IMG/VR virus record: IMGVR_UViG_3300042888_002988
Coordinates: 96,001-160,000 of that record
Direction: 5' to 3' (one strand)
DNA: 64,000 nucleotides
Source: a virus
Lineage: Duplodnaviria > Caudoviricetes
Part shown: positions 1 to 64,000 of the stretch, one piece after another
Position numbering within the stretch: the stretch's first letter is position 1
How the letters are laid out: each line of letters begins with the position of its first letter
Notes under the pieces: model-generated
The model's input: only the letters and a program-made list of their open reading frames with translations
The model's database searches: none
Told to the model about the DNA's origin: nothing
Made by a program: the position numbers and the translations under genes

Positions 1-1
1 C

Positions 2-1450
2 AGCGGCGCGCGTGGTAATGCTGCCCATGTCAAAGCCATCCTCTCCACCCCAGGAGTCTTCCAAGACTCAAAAGGACGAACGATTCCTCTCTTTGTTCGG
101 AATTCCTTTGGTGCCGGTGTGCGACCCGCCGAGACACTTGCTGGCACGTATGGAGCTCGAACCGCGGTTGTCAGCACCAAAAAGGCGACTGCCAAAGGTG
201 GGGATCTACTGAAGATCATGACGCAGTCCACCCTGAACTACAACGTCACCGGAAAGGACTGTTCTACGACCAACGGGTTGTCCATGGATCCAACGGAAGG
301 TCAGATCACCGGTCGTGTGCTCGCCCGTGCCGTCGATGACATGCCAGCCGGCACCGTCATCGACCGCCAGACCCTGTCGCGCCTGCGCCGCCTCGGCAAA
401 CCGGTGCTGGTGCGCAGCCCGATGACCTGCCGCGCCAAGCACGGACTATGCGCTCACTGCGTCGGCGTTCAGGCGGACGGTCACTTCCCGAACATCGGCG
501 ACTCGGTGGGCGTGACGGCCGCAGCGGCCATCGGCGAGCCCATCGTGCAGGGCGCGCTCAACGTGAAGCACAACGCCGGTATGGCGAAGGGTAAAAAATC
601 GTTCTCCGGCCTCAACTACATCACGCAGTTCCTCTCGATCCCAGAGGAGTTCAAGGACCGCGCCACCGTGGCCGAAGTCGACGGCACCGTGGACAAGATC
701 GAGGAGGCACCCCAGGGCGGCACCTACATCACGGTCAACGGCGAGCGCCACTTCGCACTACCCGGGTTCCAGCCGCTGGTGAAAGTGGGGCAGAGCGTTG
801 AATCCGGCGACGCCCTTTCCGACGGGCTGATCAACCCCGCCGACATCGTGAGGCTGCGTGGGCTCGGCGAGGGCCGGCGTTATTATGCCGACCGCCTGTC
901 CCAGATGCTGGCCGACTCCGGTCAGAAGCCGGACGCCCGCAACGTGGAAATCCTCACCCGTGCCGCGCTGGACAACTACCTGATCGAGGATCCCGACGAG
1001 GATTCTCCCTGGCTGCCCGACGACATGGTGCGCGAGAGCGAGTTCCTCGATCGCTACAAGCCGCCTGCCGATACCACGGACATGCCGGTGCGCAAGGCGG
1101 CCGGCAAATACCTGCAGGCGCCTGCGCTTCACTACACCGTGGGCACCCGGCTGACACCCAGTATGGCAATCAAGCTCGACGAAGCCGGGGTCACCAACGT
1201 GCCGGTGTCGTCGCAGATCCCATGGTTCCGTCCGGAGATGCAACGCCTGCGGGTGGCCGCTCACGGATCGGACGACTGGATGGCCTCGCTGGGCACCTCG
1301 TATCTATCGTCTCAGATGCGCAGCTCACTGGAGCGCGGCGACGAGACCAACATCGCCGAGAACTACCACTACGGTCCGCGCCTGGCATTCGGAGCTGACG
1401 CAGGCGCTGGAGGGTTCGGGGAGAACATCTCCCGCACTGGGAAATTCTAG
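2..1450 (+). CDS. rpoC: DNA-directed RNA polymerase beta-prime subunit, C-terminal part (phage-encoded; 5'-truncated by window edge)
   Basis: The frame is open from base 2 (SGARGNAAHVK...). It shows a bridge-helix-like TYGARTAVVSTKKATAKGG, Zn ligands CRAKHGLCAHCVG, trigger-loop GDSVGVTAAAAIGEPIVQGALNVKH and a sandwich-barrel hybrid motif LVKVGQSVESGDALSDG, all collinear with bacterial RpoC. Confidence 0.93.
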   Translation, partial: SGARGNAAHVKAILSTPGVFQDSKGRTIPLFVRNSFGAGVRPAETLAGTYGARTAVVSTKKATAKGGDLLKIMTQSTLNYNVTGKDCSTTNGLSMDPTEGQITGRVLARAVDDMPAGTVIDRQTLSRLRRLGKPVLVRSPMTCRAKHGLCAHCVGVQADGHFPNIGDSVGVTAAAAIGEPIVQGALNVKHNAGMAKGKKSFSGLNYITQFLSIPEEFKDRATVAEVDGTVDKIEEAPQGGTYITVNGERHFALPGFQPLVKVGQSVESGDALSDGLINPADIVRLRGLGEGRRYYADRLSQMLADSGQKPDARNVEILTRAALDNYLIEDPDEDSPWLPDDMVRESEFLDRYKPPADTTDMPVRKAAGKYLQAPALHYTVGTRLTPSMAIKLDEAGVTNVPVSSQIPWFRPEMQRLRVAAHGSDDWMASLGTSYLSSQMRSSLERGDETNIAENYHYGPRLAFGADAGAGGFGENISRTGKF

Positions 1451-1465
1451 CGTTTATTTTGACGA

Positions 1466-1494
1466 TTGCCTCTTCATCAACTTTCACTTACAAT
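1466..1494 (+). promoter_or_regulatory. sigma70-like promoter TTGCCT-17-TACAAT
   Basis: Near-consensus boxes with 17-nt spacer in an AT-rich intergenic gap; ATG at 1502 lies 7 nt after the -10 box. Confidence 0.7.
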
Positions 1495-1501
1495 ACAAGC
1501 C

Positions 1502-3265
1502 ATGACCACGCCATTTGCCGCGCTCGCCGTAATGACGAAATCCGCTCACGCGTATTCAGTCGAACCTTCTCGCAACACTTCACCGGTGCTGCACCCGTTC
1601 GCTCAGCTGGATCCGTTCCTCAAGGAGGCGGGGTTCTTCGGCGACGTCACGGACGGTATTTGGAACAACACCATGAAGCCGCTTGGTAACGCCGTTGGGC
1701 AGATGGGTCAAGGCGTGGGACAGGTATTTGGAGGTATGTCGGAGGGTATCGGTAACACGCTGAAAGCTGCGCCTCGCGCGATTGGCGGAGCCCTTCAGGG
1801 CGGTATGAACGCATTCAAACAGCAGCTCACACAGCCGGGCGCCGTGAGCCTGGGATCGATCGGTCAGGGTATGATGGACGGCGGCTGGAATGCCGGCAAG
1901 CAGAGCCTTGGCTGGGCGGCTGACGGCGCGATGAAGAATATGCAGGGATTCGGTAACATCGCCGGCGGCGCAGCCAAGACAGCCTGGGGCGCGAATCCCC
2001 TGGTCATGGGCGGACGCGCAGCCTACGGCGCAGGTCAAGGCGTCATGAACGGCGTCCAGAACTTCGCGAACGATCTCAAAAGCCGTATGATGCCTCAAGG
2101 CGGCACCGCTCCAGGTGGTATACCATCTGGAATGCAGATGATTCCGCCAGGACAAACGGGTTCGATCATGCACGGCCCACCGGCACCTGGGACTCCCGCG
2201 AATCCTACTCCCGCGAATCCTACTCCTGCGCCGGGCACTGTCGCGCCCGGACAAAACAACCTGCAGAACAACATGCAGCCCGCGTCCGGTTTCGGTGGTA
2301 ACATCATGATGGGCGGCGGCGACAGCAATTCCGCCATGGGCGCAGGCTATGGTGGCGGCTTCAACCCCGGCGCGCCTCCCAACATGAGCGCCTCGGCCCC
2401 GCGTCCGGCCAATGGCTCGCCGAGCCCTGTCGGCAACGCGCCATCCTATCAGGGCCCGACTGCGGCCGACTACCAGCGGACGATGGGCAGCTACAATCCG
2501 AACTCACCATTCGACCAACGCAAGGCGCAGGCGATCGACGCAGCGTGGCAGCAGAACGGCGGGAGAATGTCCCCCAACCAGATGTATCAAGCTCCCGGCT
2601 ACATGGGCATCAGCAAGTCTGGCTCGCTGACTCCGTTTGCGATTTACGAACTCGACCCCGCGGCGAGCATGGAGAAAGCCGCCATGGCCGGCGGCATTGC
2701 CGGGTGGTTGCGGGGCGCTTTGCAACGCGGTGCCCAGGGTCTCAACCGTGGATCGCGGATGGCCAAAGCGACAGCCGGCCGCACGGCCAAGACTGAAGCA
2801 AACGCAGCGCAGAAGGTGCAAGCCGGTGCTACCTCGGTTGCTGGGGATCTCCCGAAGCTGCCTACCGGCCGCGAAGCTTTCCAGACGGCTTACGCCGGTG
2901 CCGGTAACGGCCGCCAAGGCCTCGCCGATTTCATGGGCAACGCCGGACTGCGCATCGACGCCTCCCCTGGCCTGCAGAAAGCCATCAACTACGGCGCACC
3001 CGCTGCGGCGGCCGGTGGCATCTTCTACGGCGGCAACCGGATGGGTCACAGCTCCGGCCTGGACGAGGGTCTCGACAAGGGCTTCGACACCGGAGCTGAC
3101 TATGGCATTCAGGCCGCGCTCGCCAACGCACCCAAAGACCCCGGCTTCTTCGGGCGCATCGCTGACGTGTTCACCGGCCAGCAGCAAGGTCCACAGGCCT
3201 ACGACATACAATCACTTCTGGACTCCAACAAGGCGCAGATCCTCAAACAACTCCGCGGCGCTTAA
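1502..3265 (+). CDS. Gly/Ala/Gln-rich putative internal head (ejection) polyprotein with PFAxL leaders
   Basis: 587-aa ORF. It has MTTPFAAL...TKSA, HPFAQLDPFLKEA and an internal TPFAIYELDPAASMEKAA, low-complexity segments and a hydrophobic AAAAGGIFYGG stretch. Confidence 0.6.
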   Translation: MTTPFAALAVMTKSAHAYSVEPSRNTSPVLHPFAQLDPFLKEAGFFGDVTDGIWNNTMKPLGNAVGQMGQGVGQVFGGMSEGIGNTLKAAPRAIGGALQGGMNAFKQQLTQPGAVSLGSIGQGMMDGGWNAGKQSLGWAADGAMKNMQGFGNIAGGAAKTAWGANPLVMGGRAAYGAGQGVMNGVQNFANDLKSRMMPQGGTAPGGIPSGMQMIPPGQTGSIMHGPPAPGTPANPTPANPTPAPGTVAPGQNNLQNNMQPASGFGGNIMMGGGDSNSAMGAGYGGGFNPGAPPNMSASAPRPANGSPSPVGNAPSYQGPTAADYQRTMGSYNPNSPFDQRKAQAIDAAWQQNGGRMSPNQMYQAPGYMGISKSGSLTPFAIYELDPAASMEKAAMAGGIAGWLRGALQRGAQGLNRGSRMAKATAGRTAKTEANAAQKVQAGATSVAGDLPKLPTGREAFQTAYAGAGNGRQGLADFMGNAGLRIDASPGLQKAINYGAPAAAAGGIFYGGNRMGHSSGLDEGLDKGFDTGADYGIQAALANAPKDPGFFGRIADVFTGQQQGPQAYDIQSLLDSNKAQILKQLRGA

Positions 3266-3277
3266 TCTGAAGATCGC

Positions 3278-4342
3278 ATGACTCCATTCGCCCAACTCGA
3301 ACATGGGGCGGGCCTATCCAAAGCCGCGTCACCCGGAACTATGCTGCGCGGCCTGCATAATCTGGTGCGCGGCGGTATCTGGAAGCACGTCGCCGAGAAG
3401 ACCGCGCCGTCCGGCCTGATGGGGCGCACGGCGCGCATGTTCCACAATCCAGTTACGGATAAGTCGACCCTGTTCAGCAACGCGCTGATGGGTTACGGCC
3501 TGACCGGTATGGGGGCACAGTTGGCCGGTTACGACATGCCTGGATCCAACCTCGCGCTCAACCTGGCTACCCCGGTGCTGGGTGCGTTATTCACCGCCCC
3601 GAGTCTCATCACTTCGATGAGGGCCGGAACCGACGCCAACAAGGCGCGGATGAAGGAGGACCTGATGTCTGGGGCACGTGGCGCTGGTAGTGATATGATC
3701 TCCCTGGGACAGATGGATCATCGCTTCCTGACTCAGCCTGGCCTGGCCCAGCAATACCTCCAGCAGAACGACCCTGACACCGCCAAGCTGGTGAACCAAT
3801 ACAGCACCGGGCAACACAAGCCGATGACCGGCCTGAAGCGGATGCAGTCCATGTTCGAGAATCCCCAGGATCTTATCAACAACCAAGTCGATCAGCACAT
3901 GCACAGTTTGATGCCTCAGTCGTCGCCGTTCGGTATGCACAAGGCCGGCGGTTTCGGGTCGGCGCTTAGGGCGGGATTCTCCCACGGGTTCCCGTGGTTG
4001 TTCCCAGCGCTGGGTGTGGGCATGCTAGGGCACTCCGTAATGAGCGACAAGCCATACGACGAGACCGCCATTCGCGCGCGCGGCTACGCTGGCGGGCAGG
4101 CCAAGATCCAGCAGGAGCTGGGCAACCTCAGCGGGATGGAACGCTTTGCGCTGCAGATGGATCCTTCGATGTTCGCCAACCGCCTAGAGGCTAAGCTGCC
4201 CGGCACCATTCAGAATTGGGAGCAGCAAACGGGACAGAAGCACCAGCCTGGTCTCATCAGCAATCTCGCGAGCGGTTGGAAGAAGGGTGGCGACACCGAA
4301 TACTACAGCTACGACGCCAAGGGCGGGCGAAAATACCTCTAA
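3278..4342 (+). CDS. Putative internal head protein with PFAxL leader and hydrophobic segments
   Basis: MTPFAQLEHGAGLSKAAS N-terminus; internal SPFGMHKAG; TM-like FPWLFPALGVGMLG. Confidence 0.6.
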   Translation: MTPFAQLEHGAGLSKAASPGTMLRGLHNLVRGGIWKHVAEKTAPSGLMGRTARMFHNPVTDKSTLFSNALMGYGLTGMGAQLAGYDMPGSNLALNLATPVLGALFTAPSLITSMRAGTDANKARMKEDLMSGARGAGSDMISLGQMDHRFLTQPGLAQQYLQQNDPDTAKLVNQYSTGQHKPMTGLKRMQSMFENPQDLINNQVDQHMHSLMPQSSPFGMHKAGGFGSALRAGFSHGFPWLFPALGVGMLGHSVMSDKPYDETAIRARGYAGGQAKIQQELGNLSGMERFALQMDPSMFANRLEAKLPGTIQNWEQQTGQKHQPGLISNLASGWKKGGDTEYYSYDAKGGRKYL

Positions 4343-4349
4343 CATCACC

Positions 4350-5213
4350 ATGCACACACCATCACCATTCGCCTGCCTGGGGGACACCCCCATGGAGAAA
4401 AAAGCCTTCGGTTCGTTGTTGCGTGGGGCCACTAACATGGTCTCGCGCCACGCTGACGACGCCGGTAAAATGCTCGCCAATAAGCAGCTGGCCAGCACCC
4501 TGATGCCGAAGGGACAGGCGTTTGACGATGCGATTATGGCATCCCTCGGTCCTCAAGGTGTTCGGAACGCGCAGCCTGTAGCGAAGGTGCGCAGCGCTCT
4601 GGATGCGGCCAACATGCGCTATCCTGCCCTATCAAGCGGTAGCACCGGGGAGTTATTAAATGGCGCGCTGGCTCAGTATCGACGCGGCGGACAGCTGGCG
4701 CCGTATCGCCTATCGCGTTTTTCCGGTCCATACGCTCACCCACGTGGAGGCTTGGATCGCGCGAACGCCGCCGCATTCCAGCGCGCGCAGCGGGAATTAG
4801 CGCGTAAAGGCCCAACTCCTTCGTCGATGGAGGAGCTACAAAAACTTTTACAGGGCAATTCCCGCGCGGCGGGTGCGCAGATGCGCTCACAATTACCGCT
4901 CGCGAATGATGGCTTGAATCTACAGATGAAACGTGATTATCTGGCACGCTTAGCGCCTAACTCACCGGCGCGCCCACGCGCGCTTCAGGCGGCTCCTGAT
5001 AATGTGCCTATAACATATTCGAATGGTGCCGCCAAACCGGCCGCACCATCAGCCGCTCCGGCCGTCGCCACTCCTCCAGCCATGCCAGCAGCAGCGGCAC
5101 CGACCGCTGCAGCCCCTCCGCCGATGCCGGTCAATAACCCGTCTGGTATGGGTATGGCGGGCAGCGTTTTAGGCGGCTTAGGAGCTGGCTATCTCGGCGC
5201 TGAGTATCTCTAA
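4350..5213 (+). CDS. Putative internal head protein with PFAxL leader
   Basis: Starts MHTPSPFACLGDTPMEKKAF; Ala/Pro linker; C-terminal Gly-rich hydrophobic tail GMAGSVLGGLGAGYLGAEYL. Confidence 0.6.
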   Translation: MHTPSPFACLGDTPMEKKAFGSLLRGATNMVSRHADDAGKMLANKQLASTLMPKGQAFDDAIMASLGPQGVRNAQPVAKVRSALDAANMRYPALSSGSTGELLNGALAQYRRGGQLAPYRLSRFSGPYAHPRGGLDRANAAAFQRAQRELARKGPTPSSMEELQKLLQGNSRAAGAQMRSQLPLANDGLNLQMKRDYLARLAPNSPARPRALQAAPDNVPITYSNGAAKPAAPSAAPAVATPPAMPAAAAPTAAAPPPMPVNNPSGMGMAGSVLGGLGAGYLGAEYL

Positions 5214-5227
5214 CTAGACATCAAACA

Positions 5228-6532
5228 ATGCGCACACCACCGTCACCATTCGCTTGCCTCGGGCACACTGATATCGAAAAGCAAGCATTCGCGAAGCTAC
5301 TGAAAGGCCTCTCACAGCTCGTCGCCAAAGGTGGTCGAGGCACTGGTCGGGCATTGAAGGCGGCCCCCACCGGAGCCAAGAGTCCGCAGGAACTTGGGTT
5401 CCTCAAGGGTGAGCGCACGCACCCGTATCCTACCATGAGCGAGATGCCACCGCAGCGCTCACTGCCGTCGCAGCAAGGTAACGCCGTTCCGCTCGGTGGC
5501 GTCAACGGGCCGACGCCGAAATACGACCCCACGCGTCCTAAGATGACGGTGGAGGGTCAAGGTGGTGGTAACTATGTTGTCCTCGGTGGTGGCGGCCCTT
5601 CCAAAGGTTCGCCCACCCGTTACGGCCCTTTCGGTCCGACCGACATACGTTCCAAGTTGCACGCGGCCTCCACCGGCAAGAGTCCGCAGGAAATCGGTTT
5701 CCTCAAAGGCGAGCGCACGCATCCGTATCCGACCATGGCAGAAATGCCGCCGCAGCGTTCGATCGGCAAATCCGCCGCTGATCTCAAGGAAACCGCCAAG
5801 GAAACGCTGGGGGCTACTGCAGCCGCACCGCTCGGTATGTATGCCGGGGCGTTGGCTGCGCCACAGGCTGTTGGGCGGCTGCCTGCTTTCAAAAAGCTAC
5901 CACCACATTCGGCGCTGGGTGCTATTTTATTGAGCTTGATGTATGGGGGAGCGGCTGGCGGCGGTGTGGCGGCCAATGCCGGAGCCGAATTGCTTGGTTC
6001 CGAAAAGGGCGGCGTAGGCGCTAACGTCGGGGGCACGCTCGGCGGTGCTGCCGGTGGGGCTGCCGGCCTCCACGCGGGGGTTGCTATGCAGGATCTGCCC
6101 AAGTTGAAAAATCATTCCGGCAAGGCCATGCTGCTGGCAACACTTCTTGGTGGTGTCGGCGGTGCCATGGGCGGGCGCGAACTTGGTAAGATGGCAGCAG
6201 AGGAAGAAGCACCCAAGGAGCCCAAGGAAGCACCCAAACCGAAAGAAGGGGAAGTCGATGTCCGTCGTCAACGCGACGAGAAAGCGCTGCGCAACAGGCA
6301 CATCGCACTCTCGCTGAAGCGCGGCATGTCGGGCGGCATGCTCGGCGCAATCCTGGGCGGTCTCGGCGCGGCCGGGAACGAAGGTGGTATGACCGGCGGC
6401 CAAGGCGCGCTCGCGGGAGGTGCCGGCGGCGCGTTAGCTGGCGCGGGACTCGGTGCCGCTGAAGGTGGCGTGAAGAGACTGCTGGGGCTCGACCCGATCC
6501 TAGACACCACGCTGATCGCGCAGCGTGCGTGA
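5228..6532 (+). CDS. Putative internal head protein with PFAxL leader and glycine-zipper helices
   Basis: Starts MRTPPSPFACLGHTDIEKQAF; duplicated KSPQE(L/I)GFLKGERTHPYPTM segment; several GxxxG hydrophobic runs. Confidence 0.6.
   Translation: MRTPPSPFACLGHTDIEKQAFAKLLKGLSQLVAKGGRGTGRALKAAPTGAKSPQELGFLKGERTHPYPTMSEMPPQRSLPSQQGNAVPLGGVNGPTPKYDPTRPKMTVEGQGGGNYVVLGGGGPSKGSPTRYGPFGPTDIRSKLHAASTGKSPQEIGFLKGERTHPYPTMAEMPPQRSIGKSAADLKETAKETLGATAAAPLGMYAGALAAPQAVGRLPAFKKLPPHSALGAILLSLMYGGAAGGGVAANAGAELLGSEKGGVGANVGGTLGGAAGGAAGLHAGVAMQDLPKLKNHSGKAMLLATLLGGVGGAMGGRELGKMAAEEEAPKEPKEAPKPKEGEVDVRRQRDEKALRNRHIALSLKRGMSGGMLGAILGGLGAAGNEGGMTGGQGALAGGAGGALAGAGLGAAEGGVKRLLGLDPILDTTLIAQRA
5377..5762 (+). repeat. 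Two ~85-nt direct repeats, 300 nt apart, inside the 5228 gene
   Basis: caagagtccgcaggaa...ccgcagcg(c/t)tc occurs at 5377 and 5677. Confidence 0.9.
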
Positions 6533-6540
6533 ATGAAGGA

Positions 6541-6569
6541 TTTACTCAGAAACAAAATCAGTTTACCAT
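6541..6569 (+). promoter_or_regulatory. sigma70-like promoter TTTACT-17-TACCAT
   Basis: AT-rich intergenic gap; ATG at 6579 lies 9 nt after the -10 box. Confidence 0.5.
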
Positions 6570-6578
6570 ACAAGCATC

Positions 6579-8816
6579 ATGAGCGTGGAAATCATCGACC
6601 CTAACTACCAGTGGAAGCAGGCCGCATCGCAAGAGGGCGTTGATTACGGCGCCGTGCAGAAGTCCTTCATGGACCAGAGCTACGCTGTCGTGGCCAACAA
6701 GGCCAAGATCCTGTTTCAAGATCCGTTCCGCCTCGGCTTCGAGATCGTTCACCGCAACGAGAAGGCCACGAAGATGGTCGGTATCTACGCCTTCCGTGTG
6801 AACGGCCAACTGCTGTATGCCCCGGTGTTCTTCGTCAACGGCGAGATCAAGGCCGCTGACATGCTCTACCGCGCGGACGTCAAACGCTTCGTGCCGCTCA
6901 CGGAAGACTGGTGCGCCTACTTGGTGCGCGGTGTCCACGAGAATGCCGGCGAGCCAATCGACCGCAACCGCTTCCGCCAGGCCGACGCCTACATGGACCG
7001 CCTCGCTTACCCGCAGCGCGTCAAGTATGCGAGCGAGGACGAAGAGAGAACCGCGATGCTCGCCGAGTTCCGCAAGGCTGCCGCCGACGGCAGCCTGTGG
7101 GCGGACATCATGCTGCACTGCGCAGACAACACTCCACTCCGCAAACTTCTGCCGCTGGTCATCAACGAGCACGGCCCCGAGGCGCTCGAGAAGGTCGCAG
7201 CGTTCGTCGAGAACAGCCCAACCGCAGCACGTTACCTCGCCACCCGCTATACCCGGGAGGAGCTGCAGACCGTGGACGGTTGGATGGCCAAGGAAGCTTC
7301 CGGCCCGCGCCCCGCCATTCAGATCATCACTTCGCCCACGCTGGCCAAGTCGGCCGCGTCACGTGAGCGCGTCTTCGACAAGGGCTATGACCTCGTGGAC
7401 AGCCGCCCTGCGGAATCCATCAACACGGTCATCGAGGAAGTCGGTGACGGCACCATCAAGGGGCTCTCCGCTCCGGGCAAGGTGCAAGTGCTCATGGGCG
7501 ACGGAGAGATGGTGGAAGCGTTGCTGCTTCGCCAGGATTCATCCTTGCTGCGCGAGAATGGGTATCCTACTGCGGATCCGGACATCCTCTGCAAGCCTGA
7601 ATACGTCTACTTCCCGAAGGACAAGCAGCTGCTCAAGCTCAACTACGACCAGGACATTTTCGGCGACGAAATGATCGACCAGGACACCAGCGCGAAGGCC
7701 GTCACCGCGGAGTCGCTTGCCAGCGGTAAGTGCTACGTCGCGCTCAACACGGAGCGTCTGACGATCTCCGATCCGTTCCGCGTCGACAAGTCCGAGGACG
7801 ATGGCGAATGTTCGGTCATCTCGATCACCACGCGCTACGGCGATACTGAGCAGCTCCTCTATGCGCCAGGTCGCGGCGAAACGGCCGGGAACTACATCAG
7901 CGACGAGACCTTCTTCCTAGAGGTCGAGTGCGATGTCGAAAACGGGGATAGCGGCGAAATCCGTAGCGTCAAGCCGACCTGCAACAAGGTCCTTATGACG
8001 TCCCGCACTATCGACCAATGGTTCCGCACCGCCGGTGGCTTGACTACGGCCCACGACGTGACCGTGAAGTCGAATGGCGTTTCGTTCGATGTCGAGCACC
8101 GCGAAAACGGAACGCTTCTCAAGGCTGCCCGCAATCTCGGCTGGCTCGAAACGCACTTGGCCCTCGCCGAGGACTTCTCTATCAGCACCGACAAAGCCGG
8201 CGAGATCCTCGACAAGGCCATCGATCGCGACGTGTCCTATCGCATCTACGACACCCTCAGTAAGAAGGCCTACATCACCCGGCCTGAGGGTATGCAGCAG
8301 TGGATCCAATCCTACGACCCCGAGCTGCAGGTGCAGATGGACGCGCCGCAGATTCAGACGCTGTCGACCCACACTCCTGAGCGTCCGCGCCAACAGCAGC
8401 GCTACGGCGATGTCTACAAGGGACCTCGTTCCGAGAACCGCAAGACTGCCGACGCGCTGATCCCGATGGACGCCATCATGAACCAGTCTCCAGAGGAGCT
8501 GGCGCAGATGTCCGACGCCTACGACCTGCCGCACATCTTCGACCACGGATGCGTGGGTCAGATGTCGACGAACAACTACAGCATCATCGAGCAGATCAAG
8601 CAGTATATCCCGGACCTCGAAGCAGGTGTTGACCGCCTCTTCCGAATCCTGTTCCTTCTGCGCTACCGCCCGGCGGACTTCGAAGAACTCTACGGCAAGG
8701 ATGACCTCGTGGCATTCGAGCAGGAGCTGGCCGATCTCGCCACCAGATCCGGAGACAACCTGCTGCGCATGCTGCAGCGTTTCGATCCGGATCAGTATGC
8801 GGCCCAGGAGAACTGA
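6579..8816 (+). CDS. Large head-associated protein of unknown function (multiple K-x-A motifs)
   Basis: 745-aa ORF with strong codon bias; motifs WKQAAS, VKYAS, RKAAA, AKEAS, AKSAAS; globular N-domain LYAPVFFVNGEIKAADMLY. Confidence 0.55.
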   Translation: MSVEIIDPNYQWKQAASQEGVDYGAVQKSFMDQSYAVVANKAKILFQDPFRLGFEIVHRNEKATKMVGIYAFRVNGQLLYAPVFFVNGEIKAADMLYRADVKRFVPLTEDWCAYLVRGVHENAGEPIDRNRFRQADAYMDRLAYPQRVKYASEDEERTAMLAEFRKAAADGSLWADIMLHCADNTPLRKLLPLVINEHGPEALEKVAAFVENSPTAARYLATRYTREELQTVDGWMAKEASGPRPAIQIITSPTLAKSAASRERVFDKGYDLVDSRPAESINTVIEEVGDGTIKGLSAPGKVQVLMGDGEMVEALLLRQDSSLLRENGYPTADPDILCKPEYVYFPKDKQLLKLNYDQDIFGDEMIDQDTSAKAVTAESLASGKCYVALNTERLTISDPFRVDKSEDDGECSVISITTRYGDTEQLLYAPGRGETAGNYISDETFFLEVECDVENGDSGEIRSVKPTCNKVLMTSRTIDQWFRTAGGLTTAHDVTVKSNGVSFDVEHRENGTLLKAARNLGWLETHLALAEDFSISTDKAGEILDKAIDRDVSYRIYDTLSKKAYITRPEGMQQWIQSYDPELQVQMDAPQIQTLSTHTPERPRQQQRYGDVYKGPRSENRKTADALIPMDAIMNQSPEELAQMSDAYDLPHIFDHGCVGQMSTNNYSIIEQIKQYIPDLEAGVDRLFRILFLLRYRPADFEELYGKDDLVAFEQELADLATRSGDNLLRMLQRFDPDQYAAQEN

Positions 8817-8819
8817 CCC

Positions 8820-9761
8820 ATGAATGCCTATACGATCGACCTGCTTGCAGCGGTGGACCCAGCGTCCACCTTACCCTCGGTGCGCGCCGGCCTGATGCAG
8901 CAACAGAAGCGATTCTCGCCGCTGCACGACGCTATGCGGGACCGCTTCCTGGCGAAGTATATCCAGACCAATTTTGGCTGGTATATTGCGCGCCAGTATG
9001 CCAACCGCCAGCTGCCGTTCCCGGCCTTCCTGAGCGGGCGTGACTCCTGGGTGCACAAGGCCTACATGCTTTGCCTTGATCCGTGGGCGAACTACGACGA
9101 GCACGTCGTGGTCGCCTATCACCTGGCTCAGTTCGTGAACGGCACGCCGAACCTGAGGCAGCACCTCAAAGCTCTGCTGCTGTCATTCAGTCCGGGCTGC
9201 ACGGCGGAGTCGCACCTGCAGGAAGTCTCTCGCAACACCGGTGTGCCGGTGGCCACGCTGGACGCTTTCGAGATCCTGTTCTTCAACGTCATCGACCGCC
9301 GCGCCGATGCGCTCTACCTGGCCCAGGAGGTCTACCCAAACACTCGCCTGGTGGAGTTCGACGAGAACTACCTAAAGAACTCGACCCACGAGGACCTCAT
9401 CAAACGCGTCGCCTACAACCACCGCGACATGAACCTGACTGCCTACCTGACCGGTCTGCACGATCATTCGTTCCTGCGCAAGCTGGCCGCCAGCGAGGAT
9501 CGCGAAGCCGAGCTGACCCGGTTCCTGATGGGTAACGGGTTGATCTTGGCTCACACCAATCTTCTCAACCAGCGCACCGTCGGCCTGAGCCGGGCGTCCA
9601 CGTTGCTGGCCGCAGCCCGTCAAAGCGGCAGCAATCAGGAAGAGCCTACGCTGACCGGTATCGTGCCCATGTATAACGATGCCTTCCAGCGCGCCCTGGC
9701 AGCCAACAAGGAGATGGTTTTGGAGCAGCTGAAGGTCGACAGCGGCTTCGTCGACGTTTGA
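8820..9761 (+). CDS. Hypothetical protein, possible HTH-like segment
   Basis: 313-aa ORF tightly packed in the operon; LQEVSRNTGVPVATLDAF resembles an HTH. Confidence 0.55.
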   Translation: MNAYTIDLLAAVDPASTLPSVRAGLMQQQKRFSPLHDAMRDRFLAKYIQTNFGWYIARQYANRQLPFPAFLSGRDSWVHKAYMLCLDPWANYDEHVVVAYHLAQFVNGTPNLRQHLKALLLSFSPGCTAESHLQEVSRNTGVPVATLDAFEILFFNVIDRRADALYLAQEVYPNTRLVEFDENYLKNSTHEDLIKRVAYNHRDMNLTAYLTGLHDHSFLRKLAASEDREAELTRFLMGNGLILAHTNLLNQRTVGLSRASTLLAAARQSGSNQEEPTLTGIVPMYNDAFQRALAANKEMVLEQLKVDSGFVDV

Positions 9762-9781
9762 TTCAACTTTTTCTTATGGGG

Positions 9782-9810
9782 TGGACAGAACCACCGAAAG
9801 TGAGTATTAT
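9782..9810 (+). promoter_or_regulatory. sigma70-like promoter TGGACA-17-TATTAT
   Basis: Near-consensus boxes; ATG at 9817 lies 6 nt after the -10 box. Confidence 0.65.
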
Positions 9811-9816
9811 CCCGCC

Positions 9817-11418
9817 ATGACACATGATTCTGCTGTTCGGACTGTGGTTAGTCTCGTGCCCGAGATTGAAAAGCGTGGCGCGGCTGCTGTCCTGACCGAG
9901 TATGCTACTCGCGAAGACCTTCCGGCTGCGCAGCTTGAGAAGCTGGCCCAGGTTTATAACACCCTGCGCACGGTCAGTCATATCGATCACGCCCAACCTG
10001 ATGAGCGCGGCGCCACCGTGCCGCTGCTGGACGTGCCTACGCTCGTCGTCGGCTACGCCACGGGGCTCGACCAGGAGAAGGTCGCCGCCGGCCCGCATTC
10101 GTTTTCCTCGCACGACCCGCGCACCGTGGATCTCAACCTCGCCCTGAAGCGTGACATGGGACTGCGGAAGGCTGCCGCCCAGGCCACCGGGACGCCCGAC
10201 ACGGTCAATCAGCTGCTCAAACAGGCGGTGAGCCACGAGCAAGCAGCTGCCGCGCTACTGGAGGTCGAGCTCGACCTCCAGGACGAAATGTCCAAGCTCG
10301 CCGGTGAGCTGTTCTCGGCCGCGCCTCGCGTCGGTGCTGAACACTTCCGCCGCGACATCTCCGAGTTCGAAGAGGAAGCGCTGCAGTATCAGCCCGCCAG
10401 CATCGTGAAAGCGGCCGGCGACTTCATGGAAAAATTTGCCGCACCTCACCGCACGAAGCTCGTGCGCTTCGACTACAATCAGCCGGTGCAGGCGTATGCC
10501 TACGACATCGGCCACCAGAACGGCCAGAAGATGGCTGACCTGGCCAAGGCAGCCAGCACGCTGGAGATTATCAAGATGGCTGCGAAGACCATCGAAGAAG
10601 TCCGCGGCGCTGGCGCTTCGCCAGATGATCGGGCACACGTGGAACCATCAGCCACGCCTACCGCGGTGAATGGCACGACCGCCACGCTGTCACCCGATAT
10701 CATGGCCGCAATGTTCGGCGGCGCACAACCCGCTGCTCCCCCGGACATCGTGAAGAAGGACAACGACGAGGACGCTCCCACTGAGGACGAGCAACTCGGC
10801 AAAGCCGAGGGTGTGGTATCCGGGACACCCGAGAAGCCCCAGCCCGGCGGGAAGGCTCCTACCAACGACCTTCCCCTTGACAGGGAAACTACCAAGGACA
10901 CTAAAACCAGCGGTGGTGACGAAGGTAAGAAATCCGATGCCGCATCCATCACCCGCGATGAGATCCTCGCCATGTTTGCCGCTCCTCTGACTGCCGGTCG
11001 CGACGCCATCCAGGGCGCGGCTCGCAAGGCTGATGAAACCCTCGGCGCTATCGTCGGTAAGGAGCGCACGAACAAAGCGCAGATGTCTTCCGACCTGTCC
11101 GTCGAGGACATTCGCCGCGCGATGAACGTGCGCCGTCTGATCGGCACGGATCCCGTGCTGCGCGAGGCCGATCCCAAGGAAGTGCTTGAGGTCTACAATT
11201 CCGTCGTGGCCCGCAACCCGCAGCTCGCCGGTGACATGGCGGCCCTGCGGCTCGTCCTGCGGGAGGCTGTCAGCTACGAGGGCCTCACTCTGGATTCCCA
11301 GAAGCTCCTCACCGAGATTCGCCGCAATTCTGAGGAGGCCGACAAGACCTTCAGCGAAAACGAACGCCGCCGCTATGCAGTGGGCGGAACCACTCCTCTA
11401 CCGATCGCCAAAGTATGA
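9817..11418 (+). CDS. Head-associated helical protein with many K-x-A motifs
   Basis: EKLAQ, EKVAA, RKAAA, LKQAV, VKAAG, EKFAA, AKAAS, IKMAA; acidic linker. The ATG at 9817 is preferred over the GTG at 9781 because of the promoter position. Confidence 0.6.
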   Translation: MTHDSAVRTVVSLVPEIEKRGAAAVLTEYATREDLPAAQLEKLAQVYNTLRTVSHIDHAQPDERGATVPLLDVPTLVVGYATGLDQEKVAAGPHSFSSHDPRTVDLNLALKRDMGLRKAAAQATGTPDTVNQLLKQAVSHEQAAAALLEVELDLQDEMSKLAGELFSAAPRVGAEHFRRDISEFEEEALQYQPASIVKAAGDFMEKFAAPHRTKLVRFDYNQPVQAYAYDIGHQNGQKMADLAKAASTLEIIKMAAKTIEEVRGAGASPDDRAHVEPSATPTAVNGTTATLSPDIMAAMFGGAQPAAPPDIVKKDNDEDAPTEDEQLGKAEGVVSGTPEKPQPGGKAPTNDLPLDRETTKDTKTSGGDEGKKSDAASITRDEILAMFAAPLTAGRDAIQGAARKADETLGAIVGKERTNKAQMSSDLSVEDIRRAMNVRRLIGTDPVLREADPKEVLEVYNSVVARNPQLAGDMAALRLVLREAVSYEGLTLDSQKLLTEIRRNSEEADKTFSENERRRYAVGGTTPLPIAKV

Positions 11419-12251
11419 TCTCCCACCAAAAATCCGCGGCGCTCAAAGAGCAGGCCACCAACTACCTTCAGTCGGACGACTTCAAAAGCATCGTGCCCTA
11501 CCTGATGTCGGGCGGCGTCGGAGCTTTGGCCGGCGGTGCCATGACCGGCCGCCGTCGCAAGGATAGCGGCGAAGGTCGTCTTGGCTACCTGGCGCGCATA
11601 CTTCGCAACGCTCTCATCACCGGTGGACTCGCTGGCGGCGCGCACGCGCTCCTCGACAAGGGGGTGGAGAAAACAGTCGGAAACCTATCGGACAGCTCGA
11701 AGGCCCTCACCGGCACACCCGGAGATGAAGGACCGATGGCCACCGCCACGAAGAACATTGCGTTCTCTCCTCTCACAGCCGCTGGTGCTGGCGCTGGAGC
11801 ACTGGCGCTGACCCACAACAACTCTACCATTGGGGCCGGGGACACCAGCGACGCCATGAAGCGTTTCAGTAAGGATCTCCCAGGTAAGCATGACAGCGCG
11901 TGGATGCGCACCTCGACGCCAGGCGAAATCGCGTCGACCCTGGAAGGTATCGCCGACCCGAAAAAGGTTGAGACCCTCGAACGCTTGCGTCGGGCTGCTG
12001 GAGTGCCGTCCTCGCACATCACTCCAGGTGGGAATGGTATAGGCAACCTGCTTGAGAAAATTCCTGGCATCGACGCCGCCAACGTAAAGGGCGCACTATC
12101 CTCGGCTGCGCGCCGCGGACCTTTGAGCACCTTTGGTCAATCGTGGCCTCGCCGCGCCGGTCGTGGCGCGCTTGCGCTTACAGCCGCGAGCCTCCCGGCG
12201 CTGATCGGCGCTCTCGTTACCAGTGATTCATCACCATCTTCTGCTTCCTGA
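11415..12251 (+). CDS. Putative internal head protein with glycine-zipper/TM segments
   Basis: Starts MISHQKSAAL; contains SGGVGALAGGAMTG, TGGLAGGAHALL and a hydrophobic C-terminus ALALTAASLPALIGALVT. Confidence 0.6.
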   Translation: MISHQKSAALKEQATNYLQSDDFKSIVPYLMSGGVGALAGGAMTGRRRKDSGEGRLGYLARILRNALITGGLAGGAHALLDKGVEKTVGNLSDSSKALTGTPGDEGPMATATKNIAFSPLTAAGAGAGALALTHNNSTIGAGDTSDAMKRFSKDLPGKHDSAWMRTSTPGEIASTLEGIADPKKVETLERLRRAAGVPSSHITPGGNGIGNLLEKIPGIDAANVKGALSSAARRGPLSTFGQSWPRRAGRGALALTAASLPALIGALVTSDSSPSSAS

Positions 12252-12254
12252 CCT

Positions 12255-13697
12255 ATGGAAAAATCATTTGCCACTGACGACCACGACCAGCTGCTGGCAG
12301 CAGCAGACGGTCACGCGTTCACATTCTTCGAACGCCCCTATGGGCGTGGCTCATTCACCAAGTCTGCGTCGGATGTCATCTCGAAGTTGGACCTGCAGAA
12401 CCACATGCCGCCCGACACCCACTTCGGCGTGCATCTCATTTCCATGGGGTCCGAGGAAGACTACGGTGCCAATCGCAACGGTGACTCTGCCTCGCGCCGT
12501 TCGCTGCAAGAATACCACCCCACCTTCGAGAAGTTTGGGAACGTGTTCCGTGAGCACAACAACAAAGATCCCCGCAAGCGCTGTGGCGACGTCAAGCTGG
12601 CTCGCTACAACCCGCGCATGCACCGAGGAGAGCTCATCGTATGGGTCGACAAGGACAAGGCGCCCGACATGTATAAAAAGGCCAAGGCCGGCGAAGAGCT
12701 GTCGTGGTCCATGTCAATGCGCCTGCCGCATGACGAATGCTCGTGCTGCCGCAAGAAGAGCAAGCGCACCACCGAGTATTGCAGCCACCTTCGCAACAAC
12801 ATGCTGCAGTTCGTGCCTGGGTTTGAAAAGTATGCCTATGCCAGGAACGAAGAAGGTGTGAAGTTTTTCGACATCAGCGAGGTGAAGCGCCGCGCGGATC
12901 GGATCGCCACATACCTGGGTTACACTTTCAGTCCGGGCGACATGGCCAAGGCCGCGTCCTCCAGCACCATCATCACCGGCGCGCAGTGGGCCGAGCATCA
13001 GTTCGGCGTATCGCGTGCTGTGCCATTCGACGCGTGGGAAGATCTCACGCTCGACAAGCTGGCCGCCGCCGAGGAGTTTGTTCGGAACGCCGATGCCAAT
13101 ACGCTCACCACGCTCTATAAGATGGCCCCGCGCGATCTTACCCGCGAGCAGATCGAAACGCTGGCCGGCCCCGACTTCCGCAACGTCGGCGGTGAGCTTG
13201 CCAAGAAGGCGATGATTATCAACTTCATGACGTTCGCGTCGATGGTCACTAACCGCTCGATCGAGGAGCTGCAGAAGGACGCCGCGCTATGCGATGCGAT
13301 GGATGAGAAAATGCCATCGCTACTCTCTGATATGGCTCGCGACGGCGGCTCCGCATGCGGCGAGGAAGTCGCTGATTCGGTGTCACCCGATGAAGTCGGC
13401 TGCTCGTTCTCGCCAGGCAAGGACAACATCGATCGCCTCATGCAAGAGGTCGGTGACGAATGCGGTATGAAACCTGAGGATGCATCCAACCGTGCGCTAA
13501 GCGTGACCATCATGAAGACCGCCGGCCTGCGCCGCTCGGGTAAACTAACCGAGGTCGACGCCTACTACAGCGGTCTGATCGCCGCATACGGACACTACGT
13601 CGTCAAGGCTGCTCACCAGATCAAGGATTTACCCGGTATCTCCGCCAACACATTGTTCCGCGGCCTGGCCGCCAGTCTTTCAGTATCCCTACGATAA
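12255..13697 (+). CDS. Prohead (capsid maturation) protease, HK97/assemblin-like fold, with C-terminal extension
   Basis: Candidate catalytic His in VFREHNNKD and Ser in ELSWSMSM, followed by a Cys cluster (DECSCC...YCSHL); located upstream of scaffold and capsid genes. Confidence 0.8.
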   Translation: MEKSFATDDHDQLLAAADGHAFTFFERPYGRGSFTKSASDVISKLDLQNHMPPDTHFGVHLISMGSEEDYGANRNGDSASRRSLQEYHPTFEKFGNVFREHNNKDPRKRCGDVKLARYNPRMHRGELIVWVDKDKAPDMYKKAKAGEELSWSMSMRLPHDECSCCRKKSKRTTEYCSHLRNNMLQFVPGFEKYAYARNEEGVKFFDISEVKRRADRIATYLGYTFSPGDMAKAASSSTIITGAQWAEHQFGVSRAVPFDAWEDLTLDKLAAAEEFVRNADANTLTTLYKMAPRDLTREQIETLAGPDFRNVGGELAKKAMIINFMTFASMVTNRSIEELQKDAALCDAMDEKMPSLLSDMARDGGSACGEEVADSVSPDEVGCSFSPGKDNIDRLMQEVGDECGMKPEDASNRALSVTIMKTAGLRRSGKLTEVDAYYSGLIAAYGHYVVKAAHQIKDLPGISANTLFRGLAASLSVSLR

Positions 13698-13701
13698 AAT
13701 G

Positions 13702-13730
13702 TTGCCATCGGTTCGATTTCGGTGCATAAT
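13702..13730 (+). promoter_or_regulatory. sigma70-like promoter TTGCCA-17-CATAAT of the scaffold/capsid operon
   Basis: Near-consensus boxes in the intergenic gap before 13787. Confidence 0.7.
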
Positions 13731-13786
13731 TCGATCGGACCTGGCGAACGCCTCAAAACAAGTCTCACATCAACCACACCAATACC

Positions 13787-14926
13787 ATGGCCGAACAACA
13801 ACACAAAGTGGCTGCGGCGATTCGCCAATACGCGGAAAAGCTCGCATCCGAAAAAGCAGCCGCCGGCGAAGGCGCACCAGACCGCTTGACTGTCGCTGAT
13901 GGTCAGGGTGGTATCACAACCTCCAAGGGAACCGTTCCAAAAGATGTCGGCCAGTCCGAGCTTGAAGTTCGCCAGCCCAAGGATGGGACCGCAGTCCAAA
14001 CCTCCAGCGCGAACGCCAGCGGCGGTGAGCGTATGACGGTGGCCGACGGTCAAGGCGGCATCACTGCCTCCAAGGGGAGCGTCCCCGCCGATCCGGGACA
14101 AGCGGAACTCGAAGTCAATCAACCCACCGACGGTTCCGTCGTGAAGGGTGCAACCATTTCCAAGCGGGCTGCCAGCATTCGCGCTGCGCTGATCAACGCC
14201 AACCCTGCGCTGGCCGAGAAGTTCGCGCCCGCCTCTCAGTCGTCCGCCGCTCCCGCAGTGAAGACGGCTGGTAACAACCAGGCTGCGGCTTCCGCTCCCA
14301 ACATTCAACTGAGCAGTGATACGCTGTGCAAGATTGCTCGAGCCATTCTCTCCTCCGACGAAGGTGTGCGTTTCGCGCACGACATGCTGGAGAAGCAAGC
14401 CGGCGAAGAAGCTGCACGCAATCAGATCATGGAGGCCATTCAGGCTTCACAGGTCTACGACGAGAGCGAGCATGTCAAACAAGCCGCTTTCAACGATCTC
14501 GGCAACAAGGCCGTGACCATTCACAACTCGCTCCTGCAAGCTGGCGTGACCGAAGACGATGCGGACTCGATCCTCAAGCAGGCTTCCGTCATCCAGGAGA
14601 AGCTCGCCGGCTACGAGCACCCGCTGCTCAAGGCTGCGTTCGCTCAAGGCATGGACGATGCCTCCCTCATGGCTGCCGCTGACGAAGCTGGCGGCGAAGA
14701 AGGTGCTCCTCCGATGGACGAAGCTCTCCCGATGGGCGGTGAGCAACTCGGCGAAGAAGAGATCATGGCGCTGCTTGAAGAGATGCTCGCCTCCGGTCAA
14801 ATCACCGAGGAAGACATCAAGACCGCAATCGGAGCCGCTGGCGGAGCCGGAGCCGAAGGAGGCATGCCTCCTGAAGGTGGCGGCGCGCCGCCCGAAGAAG
14901 CAGCCATGGCAGCCGCCGGAGCCTGA
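13787..14926 (+). CDS. Capsid scaffold-like protein
   Basis: Located between protease and capsid genes; helical, with a very acidic C-terminus, many K-x-A motifs and an internal 49-aa-spaced duplication. Confidence 0.6.
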   Translation: MAEQQHKVAAAIRQYAEKLASEKAAAGEGAPDRLTVADGQGGITTSKGTVPKDVGQSELEVRQPKDGTAVQTSSANASGGERMTVADGQGGITASKGSVPADPGQAELEVNQPTDGSVVKGATISKRAASIRAALINANPALAEKFAPASQSSAAPAVKTAGNNQAAASAPNIQLSSDTLCKIARAILSSDEGVRFAHDMLEKQAGEEAARNQIMEAIQASQVYDESEHVKQAAFNDLGNKAVTIHNSLLQAGVTEDDADSILKQASVIQEKLAGYEHPLLKAAFAQGMDDASLMAAADEAGGEEGAPPMDEALPMGGEQLGEEEIMALLEEMLASGQITEEDIKTAIGAAGGAGAEGGMPPEGGGAPPEEAAMAAAGA

Positions 14927-14958
14927 TCCACCCCACCCTATTTTTTACCACACAACGC

Positions 14959-15372
14959 ATGAACAAAGCAGCCTTCAGCGCAATGCTCGGTGTGATCGAT
15001 GATGCCATCGATCTCGCGGACTCCGCTGTCAAGTCCGCGGAGTTGGCGCAAAGCCGAGACGCCGAGCCAGTCACACTGGTGAAGGTCGCCGCGGAGCGCT
15101 ACCAGTCCGCTGCTGCTGAGCTCATGAAAACTGGCGCATTCCGAGACTACTCCCGGGATAGCCTCGCAAAATCTCTCGAGTCGGCCGGCCCTGCTGGTCT
15201 GCTCGGGTTTCTGGAGAAGCTGGCCTCCAGGGCTGTGTTTCCGCTCGATGTCGATTTCGGCAGCGATGGGGACCTAGTCGATAAGTCAGCCACCAACCGG
15301 ATGGATGCCCGTCCCGCTGAAAACAAGACCGACCTTTGGGAACGGTGTTGCCAAGAAGCGGGACTAAGCTGA
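14959..15372 (+). CDS. Small head-assembly protein
   Basis: 137-aa ORF in the head operon; MNKAAF, VKSAE, VKVAA, EKLAS. Confidence 0.55.
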   Translation: MNKAAFSAMLGVIDDAIDLADSAVKSAELAQSRDAEPVTLVKVAAERYQSAAAELMKTGAFRDYSRDSLAKSLESAGPAGLLGFLEKLASRAVFPLDVDFGSDGDLVDKSATNRMDARPAENKTDLWERCCQEAGLS

Positions 15373-15414
15373 AATGCCGGATCCGAACATACACACACCT
15401 GAAATAACAACAAT

Positions 15415-15996
15415 ATGCAATACGCACTGAATCGTCGAATCGCTCGCGCTCGCGTTCCAATGCAGGTCCTCCGTGGATTCAACCCCACCGAGCCCGGCAA
15501 GTTGTCGTTACTCGCTGCACCTATCGACGGTCAAGCGATCCAGTCAGGGATGGTGATTGTAAGAGGCACTGGCACTGTAAACGGAAAGGCATCCCAACAG
15601 GGATGGCTGAAGGCACAGGCCGCAGACTCCATTGGCGCTACTGGCGCTAACGAGGTCATCTCTTACTTCCTCGCCCTCCATGACCAGGATTCGCACGACG
15701 TCCAGGCAAGCGGCGGACTCGTTGGGCTTGATTGCTCCGACGATTACGAAGTCCAAACTGGCTACTTTGTCAAGTCTGGGTCATACGTCTTCAACTCCCC
15801 GCTTACCTGCGGAGCTGATGGCCAAGTGACTCTCGCGACGGTAACGAACGCCAACATCCTCGGATATGTGACTCGTGTCGGAAGCGGCGCTAACGGTCAG
15901 ATCCCGTATGTTGGGAAAACGCCGCCAACAGCTAACGCTGCTGACGCTGAAGTTCTCCAGTTCAAAACCTCCCGTAGCGGTCAGCGCAAGGCATAA
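15415..15996 (+). CDS. Capsid decoration/cement-like protein
   Basis: 193-aa beta-rich Gly-rich ORF immediately upstream of the major capsid gene, a typical position for this product. Confidence 0.55.
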   Translation: MQYALNRRIARARVPMQVLRGFNPTEPGKLSLLAAPIDGQAIQSGMVIVRGTGTVNGKASQQGWLKAQAADSIGATGANEVISYFLALHDQDSHDVQASGGLVGLDCSDDYEVQTGYFVKSGSYVFNSPLTCGADGQVTLATVTNANILGYVTRVGSGANGQIPYVGKTPPTANAADAEVLQFKTSRSGQRKA

Positions 15997-16033
15997 CCTG
16001 AGCTCCTAACCAATAACCAAGAAAGAACCAGTT

Positions 16034-17017
16034 ATGTCTGACCAAAACGCAAAAGACCTGCTCATCAAGAAGCAACTCATCGACGATATCCTCGATTCCG
16101 AGGACGGCGTCGTGAAGCGCGCTTCTGCCGCCACCTCGAAAGCTACTCGGACTCAAATCCGGGAAGAAGGCTTTCAGCGTGCGATCATGTCGTTCGATAT
16201 GATCACCAACGAGGAACTCGATTACTTCGGTGATTCTGAGCTCCCCGGTGTGTGGTTCGAACTCGAGCCTGACTCGCCGCCGGCCCGTATCATCCCCTAC
16301 AATGACACCCCGAACACCTTCGCGTATCGCGCGGAGAAATACGTGGTTCTCATTTCGGTGATTACGACCGAGGAAGCGACGAAGAACGTCAACCATCTCC
16401 GTACTTACAAGACGGACATCCGCCAGATCGTCAACGACAACATGTTGCGTGACATCCACACCGCAGAAGATACCGCGTTCCTCGCGGAGGTCGACCGCCT
16501 CGTGGGTTCACCAGTCGCCTACGGCACTGTTGAAGCTGCGATCGTCGCCGGGGGCACCGGCGCTCAGAACGTGACTATGGGTACTGCTACCTTTAGTCGC
16601 GCCAACCTGAAGCGTGCCGTTAGCTACCTCATCGAGCGTCAGCTGCCAGTCGGTGTGTTCCTCGTGAACCAACGGACTGCCAACGAGTTCCTCGGCTGGG
16701 ATCGTAACGAGATGGGTGGTGATCTGTCCCAAGAGGTGGCTCGCAAGGGCCTCAAAGCTCTTGAGACGTTCGAGATGTTCGGTATCCCGTTCATCAGCAC
16801 CATCAAGAACAACCTCGTCGCCAACGGTGTGATGTACCAATTCGCTCCGCGTGAGTTCCTCGGAAACGCGCTGATGCTTGAGGACATCACTGTGACGATC
16901 AAGAAGGAGTATGACATCATCCGTATGCGTGCCCAGGAGCAAGTCGGTCTCACGATCGGCAACCCCCTCGGTCTGCAGAAGCTGAACTACACCATGTCCA
17001 GCGTCACTGGCGCCTGA
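16034..17017 (+). CDS. Major capsid protein (HK97-like fold)
   Basis: 327 aa; highly optimised codons; capsid-like RIIPYNDTPN and TIKKEYDIIRMRAQEQVGLTIGNP C-terminus; followed by a strong terminator. Confidence 0.85.
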   Translation: MSDQNAKDLLIKKQLIDDILDSEDGVVKRASAATSKATRTQIREEGFQRAIMSFDMITNEELDYFGDSELPGVWFELEPDSPPARIIPYNDTPNTFAYRAEKYVVLISVITTEEATKNVNHLRTYKTDIRQIVNDNMLRDIHTAEDTAFLAEVDRLVGSPVAYGTVEAAIVAGGTGAQNVTMGTATFSRANLKRAVSYLIERQLPVGVFLVNQRTANEFLGWDRNEMGGDLSQEVARKGLKALETFEMFGIPFISTIKNNLVANGVMYQFAPREFLGNALMLEDITVTIKKEYDIIRMRAQEQVGLTIGNPLGLQKLNYTMSSVTGA

Positions 17018-17045
17018 TCCTTCTAGCCCTTAACAAGGCCTTCTG

Positions 17046-17075
17046 GCGCCGGTGGGAAACCACCGGCGCTTTTTT
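17046..17075 (+). terminator. Rho-independent terminator after the major capsid gene
   Basis: GCGCCGGTGG-GAAA-CCACCGGCGC followed by TTTTTT. Confidence 0.92.
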
Positions 17076-17229
17076 GTTGCCGATCCGCGGCGTCTCCGTA
17101 TCTTGCTGCGGGGTTCGCCGCAAGCGGTCCAGGAGGGCGAGGAACACCTTCCCAGTCCGGCCAGTGCAAGCTGGTGCTTATCCAATGCTCCACGAAAGGC
17201 GTCGACTTCACGGTCCGACGCCTTTCGCG

Positions 17230-17258
17230 TTGCCAGCCGCGGGTTTTCATTGTAGCAT
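17230..17258 (+). promoter_or_regulatory. sigma70-like promoter TTGCCA-17-TAGCAT
   Basis: ATG at 17266 lies 7 nt after the -10 box. Confidence 0.65.
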
Positions 17259-17265
17259 ACGAACC

Positions 17266-18327
17266 ATGAGCGAGCCGATGACTCAACAGTTTGTAACCGC
17301 ATTCCTAACCACCTGCTTCGACGCAGGCCTGAGCAAGGAAGCCGCCGCTGAACTCCTGCAGAAGGAGTCTGTCGACGTAGAGCTTCGTCGACGCCCAGCG
17401 TTCGCAGAAGGTTATCTGAAACAGGCATCAATGTTCCCGGGTCAGCTATGCCCCGCGCTGCGTGTCCGTTCCGCCCGCTCCGAGATGGAGAAGGCAGCTT
17501 TGCTGAAGGGGCTCGGCCGCGCTGGTAAGGCGCTGCTGTGGGATGCTCCTGCTGGTATCGCTCAGTCGCTCTTCGGAGCGGGAAAAGGCGTAGCTAAAGG
17601 CGTGGGGCGCACCTTTGGCCCACAGAAAGCCTCGCTCTTGGAGCGCTATCCGTTCACCGTCGGTATGGCGGGCATGGCCGGCGTCGGGGCCGGCACTTAC
17701 GGCCTGACGAAGTGGCTCAACCAGGACAACGGTCTGGGTGCCAATAGCAATGATCCATTCCTCCCACCAGGCGGCTACAGCAAGGCGCAATACGACGCCA
17801 TGTATGAGAACCGCCTCAAGGAACACGAGCCTGGTATCTTCTCCACCAACAAGGAATATGACTCTAGCGCTGGCCGTATCGCTGAGCTGCAGAAAGAGAT
17901 CGAGGAAGGTCGCGGCGGTAGTAACGCCTATCAGGAACTTCAACAACTGGAGCGCCGCCGTGGCAGCCTCGGCGGTGCCCGCTCGGACTACACCGAGCAA
18001 CTGGACATGAACCAGGATTCGAGCCGCGACCTCATGTCCCGGATCGCCAACCGCACTGCGGATCTTGAGAATCAGCGCACCGCTTGGTGGGCCGCGCCGA
18101 AGCGTTGGCTGATGCAGGCCCGCGGTGGCGATCTGTTCGACTCCAGCATCTCACAACGCCACTTCGACCGTCAGATCGGCGGTCTGCAGGACAACTCGGC
18201 GCGCGCCAGGATGCAAGAGCGTCTGGCTGCGGATCGGGCCAAGCTCGTACGCGGCGGTGCCACCGGGCGTTCCGCGCCTCAGCGCACCCAGGAACAGCTC
18301 ACCACGGATTTCTTCCCCGCCTACTAA
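17266..18327 (+). CDS. Putative internal head protein with TM-like segment and coiled coil
   Basis: LSKEAAA, LKQAS, MEKAA; hydrophobic FTVGMAGMAGVGAGTYGL; coiled-coil C-half. ATG 17266 chosen over the upstream start at 17074. Confidence 0.6.
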   Translation: MSEPMTQQFVTAFLTTCFDAGLSKEAAAELLQKESVDVELRRRPAFAEGYLKQASMFPGQLCPALRVRSARSEMEKAALLKGLGRAGKALLWDAPAGIAQSLFGAGKGVAKGVGRTFGPQKASLLERYPFTVGMAGMAGVGAGTYGLTKWLNQDNGLGANSNDPFLPPGGYSKAQYDAMYENRLKEHEPGIFSTNKEYDSSAGRIAELQKEIEEGRGGSNAYQELQQLERRRGSLGGARSDYTEQLDMNQDSSRDLMSRIANRTADLENQRTAWWAAPKRWLMQARGGDLFDSSISQRHFDRQIGGLQDNSARARMQERLAADRAKLVRGGATGRSAPQRTQEQLTTDFFPAY

Positions 18328-18333
18328 TCAGCC

Positions 18334-18756
18334 ATGTCCGACGTCATCACCATTGCTGATGTCCGCGAGGACATGCTTGATCGCCAAGCTGAAGACCATT
18401 TGGTCCTGACCGACCTAGCGTTCACTGACCCGGACATCGAGTGGGCCATGAAGGCATGCATGCGCAAATTCAACGGGATCAGACCGATCGGTATCAACAT
18501 CTCGTGGGATGCGATGCCGAGCAACACGTCGGTGTTCTTCGACGGCGTCGCTTGGGCGCTGTGCCGCCGCTGGCACCGCAACGTCAGCATGAACGACTAC
18601 GACTACTCGGCCGGCGGTGTGACAGCCAACGTGCAGGGATCACTGCTGAAGAACCTGGAGCGCCTGCGCGACAAGTTGGAGCAGGAGTTCGTCGAGGCCG
18701 CCACCAATTTGAAGGTATCTGCTAACCTTGATGATGCATGGGGGGTAATAGGATGA
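18334..18756 (+). CDS. Head-tail adaptor (neck) protein
   Basis: 140-aa helical protein downstream of the capsid gene; the YDYSAGGVTANV hairpin plus C-terminal helix pattern is typical of adaptors. Confidence 0.6.
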   Translation: MSDVITIADVREDMLDRQAEDHLVLTDLAFTDPDIEWAMKACMRKFNGIRPIGINISWDAMPSNTSVFFDGVAWALCRRWHRNVSMNDYDYSAGGVTANVQGSLLKNLERLRDKLEQEFVEAATNLKVSANLDDAWGVIG

Positions 18757-19376
18757 CACCGTTCGCACGACTGGAACCAATGATGCTGAAGAGGGCCGGA
18801 ACGCAGCCCTTCCCGTTCGCTCCGCAATACATGCCGGGGCGAGTTCCGCAACCGATGCCAGACCCTGGGCAAGCGCCGGCCGCGCCTGATGAAGGCGGTT
18901 GGGGCTGGAAAGACACCGGCGGCCTGGCGCTGGATATCGCAGCCGGATCCAACCCGTTCACCGGCGTCCCATACTACGGCTACAAGGCGTTCAACGATTT
19001 CAAGGACGGGAACATCTGGTCCGGGCTCGGCAACGTCGCCTGGGGCGCGGCGTCCTTCTTGCCCGGCGCCGGATCTGCAGCCAAAGGCATCGTAGGCGGT
19101 ATCTCTCGTGGTGCCGCGAAAATGACCCCAGGTTTCGTCAAGTCTATGCAGACTGGCGGTAAGCTGTCGGCTGGTATGACCAAGGGTATTGGCACTGGAA
19201 GCTTGGTCGGCGGCCTGGGCGCAACGGGGATGGGTATGTATACCGGCGAAGGCATGCCGCAGCAACCCCAGCAACAGCCGATGATGCCGCAGCAGATGCC
19301 GCAGCAACAGCAGCCATTCAACTTCATCGACCACTCGATCAACACCATCCGCGGCACGCAGGGTGCAGCACCATAA
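18753..19376 (+). CDS. PFAxL-leader protein with a pre-toxin-TG-like hydrophobic segment
   Basis: Starts MTPFARLEPMMLKRAG; contains LALDIAAGSNPFTG...GNIWSGLGNVAWGAASFLPGAGSAAKG. Confidence 0.55.
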   Translation: MTPFARLEPMMLKRAGTQPFPFAPQYMPGRVPQPMPDPGQAPAAPDEGGWGWKDTGGLALDIAAGSNPFTGVPYYGYKAFNDFKDGNIWSGLGNVAWGAASFLPGAGSAAKGIVGGISRGAAKMTPGFVKSMQTGGKLSAGMTKGIGTGSLVGGLGATGMGMYTGEGMPQQPQQQPMMPQQMPQQQQPFNFIDHSINTIRGTQGAAP

Positions 19377-20239
19377 TGAGCGTATTCCGCAATGTCCGAA
19401 TCTACCCCAAGCACGGCGACCGAGAAGCCGCGGTGACGTGGGAGCTTGAGAACGGCACGCCGGCTGGCAACGTCTACTTGGCGTTCTCCCCGACCGGCAC
19501 GAAGGGATCGTGGGAGGAGCTGAATCCGAATACGCCTGTGGCTTCGTCGCTGGGCTTCTACCAGGACCCGAGGTTGTTCATGAACAAGGGATCGGCCGAC
19601 GGGTTCTACCGTTTGCTGCTGATCGCCAACAGCACGGACTTCATGTCCGAGCCGTTCCAGATCATGGGCGACATCACCCGCGCGGAGTATGGCATCCTGC
19701 GCTCCATCATCCACCAGGAGTTCACCCAGATGCGCGTGACCAATGGCTTCCCCGTCTGGCACTGCATACCCCGGGAGCACGGTGACCCAGCTACGACTGT
19801 CGACCCCGACACCGGCAAGCAAGGCGGCGGTGAATGTGCCATACTGAATCCAGCTGATCGATCCTACGGCCTGCGCTTCAAGGGCGGCTTCTACACGCCG
19901 ATTCTTACCTGGATGCGCATCACGGCGCACAGCGAGGGACTCAAGGATGACCCAGACAAGTTTTCACCGGAGGACATGCTCAAAACGGCTGCGCGGCTCA
20001 TGGCGTTTCCACGGCCGGCCCGCGGTCACATGATCGTGGATCCCACCACCGACACGCGCTACCTAATCGGCGAGGAGATCAAGCCGTATCGCCTCCGGGG
20101 CGTCATGCCCGTTGCCTACAACGTGACGCTGGAGCATCTCAACCAGTCCGACGAACGCTACCAGTTCGAGCTGCCCGTCATCGACACCAAGCAGTATCGG
20201 CGCATCCCTTACTGGACGCCCAGCACTCTCACGCCATGA
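19376..20239 (+). CDS. Neck/head-closure-like protein
   Basis: Lies between adaptor and tail terminator; beta-rich with RPARGHMIVDPTTDTRYLIG. Confidence 0.5.
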   Translation: MSVFRNVRIYPKHGDREAAVTWELENGTPAGNVYLAFSPTGTKGSWEELNPNTPVASSLGFYQDPRLFMNKGSADGFYRLLLIANSTDFMSEPFQIMGDITRAEYGILRSIIHQEFTQMRVTNGFPVWHCIPREHGDPATTVDPDTGKQGGGECAILNPADRSYGLRFKGGFYTPILTWMRITAHSEGLKDDPDKFSPEDMLKTAARLMAFPRPARGHMIVDPTTDTRYLIGEEIKPYRLRGVMPVAYNVTLEHLNQSDERYQFELPVIDTKQYRRIPYWTPSTLTP

Positions 20240-20904
20240 ACGATCGACGGGACGAACTACTGAAGGACTTTCTGGCTCACGAAGTGGAGACCACGGAAGA
20301 GCTGCTTCATTGCCTGGCCGGCCCGCCCACCGCGGACTCGTTCCGGCGCATGCTGCTGCTGTTCCTACGCGGCCACTACTCGTCGGCGGACAACTACATG
20401 GGGTTCGACCAGCTGAACTGCTTCATCTGGCACCCAGACGAGAAGCAGAGCAAGATGGCGGTGGAGTTCACGCACAACCCTGACGATCGCAAGCCAGACA
20501 ACTACCCCGGGGTGTTCGTGGGGTTTGCGGAATCCAATTTCCAGAAGGTCGCGATCGGCAACTTCGCCGGCAACTCGCAGGACTTGGCCGGCACCGACAA
20601 CTCCAAGGAAGCGGTGGCGGACTATGAAATCTTCCACGTTGCGAAGAAGCCGACCGACGCCTATGACCTCGCCGAACTGACCGCCCGGGTGCTGCTGGCC
20701 ATGGGGCCGGTAATGGCCAAGAACGGTCGTGCCACGGGCTTTGAGGTGCTGGGCATGCGGAAACCCGTCGAAAAGAAACCCGCGCCGACGAATCAATACA
20801 CTGTTGCCATCCCCGTCCGAATCAGCTACACTATGGCTGTCACCCGGAACTTAGAGTCACACCGAGTTCGAATGATTTCACAATACCTAGCCACTGAGAA
20901 ATAA
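20236..20904 (+). CDS. Tail terminator/completion-like protein
   Basis: Immediately upstream of the sheath gene; YPGVFV and YTVAIPVRISY strands resemble tail-completion proteins. Confidence 0.55.
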   Translation: MNDRRDELLKDFLAHEVETTEELLHCLAGPPTADSFRRMLLLFLRGHYSSADNYMGFDQLNCFIWHPDEKQSKMAVEFTHNPDDRKPDNYPGVFVGFAESNFQKVAIGNFAGNSQDLAGTDNSKEAVADYEIFHVAKKPTDAYDLAELTARVLLAMGPVMAKNGRATGFEVLGMRKPVEKKPAPTNQYTVAIPVRISYTMAVTRNLESHRVRMISQYLATEK

Positions 20905-20916
20905 ACAAAGACTGTC

Positions 20917-23766
20917 ATGATCACTCCATACGTTCGTCCGCAAGACACCATCACGCAGATCCTTCAACAGACCGCTGTGCGCGCTACTTCGCGACGCAAC
21001 CCAGTGGTCATCGGGCCCCAATACGACCTGTATCTGAACGATGGTCGCGACCTGACCGGGGCTTATCGGGCATTCTCTAACACCGGCCTTACCGGCGCTC
21101 TCTACACCGACGAAAACGGTGTTGCACTGGATCTGAATCGGGTGACTCCTCAGACGGCAGGTGCGGTGCTCTACGGCGATCAGCTTGAAGCTCTCGTCGC
21201 TTCTCTCGGCTCTGGTGTCATGACTCTGGATCCGCTCGATCCCACCTCCCGCACGATTCGCATCGCTGCGAACAACCTGGCGGGCGTGGGTGTGCTCAAC
21301 TCTGGGTTGGATGGTCGGGCTGTGCGTGTCGGTGACTCTGTGGCGCTTGGCTGGAGCGCCACTCTACCAGCGGCGAACGGAACTACCCGCCGCAAGGTGG
21401 TCGGCCTCGCCGGCAAAGTGACCGCAGCCAGCGTTGCAGGCAACGCGACGAATGCGGTGTCGCCGCTGAACCCCACTACCGTCGCCAGCTTCAGCCTCGC
21501 CACTCCGGTTACTTCTGCCACCACTGCCGGTATCAGCGCGGGTGCGGCCCCAGTTCTAGCTGCGGGCGATATCGACCTCATTCGCGCCGCTGGTAAGATC
21601 CTTCTCGTCGGCACGGCCTACAAGCTTACTGACCAGCTGGAAATCGTCTGCAAGACCGGCGGCGGACCAGTCGGCGCTGTCTTCACCGTCACGTCGCTCG
21701 TTACTGGCTTGACGCAAGACATCGCATCCAGCGGTACCGCCCCTAACTTCACCATCTCGCTCACCACGCTTGGCTACAGCGCAACGGCCGCAGTGACCAT
21801 CTCTCGGACTGGTAACATGTTACCAGGCGAGCGCTGCCGCTTGATGCTGCAGCCCATCTTCACTCCGGCCATCACCGGTTTCATCCCCGTCGCCGGCACT
21901 TACACGCCGACTGTCGATCGTCGCTACGCCATCGAGGTTGTGGCCACCACGGGCAGCACCGAATACGACATCAAAGTCTATGACGTCACCGGCGTCGACC
22001 CCGAGGTCACTTACACCGGCGTTGTCGCTTCTGGCGCGCTGGCTCTAGGCACTTCCGGCCTGACCATCAACCCTGCCGGCTCAGCGGCCGGCGTCTGCAA
22101 AGGCTTCATCTGGTATGTGGACGTGGTCGCCGCCAAGATCTCAGGCACGGAATTCACCGGCTTGGTGCTGGACGGCCCTGCGGTGCCTACCGTCAGCGTC
22201 GCGGCTTCTGTCGCAGGCGGCGGCGTGATCACCCTCACTTCTACCGCGATCCACCAGGTCTTCAGCGGCGCGTTGAATGACACCCACACCCCCGGCATCG
22301 ATCCAATCATCGTAGCCGGCGCAACGACCTGGGCATACGCAACCGGTATCGGTCTGTCGAGCACTGCGGCCGGACGCACCAGCGCAGCCTTCAGCCCGTT
22401 TGCTACCGTATTCGGATCCGTCTACCTCACCTTCAAGGCGCTGGTCAAACCGATCGCCAATGAAGGCGTCATCGAGATCAATCGCGAGGTCGATCTTCCG
22501 GACGACGTCGGCGAGACGAGCACGGAGAACTGGCTCGGCCGTGGCGCTCTCGAAGCGTTCCGCGGTAACCAGAACCGCGTGGTCTATGCTCTCCGCACCG
22601 GTGGCGACACCGTGGAGGACTTCCGCGTGGCGCTCCGCAAGATTCAAACGACCGACCGTATTTACGCTTTGGTCGGCCTGACCGACAACTTCGACGTGAT
22701 GACCCTGATCCGGGATCACTGCAACACCATGTCGAATAAGTTCAACAAGAACTTCCGCCGTGCCTACTTCGGGACCGATTCCCCAGGTGCCTACGTCTAC
22801 TGGGGTGTCCTTCCAGGCGGTGGTTACCGCACCGGTGACCTGGCGTCCTCGATCGTCACGCTGGCGGCCGGCTTCCGGAGCACTTCAAAATTCACCAACG
22901 CCGACGTTGGGTCCACCATCACGGTGCAGTCCATCGGTCAGACCTACACGATCCTCGAGCGGTTGTCGGACTTCGAAGTGCTGACCAACGCACCGAACGT
23001 GCTGACGGCTACCGGTTCGAATCTCATCCTGACCCGCTCGGACACCCCGGCCAACGCCGCTCTGTTCGTCAGCGACCGTAGCGTCGCCCTCGGCTCGCGC
23101 CGGGCGGTCAACGTCTGGTGCGATGATCCGACGATTACCGAAGGTGGTGTGTCGAAGGTCCTCCCGATGAAGTTTGTGGCCGCCGAAATCGCCGGCCTCC
23201 GTTGTGCGCTTCTCCCGCAGCAAGGCCTCACGATGACCGAGCTGAAGTCCGTGCAATCTGCGCCGTCGATGTATACCGCCTACGATCCGGAGGATCTGGA
23301 CGCGGTCGCAGCTGCCGGCACCTTCATCATCGTGCAGGAGTCGGAGGGCGGTGACGTCTTCATCCGTCACCAGCTCACCACTGGCACCGACGAAGGAGCC
23401 CTGGCATACGAGGACAACGTCGGCGTCATCGTCGATGAGTTCTCCTACGCCGTGAAGGACTCGTTCCGCTCCTACATCGGCCGCCGCAACGCGACGCCCG
23501 ACACCATCGCCGAGATCGACGACAAGCTCAAGGCCTTGGCCACCGACTTCACACAGGTCGAGCTGGTCAACCGCGATGTCGGACCCGCTGTTCTCGCCTT
23601 CTTCGACGAGAAGGGCAACGAAGGAGAAGTCACTGTCCGCCAAGACGGCGACCTCGCCGACACGCTGATGACTTACGTCAAGCTCCGCGTCCCGCTTCCG
23701 CTCAACGGCCTCAACCACTACATCGACGTGGAGGTTGCGGAATTGCTCGCCAGTGAGGACAACTAA
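20917..23766 (+). CDS. Contractile tail sheath protein (large, with inserted domains)
   Basis: 949 aa; sheath-type C-terminus VDEFSYAVKDSFRSYIGRRNATPDTIAEI...VKLRVPLPLNGLNHYIDV; followed by a tube gene. Confidence 0.85.
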   Translation: MITPYVRPQDTITQILQQTAVRATSRRNPVVIGPQYDLYLNDGRDLTGAYRAFSNTGLTGALYTDENGVALDLNRVTPQTAGAVLYGDQLEALVASLGSGVMTLDPLDPTSRTIRIAANNLAGVGVLNSGLDGRAVRVGDSVALGWSATLPAANGTTRRKVVGLAGKVTAASVAGNATNAVSPLNPTTVASFSLATPVTSATTAGISAGAAPVLAAGDIDLIRAAGKILLVGTAYKLTDQLEIVCKTGGGPVGAVFTVTSLVTGLTQDIASSGTAPNFTISLTTLGYSATAAVTISRTGNMLPGERCRLMLQPIFTPAITGFIPVAGTYTPTVDRRYAIEVVATTGSTEYDIKVYDVTGVDPEVTYTGVVASGALALGTSGLTINPAGSAAGVCKGFIWYVDVVAAKISGTEFTGLVLDGPAVPTVSVAASVAGGGVITLTSTAIHQVFSGALNDTHTPGIDPIIVAGATTWAYATGIGLSSTAAGRTSAAFSPFATVFGSVYLTFKALVKPIANEGVIEINREVDLPDDVGETSTENWLGRGALEAFRGNQNRVVYALRTGGDTVEDFRVALRKIQTTDRIYALVGLTDNFDVMTLIRDHCNTMSNKFNKNFRRAYFGTDSPGAYVYWGVLPGGGYRTGDLASSIVTLAAGFRSTSKFTNADVGSTITVQSIGQTYTILERLSDFEVLTNAPNVLTATGSNLILTRSDTPANAALFVSDRSVALGSRRAVNVWCDDPTITEGGVSKVLPMKFVAAEIAGLRCALLPQQGLTMTELKSVQSAPSMYTAYDPEDLDAVAAAGTFIIVQESEGGDVFIRHQLTTGTDEGALAYEDNVGVIVDEFSYAVKDSFRSYIGRRNATPDTIAEIDDKLKALATDFTQVELVNRDVGPAVLAFFDEKGNEGEVTVRQDGDLADTLMTYVKLRVPLPLNGLNHYIDVEVAELLASEDN

Positions 23767-23775
23767 TGCTACAAT
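23747..23775 (+). promoter_or_regulatory. sigma70-like promoter TCGCCA-17-TACAAT for the tube gene
   Basis: Strong -10 box with correct spacing, overlapping the end of the sheath gene. Confidence 0.5.
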
Positions 23776-23804
23776 CCTTCAGCAACTTCTAACTATCGAT
23801 CACC

Positions 23805-24248
23805 ATGAAAGACGTCTTCAGCTACGACAACAACATCAAAACCAGCGGGCAAATTGCTTCCGCTGACTTTGCCCGGGTATCCGTGAAGGCCGGCGGGGGA
23901 CGCAACTCCCTTGTCCAGTCCGTGGATGTGCAATATCGCCAGCAGATCGAGGAGGTCACCCAGGTGGGCTCCACGCAGATCTACTGGCTGCCTGGGCGCC
24001 CTCAGGGTTCCATCACCATCGGCTCGCTTGTGGGATCGGAAGGATTCTTCACCGACTGGAAATCGCCTTGCGGCCGTATCGACACTGCTTCCATCAGTGT
24101 CGAAGGTGGTAAGTGCGACTTCGGCGGTCAGGGCTCTCTGTTCTTCTCCGGTGCCATCGTGGAATCGCTCAACGCGAACATCCAGACTGGTCGCCAGACG
24201 ATCACTCAGGGCGCACAGATCCGCACGGCTGGCATGCGCGCCGCTTAA
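23805..24248 (+). CDS. Tail tube protein
   Basis: 147-aa beta-rich ORF directly after the sheath gene and followed by a terminator. Confidence 0.8.
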   Translation: MKDVFSYDNNIKTSGQIASADFARVSVKAGGGRNSLVQSVDVQYRQQIEEVTQVGSTQIYWLPGRPQGSITIGSLVGSEGFFTDWKSPCGRIDTASISVEGGKCDFGGQGSLFFSGAIVESLNANIQTGRQTITQGAQIRTAGMRAA

Positions 24249-24286
24249 TTTCTTCCTCAAGCTAGGGACAGCAGGGGGACGAAGAG

Positions 24287-24321
24287 GTCCGCAGCGGGAT
24301 ACGTCACGCTGCGGACTTTTT
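24287..24321 (+). terminator. Rho-independent terminator after the tube gene
   Basis: GTCCGCAGCG-10 nt loop-CGCTGCGGAC followed by TTTTT. Confidence 0.85.
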
Positions 24322-24327
24322 GCGCTC

Positions 24328-24356
24328 TTGATAAAGACGCCGCAGCCGATTAAAGT
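24328..24356 (+). promoter_or_regulatory. sigma70-like promoter TTGATA-17-TAAAGT
   Basis: ATG at 24363 lies 6 nt after the -10 box. Confidence 0.6.
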
Positions 24357-24362
24357 CGGCCT

Positions 24363-26990
24363 ATGGCAGAGAGCACCCGCAAACCAGGCGATGGATTCCC
24401 GGACGTAAAGAAGTCGCGCAACGCGTCTGCCACTGGGGCACACAATGCAGAGCGTCTGGTGCCTGGCGCGACCTACACCGCCCAGGTTCAGGCTCGGCAA
24501 GGAGATGGCACCTATTCGGTGACCACTGAGGATCCAAAGCAGGAGGTGCATGGTGTGCGCCTGGCCGTGCCAGTGCTGGGTGGGTTATACGGACTGAAGA
24601 TTCGCTGCAGCTTGCCGCAATACACCAAGGTCAAAATCGCTTACGGAACTCCTTCGTTCATCTACGCTGTGATTCCAGAGAACAACACCGACTGGTTGAA
24701 CGCGCAGACGCGTTCAATTCTGTGGGGACCTGCGATGGACAAGGAACAGGGCGTGACCCTGGACAACTTCTCCGACCACGCCGAGGATCTCTTGGAGGGC
24801 GAAGTTGAACTCAACAACATGTTCGGTATCGCGCTGGAGTTCCTGACCACGCTGATCCGTATGAAGGCCAGCGACCGCGCGGCCGTGGAGTGCCACCTGA
24901 TCAATGACATGGTGCGCGTCATCTCCGCTCAGTATCGCCACATCAGCGGGCTCGGCGAGGATCTCATATTCGACCACGGCCGGCCCACGATGGAGCGCAG
25001 CTGGTCGATGTATCGTCACGAGGTGCTGGGCATCGCGAAGGAGAAGGAGCCGTTCGCTAAAATGAACGGCGACGAGGTAGACCGCGAAGATCTGGATGCC
25101 CGACGAGTTCTCGGGTTGGGGCGGAAGCGCCTGCACGAGTTTATCGGGTTCGCCGGTGACTTCATCCACAGTTTCGTGAGCGATCCGGCGAAGACAATCG
25201 TGTCTCTAGGAAGTCCATCTTCGGCTGCGTCTGGCGCCGGTAAGAGCTGGCTGCACCGCAACAGCGACGGGTCAGTCATTATCCAGTCGACAGCGGACAT
25301 CCGCATCGAGCGCACCTGCCGTATCCCCGTGGCCTTCCGCTATCAACACCACGAAGATCCTGAGATCACGAAGGGCCGAGAGTATGACGCGCTCACGAAG
25401 TCGTTCTTGGAGCTACCGAAAGCGCTCACGCCTGCCGATCCGCTGGATATCTATCAAGCCGCCTATCATATCCGCAGTTACTCCCGTTGGCTGGGGCGCT
25501 ATCACGCGTTCGCTCGCATGCTGCAGCTGGACCAGGAGTATCACGTGCCAGCGGAAGCAGATTCCCCGGCTCCGGACTGGCGGAACCGGGAAGCTGATCG
25601 CGAGGATGCCAACGGCCGTGCCACCTACCAGGACGACGTCACCGGCGACAAGGTTCTCTACTATGATGCCTACGCTTGTTTCGCGATCCATCGCGACGGA
25701 TCGATCGTGGTCTACGACGGCTATGGCGGAGCGGTCACCATGAGCAACGGCAACATTCAGATCAGCGCGACCCGTCACATCGACCTGGAGGCCGCTGGTG
25801 ATATCCGCATGGTGGCCGGCGGCAGCATCCTGATGAAGGCCCGCCGCAACATCGAACTGAATGCAGTGCTGGGAGGTATCGTCATGGCCAGCTACTCGTG
25901 GTTGAAAATGATCTGCCTGCAGGGGACGTTGTGGCTCCGGTCGAATGCGGTCACCGACAAGGAGGAGCCCATGCCAGAGCCCGCCGAACCGGGCATGCCG
26001 TTGCCAGAGGTGGCCGGCAAGGTTCACATCGCGCCTGGCAATCCCGACAACGCGCACGGCGCCGCCATCCTCATCGAGGCCGCCGAGGGCCATGCCATCT
26101 ACAGATCGCAGATGGGTGCGGTGCTGGCTGTGGACGGCTCACCCAGCGACACCAACGACGACAAGTTCAACCTCACGGTGAGTACGAACGGCGACCTGGA
26201 TCTGCGCGGCAAGCGGGCGGCCGACCTGCGCTCTAGCCAGCAGACGCGCGTCGCGGGCGGCACGAACCTGCTGCTCTCATCACTGTCCCTGCTGTCGGAC
26301 GCCAACGAGCTGCTCATCGGCCGCAACCTGGACGCCCCGGATCTCATCCTGCGCAACAAGCTGCTGTGGTGCCAGCGCATGTATGCTGGCGATCTGGCGG
26401 GCGGGCGCATCACCGGTCCGGAGCGCGGGCCGCGTGTGCCGATTCCCGATCCGCAGCGCGAAGTGCCGCTGAAGCATCACATCAACCACATCGACGTGTT
26501 TCCCAAGAACATCGCTCCCGCGCCGCCTGAGGGAGCCACGGACACGCAGAAGGAGCTCATGGCTGCCGCTGCCATGCTACCGTCCTCGCCGGCCATTCTG
26601 CCATGGAAGTCATCAGTCGATGGTCCGCTGTGGGCGTTCCCGCCGTCGGAAGAATACGTGTGGGACAACCGGGAGAAGACTGAGGGTGGCCTCCCGGAAA
26701 CGCTGACCCAGCAGCACCTGCGTCTTGACGCCCTGACGTCGGGCACCGACCGGTGGGGTGGTGCGGGCTACAAGACGTGGTCGATCAAGACTGGTATCAG
26801 TGGTAGGCGCATCAAGAGCTCTGGAGGCTTCGGTGCGAACGAGCTGCTGTATCGGGCCTCCGACGAGGGTGAGAGCCTACACGAACCATCCTCTACGCCG
26901 CCCTCCGGATTCGCTGACGTTCAGATCGAGTGGAAGCCAATCATCAGTCCCACGTTACAAGTCTTGAAACGCGCCGCAGAAGGCCCATAA
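24363..26990 (+). CDS. Baseplate central spike (gp5/VgrG-like)
   Basis: N-terminal OB-fold-like strands; beta-helix repeats IQISATRHIDLEAAGDIRMVAGGSILMKARRNIELNA. Confidence 0.7.
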   Translation: MAESTRKPGDGFPDVKKSRNASATGAHNAERLVPGATYTAQVQARQGDGTYSVTTEDPKQEVHGVRLAVPVLGGLYGLKIRCSLPQYTKVKIAYGTPSFIYAVIPENNTDWLNAQTRSILWGPAMDKEQGVTLDNFSDHAEDLLEGEVELNNMFGIALEFLTTLIRMKASDRAAVECHLINDMVRVISAQYRHISGLGEDLIFDHGRPTMERSWSMYRHEVLGIAKEKEPFAKMNGDEVDREDLDARRVLGLGRKRLHEFIGFAGDFIHSFVSDPAKTIVSLGSPSSAASGAGKSWLHRNSDGSVIIQSTADIRIERTCRIPVAFRYQHHEDPEITKGREYDALTKSFLELPKALTPADPLDIYQAAYHIRSYSRWLGRYHAFARMLQLDQEYHVPAEADSPAPDWRNREADREDANGRATYQDDVTGDKVLYYDAYACFAIHRDGSIVVYDGYGGAVTMSNGNIQISATRHIDLEAAGDIRMVAGGSILMKARRNIELNAVLGGIVMASYSWLKMICLQGTLWLRSNAVTDKEEPMPEPAEPGMPLPEVAGKVHIAPGNPDNAHGAAILIEAAEGHAIYRSQMGAVLAVDGSPSDTNDDKFNLTVSTNGDLDLRGKRAADLRSSQQTRVAGGTNLLLSSLSLLSDANELLIGRNLDAPDLILRNKLLWCQRMYAGDLAGGRITGPERGPRVPIPDPQREVPLKHHINHIDVFPKNIAPAPPEGATDTQKELMAAAAMLPSSPAILPWKSSVDGPLWAFPPSEEYVWDNREKTEGGLPETLTQQHLRLDALTSGTDRWGGAGYKTWSIKTGISGRRIKSSGGFGANELLYRASDEGESLHEPSSTPPSGFADVQIEWKPIISPTLQVLKRAAEGP

Positions 26991-27013
26991 TTTCCACACA
27001 GCAAACCAATACC

Positions 27014-27880
27014 ATGTCCAAGCACAAACATCCCGACACCCAGCCGCCAGAGCCCGACGAAACTCCAGCCTTCGACAGCATCTTCGATGGCGAACCTGAA
27101 ATGCCAGAACCTGGCGCTCATCGCCACGACGAGAGCGGCGAAGATCCTGCCGCACCTACGGTTACTACCGAGGACGGACACCTAAAAGCCAGCGTCCCGC
27201 TGGGCGACGTCAATCCCTACGACCACTCCGCGGAGCAGGACGCGATCGAGGAGAAGCGCAAGAAGGACGGCACCGCCCCGCCGCCGTTACCTGACGACGG
27301 CTTCACGCCTCTGCAGAATCCCAACATGATGCTGAACCCCACCGATCAGCTCATGGACGAGATGGAGCGCCGGTTCCAGATGGAGCTGGGCGACAGCAAG
27401 GTGAAAGTCACCGCCGCGGACCGCGACGCATTCGTGCGCTCCGCCCTGCTGGACCAGGAGATGGTCTTTGTCATCGAGGTCGAGGGCATCAATGCCACGG
27501 TCAAAGTCGCAATGGCCCCGGACGAGTTCACCAACAGCGCCGCCGCGGCCGTAACCCAGTGGGGCAAGGACGGATTCATCGATCCGGAAAGCCAGCTCCA
27601 GTGGCTCCTGGCGTTCCAACAGATACACGTGTGGTATCAGGTGCGCGAGATCAACGGTGAACCGACTCCCTGGTCGGACTACTGGGTCGATGGCCTGCCG
27701 ACGATCCGGGACATGCGCGCGAAGATGCGCGACCACGAGAGCTTCACGCCATTCTTCCAGATGAACGCGGTGAGGTGGCGCATGCTGCTGGACGCGGTGC
27801 GCACCGCCGAGCTCAAGTATAAGATCTGCCTCCAGAACTGGAAGAACCGGTCTTTTTTTACTGGGGCAGATACCGACTGA
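27014..27880 (+). CDS. Tail assembly chaperone (G-like)
   Basis: Acidic disordered N-terminus; located upstream of the tape measure gene; ends in a slippery T TTT TTT. Confidence 0.65.
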   Translation: MSKHKHPDTQPPEPDETPAFDSIFDGEPEMPEPGAHRHDESGEDPAAPTVTTEDGHLKASVPLGDVNPYDHSAEQDAIEEKRKKDGTAPPPLPDDGFTPLQNPNMMLNPTDQLMDEMERRFQMELGDSKVKVTAADRDAFVRSALLDQEMVFVIEVEGINATVKVAMAPDEFTNSAAAAVTQWGKDGFIDPESQLQWLLAFQQIHVWYQVREINGEPTPWSDYWVDGLPTIRDMRAKMRDHESFTPFFQMNAVRWRMLLDAVRTAELKYKICLQNWKNRSFFTGADTD

Positions 27881-27898
27881 TGGTAGTCGCCTATCTGC
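27853..27898 (+). promoter_or_regulatory. Programmed -1 ribosomal frameshift signal
   Basis: Heptamer T TTT TTT (27853-27859) in the correct phase, a 6-nt spacer, then a hairpin GCAGATA/TATCTGC plus CGACT/AGTCG. The -1 frame is open into the next ORF. Confidence 0.75.
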
Positions 27899-28275
27899 GT
27901 GGAGTGCTGCGCCCAAACCATCCCTTCGGCTCGCGATCGTTCACCACAGAGCAGATCGTGCTGGAGTCGCTGAGCGCCGAGCGCTTGTCCGACAACATGC
28001 AGGCGGAAGTCATGGCCGACCTCTCACTGATCCCGGCCATGAACCAGAAGGGTGTCATCAGCACGGCCGAGCGCGCGAACAGCCGCCTGGGTCGCGCCTG
28101 CGAACTGAGGTTGTTCGACATCTACAAAGTCGCCGACCAGATCGCTGGACGCATGAAGCGTGACACGAAAAATGAACTCTCCCTGTATCAGGTCTACCAA
28201 ATAGCTGAGAAGTCTGGTATCTTCGAAGCGTTCGACGCCCATTACAGGGAAGAGGACTCCAAGCCGCTGCTATGA
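27880..28275 (+). CDS. Tail assembly chaperone frameshift extension (T-like)
   Basis: Lies in the -1 frame relative to the upstream chaperone and immediately before the tape measure gene. Confidence 0.65.
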   Translation: MVVAYLRGVLRPNHPFGSRSFTTEQIVLESLSAERLSDNMQAEVMADLSLIPAMNQKGVISTAERANSRLGRACELRLFDIYKVADQIAGRMKRDTKNELSLYQVYQIAEKSGIFEAFDAHYREEDSKPLL

Positions 28276-31200
28276 ATCCCTACGACCAATACCCCGTCGA
28301 TTACACCGGATACGGCCCCGCCGGCACCGGTGGCGCACCGACGCTGCAGGAGCTGCAGAGGCACCAGCGCAGCCGCCACATGACCACCCGCATGGCCCAG
28401 GCGGCCGGGTTCCTGGATCCGGTGGCTCAGGCCGCGGCGATGAAGATCACCAAGGGCGTCATCGGCGGTTCGCCGAGCCCGGACGCGCTGCGGCGCGCCA
28501 TGTTCAACTCGTCCACCGGTCAGATGGCGCAGGACGCGGCCATGGTCGGTCGGGCGTCCGGGATGCTGGGTCAGGGTGACCCGATCACCGCCGCATCCAA
28601 CATCATGCAGGGCGTGGCCGGTGGTGGCTTCCGCACCACCATGGGCGGAAACAATTCCTACGGCACGGGACCGGTGAGCGGAAATGGCAACATCTCCGAG
28701 CATGTGTCCATGGCCTTCATGAAGGGCATCATGCAGGACATGACCGGCGGCAAGGGTGACGGCAGTCGCACCAACGGCTTCAACGTCGAGGAGGTTTCGC
28801 AACTGTTCAAGACCTACGCGCAGCGCGGCGGCATCGGTCGCATCGCGCACATCCAGCAGGGGGCCGGCATCGGCACACGACTTTCTTCTGCCGCAGCAAA
28901 CGCTGTGGATCCGTCGCTGGCGGCGGACATGAAAGGCATCAAGCTGGAAGGCAGCGAGAAAGACCAGATCGCACAGTTGGAGGGTATCATGAATACCACC
29001 GACAACAAAAAGCTGAAGCAGGAGCTGGACAACGTCCTCAAGGCGCCGGCCGCTCTCATCATCAACAACGACGAGAAGCAGCGCGTCACCGGCTTCATGA
29101 AGAACATGACCGAGAGCCTGGCGGGCATGGCCGACATCTACGGCGAGCTGTCCGCCCCCGAACTGCAGCAAAAGCTCGAATCTATTTCCGGCATGCGCAT
29201 CACCAACCGGGAGCAGCTCGCCAAGGCCACTGCCATGACCAACCAGCTGCGCGGTGCGGCAGTGGTGAGCGGTATGGACCCACGGGCCTTCATGGACTGG
29301 TCCGGCGACATGCAGGCACAGCTCCGCGGCGACGTGGCCAATGTCCTCGGCGCTGACGGCCGCCACAGCGGCATCGTGAGCGGAGCCACCGCCGGCACGC
29401 ACAACCGCCTCATGGTCGACTCGGCCCTCGCCGGTAAAGCGGCGAACCAAGCCGTGGCGCAGGGCAGAGAGCTTGGCCTCAACCTGACAGACGCCCCGGA
29501 CATGACGGAGATCTACGAGGACAAGCGCCAGGGCACCATGCAGTTCATGGAGCGCTACGGCGGCGTGACCGCGGCCCAGGGCGGCCTGCAGTATCTGAGC
29601 GGCGACAAGCGCAAGGAGGTGGAGGGACTGATGGACAAGTTCAAGAATACCACCGACGCGGAGGAGCGCACGAACCTCAACAGCGAGATCGAAGCACTGC
29701 TCGGCGGCGAGAAGGGCTTCGACGCGTTCAAGGCCAGCCGCACCGGCAAGATCATGATGGCCAACTCCCAGAGCGACCCGGCCAATGCCAGGGAGATGGA
29801 GCGTATGGTCTCGGAGGGACGCGGCGACGCTGTGAGCATGGACCTACTGAACGACCAGCTGTCCGAGATGGGCATCAAGGACGCCGAGGGAACCGGCAAG
29901 ACGCTGTTCAAGGGTCTCGGCCTGAAGGGCATGGGCGACTTGCTGCGGACGTCTAAGACGGAGTTCACGCTGGATGAGAACGGCAAGTCCACGGATCGGA
30001 AGCTCACCGGGGCTGATCGTCTGACGATGCAGCGCAATCAGCTCGCCACCGCTGGCATCAAGGGCGCGGAGGCCGACAAGCTGCTGGGTCAGTTCTTCGA
30101 CAAGGACGGACGGGTAAAGGACGAGGAAGGTTTCAACAAGGCCGCCGAGTTGGTGAATATGGCCGGCTACGGTTCGACGGCGTCGGCCTATGACCGCGCC
30201 AACCTCGGCCAATCCAGGTTGGAGATGATCGGCGCAGACGACAACCGCATGAAGATGACGGCGGGCGACAAGGGCATTTCGTTCAACAGCATCGCCACCG
30301 CGATCGCTACCGGCGACGTCAAGAGCAACTCTACGGACCCGGAGGTCATGGCGCTGATGTTGGACTCTCTCGGTGAAGCGAACATGCCGTTGGTGGCGAA
30401 CAAGGATGGCAAAATGGTGGCCGCCGACACCCAATACAAGACCGGCATCAATCTCAAGGACGGCCTCAACAAGGAGAACATGGGCGAGCTTTCCAAGATC
30501 TTCGGCAAGGACCTCAATCTTCACAAGAAGATGACCGATCCGCGGACTGGTAAGAAGTTCGAGAGCGAAGAGGAATTCATGAAGGCGACCCAGGGGGACG
30601 CCGGCAAGAACCTGTTGGCCGACGCGATCGAGGTGATGCAGACCGACAAGGAATACCTGGGTATGAACCTGCGGGGCAAGGTCGACTCGATGAGCGTCAT
30701 GACCGACTCGGCCAAGGACTCGCTGACGAACAGCGGCGCGCTGGAGAAAAAGTTCAAGCAGGCCGGCGGCGCCATGATGCTCGCGCGTGCCAGTGGTTTG
30801 GACGATAAATACAAGACGGGCCTCATGGACTCGTTGCAGGCCGGGAAGGCTCCTGACCTGGGCTTCTACTCCGCCGGCAAGCACGATAAGATCACCGAGA
30901 AAGACGGCGTGAAGGATGCCAAGTTCGGTGGTGAGTCCTTCGGTCGCATGATGAGCATGAGCGGCGCGATCGGCTCGTCGGACGCCGAGGGACTGGCTGC
31001 GCTATCGTCACTCGACGAGGGCGGCGCTATGACCGGCAAGCTAGAAGAGCAGATGGAGGCGCTGAAAGCGGCCAAGAAAGCTGGCGCTACGACGGCTACC
31101 TACAAAGGCATGGATGGTGAGGAGAAGTCCTCCAACATCGACGATCTTATCAAACAATTCAAGGCGACCATCGACAAGCTGGCCGGTCAGCAAATGGCCG

Positions 31201-31286
31201 AGGCGGGCGCAACCGTTACACAGCAGATCATCGTTCAAGGCGACATCCGCGTCACCGGCGAGATCGCCAAAACAGAGAAGGACTAA
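28272..31286 (+). CDS. Tape measure protein
   Basis: 1004-aa helical Gly/Ala/Met/Lys-rich protein following the chaperone pair. Confidence 0.75.
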   Translation: MNPYDQYPVDYTGYGPAGTGGAPTLQELQRHQRSRHMTTRMAQAAGFLDPVAQAAAMKITKGVIGGSPSPDALRRAMFNSSTGQMAQDAAMVGRASGMLGQGDPITAASNIMQGVAGGGFRTTMGGNNSYGTGPVSGNGNISEHVSMAFMKGIMQDMTGGKGDGSRTNGFNVEEVSQLFKTYAQRGGIGRIAHIQQGAGIGTRLSSAAANAVDPSLAADMKGIKLEGSEKDQIAQLEGIMNTTDNKKLKQELDNVLKAPAALIINNDEKQRVTGFMKNMTESLAGMADIYGELSAPELQQKLESISGMRITNREQLAKATAMTNQLRGAAVVSGMDPRAFMDWSGDMQAQLRGDVANVLGADGRHSGIVSGATAGTHNRLMVDSALAGKAANQAVAQGRELGLNLTDAPDMTEIYEDKRQGTMQFMERYGGVTAAQGGLQYLSGDKRKEVEGLMDKFKNTTDAEERTNLNSEIEALLGGEKGFDAFKASRTGKIMMANSQSDPANAREMERMVSEGRGDAVSMDLLNDQLSEMGIKDAEGTGKTLFKGLGLKGMGDLLRTSKTEFTLDENGKSTDRKLTGADRLTMQRNQLATAGIKGAEADKLLGQFFDKDGRVKDEEGFNKAAELVNMAGYGSTASAYDRANLGQSRLEMIGADDNRMKMTAGDKGISFNSIATAIATGDVKSNSTDPEVMALMLDSLGEANMPLVANKDGKMVAADTQYKTGINLKDGLNKENMGELSKIFGKDLNLHKKMTDPRTGKKFESEEEFMKATQGDAGKNLLADAIEVMQTDKEYLGMNLRGKVDSMSVMTDSAKDSLTNSGALEKKFKQAGGAMMLARASGLDDKYKTGLMDSLQAGKAPDLGFYSAGKHDKITEKDGVKDAKFGGESFGRMMSMSGAIGSSDAEGLAALSSLDEGGAMTGKLEEQMEALKAAKKAGATTATYKGMDGEEKSSNIDDLIKQFKATIDKLAGQQMAEAGATVTQQIIVQGDIRVTGEIAKTEKD

Positions 31287-31288
31287 CC

Positions 31289-31804
31289 ATGGCAATCATC
31301 CTACAAGGTAACGCATTCGTATCCCTCGGCGGAGGTGGGGGAGGTGGCGGCGGCTCGGTCGCGCTCGCCAACTGCAAGGGTCACGTGCACACGTTCGATG
31401 GTCCGTCGAACGGCTTCTACGAAATAGATCCACCGATCCCGGACGCGCAGGACTCCAAGGCGTTGGTGCTGGGCGTTCCGCTTACGTTCACTGAGATCGT
31501 GCAGCCGACCACCACGCTGGACGACAAGCGCGTGCTGTATCTGTTCGGCACCGCTTGGAATGATCTGTCGGTCTCCGGCATCCTGCTGCTCGGAGAAAGT
31601 AAGACCCGCGGCGAGCAGCTGACGAAGCTGATGCAATGGTACAATCAGAACCGGGTCAGCGAGAAGCGTGGGCCGGTTCGGGTATCCCTGGGCACCACCG
31701 GGATTGACGCCTACGTGACCGGACTCCGCCTGGATCAAGCCAACCCACAGACCAACACCCAAATGTTCTCCATCATCATGGTGACAGCCGACGTCGAAGC
31801 ATGA
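31289..31804 (+). CDS. Tail tube initiator / baseplate tube-fold protein
   Basis: Follows the tape measure gene; EIVQPTTTLDDKRVLYLFGTAWNDLSVSGIL parallels the tube protein strand pattern. Confidence 0.6.
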   Translation: MAIILQGNAFVSLGGGGGGGGGSVALANCKGHVHTFDGPSNGFYEIDPPIPDAQDSKALVLGVPLTFTEIVQPTTTLDDKRVLYLFGTAWNDLSVSGILLLGESKTRGEQLTKLMQWYNQNRVSEKRGPVRVSLGTTGIDAYVTGLRLDQANPQTNTQMFSIIMVTADVEA

Positions 31805-32709
31805 GCACTCCAATCGAAATTCGCATCCGCTCCAATTTCTTCCTGTGGCTTCTCACCGGTCGGTCGAAGGGCTTCGCCAACGCGTCGCTTGCGACGGGCA
31901 TCGACTACGCCGTGGATTCCACACCGCCCGAGGTCAACTACGCACGGAAGTTCTTGGGGCTGGATGTCACCGCGAACGACTTCAACGTGCTGTCGGTGTT
32001 GGCGGCGTCCATGATGTCCAAGGCCATGCTGCGCGAAATGGTCCCGAATGAGGACGCTGTCTTCGTGCCGGGTCTGCTGCGGCTGCCCCGGGTAGCCTGC
32101 TCCGCCACGTTGCTCGGGCCCGACGAACATTCGTGGGCACACATCGACGGCTCGGTAGCCGGCGCGCAGGGTTTTACGACCGTGACGATCACGCGCATCT
32201 CCGCTACGACGGCGCGGATCGAGACAAACAATGGCGCAACGGAGGTCAGTGCCTATTCGCTCACGCCCGTGTCCGGCGGCACGTTCCGGCTTCATGTCGA
32301 AAACGCTAAAAAATACGGCATTTTCGCTGATTTCGGCGTTACAAGCTGGACGGGTAGCGCCTACTTGAACGTCGAGGTCCCGCCGACCAGGTTTCCGTTT
32401 GCGGACGTGGTGAGCCGCCTGAGAACCGATCGCACCATGATGCGCCTCATGAATGCTGAGGGCACCCTGGCTACGTTCGAGGCATCGCCCAACAACCCGG
32501 CGCTGCAGGTCGGCATGGCAGGCCTCGCCATCATACGCCGTATGCTCAAGTGGACGAACGAAGCGCAGGCCGGCTACACCGTCACAGCTGAGGACGGCAT
32601 AGACTTGCGTGAACCACTGGATAAGGTTTACAAATTTGCGCCAGCACTGATCGAGGGTATGCTACCGCCCGCCACCGATCCGGCACAACCCATAGGATTC
32701 GATGTCTGA
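31801..32709 (+). CDS. Baseplate component (unassigned)
   Basis: 302-aa ORF with ATGA-type overlap within the baseplate operon. Confidence 0.5.
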   Translation: MSTPIEIRIRSNFFLWLLTGRSKGFANASLATGIDYAVDSTPPEVNYARKFLGLDVTANDFNVLSVLAASMMSKAMLREMVPNEDAVFVPGLLRLPRVACSATLLGPDEHSWAHIDGSVAGAQGFTTVTITRISATTARIETNNGATEVSAYSLTPVSGGTFRLHVENAKKYGIFADFGVTSWTGSAYLNVEVPPTRFPFADVVSRLRTDRTMMRLMNAEGTLATFEASPNNPALQVGMAGLAIIRRMLKWTNEAQAGYTVTAEDGIDLREPLDKVYKFAPALIEGMLPPATDPAQPIGFDV

Positions 32710-34186
32710 AGTAACGACTGCCAAAATCTTCGCAACTGTCAATGGGGGTGAATACTCCGCTGAGGGACTGCGGTTTGAAATGGACGTCAACAGCTTCCCT
32801 ATGGTGAGCGCCAACATCGCCGAGACCAACGGTGCGGAGTCGGTCAAGGTGCCGGTATCGTCCGAGGTGATCGAGCGCATCGGCAAGCTGCAGCAGCAGC
32901 GTCTGGCGGGCCGCACGAAGCCGGACTTCAATGTCGAGGCCGACGACGGCACCGGCGGCAAGATCAGCTACAAGGGTTTTATCTCCTCACCAATTCTGGA
33001 GATCACCAAGGTCAGCACGATTGACAAGATCGCGTCAGTGGGCGAGGCGGCGTTGATCGACGCGCTGGACCTGAGCATCTACAAGGCGGGCTACGTGACC
33101 GAGCGGCTGGAGAACAGCAGCAACGGCGGCGGCGAGCAGCTGAAGCCCATCCCGGCGGCCAAGGACGGCGACGTGCCTGGCACACTACGGGAGATCACCA
33201 ACGTGCTGGTGGATAACTTCGCGGTCACGCGCAACAAGGAGTATCGCGCGCTGTCCAAGCAGCTGCTGGATATCCAACACGGCATCAACACGAACGGTCC
33301 GCTGGATCTGTGGCAGGAACTGCTCGGAGCCAGCGACGTGAAATTCGAGAGCTGGCCGGCCGCTCTGAAAAAAGTTCCGACGATCGCCCGACAGCTGTCG
33401 GAGAACGTGAAGCTTTCGCTGACCGCCAGGACGCCGGGATTCTGGAACACGATCCGCGCGCTCATGTCGAACTTCCAGATGTATTACGTGCCGGAGTTCG
33501 ACGGCGTCGGACGCTTCGAGCGTGCCGACAAGAAGACGGCCGATCCCGAAGTGACGATGGAAGTCAGCGTCTCCGGAATCAGCGTGGCAGACGGTAGCCC
33601 TCGCATCCTGCAGCCAGGCGGCGTCGTAATGATGGGGCCGGCCACTCCAGCTGAGCGCGCCGAGGCCGAAGCGAACCCGCAGATTCCGCGGATCGTAGCC
33701 TACGCCCCGGATCCGCTGCTGCAGGGTTTCATCGAGCAAGCGCCGATTCCATTCTGGTTGGTGCGCGAAGGTGGTATTCCGATCTTCGGCAGCGAGGTGG
33801 ATACCCGCGGGAGCACGGCGGCCGGCGCCGCGACCGGAGTCGATCTCAGCTTGCCCGCGCGCAACATCCGCAAGAAGAAGGGCCTAGCATACAAGCGCGA
33901 AGCCGACACCGTGTCGGAGGGCGTCATGACGGAACTCTGCGAAGTCATGTTCAAGGAGCTGCAGCTGCAGCATGCCACCGCCGGCCTCACGCTGCCGCTG
34001 GATTTCAAGCTGAACTCCAACGTCGGCAAACGCGCCACCATCAAAATCCGCGGCAAGGATGGTAAGGACGGCGGCAGTTTCACAGCCTTCGTGACCGGCA
34101 TCACACATAGTGTTGACCTCCGCGCCGGAAAGCAGCTCAATTCCTACACGCAGGTGCGCCTGAGCCACGCCAAATTCTTCAGCTGA
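32702..34186 (+). CDS. Baseplate hub protein (gp27/gpD-like)
   Basis: N-terminal FEMDVNSFPMVS and C-terminal LTLPLD...NVGKRATI...VTGITHSVD...TQVRLSH pattern of hub proteins. Confidence 0.65.
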   Translation: MSEVTTAKIFATVNGGEYSAEGLRFEMDVNSFPMVSANIAETNGAESVKVPVSSEVIERIGKLQQQRLAGRTKPDFNVEADDGTGGKISYKGFISSPILEITKVSTIDKIASVGEAALIDALDLSIYKAGYVTERLENSSNGGGEQLKPIPAAKDGDVPGTLREITNVLVDNFAVTRNKEYRALSKQLLDIQHGINTNGPLDLWQELLGASDVKFESWPAALKKVPTIARQLSENVKLSLTARTPGFWNTIRALMSNFQMYYVPEFDGVGRFERADKKTADPEVTMEVSVSGISVADGSPRILQPGGVVMMGPATPAERAEAEANPQIPRIVAYAPDPLLQGFIEQAPIPFWLVREGGIPIFGSEVDTRGSTAAGAATGVDLSLPARNIRKKKGLAYKREADTVSEGVMTELCEVMFKELQLQHATAGLTLPLDFKLNSNVGKRATIKIRGKDGKDGGSFTAFVTGITHSVDLRAGKQLNSYTQVRLSHAKFFS

Positions 34187-34188
34187 CC

Positions 34189-37100
34189 ATGGACCAGGAC
34201 GAACAATTTCCAGAAGAACAGGACCGCCTCTACCGCGAGCGTGAGCGCCTGCGCGGCCAAGATCCAACGTGCGCTACTGGTGCTATCAATCTGCAGCCGG
34301 ACATTGCGCCCGTCATCGCGGTAGGTAAGTGTGACGAACCGACCGAGCCGCAGGTAGCCGTCTTCATCCCGCCCAATCCTCCGCCGCTCGAACCAGTCGA
34401 CCCGGACCTGCTGCCTCCGCCGATTTTGCTGTATAGCCGTGAGGCGTCGGCACAGTGCCCCGCTGAGCAGGCGGATTTAACGCAGCTACCAGGCAACCCT
34501 CCGGTGCCTGTCATCATCGCAGCCGGCGCCGAGGTGCAGGAAGTTTACCTGGATGGAATTCTCGATCCTGGCACCGGACAGCCAGTGATCCCGCAGTCCG
34601 AGTTGTTCCGCATCGCGGTCTACGGTGCGGAGATGCAGGCCTACGTCACGTCGAACCTGATCCCGGCGATCATCTCCGGTGCTTTCGTGACGTTCGAGGC
34701 AGGTTTCGCAACGCTTACCGGCCTGTCAGGTCCGCTGGTCACCGCGATCCGTGAGGCTTTGGTCACTGCGCAGGTGCTGGCGGATGACATTGCGCAAGCC
34801 GCGGCTGAGTCCAGCCTGCTTTGCGGATGGTACAACCGGGAGCTGTGGGTGGTGTGCGATCCGGATCCTAACGGTCCGGGTTACGAGATCAAATATGAGG
34901 AGCCGCCGCCACCGCCGCCCGATTGGGAGCGCCAACCAGCAGGCGAATACTCGTCCACGATCAGCCAGGCAGACGCCGACGCGCTCGCCGCTATCTACGC
35001 AGCCATTCGTTTGAACTGCCTGGTGCCGAACGATGAGCAGACTGCTACCTGCAGCAGCGAGGATATTCTGGACGAGACGACGCCGATTGAATGGCCGTCC
35101 GCGTGGTTGTTCCCAACGATCAATGGCACGACGAAAAATCCCGATCCGCATCCTCTGGAGCTGCAGAACATCGACTCGTGGGAGTTCGCAGAGTGGCAGA
35201 CGGCGGACACTGCGCTGAGCACCGTCCCACTCGACACTCTCAACGGGCAGGAGTTCCTGCAGGTGACGCAGGTCGGTATAGGTCTGCGCCGCACGTTGCG
35301 AACGACCGTAGTCGTTCTGGAGGCCACTCCGGCCGCCGCTGCGCGCACGAAAGACGAAGCCAACGCGATCGCCTACAACTTGGCCGTGTCGCAGCTGGAC
35401 TGCTTCTTCCCCAACCGCCCGCGCGTGATCTCGTGCATGACGGCGGATTACGGCAACCCTGAGGTAAATCTGCGGGCCGATGCTATGGGACGAGACGACG
35501 ACGTCGCCGGTAGACTCGCGATGTATGTGGAGATGCGCGGCGGCGATCCCGACGACTTCGGAGGACCGGCCTACACACGCTTCAACAGCGGCGTAAAGAA
35601 CTTCGCGGCGCCGAATGAACGAGCTGACGAACGTCTCGCGTTTGAAGTCCGCTTGTGGCCCGGGTTCTTTGCGGCCGACAGCGCCGCGGTGGTGGCGGAG
35701 CAGGCCTACCAATACAGCGCTGGTTACCTGCAGTGTGATTGGATATCCCCAATGCACACCTGCACGTGCATCACCGAATTCACCTACGACGTTTCACCGG
35801 CGGGCGGCCTACTGCACCAACAGGGCGAGCCTGAAGACGTCGCGGACTGGAGCGGCATTTACAGGATCGACCCAGCCGACCCGTCGCAGCTTTCAGTACT
35901 CGACCCCGAGACAGGCGAGCCGCTGAATGCCAAGTTGGATCGCTCACGCTCGGTCGACGAAAATGAGCTGCCTCGCGGGCTTATCTTCAGCAACACGTAT
36001 CCCAACGCAGCGCTCGGCTACGGAGGCGACTACGAGTGGCCTGATCTGCCGCAGATCTGCCAAAGCTCACTGCAGTGCCTGTTCGTTTCCTGCAAGATGG
36101 CTTGCTGCGAGCCACGCCCAGACGAACGTCCAAAGATCGTCAACGAAGCGCCGAACTTCGCTTCGACGAACGCTGCTTGGGCAGCCGGAAGACAGTCAAC
36201 CCAAGCGGACCACGCTTCCTTCATGGCGCGTTGGTGGGCCGCATTGTCGCTGCAGGAAATTGAAGCTTGCTCCCTGAGCGCCATCATCAAGTTTCTACCT
36301 AAGCAGTATGACGATTGCACACTGTATGACGGCGACGCTGCGACGGTTATCCTCCCGATCACCACTGTCGCCGACGGCGCGAAGCGCATCGTGCACCCAG
36401 GACCGAACAACGGCGACGGTCCTGGTATGCCGGCCCGCTTCAAGTTCGGTGGCCTGCTGAAATGGGGGCAGACCTGGGCGGAGCCATCAACGATCGGCAC
36501 CGGCGAGACGCCGGGCGATCCTGGCGGCTACACGCCAGGTGGCACCGATCCCGCGAGCCTGGACAACGTCGGCACTGTGAAGGGCTGCCATAACCAGGAT
36601 CCGAACGGACTAGGTTCCTTGGCATACCCGGATCCCTGGGGATTCTATCACTGCGCTGAGGGTGTCGCCGAGGGCTACACGCCCTTCGGGCTGGAGGATC
36701 AAGCTCGTAGTCTGGCAGTCGGCCGCCTAGACTGCACGCACATCGCCTGGCCTCGTCACCTAGTGCTGTGTCCTCAGCACAACCAGCGTCCTTGGGGTCC
36801 GGTATGGAATCTCAATGTGATGATCGAGGGGGCCACCACCGGTGACGCTGACATGACTTCCGAAATGATGCTGCTGCCGCTGCTGGAGTGCCGCGACATG
36901 CACAACTACATGCTGACCTACTTCAACAATCAGCTCACGCTGCCGGGCCCTTCGATGGCGGTGGTTGGTAAGGACGAGTGCCTACCGCTGGGCCTCAGCC
37001 AGGCGGTGCTTTACGAAACCTGCGGGGCGGAGACGGAAGCTGACACCGAGGACATCACTCAGTCGGGCAGCGGACACGTGATCGTTTACTCGGGTTGCTG

Positions 37101-37947
37101 CCCTGACGAACTGGTCAAGAAGTTGTTTTTGGCCATCGTGGAGGAACCGATTTCCTACAACGAGATCCGCGATGCCAAGCAGAAGGGTCAGCTGGGACTA
37201 CCATCCGGCGTAGCCGCCGCTGAGACTTTCCGCCAAACCGGTGACGATGCCAACGAGGTGTATTACATCGGTTCCTTCCTGGTGACTGACGTGGGCGGCG
37301 GACAATACGAAAGGATCACCGTGCAGGCGCACTCCGGCCCCGTGATTCTGTCCGACACGTGTTGCGATAGCTCAAGCAGTTCCGGCAGCGGCAGCAGCAG
37401 CAGCAGCAGCAGCAGCGGTTCCAGCGGTGACAGCTCCTCGGGCGGTAGCAGCGGAGGCAGCGGCAGCGGTTCCGGCGGTTCCGGCGGTTCCGGCGGTTCC
37501 GGCGGTTCCGGCGGCGGATCGGACAAGTCCACAGCGATCGTGCCGGCCTCGTGGCAGAAGCACGGCTTCACCGCCCTGTTCACGGTGGAGAGTCCTGAAG
37601 TCGTATTCCGCGACACGATCCGGGATATTCCGATCAAGAGCCGCCGCACACGCCTACGTCTCGATCGCCGCTTCATAGAAGTCTGCGAGCCGCATACCCT
37701 GCGCGTAGCCAGCGTTTCCGGCGACAAGGTGGTCAACATCGGCGCCGAAATCGACGGCGATTATGTCGTGCTTACCTTACCGCGATTCTACTTCCAGAAC
37801 CTACGCTCGCCGCTGGTGGTGCAGATCGACATCGTCGGTATCCGCAAGGGCTTCTTAGCTACACGCTTCCCGGCGCGTGACTTGGAGCAGTTCGAAGCAA
37901 ACGAAGTCACAATCAACTCCGCTTACCCAGGCAAAGACCTTTCCTGA
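34189..37947 (+). CDS. Large Cys-rich virion fibre-like protein with DUF5977-like repeats
   Basis: PAGEYSSTISQADADALA...LNC matches the DUF5977-type motif, with about six related modules; long Ser/Gly linker; C-terminal ESPEVVFRD...LDRRFIEV domain of a type seen at phage fibre C-termini. Confidence 0.6.
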   Translation: MDQDEQFPEEQDRLYRERERLRGQDPTCATGAINLQPDIAPVIAVGKCDEPTEPQVAVFIPPNPPPLEPVDPDLLPPPILLYSREASAQCPAEQADLTQLPGNPPVPVIIAAGAEVQEVYLDGILDPGTGQPVIPQSELFRIAVYGAEMQAYVTSNLIPAIISGAFVTFEAGFATLTGLSGPLVTAIREALVTAQVLADDIAQAAAESSLLCGWYNRELWVVCDPDPNGPGYEIKYEEPPPPPPDWERQPAGEYSSTISQADADALAAIYAAIRLNCLVPNDEQTATCSSEDILDETTPIEWPSAWLFPTINGTTKNPDPHPLELQNIDSWEFAEWQTADTALSTVPLDTLNGQEFLQVTQVGIGLRRTLRTTVVVLEATPAAAARTKDEANAIAYNLAVSQLDCFFPNRPRVISCMTADYGNPEVNLRADAMGRDDDVAGRLAMYVEMRGGDPDDFGGPAYTRFNSGVKNFAAPNERADERLAFEVRLWPGFFAADSAAVVAEQAYQYSAGYLQCDWISPMHTCTCITEFTYDVSPAGGLLHQQGEPEDVADWSGIYRIDPADPSQLSVLDPETGEPLNAKLDRSRSVDENELPRGLIFSNTYPNAALGYGGDYEWPDLPQICQSSLQCLFVSCKMACCEPRPDERPKIVNEAPNFASTNAAWAAGRQSTQADHASFMARWWAALSLQEIEACSLSAIIKFLPKQYDDCTLYDGDAATVILPITTVADGAKRIVHPGPNNGDGPGMPARFKFGGLLKWGQTWAEPSTIGTGETPGDPGGYTPGGTDPASLDNVGTVKGCHNQDPNGLGSLAYPDPWGFYHCAEGVAEGYTPFGLEDQARSLAVGRLDCTHIAWPRHLVLCPQHNQRPWGPVWNLNVMIEGATTGDADMTSEMMLLPLLECRDMHNYMLTYFNNQLTLPGPSMAVVGKDECLPLGLSQAVLYETCGAETEADTEDITQSGSGHVIVYSGCCPDELVKKLFLAIVEEPISYNEIRDAKQKGQLGLPSGVAAAETFRQTGDDANEVYYIGSFLVTDVGGGQYERITVQAHSGPVILSDTCCDSSSSSGSGSSSSSSSSGSSGDSSSGGSSGGSGSGSGGSGGSGGSGGSGGGSDKSTAIVPASWQKHGFTALFTVESPEVVFRDTIRDIPIKSRRTRLRLDRRFIEVCEPHTLRVASVSGDKVVNIGAEIDGDYVVLTLPRFYFQNLRSPLVVQIDIVGIRKGFLATRFPARDLEQFEANEVTINSAYPGKDLS

Positions 37948-37952
37948 CTACT

Positions 37953-40613
37953 ATGCCCCCGCCAGTTTCATACGGCAGCGCCAAGTCGTCCGGCTCTTCT
38001 GGATCGCCCAGCGGTTCGTCGATAGGTTCCAGCGCTGGTAGCTCTGGTAGCTCTGGTAGTTCTGGTAGTTCTGGTAGCTCGGGGTCCGGTGGGTCTGACG
38101 GTGGCGGCAGCGATGGTTCTGAAGGGCGTGGATGCTGTCCCGATCTCGGCCCGCTGATCACCATGCTGTATAAGGTCAACGGGCGGACGGATAAAGACTG
38201 CTTTGAGACGTCCCCCGAGCCGCAGTCCATAACGGTAGTAATGAACGGCACGGTCGGTCTACCGCCGTGTCCCGAATGCGAGAACTACTACATCGTGCGA
38301 TTCGGCATCGCCGGGCAATCACGGACGCAGAACCTGGGTATCGGCGGCACGTTCTTTGCGCACGAATTTACTATCGATCCTGCGTTCCCGAACTCGGACT
38401 ACCCGACGTTTGCCTGTATAGAGGTGCAGGGGTCCCCTCCGCCAGCTTTGAATTGCTACGAGGACATCGACTCGAATTGCTGTGTGCACGCGGTGTTCAG
38501 GTCGCCGGATTATTGCGAATTCAGCTCGTCCAGTGATTCATCGAGCGACAGCGGCAGCGGCGCGTGCTGCGTCCAGGTCGAATTTATATCGCCCGTCGAC
38601 GGGCACAAAGTTTGCGAGGAGATGTTCTACGGCGGAGGCGTCTATGGTTACGAAGATATTCAGCTGACGTGGAACCCGAACATTAAAAGATGGATCCTCA
38701 CCATCGGCGGGCCTGGTAGCACGGCTGTGATATTTACGGGCAACGAGTGCCCCCACGGTAATATCGAATACGAGGGGTTGTCGCTCAAGTTTGGTCCGTG
38801 TAACGGTTGCGGATCAAGCAGCAGCAGCGGTAGTTCTGACAGCGGCAGCAGTGCGGGTTCCGGCAGCTCCGCTGGTTCCAACTCAAGTAGCGGCAGCACT
38901 TCTGGTTCCGGCAGCTCCGCTGGTTCCAACTCAAGTAGCGGCAGCACTTCTGGTTCCGGCAGCGTCGGTTGTGACTGTATCCAGCTGCGGTTCATTCCGC
39001 AGGGAGACACAGAAGAGATTTGCATTGAGCTTACCGGGGCGCCGGGGGGCTTTGGTATCGACGACATTTTGTTCGTTATAGGTGAGGCTGGTGTATGGAC
39101 ACTGGCAATCGCTGGCGACGTTTGCACACCGCCCCCTGGCGGTGGTGGTAGTGGCGACTGTCCGGCCTTCGGGGTGTGGACCGACATAGACTTGGGCGAC
39201 ATTCTGGTTGGTCCTTGTGACGGGTGCGGTAGCAGCCCGTCCGACTCTAGCAGCTCCTCTGGCTCCGGCAGTGCTCCCGACTCAACCTCTGGCAGCGGCA
39301 GCTCCGGTAGCTCTGGTGTATCGAGCAGCGGCAGCGGATCTGGTGGCTCTGGTAGTGGGTCTGGCGGATCGGGCAGCGGCAGCTCTGGTGTATCGAGCAG
39401 CGGCAGCGGATCTGGTGGCTCTGGTAGTGGGTCTGGCGGATCGGGCAGCGGCAGCACTTCAGCGTGCTGCGTGCAGATCGAATTTATCTCGCCTGTAGAT
39501 GATCAACGCGTCTGCGCGGAGATGGCTTACGCCGATGGCGTTTACACGTACGAGACCATCACTGTTGAGCACAACGGCACTGCTTGGATCGGCATCTATC
39601 CGGAAGGGGCGAGCTTGATAACCTATGACCCAGATTGCCCCTACGGCAGTTTCTCCATGGGCTTCGCGGACGCGGAGCAAACCGTCGTTACGCTGGGTCC
39701 CTGCGTCGGTTGCGGTAGCAGCTCATCTGGCTCCGACAGCGGCAGCTCATCTGACAGCGGCAGTAACCCTGGCTCCGGCAGTGGCAGCTCATCTGACAGT
39801 GGCAGTAACCCTGGCTCCGGCAGTGGCAGCTCATCTGACAGTGGCAGTAACCCTGGCTCCGACAGCGGCAGTAACCCTGGCTCCGGCAGTGGCAGCTCAT
39901 CTGACAGTGGCAGTAACCCTGGCTCCGGCAGCGGCAGTAACCCTGGCTCCGGCAGCGGCAGTACCCCTGGCTCCGACAGCGGCAGTAACCCTGGCTCCGA
40001 CAGCGGCAGTAACCCTGGCTCCGGCAGTAACCCTGGCTCCGGCAGTAACCCTGGCTCCGACAGTGGCAGTAACCCTGGCTCCGACAGTGGCAGTAACCCT
40101 GGCTCCGACAGTGGCAGTAACCCTGGCTCCGACAGTGGCAGTAACCCTGGCTCCGACAGTAACCCTGGCTCCGACAGTAACCCTGGCTCCGGCAGCAACC
40201 CTGGCAGTAACCCTGGCTCCGGCAGCAACTTTGGCTCCGGCAGTAACCCTGACAGCGGCAGTAACCCTGACAGCGGCAGTAACCCTGGCAGTGGCAGTAA
40301 CCCTGGCAGCAACCCTGGCTCCGGCGGCAGCAACCCTGGCAGCAACCCTGGCTCCGGCGGCAGCAACCCTGGCAGTGGCAGTAACCCTGGCAGCAACCCT
40401 GGCTCCGGCGGCAGCAACCCTGGCAGCAACCCTGGCTCCGGCGGCAGCAACCCTGGCAGTGGCAGTAACCCTGGCAGCAACCCTGGCTCCGGCGGCAGCA
40501 ACCCTGGCAGCAACCCTGGCTCCGGCGGCAGCAACCCTGGCAGCAACCCTGGCTCCGGCGGCAGCAACCCTGGCTCCGGCGGCAGCAACCCTGGCTCCGG
40601 CTCCTACCCATGA
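37953..40613 (+). CDS. Cys-rich modular protein with Ser/Gly linkers and a long (G)SNPG(S) tail
   Basis: Three related six-Cys modules (CCVQxEFISPVD...VCxEM...CPxG...GPCxGC) separated by Ser/Gly runs; about 300-aa SNPG repeat C-terminus. Confidence 0.7.
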   Translation: MPPPVSYGSAKSSGSSGSPSGSSIGSSAGSSGSSGSSGSSGSSGSGGSDGGGSDGSEGRGCCPDLGPLITMLYKVNGRTDKDCFETSPEPQSITVVMNGTVGLPPCPECENYYIVRFGIAGQSRTQNLGIGGTFFAHEFTIDPAFPNSDYPTFACIEVQGSPPPALNCYEDIDSNCCVHAVFRSPDYCEFSSSSDSSSDSGSGACCVQVEFISPVDGHKVCEEMFYGGGVYGYEDIQLTWNPNIKRWILTIGGPGSTAVIFTGNECPHGNIEYEGLSLKFGPCNGCGSSSSSGSSDSGSSAGSGSSAGSNSSSGSTSGSGSSAGSNSSSGSTSGSGSVGCDCIQLRFIPQGDTEEICIELTGAPGGFGIDDILFVIGEAGVWTLAIAGDVCTPPPGGGGSGDCPAFGVWTDIDLGDILVGPCDGCGSSPSDSSSSSGSGSAPDSTSGSGSSGSSGVSSSGSGSGGSGSGSGGSGSGSSGVSSSGSGSGGSGSGSGGSGSGSTSACCVQIEFISPVDDQRVCAEMAYADGVYTYETITVEHNGTAWIGIYPEGASLITYDPDCPYGSFSMGFADAEQTVVTLGPCVGCGSSSSGSDSGSSSDSGSNPGSGSGSSSDSGSNPGSGSGSSSDSGSNPGSDSGSNPGSGSGSSSDSGSNPGSGSGSNPGSGSGSTPGSDSGSNPGSDSGSNPGSGSNPGSGSNPGSDSGSNPGSDSGSNPGSDSGSNPGSDSGSNPGSDSNPGSDSNPGSGSNPGSNPGSGSNFGSGSNPDSGSNPDSGSNPGSGSNPGSNPGSGGSNPGSNPGSGGSNPGSGSNPGSNPGSGGSNPGSNPGSGGSNPGSGSNPGSNPGSGGSNPGSNPGSGGSNPGSNPGSGGSNPGSGGSNPGSGSYP
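39714..40604 (+). repeat. Degenerate coding tandem repeat array built on AACCCTGG(CTCC) units
   Basis: Dozens of copies of ggcag(t/c)aaccctggctcc-like units with variable spacers, all multiples of 3 nt. Confidence 0.95.
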
Positions 40614-40628
40614 GCGTAAGTTTTAGAC

Positions 40629-40657
40629 TTGCGCCGCGACCGGCCACTCAGCATATT
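40629..40657 (+). promoter_or_regulatory. sigma70-like promoter TTGCGC-17-CATATT for the glycan-modification cassette
   Basis: Correct spacing in the intergenic gap upstream of 40674. Confidence 0.5.
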
Positions 40658-40673
40658 CACTACGCAAACCACT

Positions 40674-41429
40674 ATGAGCACCAATAGCAAACCGCACCCT
40701 AAAACACCCAAGAAACAAGCAGCCAGCACACCAGCGGGGGAGATCAACCAAGAGCCCCAGCTACTGACTGACTGGTTCGACAAGGTTTTCATTATCAACT
40801 GCGCGCACCGCCCTGACAGGCTGCAGGCAGTGAAAGAAGAAATTGTGGGTAAAAAACTCGGGGACTGGGACAAGATCACTGTTTCCCCGGCCATTATCGG
40901 TGACTACACCACGCACCCTGCGGGATGGGGAGGGGGCCGCGGCGCATGGGGATGCCTACAGTCGCACAGGCGAATCATGGAGGATCTCATGCACATGCGC
41001 GATGAGCGCGGTGACATGAACTGGGAGCGCGCTTTGATACTGGAGGACGACGTATTTTTCTTGGACAACGCCTTGCGTGACCTGGGTGACTTCATGCGAA
41101 TTGTGCCAGACGGCTGGGGACAAATCTATCTCGGCGGGCAGCATCGTGGCACGCAGCCGGTGCCGGTAATTCCGGGGGTGTTGCAGGGTCACTCGATCAA
41201 TCGCACGCACGCCTATGCCGTCAGTCGTCAGTTTATCCAGAAGATCTACTGCCACATCTCCTACATGATGGATTACAACGGCAACAACAAGCACATCGAT
41301 CACCAGTTGGAGCTGGCGCATCAACGCAAGGACTGGCTAGTATATTGTCCGCCCAAGTGGATCTGCGGGCAACGCGCGGGCGCGAGCAACATCAGCGGCA
41401 AAACTCTCCCTGACCAAATTTGGCAATGA
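40674..41429 (+). CDS. Glycosyltransferase family 25-like
   Basis: FDKVFIINCAHRPDR, GAWGCLQSHRRI, ALILEDDV, QIYLGG and RTHAYAVS motifs. Confidence 0.85.
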   Translation: MSTNSKPHPKTPKKQAASTPAGEINQEPQLLTDWFDKVFIINCAHRPDRLQAVKEEIVGKKLGDWDKITVSPAIIGDYTTHPAGWGGGRGAWGCLQSHRRIMEDLMHMRDERGDMNWERALILEDDVFFLDNALRDLGDFMRIVPDGWGQIYLGGQHRGTQPVPVIPGVLQGHSINRTHAYAVSRQFIQKIYCHISYMMDYNGNNKHIDHQLELAHQRKDWLVYCPPKWICGQRAGASNISGKTLPDQIWQ

Positions 41430-41605
41430 AAACGTCCGTAATACCAGGTCTTATGTTGATGGCGCGCACCGACGCGTCGCCCGATTATCTGCACGCGTTC
41501 CTCAGTCACCATGGTGTCAAGTTCGAGTCTATCAGTAAAACGTCATGGATCAGGCAGTCTGATGTGCCAAAACTCGAATCTGTATCAAATGGAAAATCTG
41601 CATGA
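41426..41605 (+). CDS. Small hypothetical protein
   Basis: 59-aa ORF with ATGA overlap on the GT25 stop, filling the gap to the GT2 gene. Confidence 0.4.
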   Translation: MKTSVIPGLMLMARTDASPDYLHAFLSHHGVKFESISKTSWIRQSDVPKLESVSNGKSA

Positions 41606-42299
41606 CAGGGTCACTGTGGTGATCAAGACGTTCATCCGTTATCAGACTTTGCGGCGCACCATACGCCGCATTAAGTCCGTGTGGCCGGGTCTTCACATAA
41701 TCGTTGTAGACGACACGCCGTTGAAATTACGCAAGCCTATCGCGATACCTGGCGTGACGTTCGTCGTGACCGAGCCGGACATCGGGCTGTCTGCCGGACG
41801 TAACCGCGGGTTTGCGGAGGCATCGACCGAGTATGTGCTATACACTGACGATGATGCCTTTCCGCATGCGAGCTCATCGCTGGCCGATCTGGAGCACCTA
41901 GTGAAGCAACTGGACGCGGGCCTAGCGGATCTGATTGGGTGGCGAGGATGGACCATCAACGAGAATGGCGGCAGGCTGTCGTTTCGAGGAGTCAGGCCCG
42001 GGGATCTGACGGTGTGTCAAGTCACGGAAAATGCTTACATCGCCAGGCGCGCTGTACTGGTGCAAAATCCGCACCCTGAGGAGATCAAGATTAACGGGGA
42101 GCACTTCTCGTTCTTCTACTTGCTCTACAAGGCCAAGGTAAAAGTGCGTTGCTCCAAGCTTCTGCGCTTCATCAACACCAAGGCCAGAAATCCTGAGTAT
42201 ACAGCTTATCGCAACCGGACGTATCGTAAGGCTGCCAAGCGAGCGACCGGTTACCAAGGCGCGCTATGGCAAGCTCCATCAGCAGACAGTGGATCATGA
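41589..42299 (+). CDS. Glycosyltransferase family 2 (GT-A fold)
   Basis: VTVVIKTFIR...IIVVDD...GLSAGRNRG...YVLYTDDD (DxD motif). Confidence 0.88.
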   Translation: MENLHDRVTVVIKTFIRYQTLRRTIRRIKSVWPGLHIIVVDDTPLKLRKPIAIPGVTFVVTEPDIGLSAGRNRGFAEASTEYVLYTDDDAFPHASSSLADLEHLVKQLDAGLADLIGWRGWTINENGGRLSFRGVRPGDLTVCQVTENAYIARRAVLVQNPHPEEIKINGEHFSFFYLLYKAKVKVRCSKLLRFINTKARNPEYTAYRNRTYRKAAKRATGYQGALWQAPSADSGS

Positions 42300-42889
42300 T
42301 CGTTACCGAGTTGAACCTAGTGTTCCTACACCCCAGTAAGACGGGAGGAACTTCCGTAGAGAAGGCCCTGCTCTCGGCCCTCCTGCGCGGCCCGCTCAGC
42401 GATCTGGAGCGCAAGCATTACGCCATATGGGACAAAGGCAGCTCGCAGCACTGGCCTTTGGCGCACCTGCTGCGCCGTCGCCCGGAGGTTGCTAACTACA
42501 GGCAGGTGATGACGGTTCGCCATCCATACCACAGGTTCGTCAGTGAGTTCAATTATCAAGTGGCTGGTAATCGCTACAAGGTATCCCCATTTGAGCAATT
42601 CTACCGAAGCAATGATGTCAACGGGGCCATCCTCAGCGGCGCCCTGTGGCAGTGCAAGTATCCATGGCACGGCGCCAAGCAATGCGATTATCTGGGGGCA
42701 ACGACCGAGATCATGCGGCTCGAGACATTGTCCCAAGACTGGGCTCGATGCTTTCCGGAATTCGAAGCGCTGCCGCACGAAATGAAGTCTCGGTCGGTCG
42801 TCACTGTCGCCGACTTGGACGACGAAGCGAAGGCGGAGCTAGTGAGGCGCTACGAGGAGGACTTTAGAGTGTTTAATTATGAGCCATGA
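42296..42889 (+). CDS. Carbohydrate sulfotransferase (Sulfotransfer_2-like)
   Basis: 5'-PSB motif FLHPSKTGGTS and 3'-PB motif VRHPYHRFVSEF. Confidence 0.85.
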   Translation: MIVTELNLVFLHPSKTGGTSVEKALLSALLRGPLSDLERKHYAIWDKGSSQHWPLAHLLRRRPEVANYRQVMTVRHPYHRFVSEFNYQVAGNRYKVSPFEQFYRSNDVNGAILSGALWQCKYPWHGAKQCDYLGATTEIMRLETLSQDWARCFPEFEALPHEMKSRSVVTVADLDDEAKAELVRRYEEDFRVFNYEP

Positions 42890-44138
42890 TCTAACTCTGC
42901 AGGCCACGCCGTGGCATATAATCAACCCGACGCACATACCAGTAGCGGCGACGGCCAACCTTGGAGACGCCATACAGAGCGCAGCTGCGCGGAAACTGTG
43001 GCCGACCACGAAGCTCGTACATCGCGATAAGCCGCGCTCGTGGCCCAAAGATGCGATAGTACCACTTGTTGGGTGGTATGGACATCATCGACAACCATTT
43101 CCAGCGTCGGCGAACGTCGTCATAGTAGGCTTTCACTGCAACCCAAAGTCGGCGCGCTGCCTGAAAAATCGCGCGGAATGGTTTAAGTCGCAGGTGCGCA
43201 ATCAGGGCTTCCCAGCGTTCTGTCGTGATATTTACACGCGGGACCTGCTGCGATCGGTCGGTGTTGATGCGGAGTTCGGTGGCTGCGTCACGCTTACGCT
43301 ACCTCCCCATACGGGCCCACGATCGGGGAGTATTGTCATCGATGTAGCCGGAGCCGATCCGCGAGAGTTGAGCACGCACGAAATCGTAGCGCTTAGCAAT
43401 ATCCGGGCAGAGCAGCGCCTGATAGAAGCGAACAAACAGATAGCGCAGCTGGGGAGCGCGTTGACTGTGCGGACCTCCCGCCTCCACGCGTGGTTGCCTA
43501 GCCTGGCCGCGGGAACAAACGCATCGTTGATATTTCCGCCGGCCGCCGGTGACGTCAGGTTCACCGGCTACAACATCAACGCCAAGACCCGGCAGGAGCT
43601 GTTTTCTCAGACGTCGCGCGCAGAGCCGCATCGTTACCGCCTCATCGAGGGGTGGTTTGACTTCGCAGATGTATACCGGGATATCGCCGATCGATTGCCG
43701 ACGGGCGGCACGTTTGTGGAGCTGGGAGTTTACGCCGGAAAGTCGCTTAGCTTCATGGTTGATTATCTGGCGTATCTAGGCAAGGAAGCGCGTGTGCTGG
43801 GTGTCGACCTTTTTGATCGGGTAGCCAAGCCCAAAGTAGAAAGCGCGCTGGGGGACGGCGCAGAGCTGCTGCAAGCTGATTCGGCGGCGGCAGCTGCAGC
43901 ATTTGCCGATGGTTCTGTGGACGCCGTGTTCGTGGACGCAAATCACTCGGCGGACGCCGTGGCAGCGGACATCCGGGCGTGGCTGCCTAAACTGTCCGCG
44001 ACGGGCGTCATTGCCGGCCATGACCTAAGTCCAGGTCACCCGGGTGTGCGGCGTGGGCTGTTGCGCGCTGGTATCCCGTATGAGCCAGTTTCCGCCGCCT
44101 GCTGGATACATGATCGCCGTCAATCTGAAGTTGACTAG
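42879..44138 (+). CDS. Polysaccharide pyruvyltransferase-like domain fused to class I SAM methyltransferase
   Basis: N-half: NLGDAIQ, CRDIYTRDLL, GGCVTLTL, TSRLHAWLPSLA. C-half: FVELGVYAGKS, VFVDANHS, GVIAGHD. Confidence 0.82.
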   Translation: MSHDLTLQATPWHIINPTHIPVAATANLGDAIQSAAARKLWPTTKLVHRDKPRSWPKDAIVPLVGWYGHHRQPFPASANVVIVGFHCNPKSARCLKNRAEWFKSQVRNQGFPAFCRDIYTRDLLRSVGVDAEFGGCVTLTLPPHTGPRSGSIVIDVAGADPRELSTHEIVALSNIRAEQRLIEANKQIAQLGSALTVRTSRLHAWLPSLAAGTNASLIFPPAAGDVRFTGYNINAKTRQELFSQTSRAEPHRYRLIEGWFDFADVYRDIADRLPTGGTFVELGVYAGKSLSFMVDYLAYLGKEARVLGVDLFDRVAKPKVESALGDGAELLQADSAAAAAAFADGSVDAVFVDANHSADAVAADIRAWLPKLSATGVIAGHDLSPGHPGVRRGLLRAGIPYEPVSAACWIHDRRQSEVD

Positions 44139-44165
44139 GTGGCCCCTCAGGATTAGCCATAGCTC

Positions 44166-44549
44166 ATGCCTCTTTCGCTGGTAGCGCTCATCGCCCTCAT
44201 CGTCCTGCTGGTCGCCGGCTGGACTGCCGCCTGGTTGTATTGGTTCTTCGAGGGTGATCTGCGTCACGCTCTGTTCGCCTTCGTCTTCCCAGAATCTTGG
44301 CGCGCCGATCGTCACAAGGAGGATCTGCTCACACTCAACCGGGAGGATTTTGAGATGTTCCTGGCTGCCGAATCCGCCGCGCCACCATTCGTCCGCGGCG
44401 TGCTGGGATGCCCTGGTTGCTTTTCCGCCTACGTGTCGGCCTCAGGCACTGCTCTGGGTGTCGCGAGTTTTTTCTTCCCCATCTTCCTGGTGCCGTTGAT
44501 ATGGGCATCGGCGGCATGGGCTGGCCATCGCCTTCTCCACAACACCTGA
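44166..44549 (+). CDS. Membrane protein with CxxC (DUF1360-like)
   Basis: N-terminal TM helix; VLGCPGCFSAYV followed by hydrophobic helices. Confidence 0.65.
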   Translation: MPLSLVALIALIVLLVAGWTAAWLYWFFEGDLRHALFAFVFPESWRADRHKEDLLTLNREDFEMFLAAESAAPPFVRGVLGCPGCFSAYVSASGTALGVASFFFPIFLVPLIWASAAWAGHRLLHNT

Positions 44550-44554
44550 GACCC

Positions 44555-44926
44555 ATGAATCGCAAACTCCGAATCTTCCGTATGATGGGTGACAAACGCG
44601 TCCCCTACACCATCGAGCTGGACGAACAGCTCACCGTCATCGCCGAATACGCCGACACCTCCGCGCTGGATCATGTGGCGATGGGGCGGAAGCCCGAGGC
44701 GGAAGCGTCGTCACCCGAGCGCAGGAAAGCCATGCTGGTCGCGCGCTGGACGACGCCGGCCGTGGACGTCAATCCGATCCCCGGCAGCGAGGAGCTCCGC
44801 CAGGAATTCTTCGAGGCGAAGCGGAAGTTGGACGAGCAGCACGGCGTCAAAGGTTGCCCCAGCTGCAAGCTCGGCCCGCTCATTCGTCAATATCGCGAGA
44901 AGCTGGAAAAGGCCAACCTGCTATGA
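44555..44926 (+). CDS. Small protein with C-terminal helical CxxC motif
   Basis: IPGSEELRQEFFEAK...GCPSCKLGPLIRQYREKL; ATG 44555 follows the upstream stop. Confidence 0.65.
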   Translation: MNRKLRIFRMMGDKRVPYTIELDEQLTVIAEYADTSALDHVAMGRKPEAEASSPERRKAMLVARWTTPAVDVNPIPGSEELRQEFFEAKRKLDEQHGVKGCPSCKLGPLIRQYREKLEKANLL

Positions 44927-45102
44927 GCATCCCGGGTATGTCGCAGTATCCGGACCTTGAGCAGAAATACCGCCATCAACTGGCCGACGCGCGCTCCCAG
45001 CGCTCCTCTTGCTCCTCCTGCGCAGTCAACAAGGTGCACGAGAAATTCAGGCGCTTATTAAGTGAAAGGCTCAAGCGTGACAAAGTGCTGAAGAAGCGGT
45101 AG
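44923..45102 (+). CDS. Small basic CxxC protein, paralogous to the C-half of the upstream gene
   Basis: IPGMSQYPDLEQKY...SCSSCAVNKVHEKFRRLL; ATGA overlap. Confidence 0.6.
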   Translation: MSIPGMSQYPDLEQKYRHQLADARSQRSSCSSCAVNKVHEKFRRLLSERLKRDKVLKKR

Positions 45103-45105
45103 AGT
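45077..45105 (+). promoter_or_regulatory. sigma70-like promoter GTGACA-17-TAGAGT
   Basis: GTG start at 45112 lies 6 nt after the -10 box. Confidence 0.55.
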
Positions 45106-45111
45106 AGCCGC

Positions 45112-45840
45112 GTGAACCAAGATCTCCCGCCGGTAATTCCGCCAGAAACACCCGAGTCGATCTACGACGCGTGGCGTGTGGATCCCACCCCTGACAACCT
45201 GGGGCGGGTCGTGAAGTCCTTGGACAACACGATCAATTATAAGCTGTCCACCATGGGGATCGGGGACAACCCTCAGATGCGTCACCAGGCCCGCCTGTTT
45301 GCGGCGGACGCGGTCAAGAAGTTCGACCCAGCCTCCGGCACCAATCTCCGCACATGGACGCAGAGCCAGCTCCAGTCGCTGCAGCGCTACCGCCGGGAGT
45401 CGCAGGGGCCGGTGAAGATTCCGGACCGCGCCTCACTGGACGCCTGGACGCTGGAGAAGACCTCGCGCGAGCTGGAGGATGAGCTCGGCTTCGAACCCGA
45501 CGTGAAACAGTTAGCCGACCGTTCTGGGCTTTCGGTCAAACGGATCGCCGCCGTGCGCAAGATCACCCGACCGATGGCCGCCGCCGCGCAGATGTATGAC
45601 GACGGTCAAACGCCGACTGATTTCCTGGGGGAAGCGCTGGAATACATCTACGACACTTCCGACCGCACCGACCGCAAGATCATCGAACTCACGACTGGCT
45701 ACGGCGGCTCACCGGTGATGGCGAAGAATGAGATTGCTCTCAAGCTGGGCATATCGCCGTCGCAGGTCACCCGGCGCGCCGACAGAATTGGCTTCAAGGT
45801 GCAGGAGATGGATCAACAGATCGAGGGGGTGCACGCATGA
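45112..45840 (+). CDS. Phage sigma70-family (FliA-like) sigma factor
   Basis: Region 2-like AVKKFDPASGTNLRTW; region 3-like LEDELGFEPDVKQLADRSGLSVKRI; region 4 HTH KNEIALKLGISPSQVTR. Confidence 0.82.
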   Translation: MNQDLPPVIPPETPESIYDAWRVDPTPDNLGRVVKSLDNTINYKLSTMGIGDNPQMRHQARLFAADAVKKFDPASGTNLRTWTQSQLQSLQRYRRESQGPVKIPDRASLDAWTLEKTSRELEDELGFEPDVKQLADRSGLSVKRIAAVRKITRPMAAAAQMYDDGQTPTDFLGEALEYIYDTSDRTDRKIIELTTGYGGSPVMAKNEIALKLGISPSQVTRRADRIGFKVQEMDQQIEGVHA

Positions 45841-46136
45841 GAGGTCACGCGATCGCCAAGGAGGAAGACCGCACGCGTGCTTTCCAGGAGCACCGGCAGG
45901 AGCTGCAGGGGCGTCTACCCAAGGGGCCGTTCGAGTTCGCGGCAGATCTGGATTTCAAGGACATCAAGCCCGATGATAAGGACCCGCCTGTGGTGCGGCG
46001 TTTCAAGCTGGCTGTGGCGCGCGATGCGCGATACGCTGTGGCTTCAGGCCCCTACCTGCAGATCTTCGGTCTCAGCCAGGGCCTGCGGTCTATCTACGAC
46101 GGTGGTGCTCAAATCCAAGACGGCAGTGCAACATGA
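45837..46136 (+). CDS. Hypothetical protein
   Basis: 99-aa ORF with ATGA overlaps at both ends. Confidence 0.55.
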   Translation: MRGHAIAKEEDRTRAFQEHRQELQGRLPKGPFEFAADLDFKDIKPDDKDPPVVRRFKLAVARDARYAVASGPYLQIFGLSQGLRSIYDGGAQIQDGSAT

Positions 46137-46534
46137 AAGCTATAAAAGTCATATTCGGGGGGGCCAACAAGGTGGCTATCGACTGGAACGGTTCAGTTGA
46201 CGGATTGACTGCGGTCGCGCAACGCGCCGGCATCTCGCTGATGACGCAGGAAGGCTCGGACAAGTTCCTGCCAGCGCGCGGCACCAACGTGTCGCGGGTG
46301 CTGTTCAGCTACGGCGCGTTCGATGTCATGGGAATGCAGCACGTGCTCAATTTCGGGGCGTTGAAAGCTCGCAGCGACATGCAAGCCTTCGACGAACCTT
46401 CCCGCGCGCCGGAGGACAGGGTCATCGCGATCCGCACGACGCTGATCACCGTGAAGAACAACGCCGCCCAGGTGGGCGTCACCGTATCCAACCAAGCCGG
46501 GCAGACGACCCGGGCCATCACTGAAATCGAATGA
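46133..46534 (+). CDS. Baseplate wedge / sheath initiator (gp25-like)
   Basis: FLPARGTNV motif, size and position directly before the baseplate J-like gene. Confidence 0.7.
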   Translation: MKAIKVIFGGANKVAIDWNGSVDGLTAVAQRAGISLMTQEGSDKFLPARGTNVSRVLFSYGAFDVMGMQHVLNFGALKARSDMQAFDEPSRAPEDRVIAIRTTLITVKNNAAQVGVTVSNQAGQTTRAITEIE

Positions 46535-48282
46535 ACCTGAGCTTCACCCAAGAATACTACCCGTCCGTCGAGGAACTCACACCAGAGCAGATCACCGCTG
46601 CTCGCGAGCAGATTGTCACCGCCCTGCGGCCGTTCATGCCCGACGTGGACTTGACGCCCGGAACGCCGACGGGTGACTTCGTGGTCACGCCCATGGCGGT
46701 CTACCGCGCCGCAGCTGAGGAAGCCAACAATCGCCTGATGAGCGACCTGGACCTGGCGAACGTCGCGGACGGTCTGATCTACTCGTGCGAGTTCGTCAAA
46801 GCCTACCTCGGCAACTTCGCCGTCTACGATGTCGACAACCTGCGCGCCAGCGGGTTGGTGCGGTTGACTTTCACCAGTCCCCTCGCGAGGGATATCGCCC
46901 GCACCATTCGGTTCCAGTTCAACACCGAGGACGACTGGACGCTGATGGTGGCTGATCCGAATACCACAGTCATCAAGATCCTGCAGGCCGGCAGCGCCCA
47001 TAACGGCCAGCCGGACACCTACGTCCTCGCGCAGACCACAGCGAACACATGGGCCGTTGACGTGCCGGTGGAGGGAGTGCTGAGCGCGCCGATCGAGGCA
47101 GGCACCGCCGGTGCCGCCACCGAAATTGCCACGGATCTCGTCGGGATCGCCGCAGCGATCAAGTTCATGTCCGGCGTGCCGTCCGCGTCGCTCCCCGATC
47201 TGGCCAGGATGGCTCGCAAGATTGCATTCTCAATCACGGCCGGCTCGCGCGCCTCCACGAAAGCACTGGTGTATCGCAACTGGCCCGAGTCCAACATGGT
47301 GTCGCCGGTCGTTCCAGGCGACGACGAGATGCAGCGAATGGCCGCGCTGTCGCCACTGGGACTGCAGTCGCCGGCCGTGGATCTCTACTTCCGCTCGGCG
47401 CGCGACATGCAGCGTGTCACCCAGAACATCCGACTGGATTATGTGAACGCTGCCGGTGCGCCGGCCGCCAAGGTTTTCCGCGGCGTGCTGCCTCTCCTGC
47501 ACCGGCCCTCGCGCATCCTGGGCATCGAGTGGTCCGGAACCTCAACTGAGTCCAAGGTGATCAACTACCGGGTGTTCAGCAAATCCGAGCGCGCCGACCT
47601 TTTCGGAAGTTCGCACTGCGGCACCCGGTTCGAGTCACTGTATGCGCAACTGGTGCCGGTCCTTGACGGCTCCTCCACCCCGCTCATCCCGTTGAGTCAG
47701 GATGTCAACGGGCAATACGCCATCTTCACGATCACCTACGACTGCGACCCGCTGCTGGAGACGGTATCGTCGCTCCTTGAGTCGCCGGAGTATCGACCTG
47801 CGGGCGTGGATGTGCTGGTGAAATCGGGCCCGTTGGTTCTGTTCGAGGACCTGGCCATTACCTACGTCAAGAAACAGGGCGTGAAGACCACGCTCAACAC
47901 CGCGCGTGAACGCATCGTCGAGTATCTGCGCACAGCTGGACACCCGGACGACTTCCGGGTGACGGAGCTTTACGACATCGTCCGCAACGCCGGAGCCGAC
48001 AAGGTGCTGCAGCTGACTGCCTCCGGTCAGATCCTGGTATCGGCCGCGAACAAGCTGTTCCGTGCCGCGGTCACGTCACCGCTGGCGACCGCGAATTGGG
48101 ACACCCCGTCGGACTGGTTGCAGGTCATCCCATTCGTCGCCGTTGAAGAAGTTGCCGCTCCGGCGATCATCATCAACGGTCCCATGTCTCCCGGCGGCCC
48201 GACGGATATCTGGGCGGCCACCAATCGCACGGTGCGCTATGCGACAGACCCCTCAAGCGTGAGATTCATTGAAACCTCCTGA
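46531..48282 (+). CDS. Baseplate wedge protein (gpJ/gp6-like)
   Basis: PDVDLTPGTPTGDFVV N-terminus, RASGLVRLTF and AIEAGTAG patterns, SLPDLARMAR helix. Confidence 0.75.
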   Translation: MNLSFTQEYYPSVEELTPEQITAAREQIVTALRPFMPDVDLTPGTPTGDFVVTPMAVYRAAAEEANNRLMSDLDLANVADGLIYSCEFVKAYLGNFAVYDVDNLRASGLVRLTFTSPLARDIARTIRFQFNTEDDWTLMVADPNTTVIKILQAGSAHNGQPDTYVLAQTTANTWAVDVPVEGVLSAPIEAGTAGAATEIATDLVGIAAAIKFMSGVPSASLPDLARMARKIAFSITAGSRASTKALVYRNWPESNMVSPVVPGDDEMQRMAALSPLGLQSPAVDLYFRSARDMQRVTQNIRLDYVNAAGAPAAKVFRGVLPLLHRPSRILGIEWSGTSTESKVINYRVFSKSERADLFGSSHCGTRFESLYAQLVPVLDGSSTPLIPLSQDVNGQYAIFTITYDCDPLLETVSSLLESPEYRPAGVDVLVKSGPLVLFEDLAITYVKKQGVKTTLNTARERIVEYLRTAGHPDDFRVTELYDIVRNAGADKVLQLTASGQILVSAANKLFRAAVTSPLATANWDTPSDWLQVIPFVAVEEVAAPAIIINGPMSPGGPTDIWAATNRTVRYATDPSSVRFIETS

Positions 48283-49811
48283 TGAAAGCAGACTACGAAC
48301 TTCGGCACAAGCTATACGGGCAGCAGGGATCCCTGTGGGAACGCCAAGTGGACGACGTGACTCGCGGTCGCATCCGCGCGATCGTGTCCGAGGCTGGCCA
48401 CGCCTCCACGCTGGCGACACTTGATCGAGTGGCGGCCGGCGCTGTGAACGAGGGCCAGGTGCTCGTGGAGGATACCTTTTTCCGCTTCGTGGACGGCGAC
48501 TTCGCAGTGGTCGGAAGACGCCAGCGTGATTACAACCACCGCAGTGTGGTGCTGTCCGACGGCTCGCGTGTATACGTGGGCTACCGAGCGGGCGCCGGCA
48601 GCTACAGCGCTGATCCGATCCCCACAATACTGGCGAACGTATCCGATGCTTTCCTGAGTTACATCGACGGCACTCGTATGGGCATCAACGGCGACGCGAC
48701 GCGGGACTGGTATCTCGTGCCGACGCCGTCGACGCTGCGACCCATCGTCATCCAAGGAAAGAACTTCGGTGAGTATCTCATCCAGGGCGTGGACTTCTTG
48801 GCGTTTGACGGCTACATCGCGCTCACCGACTCGCCGACCGAAGTGCTCCCGCTGGGGCTGGTGAAGGTGAACTCGGCCTACCGCAAGGTTTCGTCGCCCA
48901 ACAACTTCGTGCTCTCCGCGCCGGCCCAGCGCACAGGCCACAAGTGGATGGCCGAGTATGCCTACAAGACGCAATCGGTGGAAGCCTGCCGGCGCGCGGC
49001 AGCCGAGTATGCCGGCCTCTACGTTTTCGACGAAGCCGACGTGGCGCTGAGTGTCTATGACATGGGCGGCGTCGCGAGAACCTACAACATGGCCGTGGCC
49101 GGAGTGCTGGAGATCACCTACCCCCACACACCGCTGACGCTGCGACAGACGGTGGAAGCTGGCTTCGTGCTGTGTCGCCGTTTCGATCTGGTGTCAGCGC
49201 GACACCTAGCCGAAGACAACGCCCTGAGAAATGCAGCCAGCGGATGGGATTACCCTTTCGCGCTGGACGGTGTCCTGCCTGTCAACGGTCTCACTTGGGA
49301 CGGCGGCACGGTCACCATCGAAGCCGGCGCCACAGATCCCGGCACCGGTAAAGTGCATGCCCGCATGATGTTTGAAGGCGAGCAGGAAACGCTCGAGGCA
49401 CTATGGCGACTGACCGCCGCGCAGGAACTCGCCACAGGTGAGTTCCTGGTGGACACGCCGCTGCTCAGCGGTGGATTTCCGGGTGTGGTGGACGGGTGGG
49501 ATTTGTTCCAAACCTTCTACGGCTCGCAGCTGCTGCTGGCGCTCGCCTCAAGTCACGATCCAACGATCAACAGCCGGCTGTGGCGTTTCCTGTCCGAGCA
49601 TCACCCGAAGTCATGCAACCTGCTGCTCAGTATAGATCTCGCGGCGGAGACTGTCCCCGTCACCGGCGGCAGCGGCGAGCCGCTGGTGGACGAGGTGGGA
49701 GAGTATGTCGCCGCGCCGCTGATTGAACCGTGCGAGGAGTTCCTGCTGGCCGTCCTCGGTAACCCGCTGTATGTCGTCGGCAATCCGCTGACCTACACGC
49801 TATGCTCCTAA
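48282..49811 (+). CDS. Baseplate wedge partner (gpI/gp7-like)
   Basis: Follows the J-like gene with TGATG coupling; YGQQGSLW and YLIQGVDF motifs. Confidence 0.5.
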   Translation: MKADYELRHKLYGQQGSLWERQVDDVTRGRIRAIVSEAGHASTLATLDRVAAGAVNEGQVLVEDTFFRFVDGDFAVVGRRQRDYNHRSVVLSDGSRVYVGYRAGAGSYSADPIPTILANVSDAFLSYIDGTRMGINGDATRDWYLVPTPSTLRPIVIQGKNFGEYLIQGVDFLAFDGYIALTDSPTEVLPLGLVKVNSAYRKVSSPNNFVLSAPAQRTGHKWMAEYAYKTQSVEACRRAAAEYAGLYVFDEADVALSVYDMGGVARTYNMAVAGVLEITYPHTPLTLRQTVEAGFVLCRRFDLVSARHLAEDNALRNAASGWDYPFALDGVLPVNGLTWDGGTVTIEAGATDPGTGKVHARMMFEGEQETLEALWRLTAAQELATGEFLVDTPLLSGGFPGVVDGWDLFQTFYGSQLLLALASSHDPTINSRLWRFLSEHHPKSCNLLLSIDLAAETVPVTGGSGEPLVDEVGEYVAAPLIEPCEEFLLAVLGNPLYVVGNPLTYTLCS

Positions 49812-49833
49812 CAACCCAAATACCCTCGAGCAC

Positions 49834-50427
49834 ATGTTCAAACTGATCAGAGACCAGACATCCATCGGCGATGTGCTGAGCAACCGCGGACTGTGGCCGG
49901 TGAGCTACTCTGCCTACTACACGGAGAACAATCAACCGGCCGCCATCTTCGTGATGCATTCATCACCGAGCCCGGATGTATTTGCTGACAGCTTTTCTTG
50001 CGTGGTCAGCGCCATCCAAATGACGGACTTGCCGGCGACGGCTCCGGAATTAGGGAGTCCGTTCTACAGGGTGTCTAGTTTCACCAAGCTTTTCCAGGAC
50101 GCCGTTTCCGCCGTCGCTTTCGATGAGAAGATCAAGGCCCTCACGCAGGACCTGGTAAATAATCTATACGCCGCGGGACAGCTGAGCGAAGTGCAGAACA
50201 CCGTATTCGAGCCTCTGGGCGGTGGTGGCACCGACGTCCCAGCCCCCAGCAGCGGATCTGACCCAGGCAGCGTCGGCAGCGAATCTGACTCTGGCAGCGG
50301 ATCTGACCCAGGCAGCGTCGGCAGCGAATCTGACTCTGGCAGTGGCTCCGACCCAGGCAGCGTCGGCAGCGAATCTGACTCTGGCAGTGGCTCCGACTCA
50401 GGCAGCTTCGGCAGCACGTCAGGCTGA
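49834..50427 (+). CDS. Virion protein with Ser/Gly/Asp repeat tail; paralog of the next gene
   Basis: MFKLIRDQ...AAIFVM...DVFADS core followed by SGSDPGSVGSESDSG repeats. Confidence 0.7.
   Translation: MFKLIRDQTSIGDVLSNRGLWPVSYSAYYTENNQPAAIFVMHSSPSPDVFADSFSCVVSAIQMTDLPATAPELGSPFYRVSSFTKLFQDAVSAVAFDEKIKALTQDLVNNLYAAGQLSEVQNTVFEPLGGGGTDVPAPSSGSDPGSVGSESDSGSGSDPGSVGSESDSGSGSDPGSVGSESDSGSGSDSGSFGSTSG
50251..50415 (+). repeat. 45-nt coding tandem repeat (three copies plus a partial)
   Basis: agcggatctgacccaggcagcgtcggcagcgaatctgactctggc-type units start at 50251, 50296, 50341 and 50386. Confidence 0.92.
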
Positions 50428-50439
50428 CAGTCGCGCGTC

Positions 50440-50468
50440 TTGTATTTTCGATCCAACTCAAGTATCCT
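50440..50468 (+). promoter_or_regulatory. sigma70-like promoter TTGTAT-17-TATCCT
   Basis: ATG at 50475 lies 6 nt after the -10 box. Confidence 0.55.
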
Positions 50469-50474
50469 ACCGCA

Positions 50475-50867
50475 ATGTTCCGGCTGATCAGAGATGAAAC
50501 GACACCCACAGTAATGGTTGGCAGCCGCCATCAATGGGCCGTGCGCTTCACCGCGAGCCGCACCTTGAATTCTGCGCCCGCCGCGATCTTCGTCATGCGG
50601 AAAGCGCTGGCAACCGACGTGTTTGCTGACAGCCTCATCAGCGTCGCGAACGCGCTGCAGATGAGCGCACTGCCGATAGCTCCGCCAGATGTAGACGATC
50701 AGGTTTACCGGGCGAGCACCGTGACGCACCTCTGCCGCAGCGAAAAAGCCGCGGAAGAGTTCGTCAGCAAGATGGAGTTCGCCGTGCAGTATCTAGTCGA
50801 GGATCTCCACGCCGCCGACGGACTCAGCCAGCCGGAGGAAACACTAATCACGCCCGACAATGACTGA
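50475..50867 (+). CDS. Virion protein, paralog of the upstream gene without the Ser tail
   Basis: MFRLIRDE...AAIFVM...DVFADS. Confidence 0.7.
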   Translation: MFRLIRDETTPTVMVGSRHQWAVRFTASRTLNSAPAAIFVMRKALATDVFADSLISVANALQMSALPIAPPDVDDQVYRASTVTHLCRSEKAAEEFVSKMEFAVQYLVEDLHAADGLSQPEETLITPDND

Positions 50868-51387
50868 TTTCGCCATACCCTACCTGATGGAGATCGAGCC
50901 GCGGCGTGTTGACGGCATGCTGGTGCCTCCCATGCGTCAGGACTTCAACCTGCCTGGGATCATGGTGCTGCAACCGCTGCCGCCGGAATACGATACGGTG
51001 ACCATGGAGCGCGCGCCTTACCTGACCATTCTTGACCTGTGGGCTCGGCAGGGCGACACCTTCCTGTCCCGGGACATTGCTCGTTTCCTGCAGCCGAACG
51101 GCACGCCGGTGGCTGTGCAGTCGGCCCGCATGCAGATACGCCTCGCTGGCGGTGCGGCCCTCTACGAGTGGACCACCGAGGGCGTCAGTCCGAATATGCT
51201 CATCGGAGAGTCGGACAACCTTCTCACGCTGCTGCAGGTTGCGCCGGAAGTCACGGACCTGTGGGTGGCCGGACAGCATCGCTACGATCTCGAAGTGACG
51301 TTCGTGGGCGGGCAAGTATTGACTCCTGTGGGCGGTGCTTTTACTGTAGCCGAGGACGTTACCAACGATGATCCACCGACCCCATGA
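50860..51387 (+). CDS. Fibre-attachment/adaptor protein (BppU-N-like)
   Basis: ARMQIR...RYDLEVTFVGGQVLTPVGGAFTVAEDVT pattern. Confidence 0.6.
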   Translation: MTDFAIPYLMEIEPRRVDGMLVPPMRQDFNLPGIMVLQPLPPEYDTVTMERAPYLTILDLWARQGDTFLSRDIARFLQPNGTPVAVQSARMQIRLAGGAALYEWTTEGVSPNMLIGESDNLLTLLQVAPEVTDLWVAGQHRYDLEVTFVGGQVLTPVGGAFTVAEDVTNDDPPTP

Positions 51388-52226
51388 GCGACCCTATCGA
51401 AGTCATTGTTCAGGTTCCACCGACAGGCCCTCCCAGCCCGCCGTTGCGGATCGGCATTGGCCCGCCCGGACCTCAAGGGATCCAGGGTGTCAAAGGGGAC
51501 AAAGGTGATACCGGTGACACGGGGTCACAGGGAGCCACCGGACTTCAAGGGATCCAGGGTGTCAAAGGGGACAAAGGTGATACCGGTGCGCAAGGAGCCA
51601 CCGGCCAGCAGGGTATACAGGGGGAACAAGGGCCAGCGCCTTGGACTTTTGTCGGAGCTTACGACAATGGGGCTGACTATGGCTTTAATGCGGCGGTAAC
51701 TTATCAAGGCGGTTTCTACTACAGAACAGGTAACCCAAACAATCCGGGATACCCGCCGACGCCTGGAGCAATCAATGCATCGTGGACGCCTGTTGCCGAC
51801 AGGGGCGAGCAAGGTGCCACTGGTGATGTAGGTCCGCAGGGAGTCAAAGGCGACACTGGCGACATCGGTCCGCAAGGCGCCACTGGCCCGCAGGGTTCCC
51901 AAGGTGACCAGGGTGTCCAAGGAGAGCAAGGTGTCCAAGGAGAACAAGGTATCCAAGGCGACCAAGGCGGTCAGGGTATCCAAGGTGACCAGGGTGCCCA
52001 AGGAGAGCAAGGTGTCCAAGGAGAACAAGGTATCCAAGGCGACCAAGGCGGTCAGGGTATCCAAGGTGACCAGGGCGTGGCTGGGCCAAACGAATTGACA
52101 CAGTATACTTCGAGCGACGGCACTGCTACCTTGCAAATAGATACGCTGGATGCTAATCAAATGACAATAGGCGGACGAGCCGTATCTACCAAGAATTTTA
52201 CCATCGCAATGGCTATCGCATTATGA
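51384..52226 (+). CDS. Collagen-like tail fibre with an inserted small aromatic carbohydrate-binding-like module
   Basis: Two G-X-Y tracts flanking WTFVGAYDNGADY...VTYQGGFYY...SWT; nucleotide-level duplications within the collagen tract. Confidence 0.85.
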   Translation: MSDPIEVIVQVPPTGPPSPPLRIGIGPPGPQGIQGVKGDKGDTGDTGSQGATGLQGIQGVKGDKGDTGAQGATGQQGIQGEQGPAPWTFVGAYDNGADYGFNAAVTYQGGFYYRTGNPNNPGYPPTPGAINASWTPVADRGEQGATGDVGPQGVKGDTGDIGPQGATGPQGSQGDQGVQGEQGVQGEQGIQGDQGGQGIQGDQGAQGEQGVQGEQGIQGDQGGQGIQGDQGVAGPNELTQYTSSDGTATLQIDTLDANQMTIGGRAVSTKNFTIAMAIAL

Positions 52227-52807
52227 AAACACTTTGCCAGACCTATAGTCTGAGCGGATCAGAGCTAACGCTAAGCGTGACTTTTCCGCTCAATCAAGAA
52301 TCGATCTTGCTGATCACTGATGTCGATAATAACGACATTCTCTACAATTTTGCAGATCCAACACGCGGCGGCGTTTTGGTAGGCAACCTCATGATCTTGA
52401 ATTACGTCGGATTGGCAACCGGCACTACACGTTTGCAGATTTACTTGGACGACGGAAATGCACCAGCTTCCGAAGCTGGACTTCAGTCGATCACGAATCT
52501 GTCGACCGACACAAACGCATTACTCAATTCGCTTTCTGAAGCACTTAACGTACTCCAGAGGATCGCCAAAAACTTAGAGTCTCTGCAAGTCGTCGATGCC
52601 AACCAACGCCAGCGGGTGACAGTCGATTCCATCGCCGGCAGCTTGACGCTAGGAACCGTCACGACAGTAAGCACAGTCACCGCAGTCTCCGGAGTCGGGA
52701 GCGTGACGTCATTGAACCAGCTAGGCGGTGTTCCGACCATCTTCCTTCAAACCGACGTAGCCCGACAAGCCTTTGCCACTGGTATCCGCCGAAATCTAAC
52801 CTTCTAA
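52223..52807 (+). CDS. Tail fibre-associated protein
   Basis: Beta-rich N-domain, coiled coil and T/V/S-rich beta segment; located between fibre genes. Confidence 0.6.
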   Translation: MKTLCQTYSLSGSELTLSVTFPLNQESILLITDVDNNDILYNFADPTRGGVLVGNLMILNYVGLATGTTRLQIYLDDGNAPASEAGLQSITNLSTDTNALLNSLSEALNVLQRIAKNLESLQVVDANQRQRVTVDSIAGSLTLGTVTTVSTVTAVSGVGSVTSLNQLGGVPTIFLQTDVARQAFATGIRRNLTF

Positions 52808-52813
52808 TAGAAC

Positions 52814-55669
52814 ATGTCATACACAAGCAATCTCAAAAAAGTAGTGGATCTTCCGGTCTGGGAGTGGATGCGCGTCGCTCCTGCCACAACCTCGGCGCTG
52901 ACCTGCCTCACCGCTGCAAACACCCTCAACAACCGTTATCTGTACTACCTGGCGACCAACACACTGTTTCGTTACGACACGCACACAGACTGCTGGCAAC
53001 AACTCGCAAGCTCGATCAACGTCAACATTACATTGATCGAGGCTGGCTACACGTCGGCCATGGGTCACCCGGGTCGCGCGATCGCAGGCGGTGCTTCGAC
53101 GATCACCTTGGCTGGACTTGGTGGTAACGCTCTCGTCGGTCAAAAAATTCGCATTACCGGCGGGACGGGCGCGGGACAAGAGCGGACTATCACAGCTGTC
53201 AGCGCGCCGACCATCCACGATCGCGGTATCGTCGTTGGTTCGTCGACATCCAGCATCATCGATTCCTCATCAGGTATCCTCACCAAGACCTGGCGTCCTA
53301 ACAAGTGGCGTGATTATCAAGTGCGCGTGTTCTTCGGTACGTTTTCCGGGTTGGTGCGTCCCATCCTACAAAACTCAGGAACGACCCTATTCTTCTCTGA
53401 CGCCGGCACGAATGTCATCAACGTGTGGAACGCGCCGACCGCATCAGGCACAGTCCCAGTGAACTCATTTTACCAGATCGAGTCCCACGTCGCAACGGTC
53501 GATTCGCCGTGGGACGTGCAACCTGACAGCACGTCTACGTTCATGATCATGTCTGGCGGGCTGTGGTCGATATCAAGCAATGCCGGCGGATTCTGCATCC
53601 ATTACTACGACGTGCTCGGTGATTACTGGTATCAGAAATCAAACGTCACTGGCCATCTGGGAGCCATCGGAACGGCGATTGCGTTCGAGCGTTTTACTGA
53701 ATCTGGAGGGGCAATTCTGACCGGCCTATCTGCCACTTCAGCTGCCGCAAGAACTCTAACCAATTCGTTAGCGAATATGGGGGTCAACCGTTACGCGAAC
53801 ATGGAGATCCGCATCACCAGCGGCATCGCAAAAGGACAGATCAAAACCATTCTGGCCAACTCACCCACCACATTCTACTTTGCCAGCCCTTTCAACGTGA
53901 CACCCAACGCGGACGACACCTACGAGGTGTGGCGTGACTGTGGAAAGCTACTCGTGGCTGGTATGGCTGGCGCGCCAATTCAAATGTATACTGCCGGCGA
54001 GGATCTCTGGGCGTCCGGTCGAATCTTTGATGTAGGTATTAGTCGCCCGGCGACTGTCACAGGCGCTGGGTTTGCTCCTATGGGTGTGGTCAGTATCACG
54101 AGGACCTCGAATTTGTATGGCGCAACCGCCATCAATCCTATTCCGTCCTCTGGCGGTACCGGTTATCAAGTCGGGCAAATGCTCACGCTCGGAACTCCGT
54201 CTGGAGGTGTCGGGGCCTCTGCGGTGATCACGGATGTTAGCTCCACCGGAGCGGTCACCGGCGTGGCACTCGTCGCGCCTGGCGCTCCTGCCGTCAACGG
54301 ATACATTACCGGTAATAGATCTACAACGGTGACGCCCGTCGGAGGCACCGGCTGTATCGTCAACGTCACGGCCGTCGGAGAAATTGCGACAGTGACATTA
54401 TCATCGAACGCGCCTTTTAAGCTTGGTGATTCTGTTACCATCGCCGGCGCAGTCCAATCGGACTATAACGGCTCGAAATCGATCATTGGTATACCGACTG
54501 CCACGACTTTCAACTTCTCGCTGGGAGTGGCCGCCCCAGTTACGCCAGCAACTTTCACCGCAATACAGTCCACTACGACCGTCGCAGACATTGCCAAGAA
54601 CTGGATTCCAAACGAGCACGTCGGTAAAATTCTGACACTCACGTCAACTGTCGGTCAAACCGTAGCGGCCACGCACCGTGTGATTGCGTCCAACACGTCA
54701 AATACGATCACAGTCGTCGGAACCAACTTCACACCAACAGTCGGTGTGTCGCAGTATTTGATTCAGGACATACGTTGCTTCGGTACTGAAATGTCGGTCG
54801 GCGCTCGCACCGGCGGCGGACGTTCGGGATTTGCCAGCGGCGGTTCCACCTCCACGCTTGTCGACGCGTCCAAAAATTGGCCACCAGCTTACTGGATTGG
54901 ACGCAAGGTCCAAATCGTCGCCGGAACCGGTATAGGTGCTATTCTGACAATCACTGCAAACTCCGCCACGACGCTGACCTACGCGACGCAGACGTTCACC
55001 CCTGACGCAACCACAGTTTACCAAATTCACGACTGCTTCGGAGTGGCGACCGGCGGATCAGGCACGACGCTGGTCGACACCACCCAGAACTGGGGCACCA
55101 ACATCCACGTCGGCAAGCAGGTCAAATACACTATTGCTGCTACCGGTGCGTGGGTATACGCTACCGTGACTTCAAACACATCGAACACGCTGACGTTTGC
55201 GACCGCAACAGCGCCTGATGCGACATCCGCGTATTCGATCCTAGAGTCTCAACTAATGGGCGCTGGTATTCACATGGACTGCGTTACCGGGTGCTCCGAT
55301 CCTAGCATCAACAATCGCTACCTTTACAAGTGGACCGGAGGAGGTTCTGCTCAGCTCACGCGCTATGACTTCACGACTGAGCAATTTGAGACATTGGTTT
55401 ATTTCCCTCAAGGTGAGACGCTAAACGCAGGGTCGATGTTTGCCTACGACGGAGTAGATCGTATCTACTTCACCAAGGACATCTCTGGGCGTGTGTTCTA
55501 CTACGACGTGGTTAAGAACCTCGTCGTGCCGTTCGGAGTCATTCCATACGGCATGGGAGTTGCCGTCATTGGTAACCGCATGGAAGTCATTGAGTCGCCT
55601 GACGGGGTGAGGTTCCTCTACATCATGCGTCACACCGGCGTTGAGATGTGGCGCGCCTTGATACCGTGA
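52814..55669 (+). CDS. Large receptor-binding fibre protein: kelch-like propeller blades with six inserted beta repeats
   Basis: Blades LFRYDTHTDCWQQLA, HYYDVLGDYWYQ, LTRYDFTTEQF, FYYDVVKN; repeats GGS.TTLVD...NW...G..V.I..GTG.G....I..N...TLT. Confidence 0.65.
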   Translation: MSYTSNLKKVVDLPVWEWMRVAPATTSALTCLTAANTLNNRYLYYLATNTLFRYDTHTDCWQQLASSINVNITLIEAGYTSAMGHPGRAIAGGASTITLAGLGGNALVGQKIRITGGTGAGQERTITAVSAPTIHDRGIVVGSSTSSIIDSSSGILTKTWRPNKWRDYQVRVFFGTFSGLVRPILQNSGTTLFFSDAGTNVINVWNAPTASGTVPVNSFYQIESHVATVDSPWDVQPDSTSTFMIMSGGLWSISSNAGGFCIHYYDVLGDYWYQKSNVTGHLGAIGTAIAFERFTESGGAILTGLSATSAAARTLTNSLANMGVNRYANMEIRITSGIAKGQIKTILANSPTTFYFASPFNVTPNADDTYEVWRDCGKLLVAGMAGAPIQMYTAGEDLWASGRIFDVGISRPATVTGAGFAPMGVVSITRTSNLYGATAINPIPSSGGTGYQVGQMLTLGTPSGGVGASAVITDVSSTGAVTGVALVAPGAPAVNGYITGNRSTTVTPVGGTGCIVNVTAVGEIATVTLSSNAPFKLGDSVTIAGAVQSDYNGSKSIIGIPTATTFNFSLGVAAPVTPATFTAIQSTTTVADIAKNWIPNEHVGKILTLTSTVGQTVAATHRVIASNTSNTITVVGTNFTPTVGVSQYLIQDIRCFGTEMSVGARTGGGRSGFASGGSTSTLVDASKNWPPAYWIGRKVQIVAGTGIGAILTITANSATTLTYATQTFTPDATTVYQIHDCFGVATGGSGTTLVDTTQNWGTNIHVGKQVKYTIAATGAWVYATVTSNTSNTLTFATATAPDATSAYSILESQLMGAGIHMDCVTGCSDPSINNRYLYKWTGGGSAQLTRYDFTTEQFETLVYFPQGETLNAGSMFAYDGVDRIYFTKDISGRVFYYDVVKNLVVPFGVIPYGMGVAVIGNRMEVIESPDGVRFLYIMRHTGVEMWRALIP

Positions 55670-55708
55670 CAACCCACTCCTACGAACCGCATACGATAGA
55701 TCAAAATT

Positions 55709-56038
55709 ATGGCTGAAATACTCATCCCAGAAGTAAAGGAAACGCCGCCTTCGGCAGCGCGCGTGGCTGCCGTAGACCTCCTGAAAGACCGGCGCGAGCT
55801 GGCCGTAGCGATTGTCGAAGGGCAGCGACGCCTTTTCGACCGCCTGTGGAAGTCACCGGATGCCACGCCCGAGGACATCCTCCGTGAGCTTGGCACTGAC
55901 GCCTCGGCGTTCTTCACAGAGGGAGGACTGCTCGTGGAGTTTCTGATGGCGACAAAGACGGTCCGGATGTCTGAGGCCGAATACGCCCCGCCAGTGGCTT
56001 ACACCGCGCACGACGACGGGACGGTGACGTTGAATTAG
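55709..56038 (+). CDS. Small hypothetical protein (possible fibre chaperone)
   Basis: 109-aa ORF directly after the fibre gene. Confidence 0.55.
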   Translation: MAEILIPEVKETPPSAARVAAVDLLKDRRELAVAIVEGQRRLFDRLWKSPDATPEDILRELGTDASAFFTEGGLLVEFLMATKTVRMSEAEYAPPVAYTAHDDGTVTLN

Positions 56039-56040
56039 TA

Positions 56041-62904: not shown

Positions 62905-62932
62905 CCATCTTCTTTACCTAACACATAATACA

Positions 62933-63136
62933 ATGAAAGTATACGAACTAATCAGACTACTGGAAGAAGCACCCGCCGGATTGGAAGTTCAAGTTGTCCT
63001 ACCCAACACGCTGGCTACACACATCAAGAAGGTCGAAAGTGACGAGGAGGCCTTTTACATCATAGGCCTAGATGCCGAAATCGTGAGCGACGCGAATGGC
63101 GAGAGTTTAGGAATGCTTTCAGCGCTCCAGTTCTGA
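62933..63136 (+). CDS. Small hypothetical protein
   Basis: 67-aa ORF MKVYELIRLLEEAPAGLEVQV, a common small phage-protein pattern. Confidence 0.6.
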   Translation: MKVYELIRLLEEAPAGLEVQVVLPNTLATHIKKVESDEEAFYIIGLDAEIVSDANGESLGMLSALQF

Positions 63137-64000
63137 TCACCCGCCCACGTAGCCGCCATCGAACATGTCGCCCATCCGGGTGCCAAGGTCGTTGGGGATC
63201 GCGATGCCAAACATGGTCCGCAGCTCGTCCATGATCTGCTTGTTCGGGATCAGCGGCTCCTGGTTCACGATGCGCTTCATCATGCAGGCGTAGTTGGTGG
63301 CCATCAGGAAGTCATCCGCCCGAGCCCCGTGCTTGATGTAGCGCATGATCGTCCGGCCCGAGGGCGCCTCGGTGATGTTCCGGCGGACGTTCAAGCAGTC
63401 CAGAGCAAACGAGCTGGAGTCATCCCACCGCGGCCAGGTGATCATCCCGTCCTTGATGTCGGCCAGCACGGCTGAGATCGAGTCCGACCGGTGAAGCGAC
63501 ATGATGTTCGACTCCGGGTGTGGAATGCGATCGAGCATCAGCTTGGTGTCGGTGTATTGGAAGTGGATCAGCATGTTTGTGGGGATCGCGCCGCAGTCCC
63601 GCATGAAGGCATTGTAGTAAGCGCCTCCGCCGTTGTCGGTGCCCATGGCGAACGACTTGAACCGGTTGTGGGCGGCCACGATGGTCTGAGCGACATCGCG
63701 GTAATTCATCCCAGCGTAGCGGTGAGCGTAGAGCAGGTCCATCCGACCCTCAGGAGTCATCCCGTAGATCACGTGCACCGTGTAGGAGAGCTTCGACCGG
63801 TAGGCCGGCTCCCAGTCAGAACCTCCCCAGTCGACGCCGGAGAACACCCTGGTGTAGCGCACGGTCTCCTCGAAGTAATCCGACTGGGTCTTCTTGAAGG
63901 TCTTGTCGGTGCAGCACTTCTTCAGATCCGCCTCGCTGAGCTCGGTCATCCCGGACTCCACCGCGATTCCCCAGATTTCCTGGAGGAACTTTTTGAACTG
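63137..64000 (-). CDS. terL: Terminase large subunit, C-terminal nuclease domain (5'-truncated by window edge)
   Basis: The frame is open to the window end (QFKKFLQEIWGIAVESG). RNase H-like VFSGVDWGG, GTDNGGG and ADDFLMATNYA acidic motifs are present. Confidence 0.85.
   Translation of the reverse strand, partial: QFKKFLQEIWGIAVESGMTELSEADLKKCCTDKTFKKTQSDYFEETVRYTRVFSGVDWGGSDWEPAYRSKLSYTVHVIYGMTPEGRMDLLYAHRYAGMNYRDVAQTIVAAHNRFKSFAMGTDNGGGAYYNAFMRDCGAIPTNMLIHFQYTDTKLMLDRIPHPESNIMSLHRSDSISAVLADIKDGMITWPRWDDSSSFALDCLNVRRNITEAPSGRTIMRYIKHGARADDFLMATNYACMMKRIVNQEPLIPNKQIMDELRTMFGIAIPNDLGTRMGDMFDGGYVGG

What the first reader, a model, noticed from the sequence alone, without database searches (positions are those of the whole stretch)
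1502..19376. Shared N-terminal (T/S/H)PFAxL...K-x-A leader on five unrelated proteins: a candidate capsid-targeting signal
Seen: MTTPFAAL..TKSA, HPFAQL..LKEA and an internal TPFAIY..MEKAA (gene 1502); MTPFAQL..SKAA and an internal SPFGMHKAG (3278); SPFACL..EKKA (4350); SPFACL..EKQA (5228); MTPFARL..LKRA (18753). The sequences after each K-x-A are unrelated. Known: T4 internal proteins use a short capsid-targeting sequence removed by the prohead protease. Inference: PFAxL is a new packaging signal. Its recurrence inside ORFs suggests polyproteins of several individually tagged cargo units loaded into the head and injected at infection.
Basis: partly seen in the sequence, partly recalled or inferred. 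Interest (0 to 1): 0.85.

Follow-up and report, generated by a model that had tools for sequence, protein, structure and literature searches.

The report
Shared cleavable leader on phage head cargo
Several unrelated small proteins encoded beside the portal gene of an uncultured 200-kb phage begin with the same short peptide (TPFAxL, then K-x-A), which most likely acts like phage T4's capsid-targeting sequence: an address tag that loads cargo into the head and is then cut off by the head protease.

Summary
Seven [T/S/H]PFAx[L/Y]…K-x-A copies lie in five head-module genes of a 200-kb phage, and no copy in N-terminal or module-junction context lies anywhere else in the genome. The leader is conserved in relatives down to about 31% protein identity. 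It sits on at least ten unrelated protein families, and its synonymous codons differ between copies.

It changes in concert within lineages: F becomes Y in every leader of a sister clade, and a distant relative puts a quite different shared leader (EKLQAAQ…KEA) on six proteins.

The K-x-A half is a wider motif, hydrophobic-x-K-x-A. It is 4.7-fold enriched in head proteins and invariant at three sites in the probable prohead protease, in the portal and in the capsid protein. Cultured distant relatives (Salmonella phage Arash, Vibrio phage D69) also have it.

One internal leader marks a gene-fusion junction, because the downstream module is a separate, leader-tagged gene in other genomes. The internal SPFGMHKAG is only a conserved K-x-[A/G/S] site.

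Best reading (about 0.6): a T4-CTS-like bipartite leader, with a targeting part and a protease site. Packaging and cleavage are inferred, not shown. The scan's earlier notes on this motif all concern this same genome.

The parts
1502..3265 (+). Gene 1, a 587-aa Gly/Ala/Pro/Gln-rich basic two-module protein. It has tandem N-terminal leaders at 1502-1546 and 1592-1630, and an internal leader at 2615-2680 flanked by K-S-G and K-A-A.
   Evidence: The C-terminal module (about residue 400 to the end) is a stand-alone leader-tagged gene in L011, L013 and L014. The tandem leader is also seen in L026/P0152.
3278..4342 (+). Gene 2, 354 aa. Its leader MTPFAQL..LSKAA lies at 3278-3328. A conserved internal hydrophobic-x-K-x-[A/G/S] site lies at 3923-3949 (SPFGMHKAG).
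   Evidence: Orthologues occur in every related locus. Their leader is PFAxL in clade A and YHxL in clade B. In the AF2 model residues 1-19 and 215-255 are unstructured with pLDDT below 50, and a helix starts at residue 20.
4350..5213 (+). Gene 3, 287 aa, basic (net +14). Leader MHTPSPFACL..MEKKA at 4350-4406.
   Evidence: There is no homologue in related loci apart from the first 39 residues of gene 4, so it is lineage-specific cargo.
5228..6532 (+). Gene 4, 434 aa, 19% Gly, net +18. Leader MRTPPSPFACL..IEKQA at 5228-5287.
   Evidence: It is a singleton family.
18753..19376 (+). Gene 5, 207 aa, Gly/Pro-rich. Leader MTPFARLEPMMLKRA at 18753-18797.
   Evidence: Among 18 homologues down to 31% identity, F4, A5, L7 and K13 are conserved in at least 90% and are among the best-conserved columns.
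12255..13697 (+). Probable prohead (head maturation) protease, 480 aa. Conserved K-x-A sites lie at 12354-12368, 12942-12956 and 13509-13523.
   Evidence: phrog_18299 'head maturation protease' at E 2.3e-8, matched by 7 of 8 family members. The best PDB match of the AF2 model is T4 gp21 (5jbl_A, Z 5.9, rmsd 3.7 over 112 residues), which is weak. His/Ser/His positions are invariant and the K of all three K-x-A sites is conserved.
16034..17017 (+). Major capsid protein with an N-terminal ..GVVKRA/SAAT site at 16106-16123.
   Evidence: phrog_2522. The site is conserved in all relatives and appears as GL[V/T]KEA/GAAM in Arash and D69.
6579..8816 (+). Portal protein with conserved K-x-A sites at 6612-6626, 7284-7298 and 7341-7355. 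The leader genes cluster directly upstream of it.
   Evidence: It aligns with more than 130 homologues, in the synteny RNAP beta' - leader genes - portal. The residues of the K-x-A sites are invariant or conserved in at least 90% of sequences.
9781..11418 (+). 545-aa head-module protein with 8 hydrophobic-x-K-x-A sites against 1.4 expected. It is a candidate core or scaffold component.
13787..15372 (+). Scaffold-like proteins at 13787-14926 and 14959-15372, with 6 and 4 hydrophobic-x-K-x-A sites. They are candidate docking partners for the leader.
   Evidence: Their position between the protease and the capsid gene matches that of scaffold genes. The docking role is inference.
17281..18327 (+). 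Head-module protein with K-x-A sites at 17329-17343, 17413-17427 and 17485-17499 but no PFAxL leader.
   Evidence: The start was set by orthologues that begin MTQ(K/Q)F.

Best explanation
The peptide is a bipartite, removable capsid-targeting leader.

Its first half ([T/S]-P-F-A-x-L; more generally small-x-[F/Y]-x-x-L) is proposed to dock the precursor to a shared partner inside the assembling prohead. That partner could be the scaffold or core, the portal, or the inner face of the capsid protein.

Its second half (hydrophobic-x-K-x-A, 0-9 residues downstream) is the recognition site of the phage's prohead protease. The protease is proposed to cut after the Ala and free the mature, basic, Gly-rich cargo. 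The cargo then stays in the head with the DNA and is presumably ejected at infection.

Because the tag is short and portable, new cargo genes acquire it, and tagged modules can be fused into, or split out of, polyproteins at K-x-A junctions.

Shown here: the motif, its restriction to these genes, its conservation, its portability, its lineage-wise concerted change, the wider K-x-A motif in head proteins, and one fusion/fission case.

Inferred: docking, the identity of the partner, cleavage and its exact bond, presence in virions, and injection.
For: 1. Specificity. Leader copies occur only in five head-module genes of the 200-kb genome and at the syntenic places of the complete relative G001. 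A leader profile run against 1.84 billion representative proteins finds 13 proteins at E<=0.001. Twelve carry the match at residue 1. The thirteenth (P0152) has three matched stretches, the best at a module junction. All those inspected belong to this phage clade.

2. Conservation at the protein level. F, A, L and K are conserved in at least 90% of homologues of 18753-19376 down to 31% identity. They are invariant in the N-terminal alignment A4. The copies use different synonymous codons.

3. Portability. After the leader is removed, 34 leader-bearing proteins fall into 3 multi-genome families plus 11 singletons. L011 has five consecutive leader genes upstream of its portal plus one downstream.

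4. Concerted change, as expected for one shared receptor. All leaders have F in clade A. All have Y (xYHxL, TPYRAL, TAYQAL) in L012-L014, including orthologues of three families. The distant locus L031 carries a different shared leader, N-x-x-K-L-Q-A-A-Q..K-E-A, on six N-termini around its portal.

5. K-x-A behaves as a protease site.
- Hydrophobic-x-K-x-A occurs 47 times in head-module proteins against 10.1 expected; the rest of the genome has 74 against 62.5.
- It is conserved at three sites flanking the catalytic domain of the probable protease, in the portal and in the capsid protein N-terminus.
- It is present in head proteins of Arash and D69, which lack PFAxL.
- It coincides with recombination boundaries between polyprotein modules.
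- In the AF2 model of gene 3278 both sites lie in unstructured segments.

6. Fusion and fission. The internal leader of gene 1502 aligns with the N-terminal leader of the stand-alone L011 gene. In every fused form it is preceded by a second K-x-[A/G] site.

7. Design parallel with T4. T4 has 10-19-residue N-terminal propeptides in which the early residues target and the late residues direct processing. They sit on basic internal proteins that are poorly conserved between relatives (PMC9026906). The cargo here is also basic, net +4 to +18.
Against: - There is no experimental datum: no virion proteome, no mature N-terminus, and no cultured phage with the motif.
- The protease assignment rests on a PHROG hit and a weak fold match. 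hhalign against T4 gp21 is not significant, and Pfam gives nothing.
- Other presumed packaged proteins lack the PFAxL part. The upstream enzyme polyproteins are one case; the RNAP subunits, which are packaged in Arash, are another. So it is at most a class-specific address.
- A conserved amphipathic stretch follows K-x-A in several proteins, so the functional unit could be a longer, uncleaved N-terminal domain.
- The variable spacing between the two halves (0-9 residues) fits two independent elements but proves neither.
- The F-to-Y switch could reflect a single ancestral difference in each gene rather than co-evolution.
Confidence: 0.6

Rival explanations
1. The whole peptide is only a processing signal. 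PFAxL would be an exosite that helps the prohead protease bind these substrates, much as leader peptides guide maturation enzymes. Targeting into the prohead would depend on other parts of the proteins.
For: PFAxL always lies close to a K-x-A site. Internal copies lie between two K-x-A sites. A protease that co-evolves with its exosite would also explain the lineage-wise change.
Against: Most K-x-A sites (capsid protein, portal, scaffold-like proteins, the protease itself, the polyproteins) have no PFAxL, so the protease does not need it. A spacing of 0-9 residues is awkward for a fixed exosite. In T4 the equivalent N-terminal residues act in targeting, not processing.
Confidence: 0.17
2. The motif is part of an uncleaved N-terminal domain of mature ejection or membrane-active proteins. 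It could be a docking peptide for the portal or tail channel, or a membrane-insertion element. The K-x-A next to it would be coincidental or structural.
For: A conserved basic amphipathic segment follows K-x-A in several families, and genes 4350 and 5228 are similar over 39 residues. The cargo proteins are Gly-rich with some hydrophobic segments. The genes sit next to the portal gene.
Against: The K-x-A motif is strongly enriched in head proteins and positionally conserved in the probable protease. The leader is predicted unstructured, with the first helix starting just after K-x-A. A fused module retains a leader bracketed by two sites. The leader is attached to proteins with no other similarity.
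Confidence: 0.15
3. The similarity is a relic of recent duplication or recombination of 5' gene ends, with no function of its own.
For: The genes are adjacent, and genes 4350 and 5228 share an extended N-terminal stretch.
Against: The motif is conserved over portal identities from 100% down to 37-48%, while the flanks diverge beyond recognition. The codons differ between copies. A copy lies 12 kb away in gene 18753. An analogous but different leader occurs in L031.
Confidence: 0.03

Closest known systems
Capsid targeting sequence (CTS) of phage T4 internal proteins IPI/IPII/IPIII and Alt, removed by prohead protease gp21 (Mullaney & Black 1996; review PMC9026906)
   Same: It is a short N-terminal peptide shared by otherwise unrelated, basic, poorly conserved head-internal proteins. 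It is bipartite: the early residues target and the last residues form the protease site. The same protease motif also occurs in the capsid protein, the scaffold and the protease itself.
   Different: There is no sequence similarity (T4's tag ends in L/I-x-E; this one is PFAxL…K-x-A). The spacing between the two halves is variable. Tandem and internal copies occur at fusion junctions. The leader sequence is lineage-specific across a large uncultured clade. Targeting and cleavage are not shown here. The protease is at best a very distant relative of gp21.
Propeptides of phiKZ-like giant phage head and ejection proteins (phiKZ gp175, SPN3US gp245; motif A-x-E; PMC10052503, PMC5694885)
   Same: These are also large phages with a virion multisubunit RNA polymerase, many head proteins processed at a simple tripeptide motif, and multiple cuts within propeptides.
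   Different: Most of their propeptides are long (111-254 residues) and carry no shared address motif. The cleavage motif is acidic (A-x-E), whereas here it is basic/Ala. The capsid protein here is small (327 aa), and its PHROG match (phrog_2522, E 2.5e-7) is to a family of about the same length (318 profile positions).
Encapsulin cargo-loading peptides
   Same: A short conserved peptide on unrelated cargo proteins directs them into a shell built from an HK97-fold protein.
   Different: Encapsulin tags are usually C-terminal, are not cleaved, and bind the shell protein directly. No protease or DNA is involved.
Herpesvirus assemblin cleavage sites ([V/L/I]-x-A | S; from my own knowledge, not tested here)
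   Same: P1 is Ala and P1' is a small residue. The protease self-processes at sites flanking its catalytic domain. T4 gp21 shares the assemblin fold, and gp21 is the best, though weak, structural match here.
   Different: The Lys at P3 and the hydrophobic residue at P5 are specific to this clade. The cut position here is inferred only.

Membership tests
T4-type capsid targeting sequence system | A short N-terminal peptide shared by otherwise unrelated head-associated proteins | tested here: met
   There are seven copies in five genes. The mature parts have no BLASTP similarity to each other, except for the first 39 residues of genes 4350 and 5228. Across relatives there are at least ten families.
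T4-type capsid targeting sequence system | The leader ends in the same motif that marks processing sites of the capsid protein, scaffold and protease | tested here: met
   Hydrophobic-x-K-x-A is found in the capsid protein, portal, scaffold-like proteins and the protease. It is 4.7-fold enriched in head proteins.
T4-type capsid targeting sequence system | The phage encodes a gp21/assemblin-type prohead protease | tested here: inconclusive
   phrog_18299 at E 2.3e-8 (7 of 8 members). The best PDB match is T4 gp21 at Z 5.9, on a model with pLDDT 60. hhalign and Pfam are not significant.
T4-type capsid targeting sequence system | Sequence homology of the leader to the T4 CTS | tested here: not met
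   The leader consensus M-T-P-F-A-Q-L..E-K-x-A ends in K-x-A, not in T4's L/I-x-E processing motif. I ran no direct alignment to the T4 CTS, whose sequence I did not retrieve. The relation is therefore treated as analogy, not membership by descent.
T4-type capsid targeting sequence system | The leader is removed in the mature virion protein | not testable with these tools
   This needs mass spectrometry or N-terminal sequencing. The Arash paper gives no cleavage analysis.
T4-type capsid targeting sequence system | The leader is necessary and sufficient to package a foreign protein | not testable with these tools
   This needs a cultured phage or a reconstituted prohead system.
Encapsulin cargo-loading peptide | An uncleaved, usually C-terminal peptide that binds the shell protein | tested here: not met
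   The leader is N-terminal or at module junctions, and is always followed by a protease-type site.

The most novel reading that the evidence does not exclude
A large uncultured clade of 125-217-kb phages uses lineage-specific, co-evolving 'zip-code' leaders (PFAxL, YHxL, EKLQAAQ…), each ending in the clade-wide K-x-A protease site. These leaders address an interchangeable set of cargo modules to the head. The injected proteome could then be read from sequence, and cargo genes could be gained, fused and split simply by carrying the tag. This would be a natural, programmable protein-delivery system distinct from T4's.
Probability: 0.45. Interest if true: 0.75.

Novelty: new variant of a known kind. 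Interest (0 to 1): 0.6.

Why it matters
Apart from T4, sequence-defined capsid-targeting signals are almost unknown. In giant phages, how dozens of internal and ejected proteins are selected for packaging remains an open question.

A short, recognisable tag plus a simple cleavage rule would have three uses:
- It would let the packaged or ejected proteome of a whole uncultured phage clade be predicted from sequence.
- It would give a natural test case for co-evolution between a tag and its receptor, because three different tags occur in related lineages.
- It would offer a compact handle for loading foreign proteins into phage heads.

The K-x-A rule can be tested now in a cultured relative, Salmonella phage Arash.

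Tried and rejected
- **Near relatives among sequenced phages.** Megablast of 20 kb against 50,697 phage records found no match. tblastn of gene 3278 found none either.
- **Function of the cargo.** Pfam and PHROGs gave nothing useful for the five cargo proteins; the only hit was a weak tape-measure-like low-complexity match for gene 1. ESM-Atlas look-ups for genes 3278 and 18753 returned only unnamed viral clusters with scores below 0.9. tblastn and an HMM of the cargo against the Arash and D69 loci showed no homology.
- **Protease family.** The PDB sequence search found nothing. Foldseek gave no hit at E<=0.001. Only the VIA re-ranking put T4 gp21 first, at Z 5.9. hhalign against T4 gp21 gave probability 0.2%. 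Pfam on all eight family members gave nothing.
- **A looser regular expression.** [F/Y]xx[L/F/Y]…K-x-[A/G/S] proved too permissive, with 49 hits genome-wide, so it was dropped in favour of the PF-anchored pattern and a weight matrix.
- **Other candidate copies.**
  - The in-frame 'PTPFALP' upstream of gene 17281 is rejected as a leader. It lies before the start used by all orthologues, in the 250-nt gap after the capsid gene.
  - A C-terminal 'TFANLKGAG' in the 804-aa protein about 5.8 kb before the window was left as probable chance.
- **Access to relatives.** The genome search could not reach the ENA, Logan and NCBI contigs, so upstream regions were fetched through portal look-ups instead.
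- **Co-folding.** Co-folding the leader with scaffold, portal or protease is not possible with the single-chain predictor available.


Full report
**Context.** The window is bases 96,001-160,000 of a single 200,158-bp virus contig with GC 0.606. The first 20 kb is a head module on the + strand. In order it holds:
- the C-terminal part of a multisubunit RNA-polymerase beta' subunit (PF04998);
- four small genes;
- the portal gene (6579-8816);
- several genes of unknown function;
- a probable head maturation protease (12255-13697; phrog_18299, E 2.3e-8);
- scaffold-like acidic proteins;
- a decoration-like protein;
- the major capsid protein (16034-17017; phrog_2522);
- three more small genes.

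No sequenced phage is close. The nearest cultured relatives by capsid protein, at 26-27% identity, are Salmonella phage Arash and Vibrio phages D69, D181 and D148. Arash virions contain the RNAP beta and beta' subunits by mass spectrometry (PMC10585845). Portal searches show an uncultured clade of more than 130 proteins, on contigs up to 217 kb.

**Observation.** Over the whole genome in six frames, PFAx[L/Y] followed within 10 residues by K-x-[A/G/S] occurs seven times, all in the five named genes. Five copies lie within the first 45 residues, including a tandem pair in gene 1502, and one is internal. The remaining PF[AG]x hits are scattered and mostly in non-coding frames. A weight matrix trained only on leaders from other genomes scores above 10 at six places. 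Five of them are in four of the leader genes; the fifth leader gene, 18753, was missing from my crude gene set. The sixth is an in-frame PTPFALP in the non-coding gap upstream of the real start of the 17281 gene. Shuffled proteomes give 0.9 hits above that threshold. The copies use different synonymous codons, so the constraint acts on the protein, not on a DNA repeat.

**Conservation and portability.**
- The complete 184-kb relative G001 (portal 65% identical) has five copies at the syntenic positions and none elsewhere.
- Homologues of gene 18753-19376, down to 31% identity, keep M-T-P-F-A-x-L-G-x-h-x-K-x-A. F4, A5, L7 and K13 are conserved in at least 90%, while the next 40 columns are barely alignable.
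- Homologues of gene 3278 behave likewise.
- In L011 (portal 48%), five consecutive genes upstream of the portal and one downstream of the capsid gene start with MTPFAQLEKSA or a near variant.
- After the leader is removed, 34 leader-bearing proteins fall into three multi-genome families and eleven singletons by BLASTP. The tag therefore sits on many unrelated proteins, and the cargo set turns over between genomes. Genes 4350 and 5228 have no homologue in the other loci.
- A 34-column profile of the leader, searched against 1.84 billion representative proteins, finds only 13 proteins at E<=0.001. Twelve carry the match at residue 1. The thirteenth (P0152) has three matched stretches, the best at an internal module junction. 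All those inspected are from this phage clade.

**Lineage-wise change.**
- Loci with portals 37-43% identical (L012, L013, L014) replace F with Y in every leader: MSFYHAL, MNRYHRL, MNSYHLL, MSHYHAL, MSLYHAL, MTPYRAL, MTAYQAL. This includes the orthologues of the 3278 family, the gene-1 family and the syntenic 18753-position gene.
- In a distant locus (L031, portal 28%), six N-termini around the portal, one of them internal and in tandem, share a quite different leader, N-x-x-[K/R]-L-x-A-x-Q-x-L…K-E-[A/S].
- Other distant loci show very short N-terminal stretches that end in K-x-A.

A tag that is uniform within a genome but differs between lineages is what a shared receptor would produce. Common ancestry of each gene cannot be fully excluded for the F/Y switch.

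**The K-x-A half.** This half belongs to a broader motif, hydrophobic-x-K-x-A, usually followed by A, S or G.
- In proteins of the head module it occurs 47 times against 10.1 expected from per-protein shuffles. The upstream polyprotein block has 16 against 7.5. The rest of the genome has 74 against 62.5.
- It is conserved near the N-terminus of the capsid protein (GVVK[R/K/T]A/S).
- It is conserved at three places in the portal.
- It is conserved at three places in the probable protease: before the catalytic domain, after it, and near the C-terminus. This pattern recalls the self-processing of T4 gp21 and the herpesvirus assemblins.
- Arash and D69 carry the same motif in their capsid protein, protease homologue, scaffold-like and small internal proteins, but have no PFAxL.
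- Between this genome and G001, blocks of the upstream enzyme polyproteins have been exchanged with breakpoints at K-x-A sites.
- In the AF2 model of gene 3278 (pLDDT 62), residues 1-19 and the segment that holds the internal site (215-255) are unstructured, and the first helix begins right after K-A-A-S.

The protease assignment is only probable. Seven of eight family members hit phrog_18299. The best structural match of a mediocre model is T4 gp21 at Z 5.9, rmsd 3.7 Å over 112 residues. Foldseek alone, hhalign against gp21, the PDB sequence search and Pfam are all negative.

**Internal copies.** The C-terminal module of gene 1502 is conserved (…R-M-G-H-S-S-G…D-P-G…V-F-T-G-Q…). It is fused in the window, L009, L001, L010 and L026. 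In L011 it is a separate gene that starts with its own MTPFAALGSDLEKQA, and it is also separate in L013 and L014. In every fused form the internal leader is immediately preceded by another K-x-[A/G] site, so it would be excised as a 15-22-residue peptide. If the cut falls after the A/G, the new N-terminus lies 2-4 residues before PFA, as in native N-termini. The internal SPFGMHKAG of gene 3278 is different. Orthologues keep only h-x-K-x-[A/G/S] in a disordered linker, so it is a probable cleavage site and not a leader.

**Cargo.** The five proteins are rich in Gly, Ala, Pro, Gln and Met, carry a net charge of +4 to +18, and have few strongly hydrophobic segments. Nothing matches them in Pfam, PHROGs, the Atlas, or the Arash and D69 loci. 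Several mature N-termini begin with a basic amphipathic stretch (..LL[R/K]G..LV).

**Interpretation.** The anatomy matches the design of the T4 capsid targeting sequence. That sequence is a 10-19-residue N-terminal propeptide on basic internal proteins that are poorly conserved between relatives. Its early residues target the protein to the prohead core, and its last residues form the gp21 site (PMC9026906). I therefore read PFAxL as the targeting half and h-x-K-x-A as the processing half, with about 0.6 confidence. Docking, the receptor, the scissile bond, presence in virions and ejection are all inferences.

The tag is not universal for this phage's packaged proteins. The K-x-A-rich enzyme polyproteins start with only a minimal M-L-M-L-H-K-Q-A, and the RNAP beta' subunit has no leader. 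PFAxL therefore addresses one class of cargo, perhaps to a particular site such as the portal-proximal core.

The rivals are a pure protease exosite (0.17), an uncleaved N-terminal functional element of mature ejection proteins (0.15) and a duplication relic (0.03).

**Novelty.** The mechanism class is known from T4. The motif, the cleavage rule, the lineage-specific variants and the fusion/fission behaviour in this uncultured clade appear undescribed in the literature I searched. The scan's earlier notes on this motif all come from readings of this same genome.

Noticed in passing
G000 genome 77441-80272 and 84936-87845 (18.6 and 11.1 kb before the window start); G001:C1:13920-17936: Enzyme-bearing polyproteins are built of modules delimited by K-x-A. 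Residues 89-342 of the 943-aa protein lie, in G001, inside the orthologue of the 969-aa protein. The BLAST segment boundaries (1-211, 202-483, 479-800) fall at the K-x-A sites at residues 207 and 479.
   Followed up: partly
L031 (IMGVR_UViG_3300028364_000018) 7418, 8299, 9600, 12124, 12265, 12944: A distant relative (portal 28%) has six N-termini around its portal that share a different leader, M-N-N-x-E-K-L-Q-A-A-Q-x-L…K-E-A. The design is the same but the sequence is not.
   Followed up: partly
L010:4261-7248, L011:2723-5722, L015:4787-7774, L030:5613-8669: The RNAP beta' gene upstream of the leader genes is about 1,000 aa in these relatives. In L010, L011 and L015 it has LAGLIDADG or Hint hits, which suggest an intein. 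In the window and in L009, L012, L013 and L014 it is 612-629 aa without them.
   Followed up: no
L030:16630-19335: The protease homologue of this relative is 901 aa, about twice the usual 480-500 aa. It may carry an insertion or an intein.
   Followed up: no
window 58615-59682 (+): A 355-aa protein far from the head module has 8 hydrophobic-x-K-x-A sites against 0.9 expected. Genome genes 3126-4601 (6 against 1.1) and 8138-10294 (which begins MIKAAS) are likewise enriched. These are further candidate protease substrates.
   Followed up: no
window 17018-17280: A gap of about 250 nt without a credible gene follows the capsid gene. It contains an in-frame 'PTPFALP' that mimics the leader but lies upstream of the start used by all orthologues.
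   Followed up: partly
window 6612-6626: The portal N-terminus carries a conserved W-K-Q-A-A motif at residues 12-16 (W12 and A16 invariant, K13 in at least 90% of sequences). This suggests a very short portal propeptide.
   Followed up: no
window 1477-1501, 3253-3277, 4325-4349, 5203-5227: No obvious Shine-Dalgarno sequence lies in the 25 nt upstream of the ATG of the leader genes.
   Followed up: no

What the first reader, a model, noticed from the sequence alone, without database searches (positions are those of the whole stretch)
37372..44138. Candidate phage 'proteoglycan' system: Ser-Gly acceptor fibres next to GT25, GT2, sulfotransferase and pyruvyl/methyl-transferase
Seen: three virion-region proteins (34189, 37953 and the distant 49834) carry long Ser-Gly tracts, two of them interspersed with Asp/Glu (SSDSG, SGSDPGSVGSESD). 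Directly downstream of the first two is a translationally coupled cassette of two glycosyltransferases, a PAPS-dependent sulfotransferase and a pyruvyltransferase-methyltransferase fusion. Known: Ser-Gly repeats near acidic residues are glycosaminoglycan attachment sites in animals; some mycobacteriophages glycosylate virions; mimivirus fibril glycans are pyruvylated and methylated. Inference: this phage may build a sulfated, pyruvylated, O-methylated glycan on its own fibres, for shielding, adhesion, or as a polysaccharide-mimicking lure for a glycan-foraging host. I am not aware of a sulfated virion glycan described for a phage. No sugar-nucleotide or PAPS synthesis genes are in the window, so donors would be host-derived or encoded elsewhere.
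Basis: partly seen in the sequence, partly recalled or inferred. Interest (0 to 1): 0.9.

Follow-up and report, generated by a model that had tools for sequence, protein, structure and literature searches.

The report
Phage fibre glycosylation-sulfation gene module
A 200-kb lake phage places genes for sugar-, sulfate-, pyruvate- and methyl-adding enzymes directly after tail proteins with long serine-glycine tracts, and the same pairing recurs in dozens of other uncultured phage contigs, so these phages probably coat their own fibres with decorated sugars, which nobody has shown by experiment.

Summary
Only three real genes in the 200,158-bp phage genome carry long Ser-Gly tracts (34189, 37953, 49834). 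Two of them lie directly upstream of a soluble enzyme cassette: GT25-like, GT2, Sulfotransfer_2, and a pyruvyltransferase-like/Methyltransf_24 fusion.

- The C-terminal domain of the 1252-aa protein defines an unannotated family of 736 clusters. It is always C-terminal and nearly always preceded by a Ser-rich tract.
- In 38 of 49 loci a GT25-like gene follows it. Seven of the ten loci without a detected GT25-like gene that I scanned carry another glycan enzyme instead.
- Distant GT25 genes (below 32% identity) never have a Ser-rich neighbour (0/27, against 20/30 for the close clade).
- The sulfotransferase is a sporadic add-on (5/49). A close relative keeps the GT25-like gene but lacks the GT2, sulfotransferase and pyruvyl/methyl genes.

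Best reading: cytoplasmic O-glycosylation of the phage's own Ser-rich tail proteins, here probably sulfated. This is inferred, not shown. "Proteoglycan" is too strong, because the cassette has no xylosyltransferase or GAG polymerase.

MAG binning hints at Planctomycetota or Verrucomicrobiota as hosts. Earlier unchecked notes of this scan describe similar cassettes on other phage DNA. I found no publication describing one.

The parts
34189..37947 (+). P0001, a 1252-aa Cys-rich tail-module protein. It has an N-terminal body of DUF5977-like modules, a Ser-Gly tract (residues 1054-1118, about nt 37348-37542) and a conserved C-terminal beta-sandwich domain (residues 1108-1252, about nt 37510-37944).
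37953..40613 (+). P0002, an 886-aa 'beads on a string' protein. It has an N-terminal GSAKSSGS motif, then small Cys-bounded domains separated by Ser-Gly(-Asp) tracts, then a tail of about 290 aa of SGSNPG repeats built from recent tandem DNA repeats. It is the main candidate glycan acceptor.
40629..41429 (+). P0003, a GT25-like glycosyltransferase (GT-A fold, invariant EDD). It is the conserved core enzyme of the module and the candidate initiating O-glycosyltransferase.
41426..41605 (+). Remnant ORF and deletion scar. Its first 26 codons match the N-terminus of the 672-aa N-domain+MT24+GT2 protein of the close relative L011. About 410 codons are missing here.
41511..42299 (+). P0004, a GT2-family glycosyltransferase. 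It is the GT2-only derivative of the L011 fusion, and its real start may be the ATG at 41589. Candidate chain-extending enzyme.
42266..42889 (+). P0005, a minimal (about 200 aa) PAPS-dependent sulfotransferase of the Sulfotransfer_2 family. Its start is probably the ATG at 42296. LHPSKTGGTS and RHPYxRxxSE are invariant.
42879..44138 (+). P0006, a fusion protein. Its N-terminal half is like polysaccharide pyruvyl transferases (about residues 1-250, nt 42879-43628). Its C-terminal half is a Methyltransf_24 domain (residues 280-382, nt 43716-44024).
44166..44549 (+). Small protein with two membrane-spanning segments, directly after the cassette. It is 78% identical in the close relatives L101/L123. 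Its role is unknown and it may not belong to the system.
49834..50427 (+). P0007, a 197-aa protein of the baseplate region. Its acidic Ser-Gly tail comes from 3.7 copies of a 45-nt repeat at 95% identity, a lineage-specific addition. The homologue in L012 has 130 aa and no tail. It is a possible third acceptor.

Best explanation
The region is a phage-encoded, cytoplasmic protein O-glycosylation module inside the tail/baseplate operon.

**Conserved core: three genes in fixed order**
1. A tail-associated protein with a variable N-terminal body, a Ser-rich low-complexity tract and a conserved C-terminal beta-sandwich domain that begins GSDKSTAIVP.
2. A second Ser-rich protein that carries the 11-residue motif GS[AS]KS.SSVSE once.
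3. A soluble GT25-like glycosyltransferase.

**Proposed mechanism**
- The GT25-like enzyme puts the first sugar on serines of the tracts, using host nucleotide sugars.
- A variable downstream island then extends and decorates the glycan. In this phage the island is a GT2 enzyme, a PAPS-dependent sulfotransferase and a pyruvyltransferase-like/SAM-methyltransferase fusion.
- The product would be an anionic, mucin-like brush on fibres that are built into the virion.

**Shown:** the genes, domains and motifs; the conserved gene order; the statistical link between the Ser-rich genes and the glycan enzymes.

**Inferred:** that the Ser tracts are the acceptors; that the proteins are in the virion; the order of the reactions; that sulfate, pyruvate and methyl groups end up on that glycan.
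For: **Location**
- The cassette lies between a VgrG-like spike protein (DUF2345) and a baseplate-wedge-like protein plus a collagen-like protein.

**The C-terminal domain family**
- It has 736 clusters (50% identity) at E<=1e-3. The domain is C-terminal in all 150 listed hits.
- S+G makes up at least 40% of the 40 preceding residues in 82% of those 150.
- Its model (pLDDT 90.6) matches C-terminal domains of predicted tail-spike, phage structural and Peptidase-S74-annotated proteins in AFDB (E 5e-7 to 2e-4, TM by query 0.46-0.70). It matches solved tailspike and pyocin-fibre tips only weakly (Z 5-6.5).

**Gene neighbourhood**
- 38 of 49 loci with this domain and at least 3 kb of downstream sequence have a GT25-like gene on the same strand, mostly 0.1-1.8 kb away.
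- Of ten loci in which my ORF-based screen had found no GT25-like gene, seven encode GT9, GT2, GT7C+pyruvyltransferase or Stealth+MT24 enzymes next door. The other three scanned proteins matched nothing, a phosphoribosyltransferase domain, or an NMT1/THI5 domain. A later check found a GT25-like gene after all in two of those three loci, L101 and L144.
- A Pfam census of 119 downstream proteins is dominated by GT8, GT2, GT32 and GT9 glycosyltransferases, methyltransferases and pyruvyltransferase.

**Reverse test**
- A Ser-rich-tract ORF lies within 3.5 kb upstream of the GT25-like gene in 20/30 loci at 35% identity or more. It does so in 0/27 loci below 32% identity. The background is 21/4421 ORFs. 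Fisher p = 2.6e-8, uncorrected for phylogeny.

**Motif and closest solved relatives**
- The 11-mer motif occurs in the neighbouring Ser-rich protein in 53 loci.
- The closest solved relatives of the GT25-like family are a protein-acting enzyme (procollagen galactosyltransferase 1) and mimivirus R655.

**Enzymes**
- All four enzymes lack membrane-spanning segments.
- The sulfotransferase has invariant PAPS-binding motifs. Nearly all of the top 50 Foldseek PDB matches of its model are sulfotransferases, although the E-values are weak.
Against: - No chemical or proteomic evidence exists. Virion membership rests on gene position and weak fold matches.
- Ser-rich tracts can be plain flexible linkers, and regions next to tail-fibre genes are known hot spots for accessory genes.
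- The co-occurrence counts are not phylogenetically independent. Several loci come from related marine phages of about 55-60 kb or from the same contigs.
- P0003 and the pyruvyltransferase-like half of P0006 score below the Pfam cut-offs.
- P0004 is a deletion derivative and might be decaying.
- The genome has no APS kinase or sugar-nucleotide genes, so sulfation depends on the host's PAPS pool.
- A distant ST+GT25 pair occurs with no Ser-rich protein within 10 kb (L013).
Confidence: 0.55

Rival explanations
1. The enzymes remodel host envelope glycans (LPS, exopolysaccharide or S-layer glycoprotein) during infection. The purpose would be to mask receptors, block superinfection or help release. 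The Ser-rich tracts are ordinary flexible linkers of receptor-binding proteins that happen to lie next to an accessory-gene hot spot.
For: - Pfam describes family 25 as an LPS-biosynthesis family.
- From general knowledge, phage glycosyltransferases often serve seroconversion.
- The tailoring island is swapped between close relatives like a typical accessory island.
- A small membrane protein follows the cassette.
- One sulfotransferase homologue (58% identity) sits alone in a bacterial-looking context (L008).
Against: - The specific GT25-like clade is tied to Ser-rich genes across very different phage contigs, and distant GT25 genes are not.
- The genes sit in the late structural operon on the same strand, with very short gaps or overlaps to the fibre genes.
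- No cassette protein matched a flippase, polymerase or lipid-carrier-priming transferase family, and none has a membrane-spanning segment.
- The nearest solved relatives of the GT25-like family act on protein or are viral.
Confidence: 0.2
2. The cassette glycosylates other virion proteins, such as the capsid, tail tube or the collagen-like fibre, as in mycobacteriophages or mimivirus. It does not act on the adjacent Ser-rich proteins.
For: - Mycobacteriophage glycans sit on the C-termini of capsid and tail-tube subunits (Freeman et al. 2023, as cited in PMC12619734).
- GT25 includes collagen galactosyltransferase, and a collagen-like protein is encoded at 51384-52226.
Against: - Collagen-like ORFs occur in only 4 of about 140 loci with the module, whereas Ser-rich neighbours are the rule.
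- No lysyl hydroxylase domain was seen in the cassette.
Confidence: 0.1
3. The enzymes hypermodify phage DNA with glycans.
For: Virus-encoded glycosyltransferases that hypermodify DNA are known (Pyle et al. 2024, as cited in PMC12619734).
Against: - The genome has no thymidylate-synthase-family hydroxymethylase.
- The cassette lies in the tail operon, not the replication module.
- Sulfotransferase and pyruvyltransferase have no known role in DNA modification (general knowledge).
Confidence: 0.03

Closest known systems
Mycobacteriophage virion O-glycosylation (Che8/Corndog/Myrna type; Freeman et al. 2023 Cell Host Microbe, known here only through its citation in PMC12619734)
   Same: In both, phage-encoded soluble glycosyltransferases in or near the structural genes are proposed or shown to decorate the phage's own virion proteins in the cytoplasm.
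   Different: - Here the candidate acceptors are dedicated Ser-rich tail proteins with a conserved C-terminal domain and an 11-mer motif, not the C-termini of capsid or tail tube subunits.
- The core enzyme is GT25-like.
- The decorations include a sulfotransferase and a pyruvyltransferase.
- The hosts are probably not Actinobacteria.
- Nothing has been shown by experiment.
Serine-rich-repeat adhesins of Gram-positive bacteria (GspB, Fap1, SraP with GtfA/GtfB) and SdgA/SdgB glycosylation of Ser-Asp repeats in staphylococci
   Same: Both have long Ser-rich low-complexity tracts encoded next to cytoplasmic glycosyltransferases, with stepwise extension by further variable transferases (general knowledge).
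   Different: - There is no GT4 GtfA/B pair and no accessory Sec system.
- The proteins are phage tail components, not cell-wall adhesins.
- The initiating enzyme belongs to a different family.
Mimivirus fibril glycosylation (including R655, PDB 9crz) with pyruvylated and methylated glycans
   Same: - Both are virus-encoded glycan machinery for the virus's own surface fibres.
- The GT25-like profile matches R655 at E 6e-8.
- Pyruvyl and methyl tailoring enzymes are present in both.
   Different: - Mimivirus is a giant virus of eukaryotes that makes its own nucleotide sugars. This phage encodes none.
- No sulfation is reported for mimivirus glycans, to my knowledge.
Metazoan proteoglycans (Ser-Gly plus acidic residues, xylosyltransferase, Golgi carbohydrate sulfotransferases of Sulfotransfer_2)
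   Same: Both have Ser-Gly tracts with interspersed Asp and a sulfotransferase of the same Pfam family.
   Different: - The cassette has no xylosyltransferase, linker-tetrasaccharide enzymes or GAG polymerase.
- The chemistry would be cytoplasmic.
- The resemblance is one of composition, not of pathway.
GT25 family: procollagen galactosyltransferase 1 (COLGALT1) and LPS beta-1,4-galactosyltransferases
   Same: A GT-A catalytic domain with the EDD motif, and a profile match to COLGALT1 residues about 311-481 at E 7e-9.
   Different: - P0003 scores below the Pfam cut-off (21.5 against 24 bits).
- The clade is specifically linked to Ser-rich proteins, not to collagen or LPS loci.

Membership tests
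Glycosyltransferase family 25 (Pfam PF01755) | Score above the curated Pfam cut-off (24 bits) | tested here: inconclusive
   P0003 scores 21.5 bits. The homologues in L012 (41% identical) and L013 (26% identical) score 29.7 and 32.3 bits.
Glycosyltransferase family 25 (Pfam PF01755) | Conserved GT-A motifs including the acidic DxD-type motif, and homology to a solved GT25 catalytic domain | tested here: met
   R61, D63, R64, G108, C109, S112, H113, E139, D140 and D141 are invariant in five homologues. The profile matches procollagen galactosyltransferase 1 at E 7e-9.
Sulfotransfer_2 (PF03567), PAPS-dependent carbohydrate sulfotransferases | Score above the cut-off, and presence of the 5'-phosphosulfate and 3'-phosphate binding motifs | tested here: met
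   44.1 bits against a cut-off of 22. LHPSKTGGTS and R85-P87-Y88-x-R90-x-x-S93-E94 are invariant in 13 homologues.
Sulfotransfer_2 (PF03567), PAPS-dependent carbohydrate sulfotransferases | Sulfotransferase fold | tested here: inconclusive
   The model has pLDDT 83.7. Nearly all of the top 50 Foldseek PDB rows are sulfotransferases, but E is 0.01-0.2 and TM 0.4-0.5.
Sulfotransfer_2 (PF03567), PAPS-dependent carbohydrate sulfotransferases | Transfer of sulfate from PAPS to a sugar hydroxyl | not testable with these tools
   This needs an enzyme assay.
Polysaccharide pyruvyl transferase (PF04230) | Score above the curated cut-off (25.3 bits) | tested here: inconclusive
   P0006 scores 17.8 bits. 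P0178, a stand-alone relative of its N-terminal half (42% identical), scores 26.7 bits, and the more distant P0183 (26% identical) scores 37.2 bits.
Methyltransf_24 (PF13578) | Score above the cut-off | tested here: met
   71.9 bits against 26.3, at residues 280-382 of P0006.
Glycosyltransferase family 2 (PF00535) | Score above the cut-off | tested here: met
   49.1 bits against 23.3. The gene is a truncated derivative of a longer fusion.
Metazoan-type proteoglycan / GAG biosynthesis | Xylosyltransferase, linkage-region transferases and a GAG co-polymerase | tested here: not met
   The Pfam scan of all cassette proteins shows only GT25-like, GT2, Sulfotransfer_2, pyruvyltransferase-like and MT24 domains. 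The rest of the genome was not searched for these families.
Metazoan-type proteoglycan / GAG biosynthesis | Ser-Gly acceptor sites near acidic residues | tested here: met
   The SSDSG, SGSDSGS and SGSDPGSVGSESD tracts.
Serine-rich-repeat glycoprotein systems (GtfA/GtfB, aSec) | A GT4 GtfA/GtfB pair and accessory SecA2/SecY2 | tested here: not met
   No such domains were found in the cassette or among the 25 most frequent families in 119 neighbouring proteins of related loci.
Phage virion glycosylation (mycobacteriophage type) | Phage-encoded glycosyltransferases within or beside the virion structural genes | tested here: met
   The gene order lies between spike-like and baseplate-wedge-like genes.
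Phage virion glycosylation (mycobacteriophage type) | Glycans demonstrated on virion proteins | not testable with these tools
   This needs glycoproteomics of virions.

The most novel reading that the evidence does not exclude
Uncultured phages that probably infect Planctomycetota and Verrucomicrobiota carry a dedicated 'fibre mucin' system: Ser-rich tail proteins, a GT25-like initiator and a fast-evolving tailoring island. In this lake phage the system would build a sulfated, pyruvylated, methylated O-glycan brush. The brush would imitate the sulfated polysaccharides these bacteria forage for, so the host's own glycan-capture machinery would act as the phage's first receptor. The conserved GS-x-KS motif would be the docking peptide that recruits the glycosylation enzymes.
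Probability: 0.12. Interest if true: 0.95.

Novelty: new variant of a known kind. Interest (0 to 1): 0.78.

Why it matters
**What is known.** To my knowledge, virion glycosylation by phage-encoded enzymes has been shown only for mycobacteriophages. I found no report of a sulfated glycan on any phage.

**What this adds.** The evidence defines a conserved three-gene core that occurs in dozens of phage contigs, and the fibre-domain family alone has 736 clusters. None of the 50,697 GenBank phage records matched that domain. The core consists of:
- a Ser-rich fibre protein with a new C-terminal domain;
- a second Ser-rich protein that carries an 11-mer motif;
- a GT25-like enzyme.

A variable tailoring island follows it.

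**Consequences if the reading is right.**
- Mucin-like, chemically diverse glycan coats would be a common and overlooked layer of phage-host recognition in lakes and oceans.
- The system would supply a compact, soluble toolkit for O-glycosylating and sulfating Ser-rich tags in bacteria.

**Testability.** The claim can be tested directly by co-expressing two or three small genes and measuring the intact mass of the product.

Tried and rejected
- **Close relatives of single proteins.** Single-protein scans of IMG/VR with the sulfotransferase gave nothing. P0006 gave only two distant methyltransferase loci.
- **GenBank phages.** blastn of the region found no match. tblastn of the C-terminal domain found no match among the 50,697 records. 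The GT25-like protein had one 24%-identical hit in an unannotated uncultured phage.
- **Family libraries.** PHROGs has no family for the C-terminal domain, the second Ser-rich proteins or the unknown genes of L005. Pfam has none for the domain even at E<=1 across 70 members. NCBIfam adds nothing.
- **Solved structures for the C-terminal domain.** A PDB profile search found no hit. Foldseek against the PDB found nothing significant; the top rows were Gram-positive pilin/adhesin domains at E about 0.07.
- **Collagen as the conserved GT25 acceptor: rejected.** Collagen-like ORFs occur in only 4 of about 140 loci.
- **DNA glycosylation: unlikely.** The genome has no ThyA-family gene.
- **Phage-encoded PAPS supply: absent.** There is no APS kinase. 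Two PAPS-reductase-family genes lie elsewhere in the genome and were not followed up.
- **Promoter and terminator scan of 33500-46000:** no more sites than expected by chance.
- **Expression:** no RNA holder was listed among the public runs.
- **Repeat lengths:** the lengths of the Ser-Gly arrays could not be checked, because the contigs break there.
- **Literature:** searches found no paper on sulfated phage glycans, on Ser-rich phage fibre glycosylation or on this module. The Freeman 2023 paper is not held.

Full report
**Setting.** The window is bases 96001-160000 of a 200,158-bp IMG/VR virus record that CheckV rates as complete. GC is about 61%. Nearly all genes are on the + strand. The record encodes a fragment of a multisubunit RNA polymerase.

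The finding lies in the tail/baseplate part of the genome. A DUF2345 (VgrG-like) protein is encoded at 24363-26990. A weak baseplate-wedge match lies at 46531-48282. A collagen-repeat protein lies at 51384-52226.

**Observation.** The three Ser-Gly proteins exist as described. A scan of the whole genome finds tracts of 25 or more residues in only these three real genes.

- P0002 consists of small Cys-bounded domains strung on Ser-Gly(-Asp) tracts. It ends in about 290 residues of SGSNPG-type repeats encoded by recent tandem DNA repeats.
- The acidic tail of P0007 is 3.7 copies of a 45-nt unit at 95% identity. Its homologue in L012 lacks the tail.

The enzyme genes follow directly. GT2, Sulfotransfer_2 and Methyltransf_24 pass the Pfam cut-offs. 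GT25 and PS_pyruv_trans do not pass for the single proteins, but two further results rescue them:

- A five-sequence profile of the GT25-like family matches procollagen galactosyltransferase 1 (E 7e-9) and mimivirus R655 (E 6e-8) among solved structures. The EDD motif is invariant.
- Two stand-alone relatives of the N-terminal half of P0006 pass the pyruvyltransferase cut-off: P0178 (42% identical) and the more distant P0183 (26% identical).

The sulfotransferase belongs to a small family of 13 proteins found among 5.8 billion sequences. Both PAPS-binding motifs are invariant in it. Its model retrieves almost only sulfotransferases, though weakly. None of the four enzymes has a membrane-spanning segment.

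Gene junctions are tight except between GT25 and GT2. There, a 60-codon ORF keeps the first 26 residues of a 672-aa N-domain+MT24+GT2 protein of the close relative L011. P0004 corresponds only to residues 440-669 of that protein, so about 410 codons have been lost.

The non-repetitive sequence is reproduced exactly in lake metagenomes of four studies. The repeat arrays are not bridged.

**The co-occurrence test.** Sulfotransferase homologues led to two kinds of locus:

- L011, a close relative with the same gene order.
- L005-L007, which come from an unrelated phage of about 52 kb with DNA polymerase A, a DUF5906 primase and lysis genes. There a 371-aa protein with a GGSTDSDS tract and the same C-terminal domain as P0001 is followed by a 263-aa SDSGS-tract protein, a GT25-like gene, two unknown genes and the sulfotransferase.

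L012 (a 125-kb contig, 49% GC) is a distant syntenic relative. It carries an SG-rich protein, a GT25 gene, two FkbM methyltransferases and the sulfotransferase.

*Test 1: from the GT25-like gene.* With a GT25-like profile I fetched 80 IMG/VR loci. A Ser-rich-tract ORF lies within 3.5 kb upstream on the same strand as follows:

| Identity of the GT25-like gene to P0003 | Loci with a Ser-rich ORF upstream |
|---|---|
| 55% or more | 8 of 9 |
| 35-55% | 12 of 21 |
| 32-35% | 2 of 13 |
| below 32% | 0 of 27 |
| Background (all other ORFs) | 21 of 4421 |

Fisher p = 2.6e-8 for 20/30 against 0/27, not corrected for relatedness. Two loci that a stricter Ser-Gly screen had missed carry SEE- or EPS-type Ser-acid tracts instead.

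*Test 2: from the C-terminal domain of P0001.*

- It matches 736 representative clusters at E<=1e-3 and is C-terminal in all 150 listed hits.
- In those 150, the preceding 40 residues are Ser-rich low complexity in nearly all.
- Of 49 loci with the domain and at least 3 kb of downstream sequence, 38 have a GT25-like gene on the same strand, usually within 0.1-1.8 kb.
- I scanned ten loci in which my ORF-based screen had found no GT25-like gene. Seven have GT9, GT2, GT7C+pyruvyltransferase or Stealth+MT24 enzymes next door. A later check found a GT25-like gene after all in two of the other three, L101 and L144.
- A Pfam census of 119 downstream proteins is dominated by GT8, GT2, GT32, GT9, Mannosyl_trans3, several methyltransferase families and PS_pyruv_trans.
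- The sulfotransferase occurs in only 5 of the 49 loci.
- L101/L123, close relatives with 50-75% protein identity and the same flanking genes, keep the GT25-like gene but lack the GT2, sulfotransferase and pyruvyl/methyl genes.

The core is therefore fibre protein, second Ser-rich protein and GT25-like enzyme. Everything downstream is a rapidly exchanged tailoring island.

**New details**

- *A conserved motif.* The second Ser-rich protein carries one copy of an 11-mer, GS[AS]KS[SFGY]SSVSE, in 53 loci. It sits at the extreme N-terminus, the extreme C-terminus or between modules, always next to a Ser tract. The window has a degenerate form, GSAKSSGSSGS. The motif resembles the first strand of the C-terminal domain (GSDKSTAIVP, Lys invariant). 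Its role is unresolved. Possibilities are a docking peptide for the enzymes, a donated strand or a cleavage site.
- *The fold of the C-terminal domain.* It folds with high confidence (pLDDT 90.6) into a beta-sandwich with a terminal helix. It has no significant Foldseek match in the PDB. It resembles C-terminal domains of tailspikes and pyocin fibres weakly (Z 5-6.5). In AFDB clusters it clearly matches C-terminal domains of predicted tail-spike, phage structural and Peptidase-S74-annotated proteins (E 5e-7 to 2e-4). This supports a tail-fibre role but does not prove it.
- *No existing annotation.* The domain is absent from Pfam, from PHROGs and from 50,697 GenBank phage records. Atlas clusters like it are viral and unnamed.

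**Host and habitat.** The same domain occurs on contigs binned into MAGs:

- ten of Planctomycetota (Pirellula, Pirellulales, Planctomycetaceae, Phycisphaera, Thermoguttaceae and unclassified);
- two of Verrucomicrobiota;
- two of Acidobacteriota.

In one of these contigs (L144, the Phycisphaera MAG) the module sits at the end of a 110-kb contig and is followed by an NMT1/THI5-family gene. This is a hint at the host range of the module, not proof for this phage. The phage itself recurs in lake and freshwater metagenomes of at least six studies.

**Mechanism.** The most economical reading is cytoplasmic O-glycosylation of the Ser tracts before or during tail assembly. The GT25-like enzyme would initiate, and the island enzymes would extend and decorate. 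Host UDP-sugars, PAPS, PEP and SAM would be the donors, because the genome has no APS kinase, nucleotidyltransferase or epimerase.

Function is open. The turnover of tailoring enzymes between close relatives suggests that the glycan's structure is under diversifying pressure. That fits a recognition or shielding role better than a purely mechanical one.

Rival readings:

- *Remodelling of the host envelope* is the main rival.
- *Glycosylation of other virion proteins* is possible. Collagen as the conserved acceptor is rejected.
- *DNA glycosylation* is unlikely.

**Comparison and novelty.** The nearest demonstrated system is mycobacteriophage virion glycosylation, which I know here only through its citation in PMC12619734. 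By architecture the module is closest to the serine-rich-repeat adhesin systems of Gram-positive bacteria. By enzyme kinship it is closest to mimivirus fibril glycosylation. The 'proteoglycan' label is not met at the pathway level.

Literature searches found no description of this module or of a sulfated phage glycan.

Within this scan, earlier unchecked AI notes describe similar glycosylation-sulfation cassettes next to poly-Ser or mucin-like tail proteins on several other phage genomes. My results agree with them. They add the C-terminal domain family, the motif, the identification of the GT25-like clade as the conserved core, and the swap of the tailoring island between close relatives.

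Noticed in passing
window 41426-41605: This 60-codon ORF overlaps the GT25 stop codon (ATGA). Its first 26 residues match the N-terminus of the 672-aa N-domain+MT24+GT2 protein of L011. It marks a deletion of about 410 codons that left P0004 as a GT2-only gene in another frame.
   Followed up: yes
53 related loci, e.g. L095:10415-10933, L107:5351-6088, L101:10426-11604; window 37971-38003: The 11-residue motif GS[AS]KS[SFGY]SSVSE occurs once per protein in the Ser-rich protein downstream of the fibre gene. It lies at the extreme N- or C-terminus or between modules. It resembles the first strand of the conserved C-terminal domain (GSDKSTAIVP). Its function is unknown.
   Followed up: partly
window 45112-45840: A 242-aa protein with Sigma-70 region 3 and winged-helix domains lies about 1 kb after the cassette. 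It is conserved in the same position in L101 (74% identity), L012/L139 and L136. It may be a phage late sigma factor inside the tail module.
   Followed up: no
window 51384-52226: A 280-aa protein with collagen triple-helix repeats (82 bits), probably a fibre. Collagen-like ORFs are rare in the related loci.
   Followed up: partly
window 31289-31804: A 171-aa protein that begins with a run of eleven glycines, encoded between large baseplate-region genes. It is 72% identical in L101.
   Followed up: no
window 44166-44549: A 127-aa protein with two membrane-spanning segments directly after the cassette. It is 78% identical in L101/L123.
   Followed up: partly
L013:9989-11121: An AT-rich (32% GC) phage contig has a distant Sulfotransfer_2 gene (26% identity) overlapping a GT25 gene, with no Ser-rich protein within 10 kb. 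So a sulfotransferase-GT25 pair can exist without this acceptor type.
   Followed up: partly
L008:1554-2135: A sulfotransferase 58% identical to P0005 stands alone on a bacterial-looking contig, next to TMP-TENI, HTH/HipA and ThuA genes.
   Followed up: no
G000:C1:16265-16540 and 183154-183756 (outside the window): Two PAPS-reductase-family genes lie in the same phage genome. No APS kinase is present, and any link to the sulfotransferase is unknown.
   Followed up: no
L117:10414-13002 and L131:10411-13095: In these phage contigs of 63% GC the second protein is an 862-894-aa Ser/Pro-rich, mucin-like protein that starts with the motif. A GT9-like enzyme and a methyltransferase follow it instead of a GT25-like enzyme.
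   Followed up: partly
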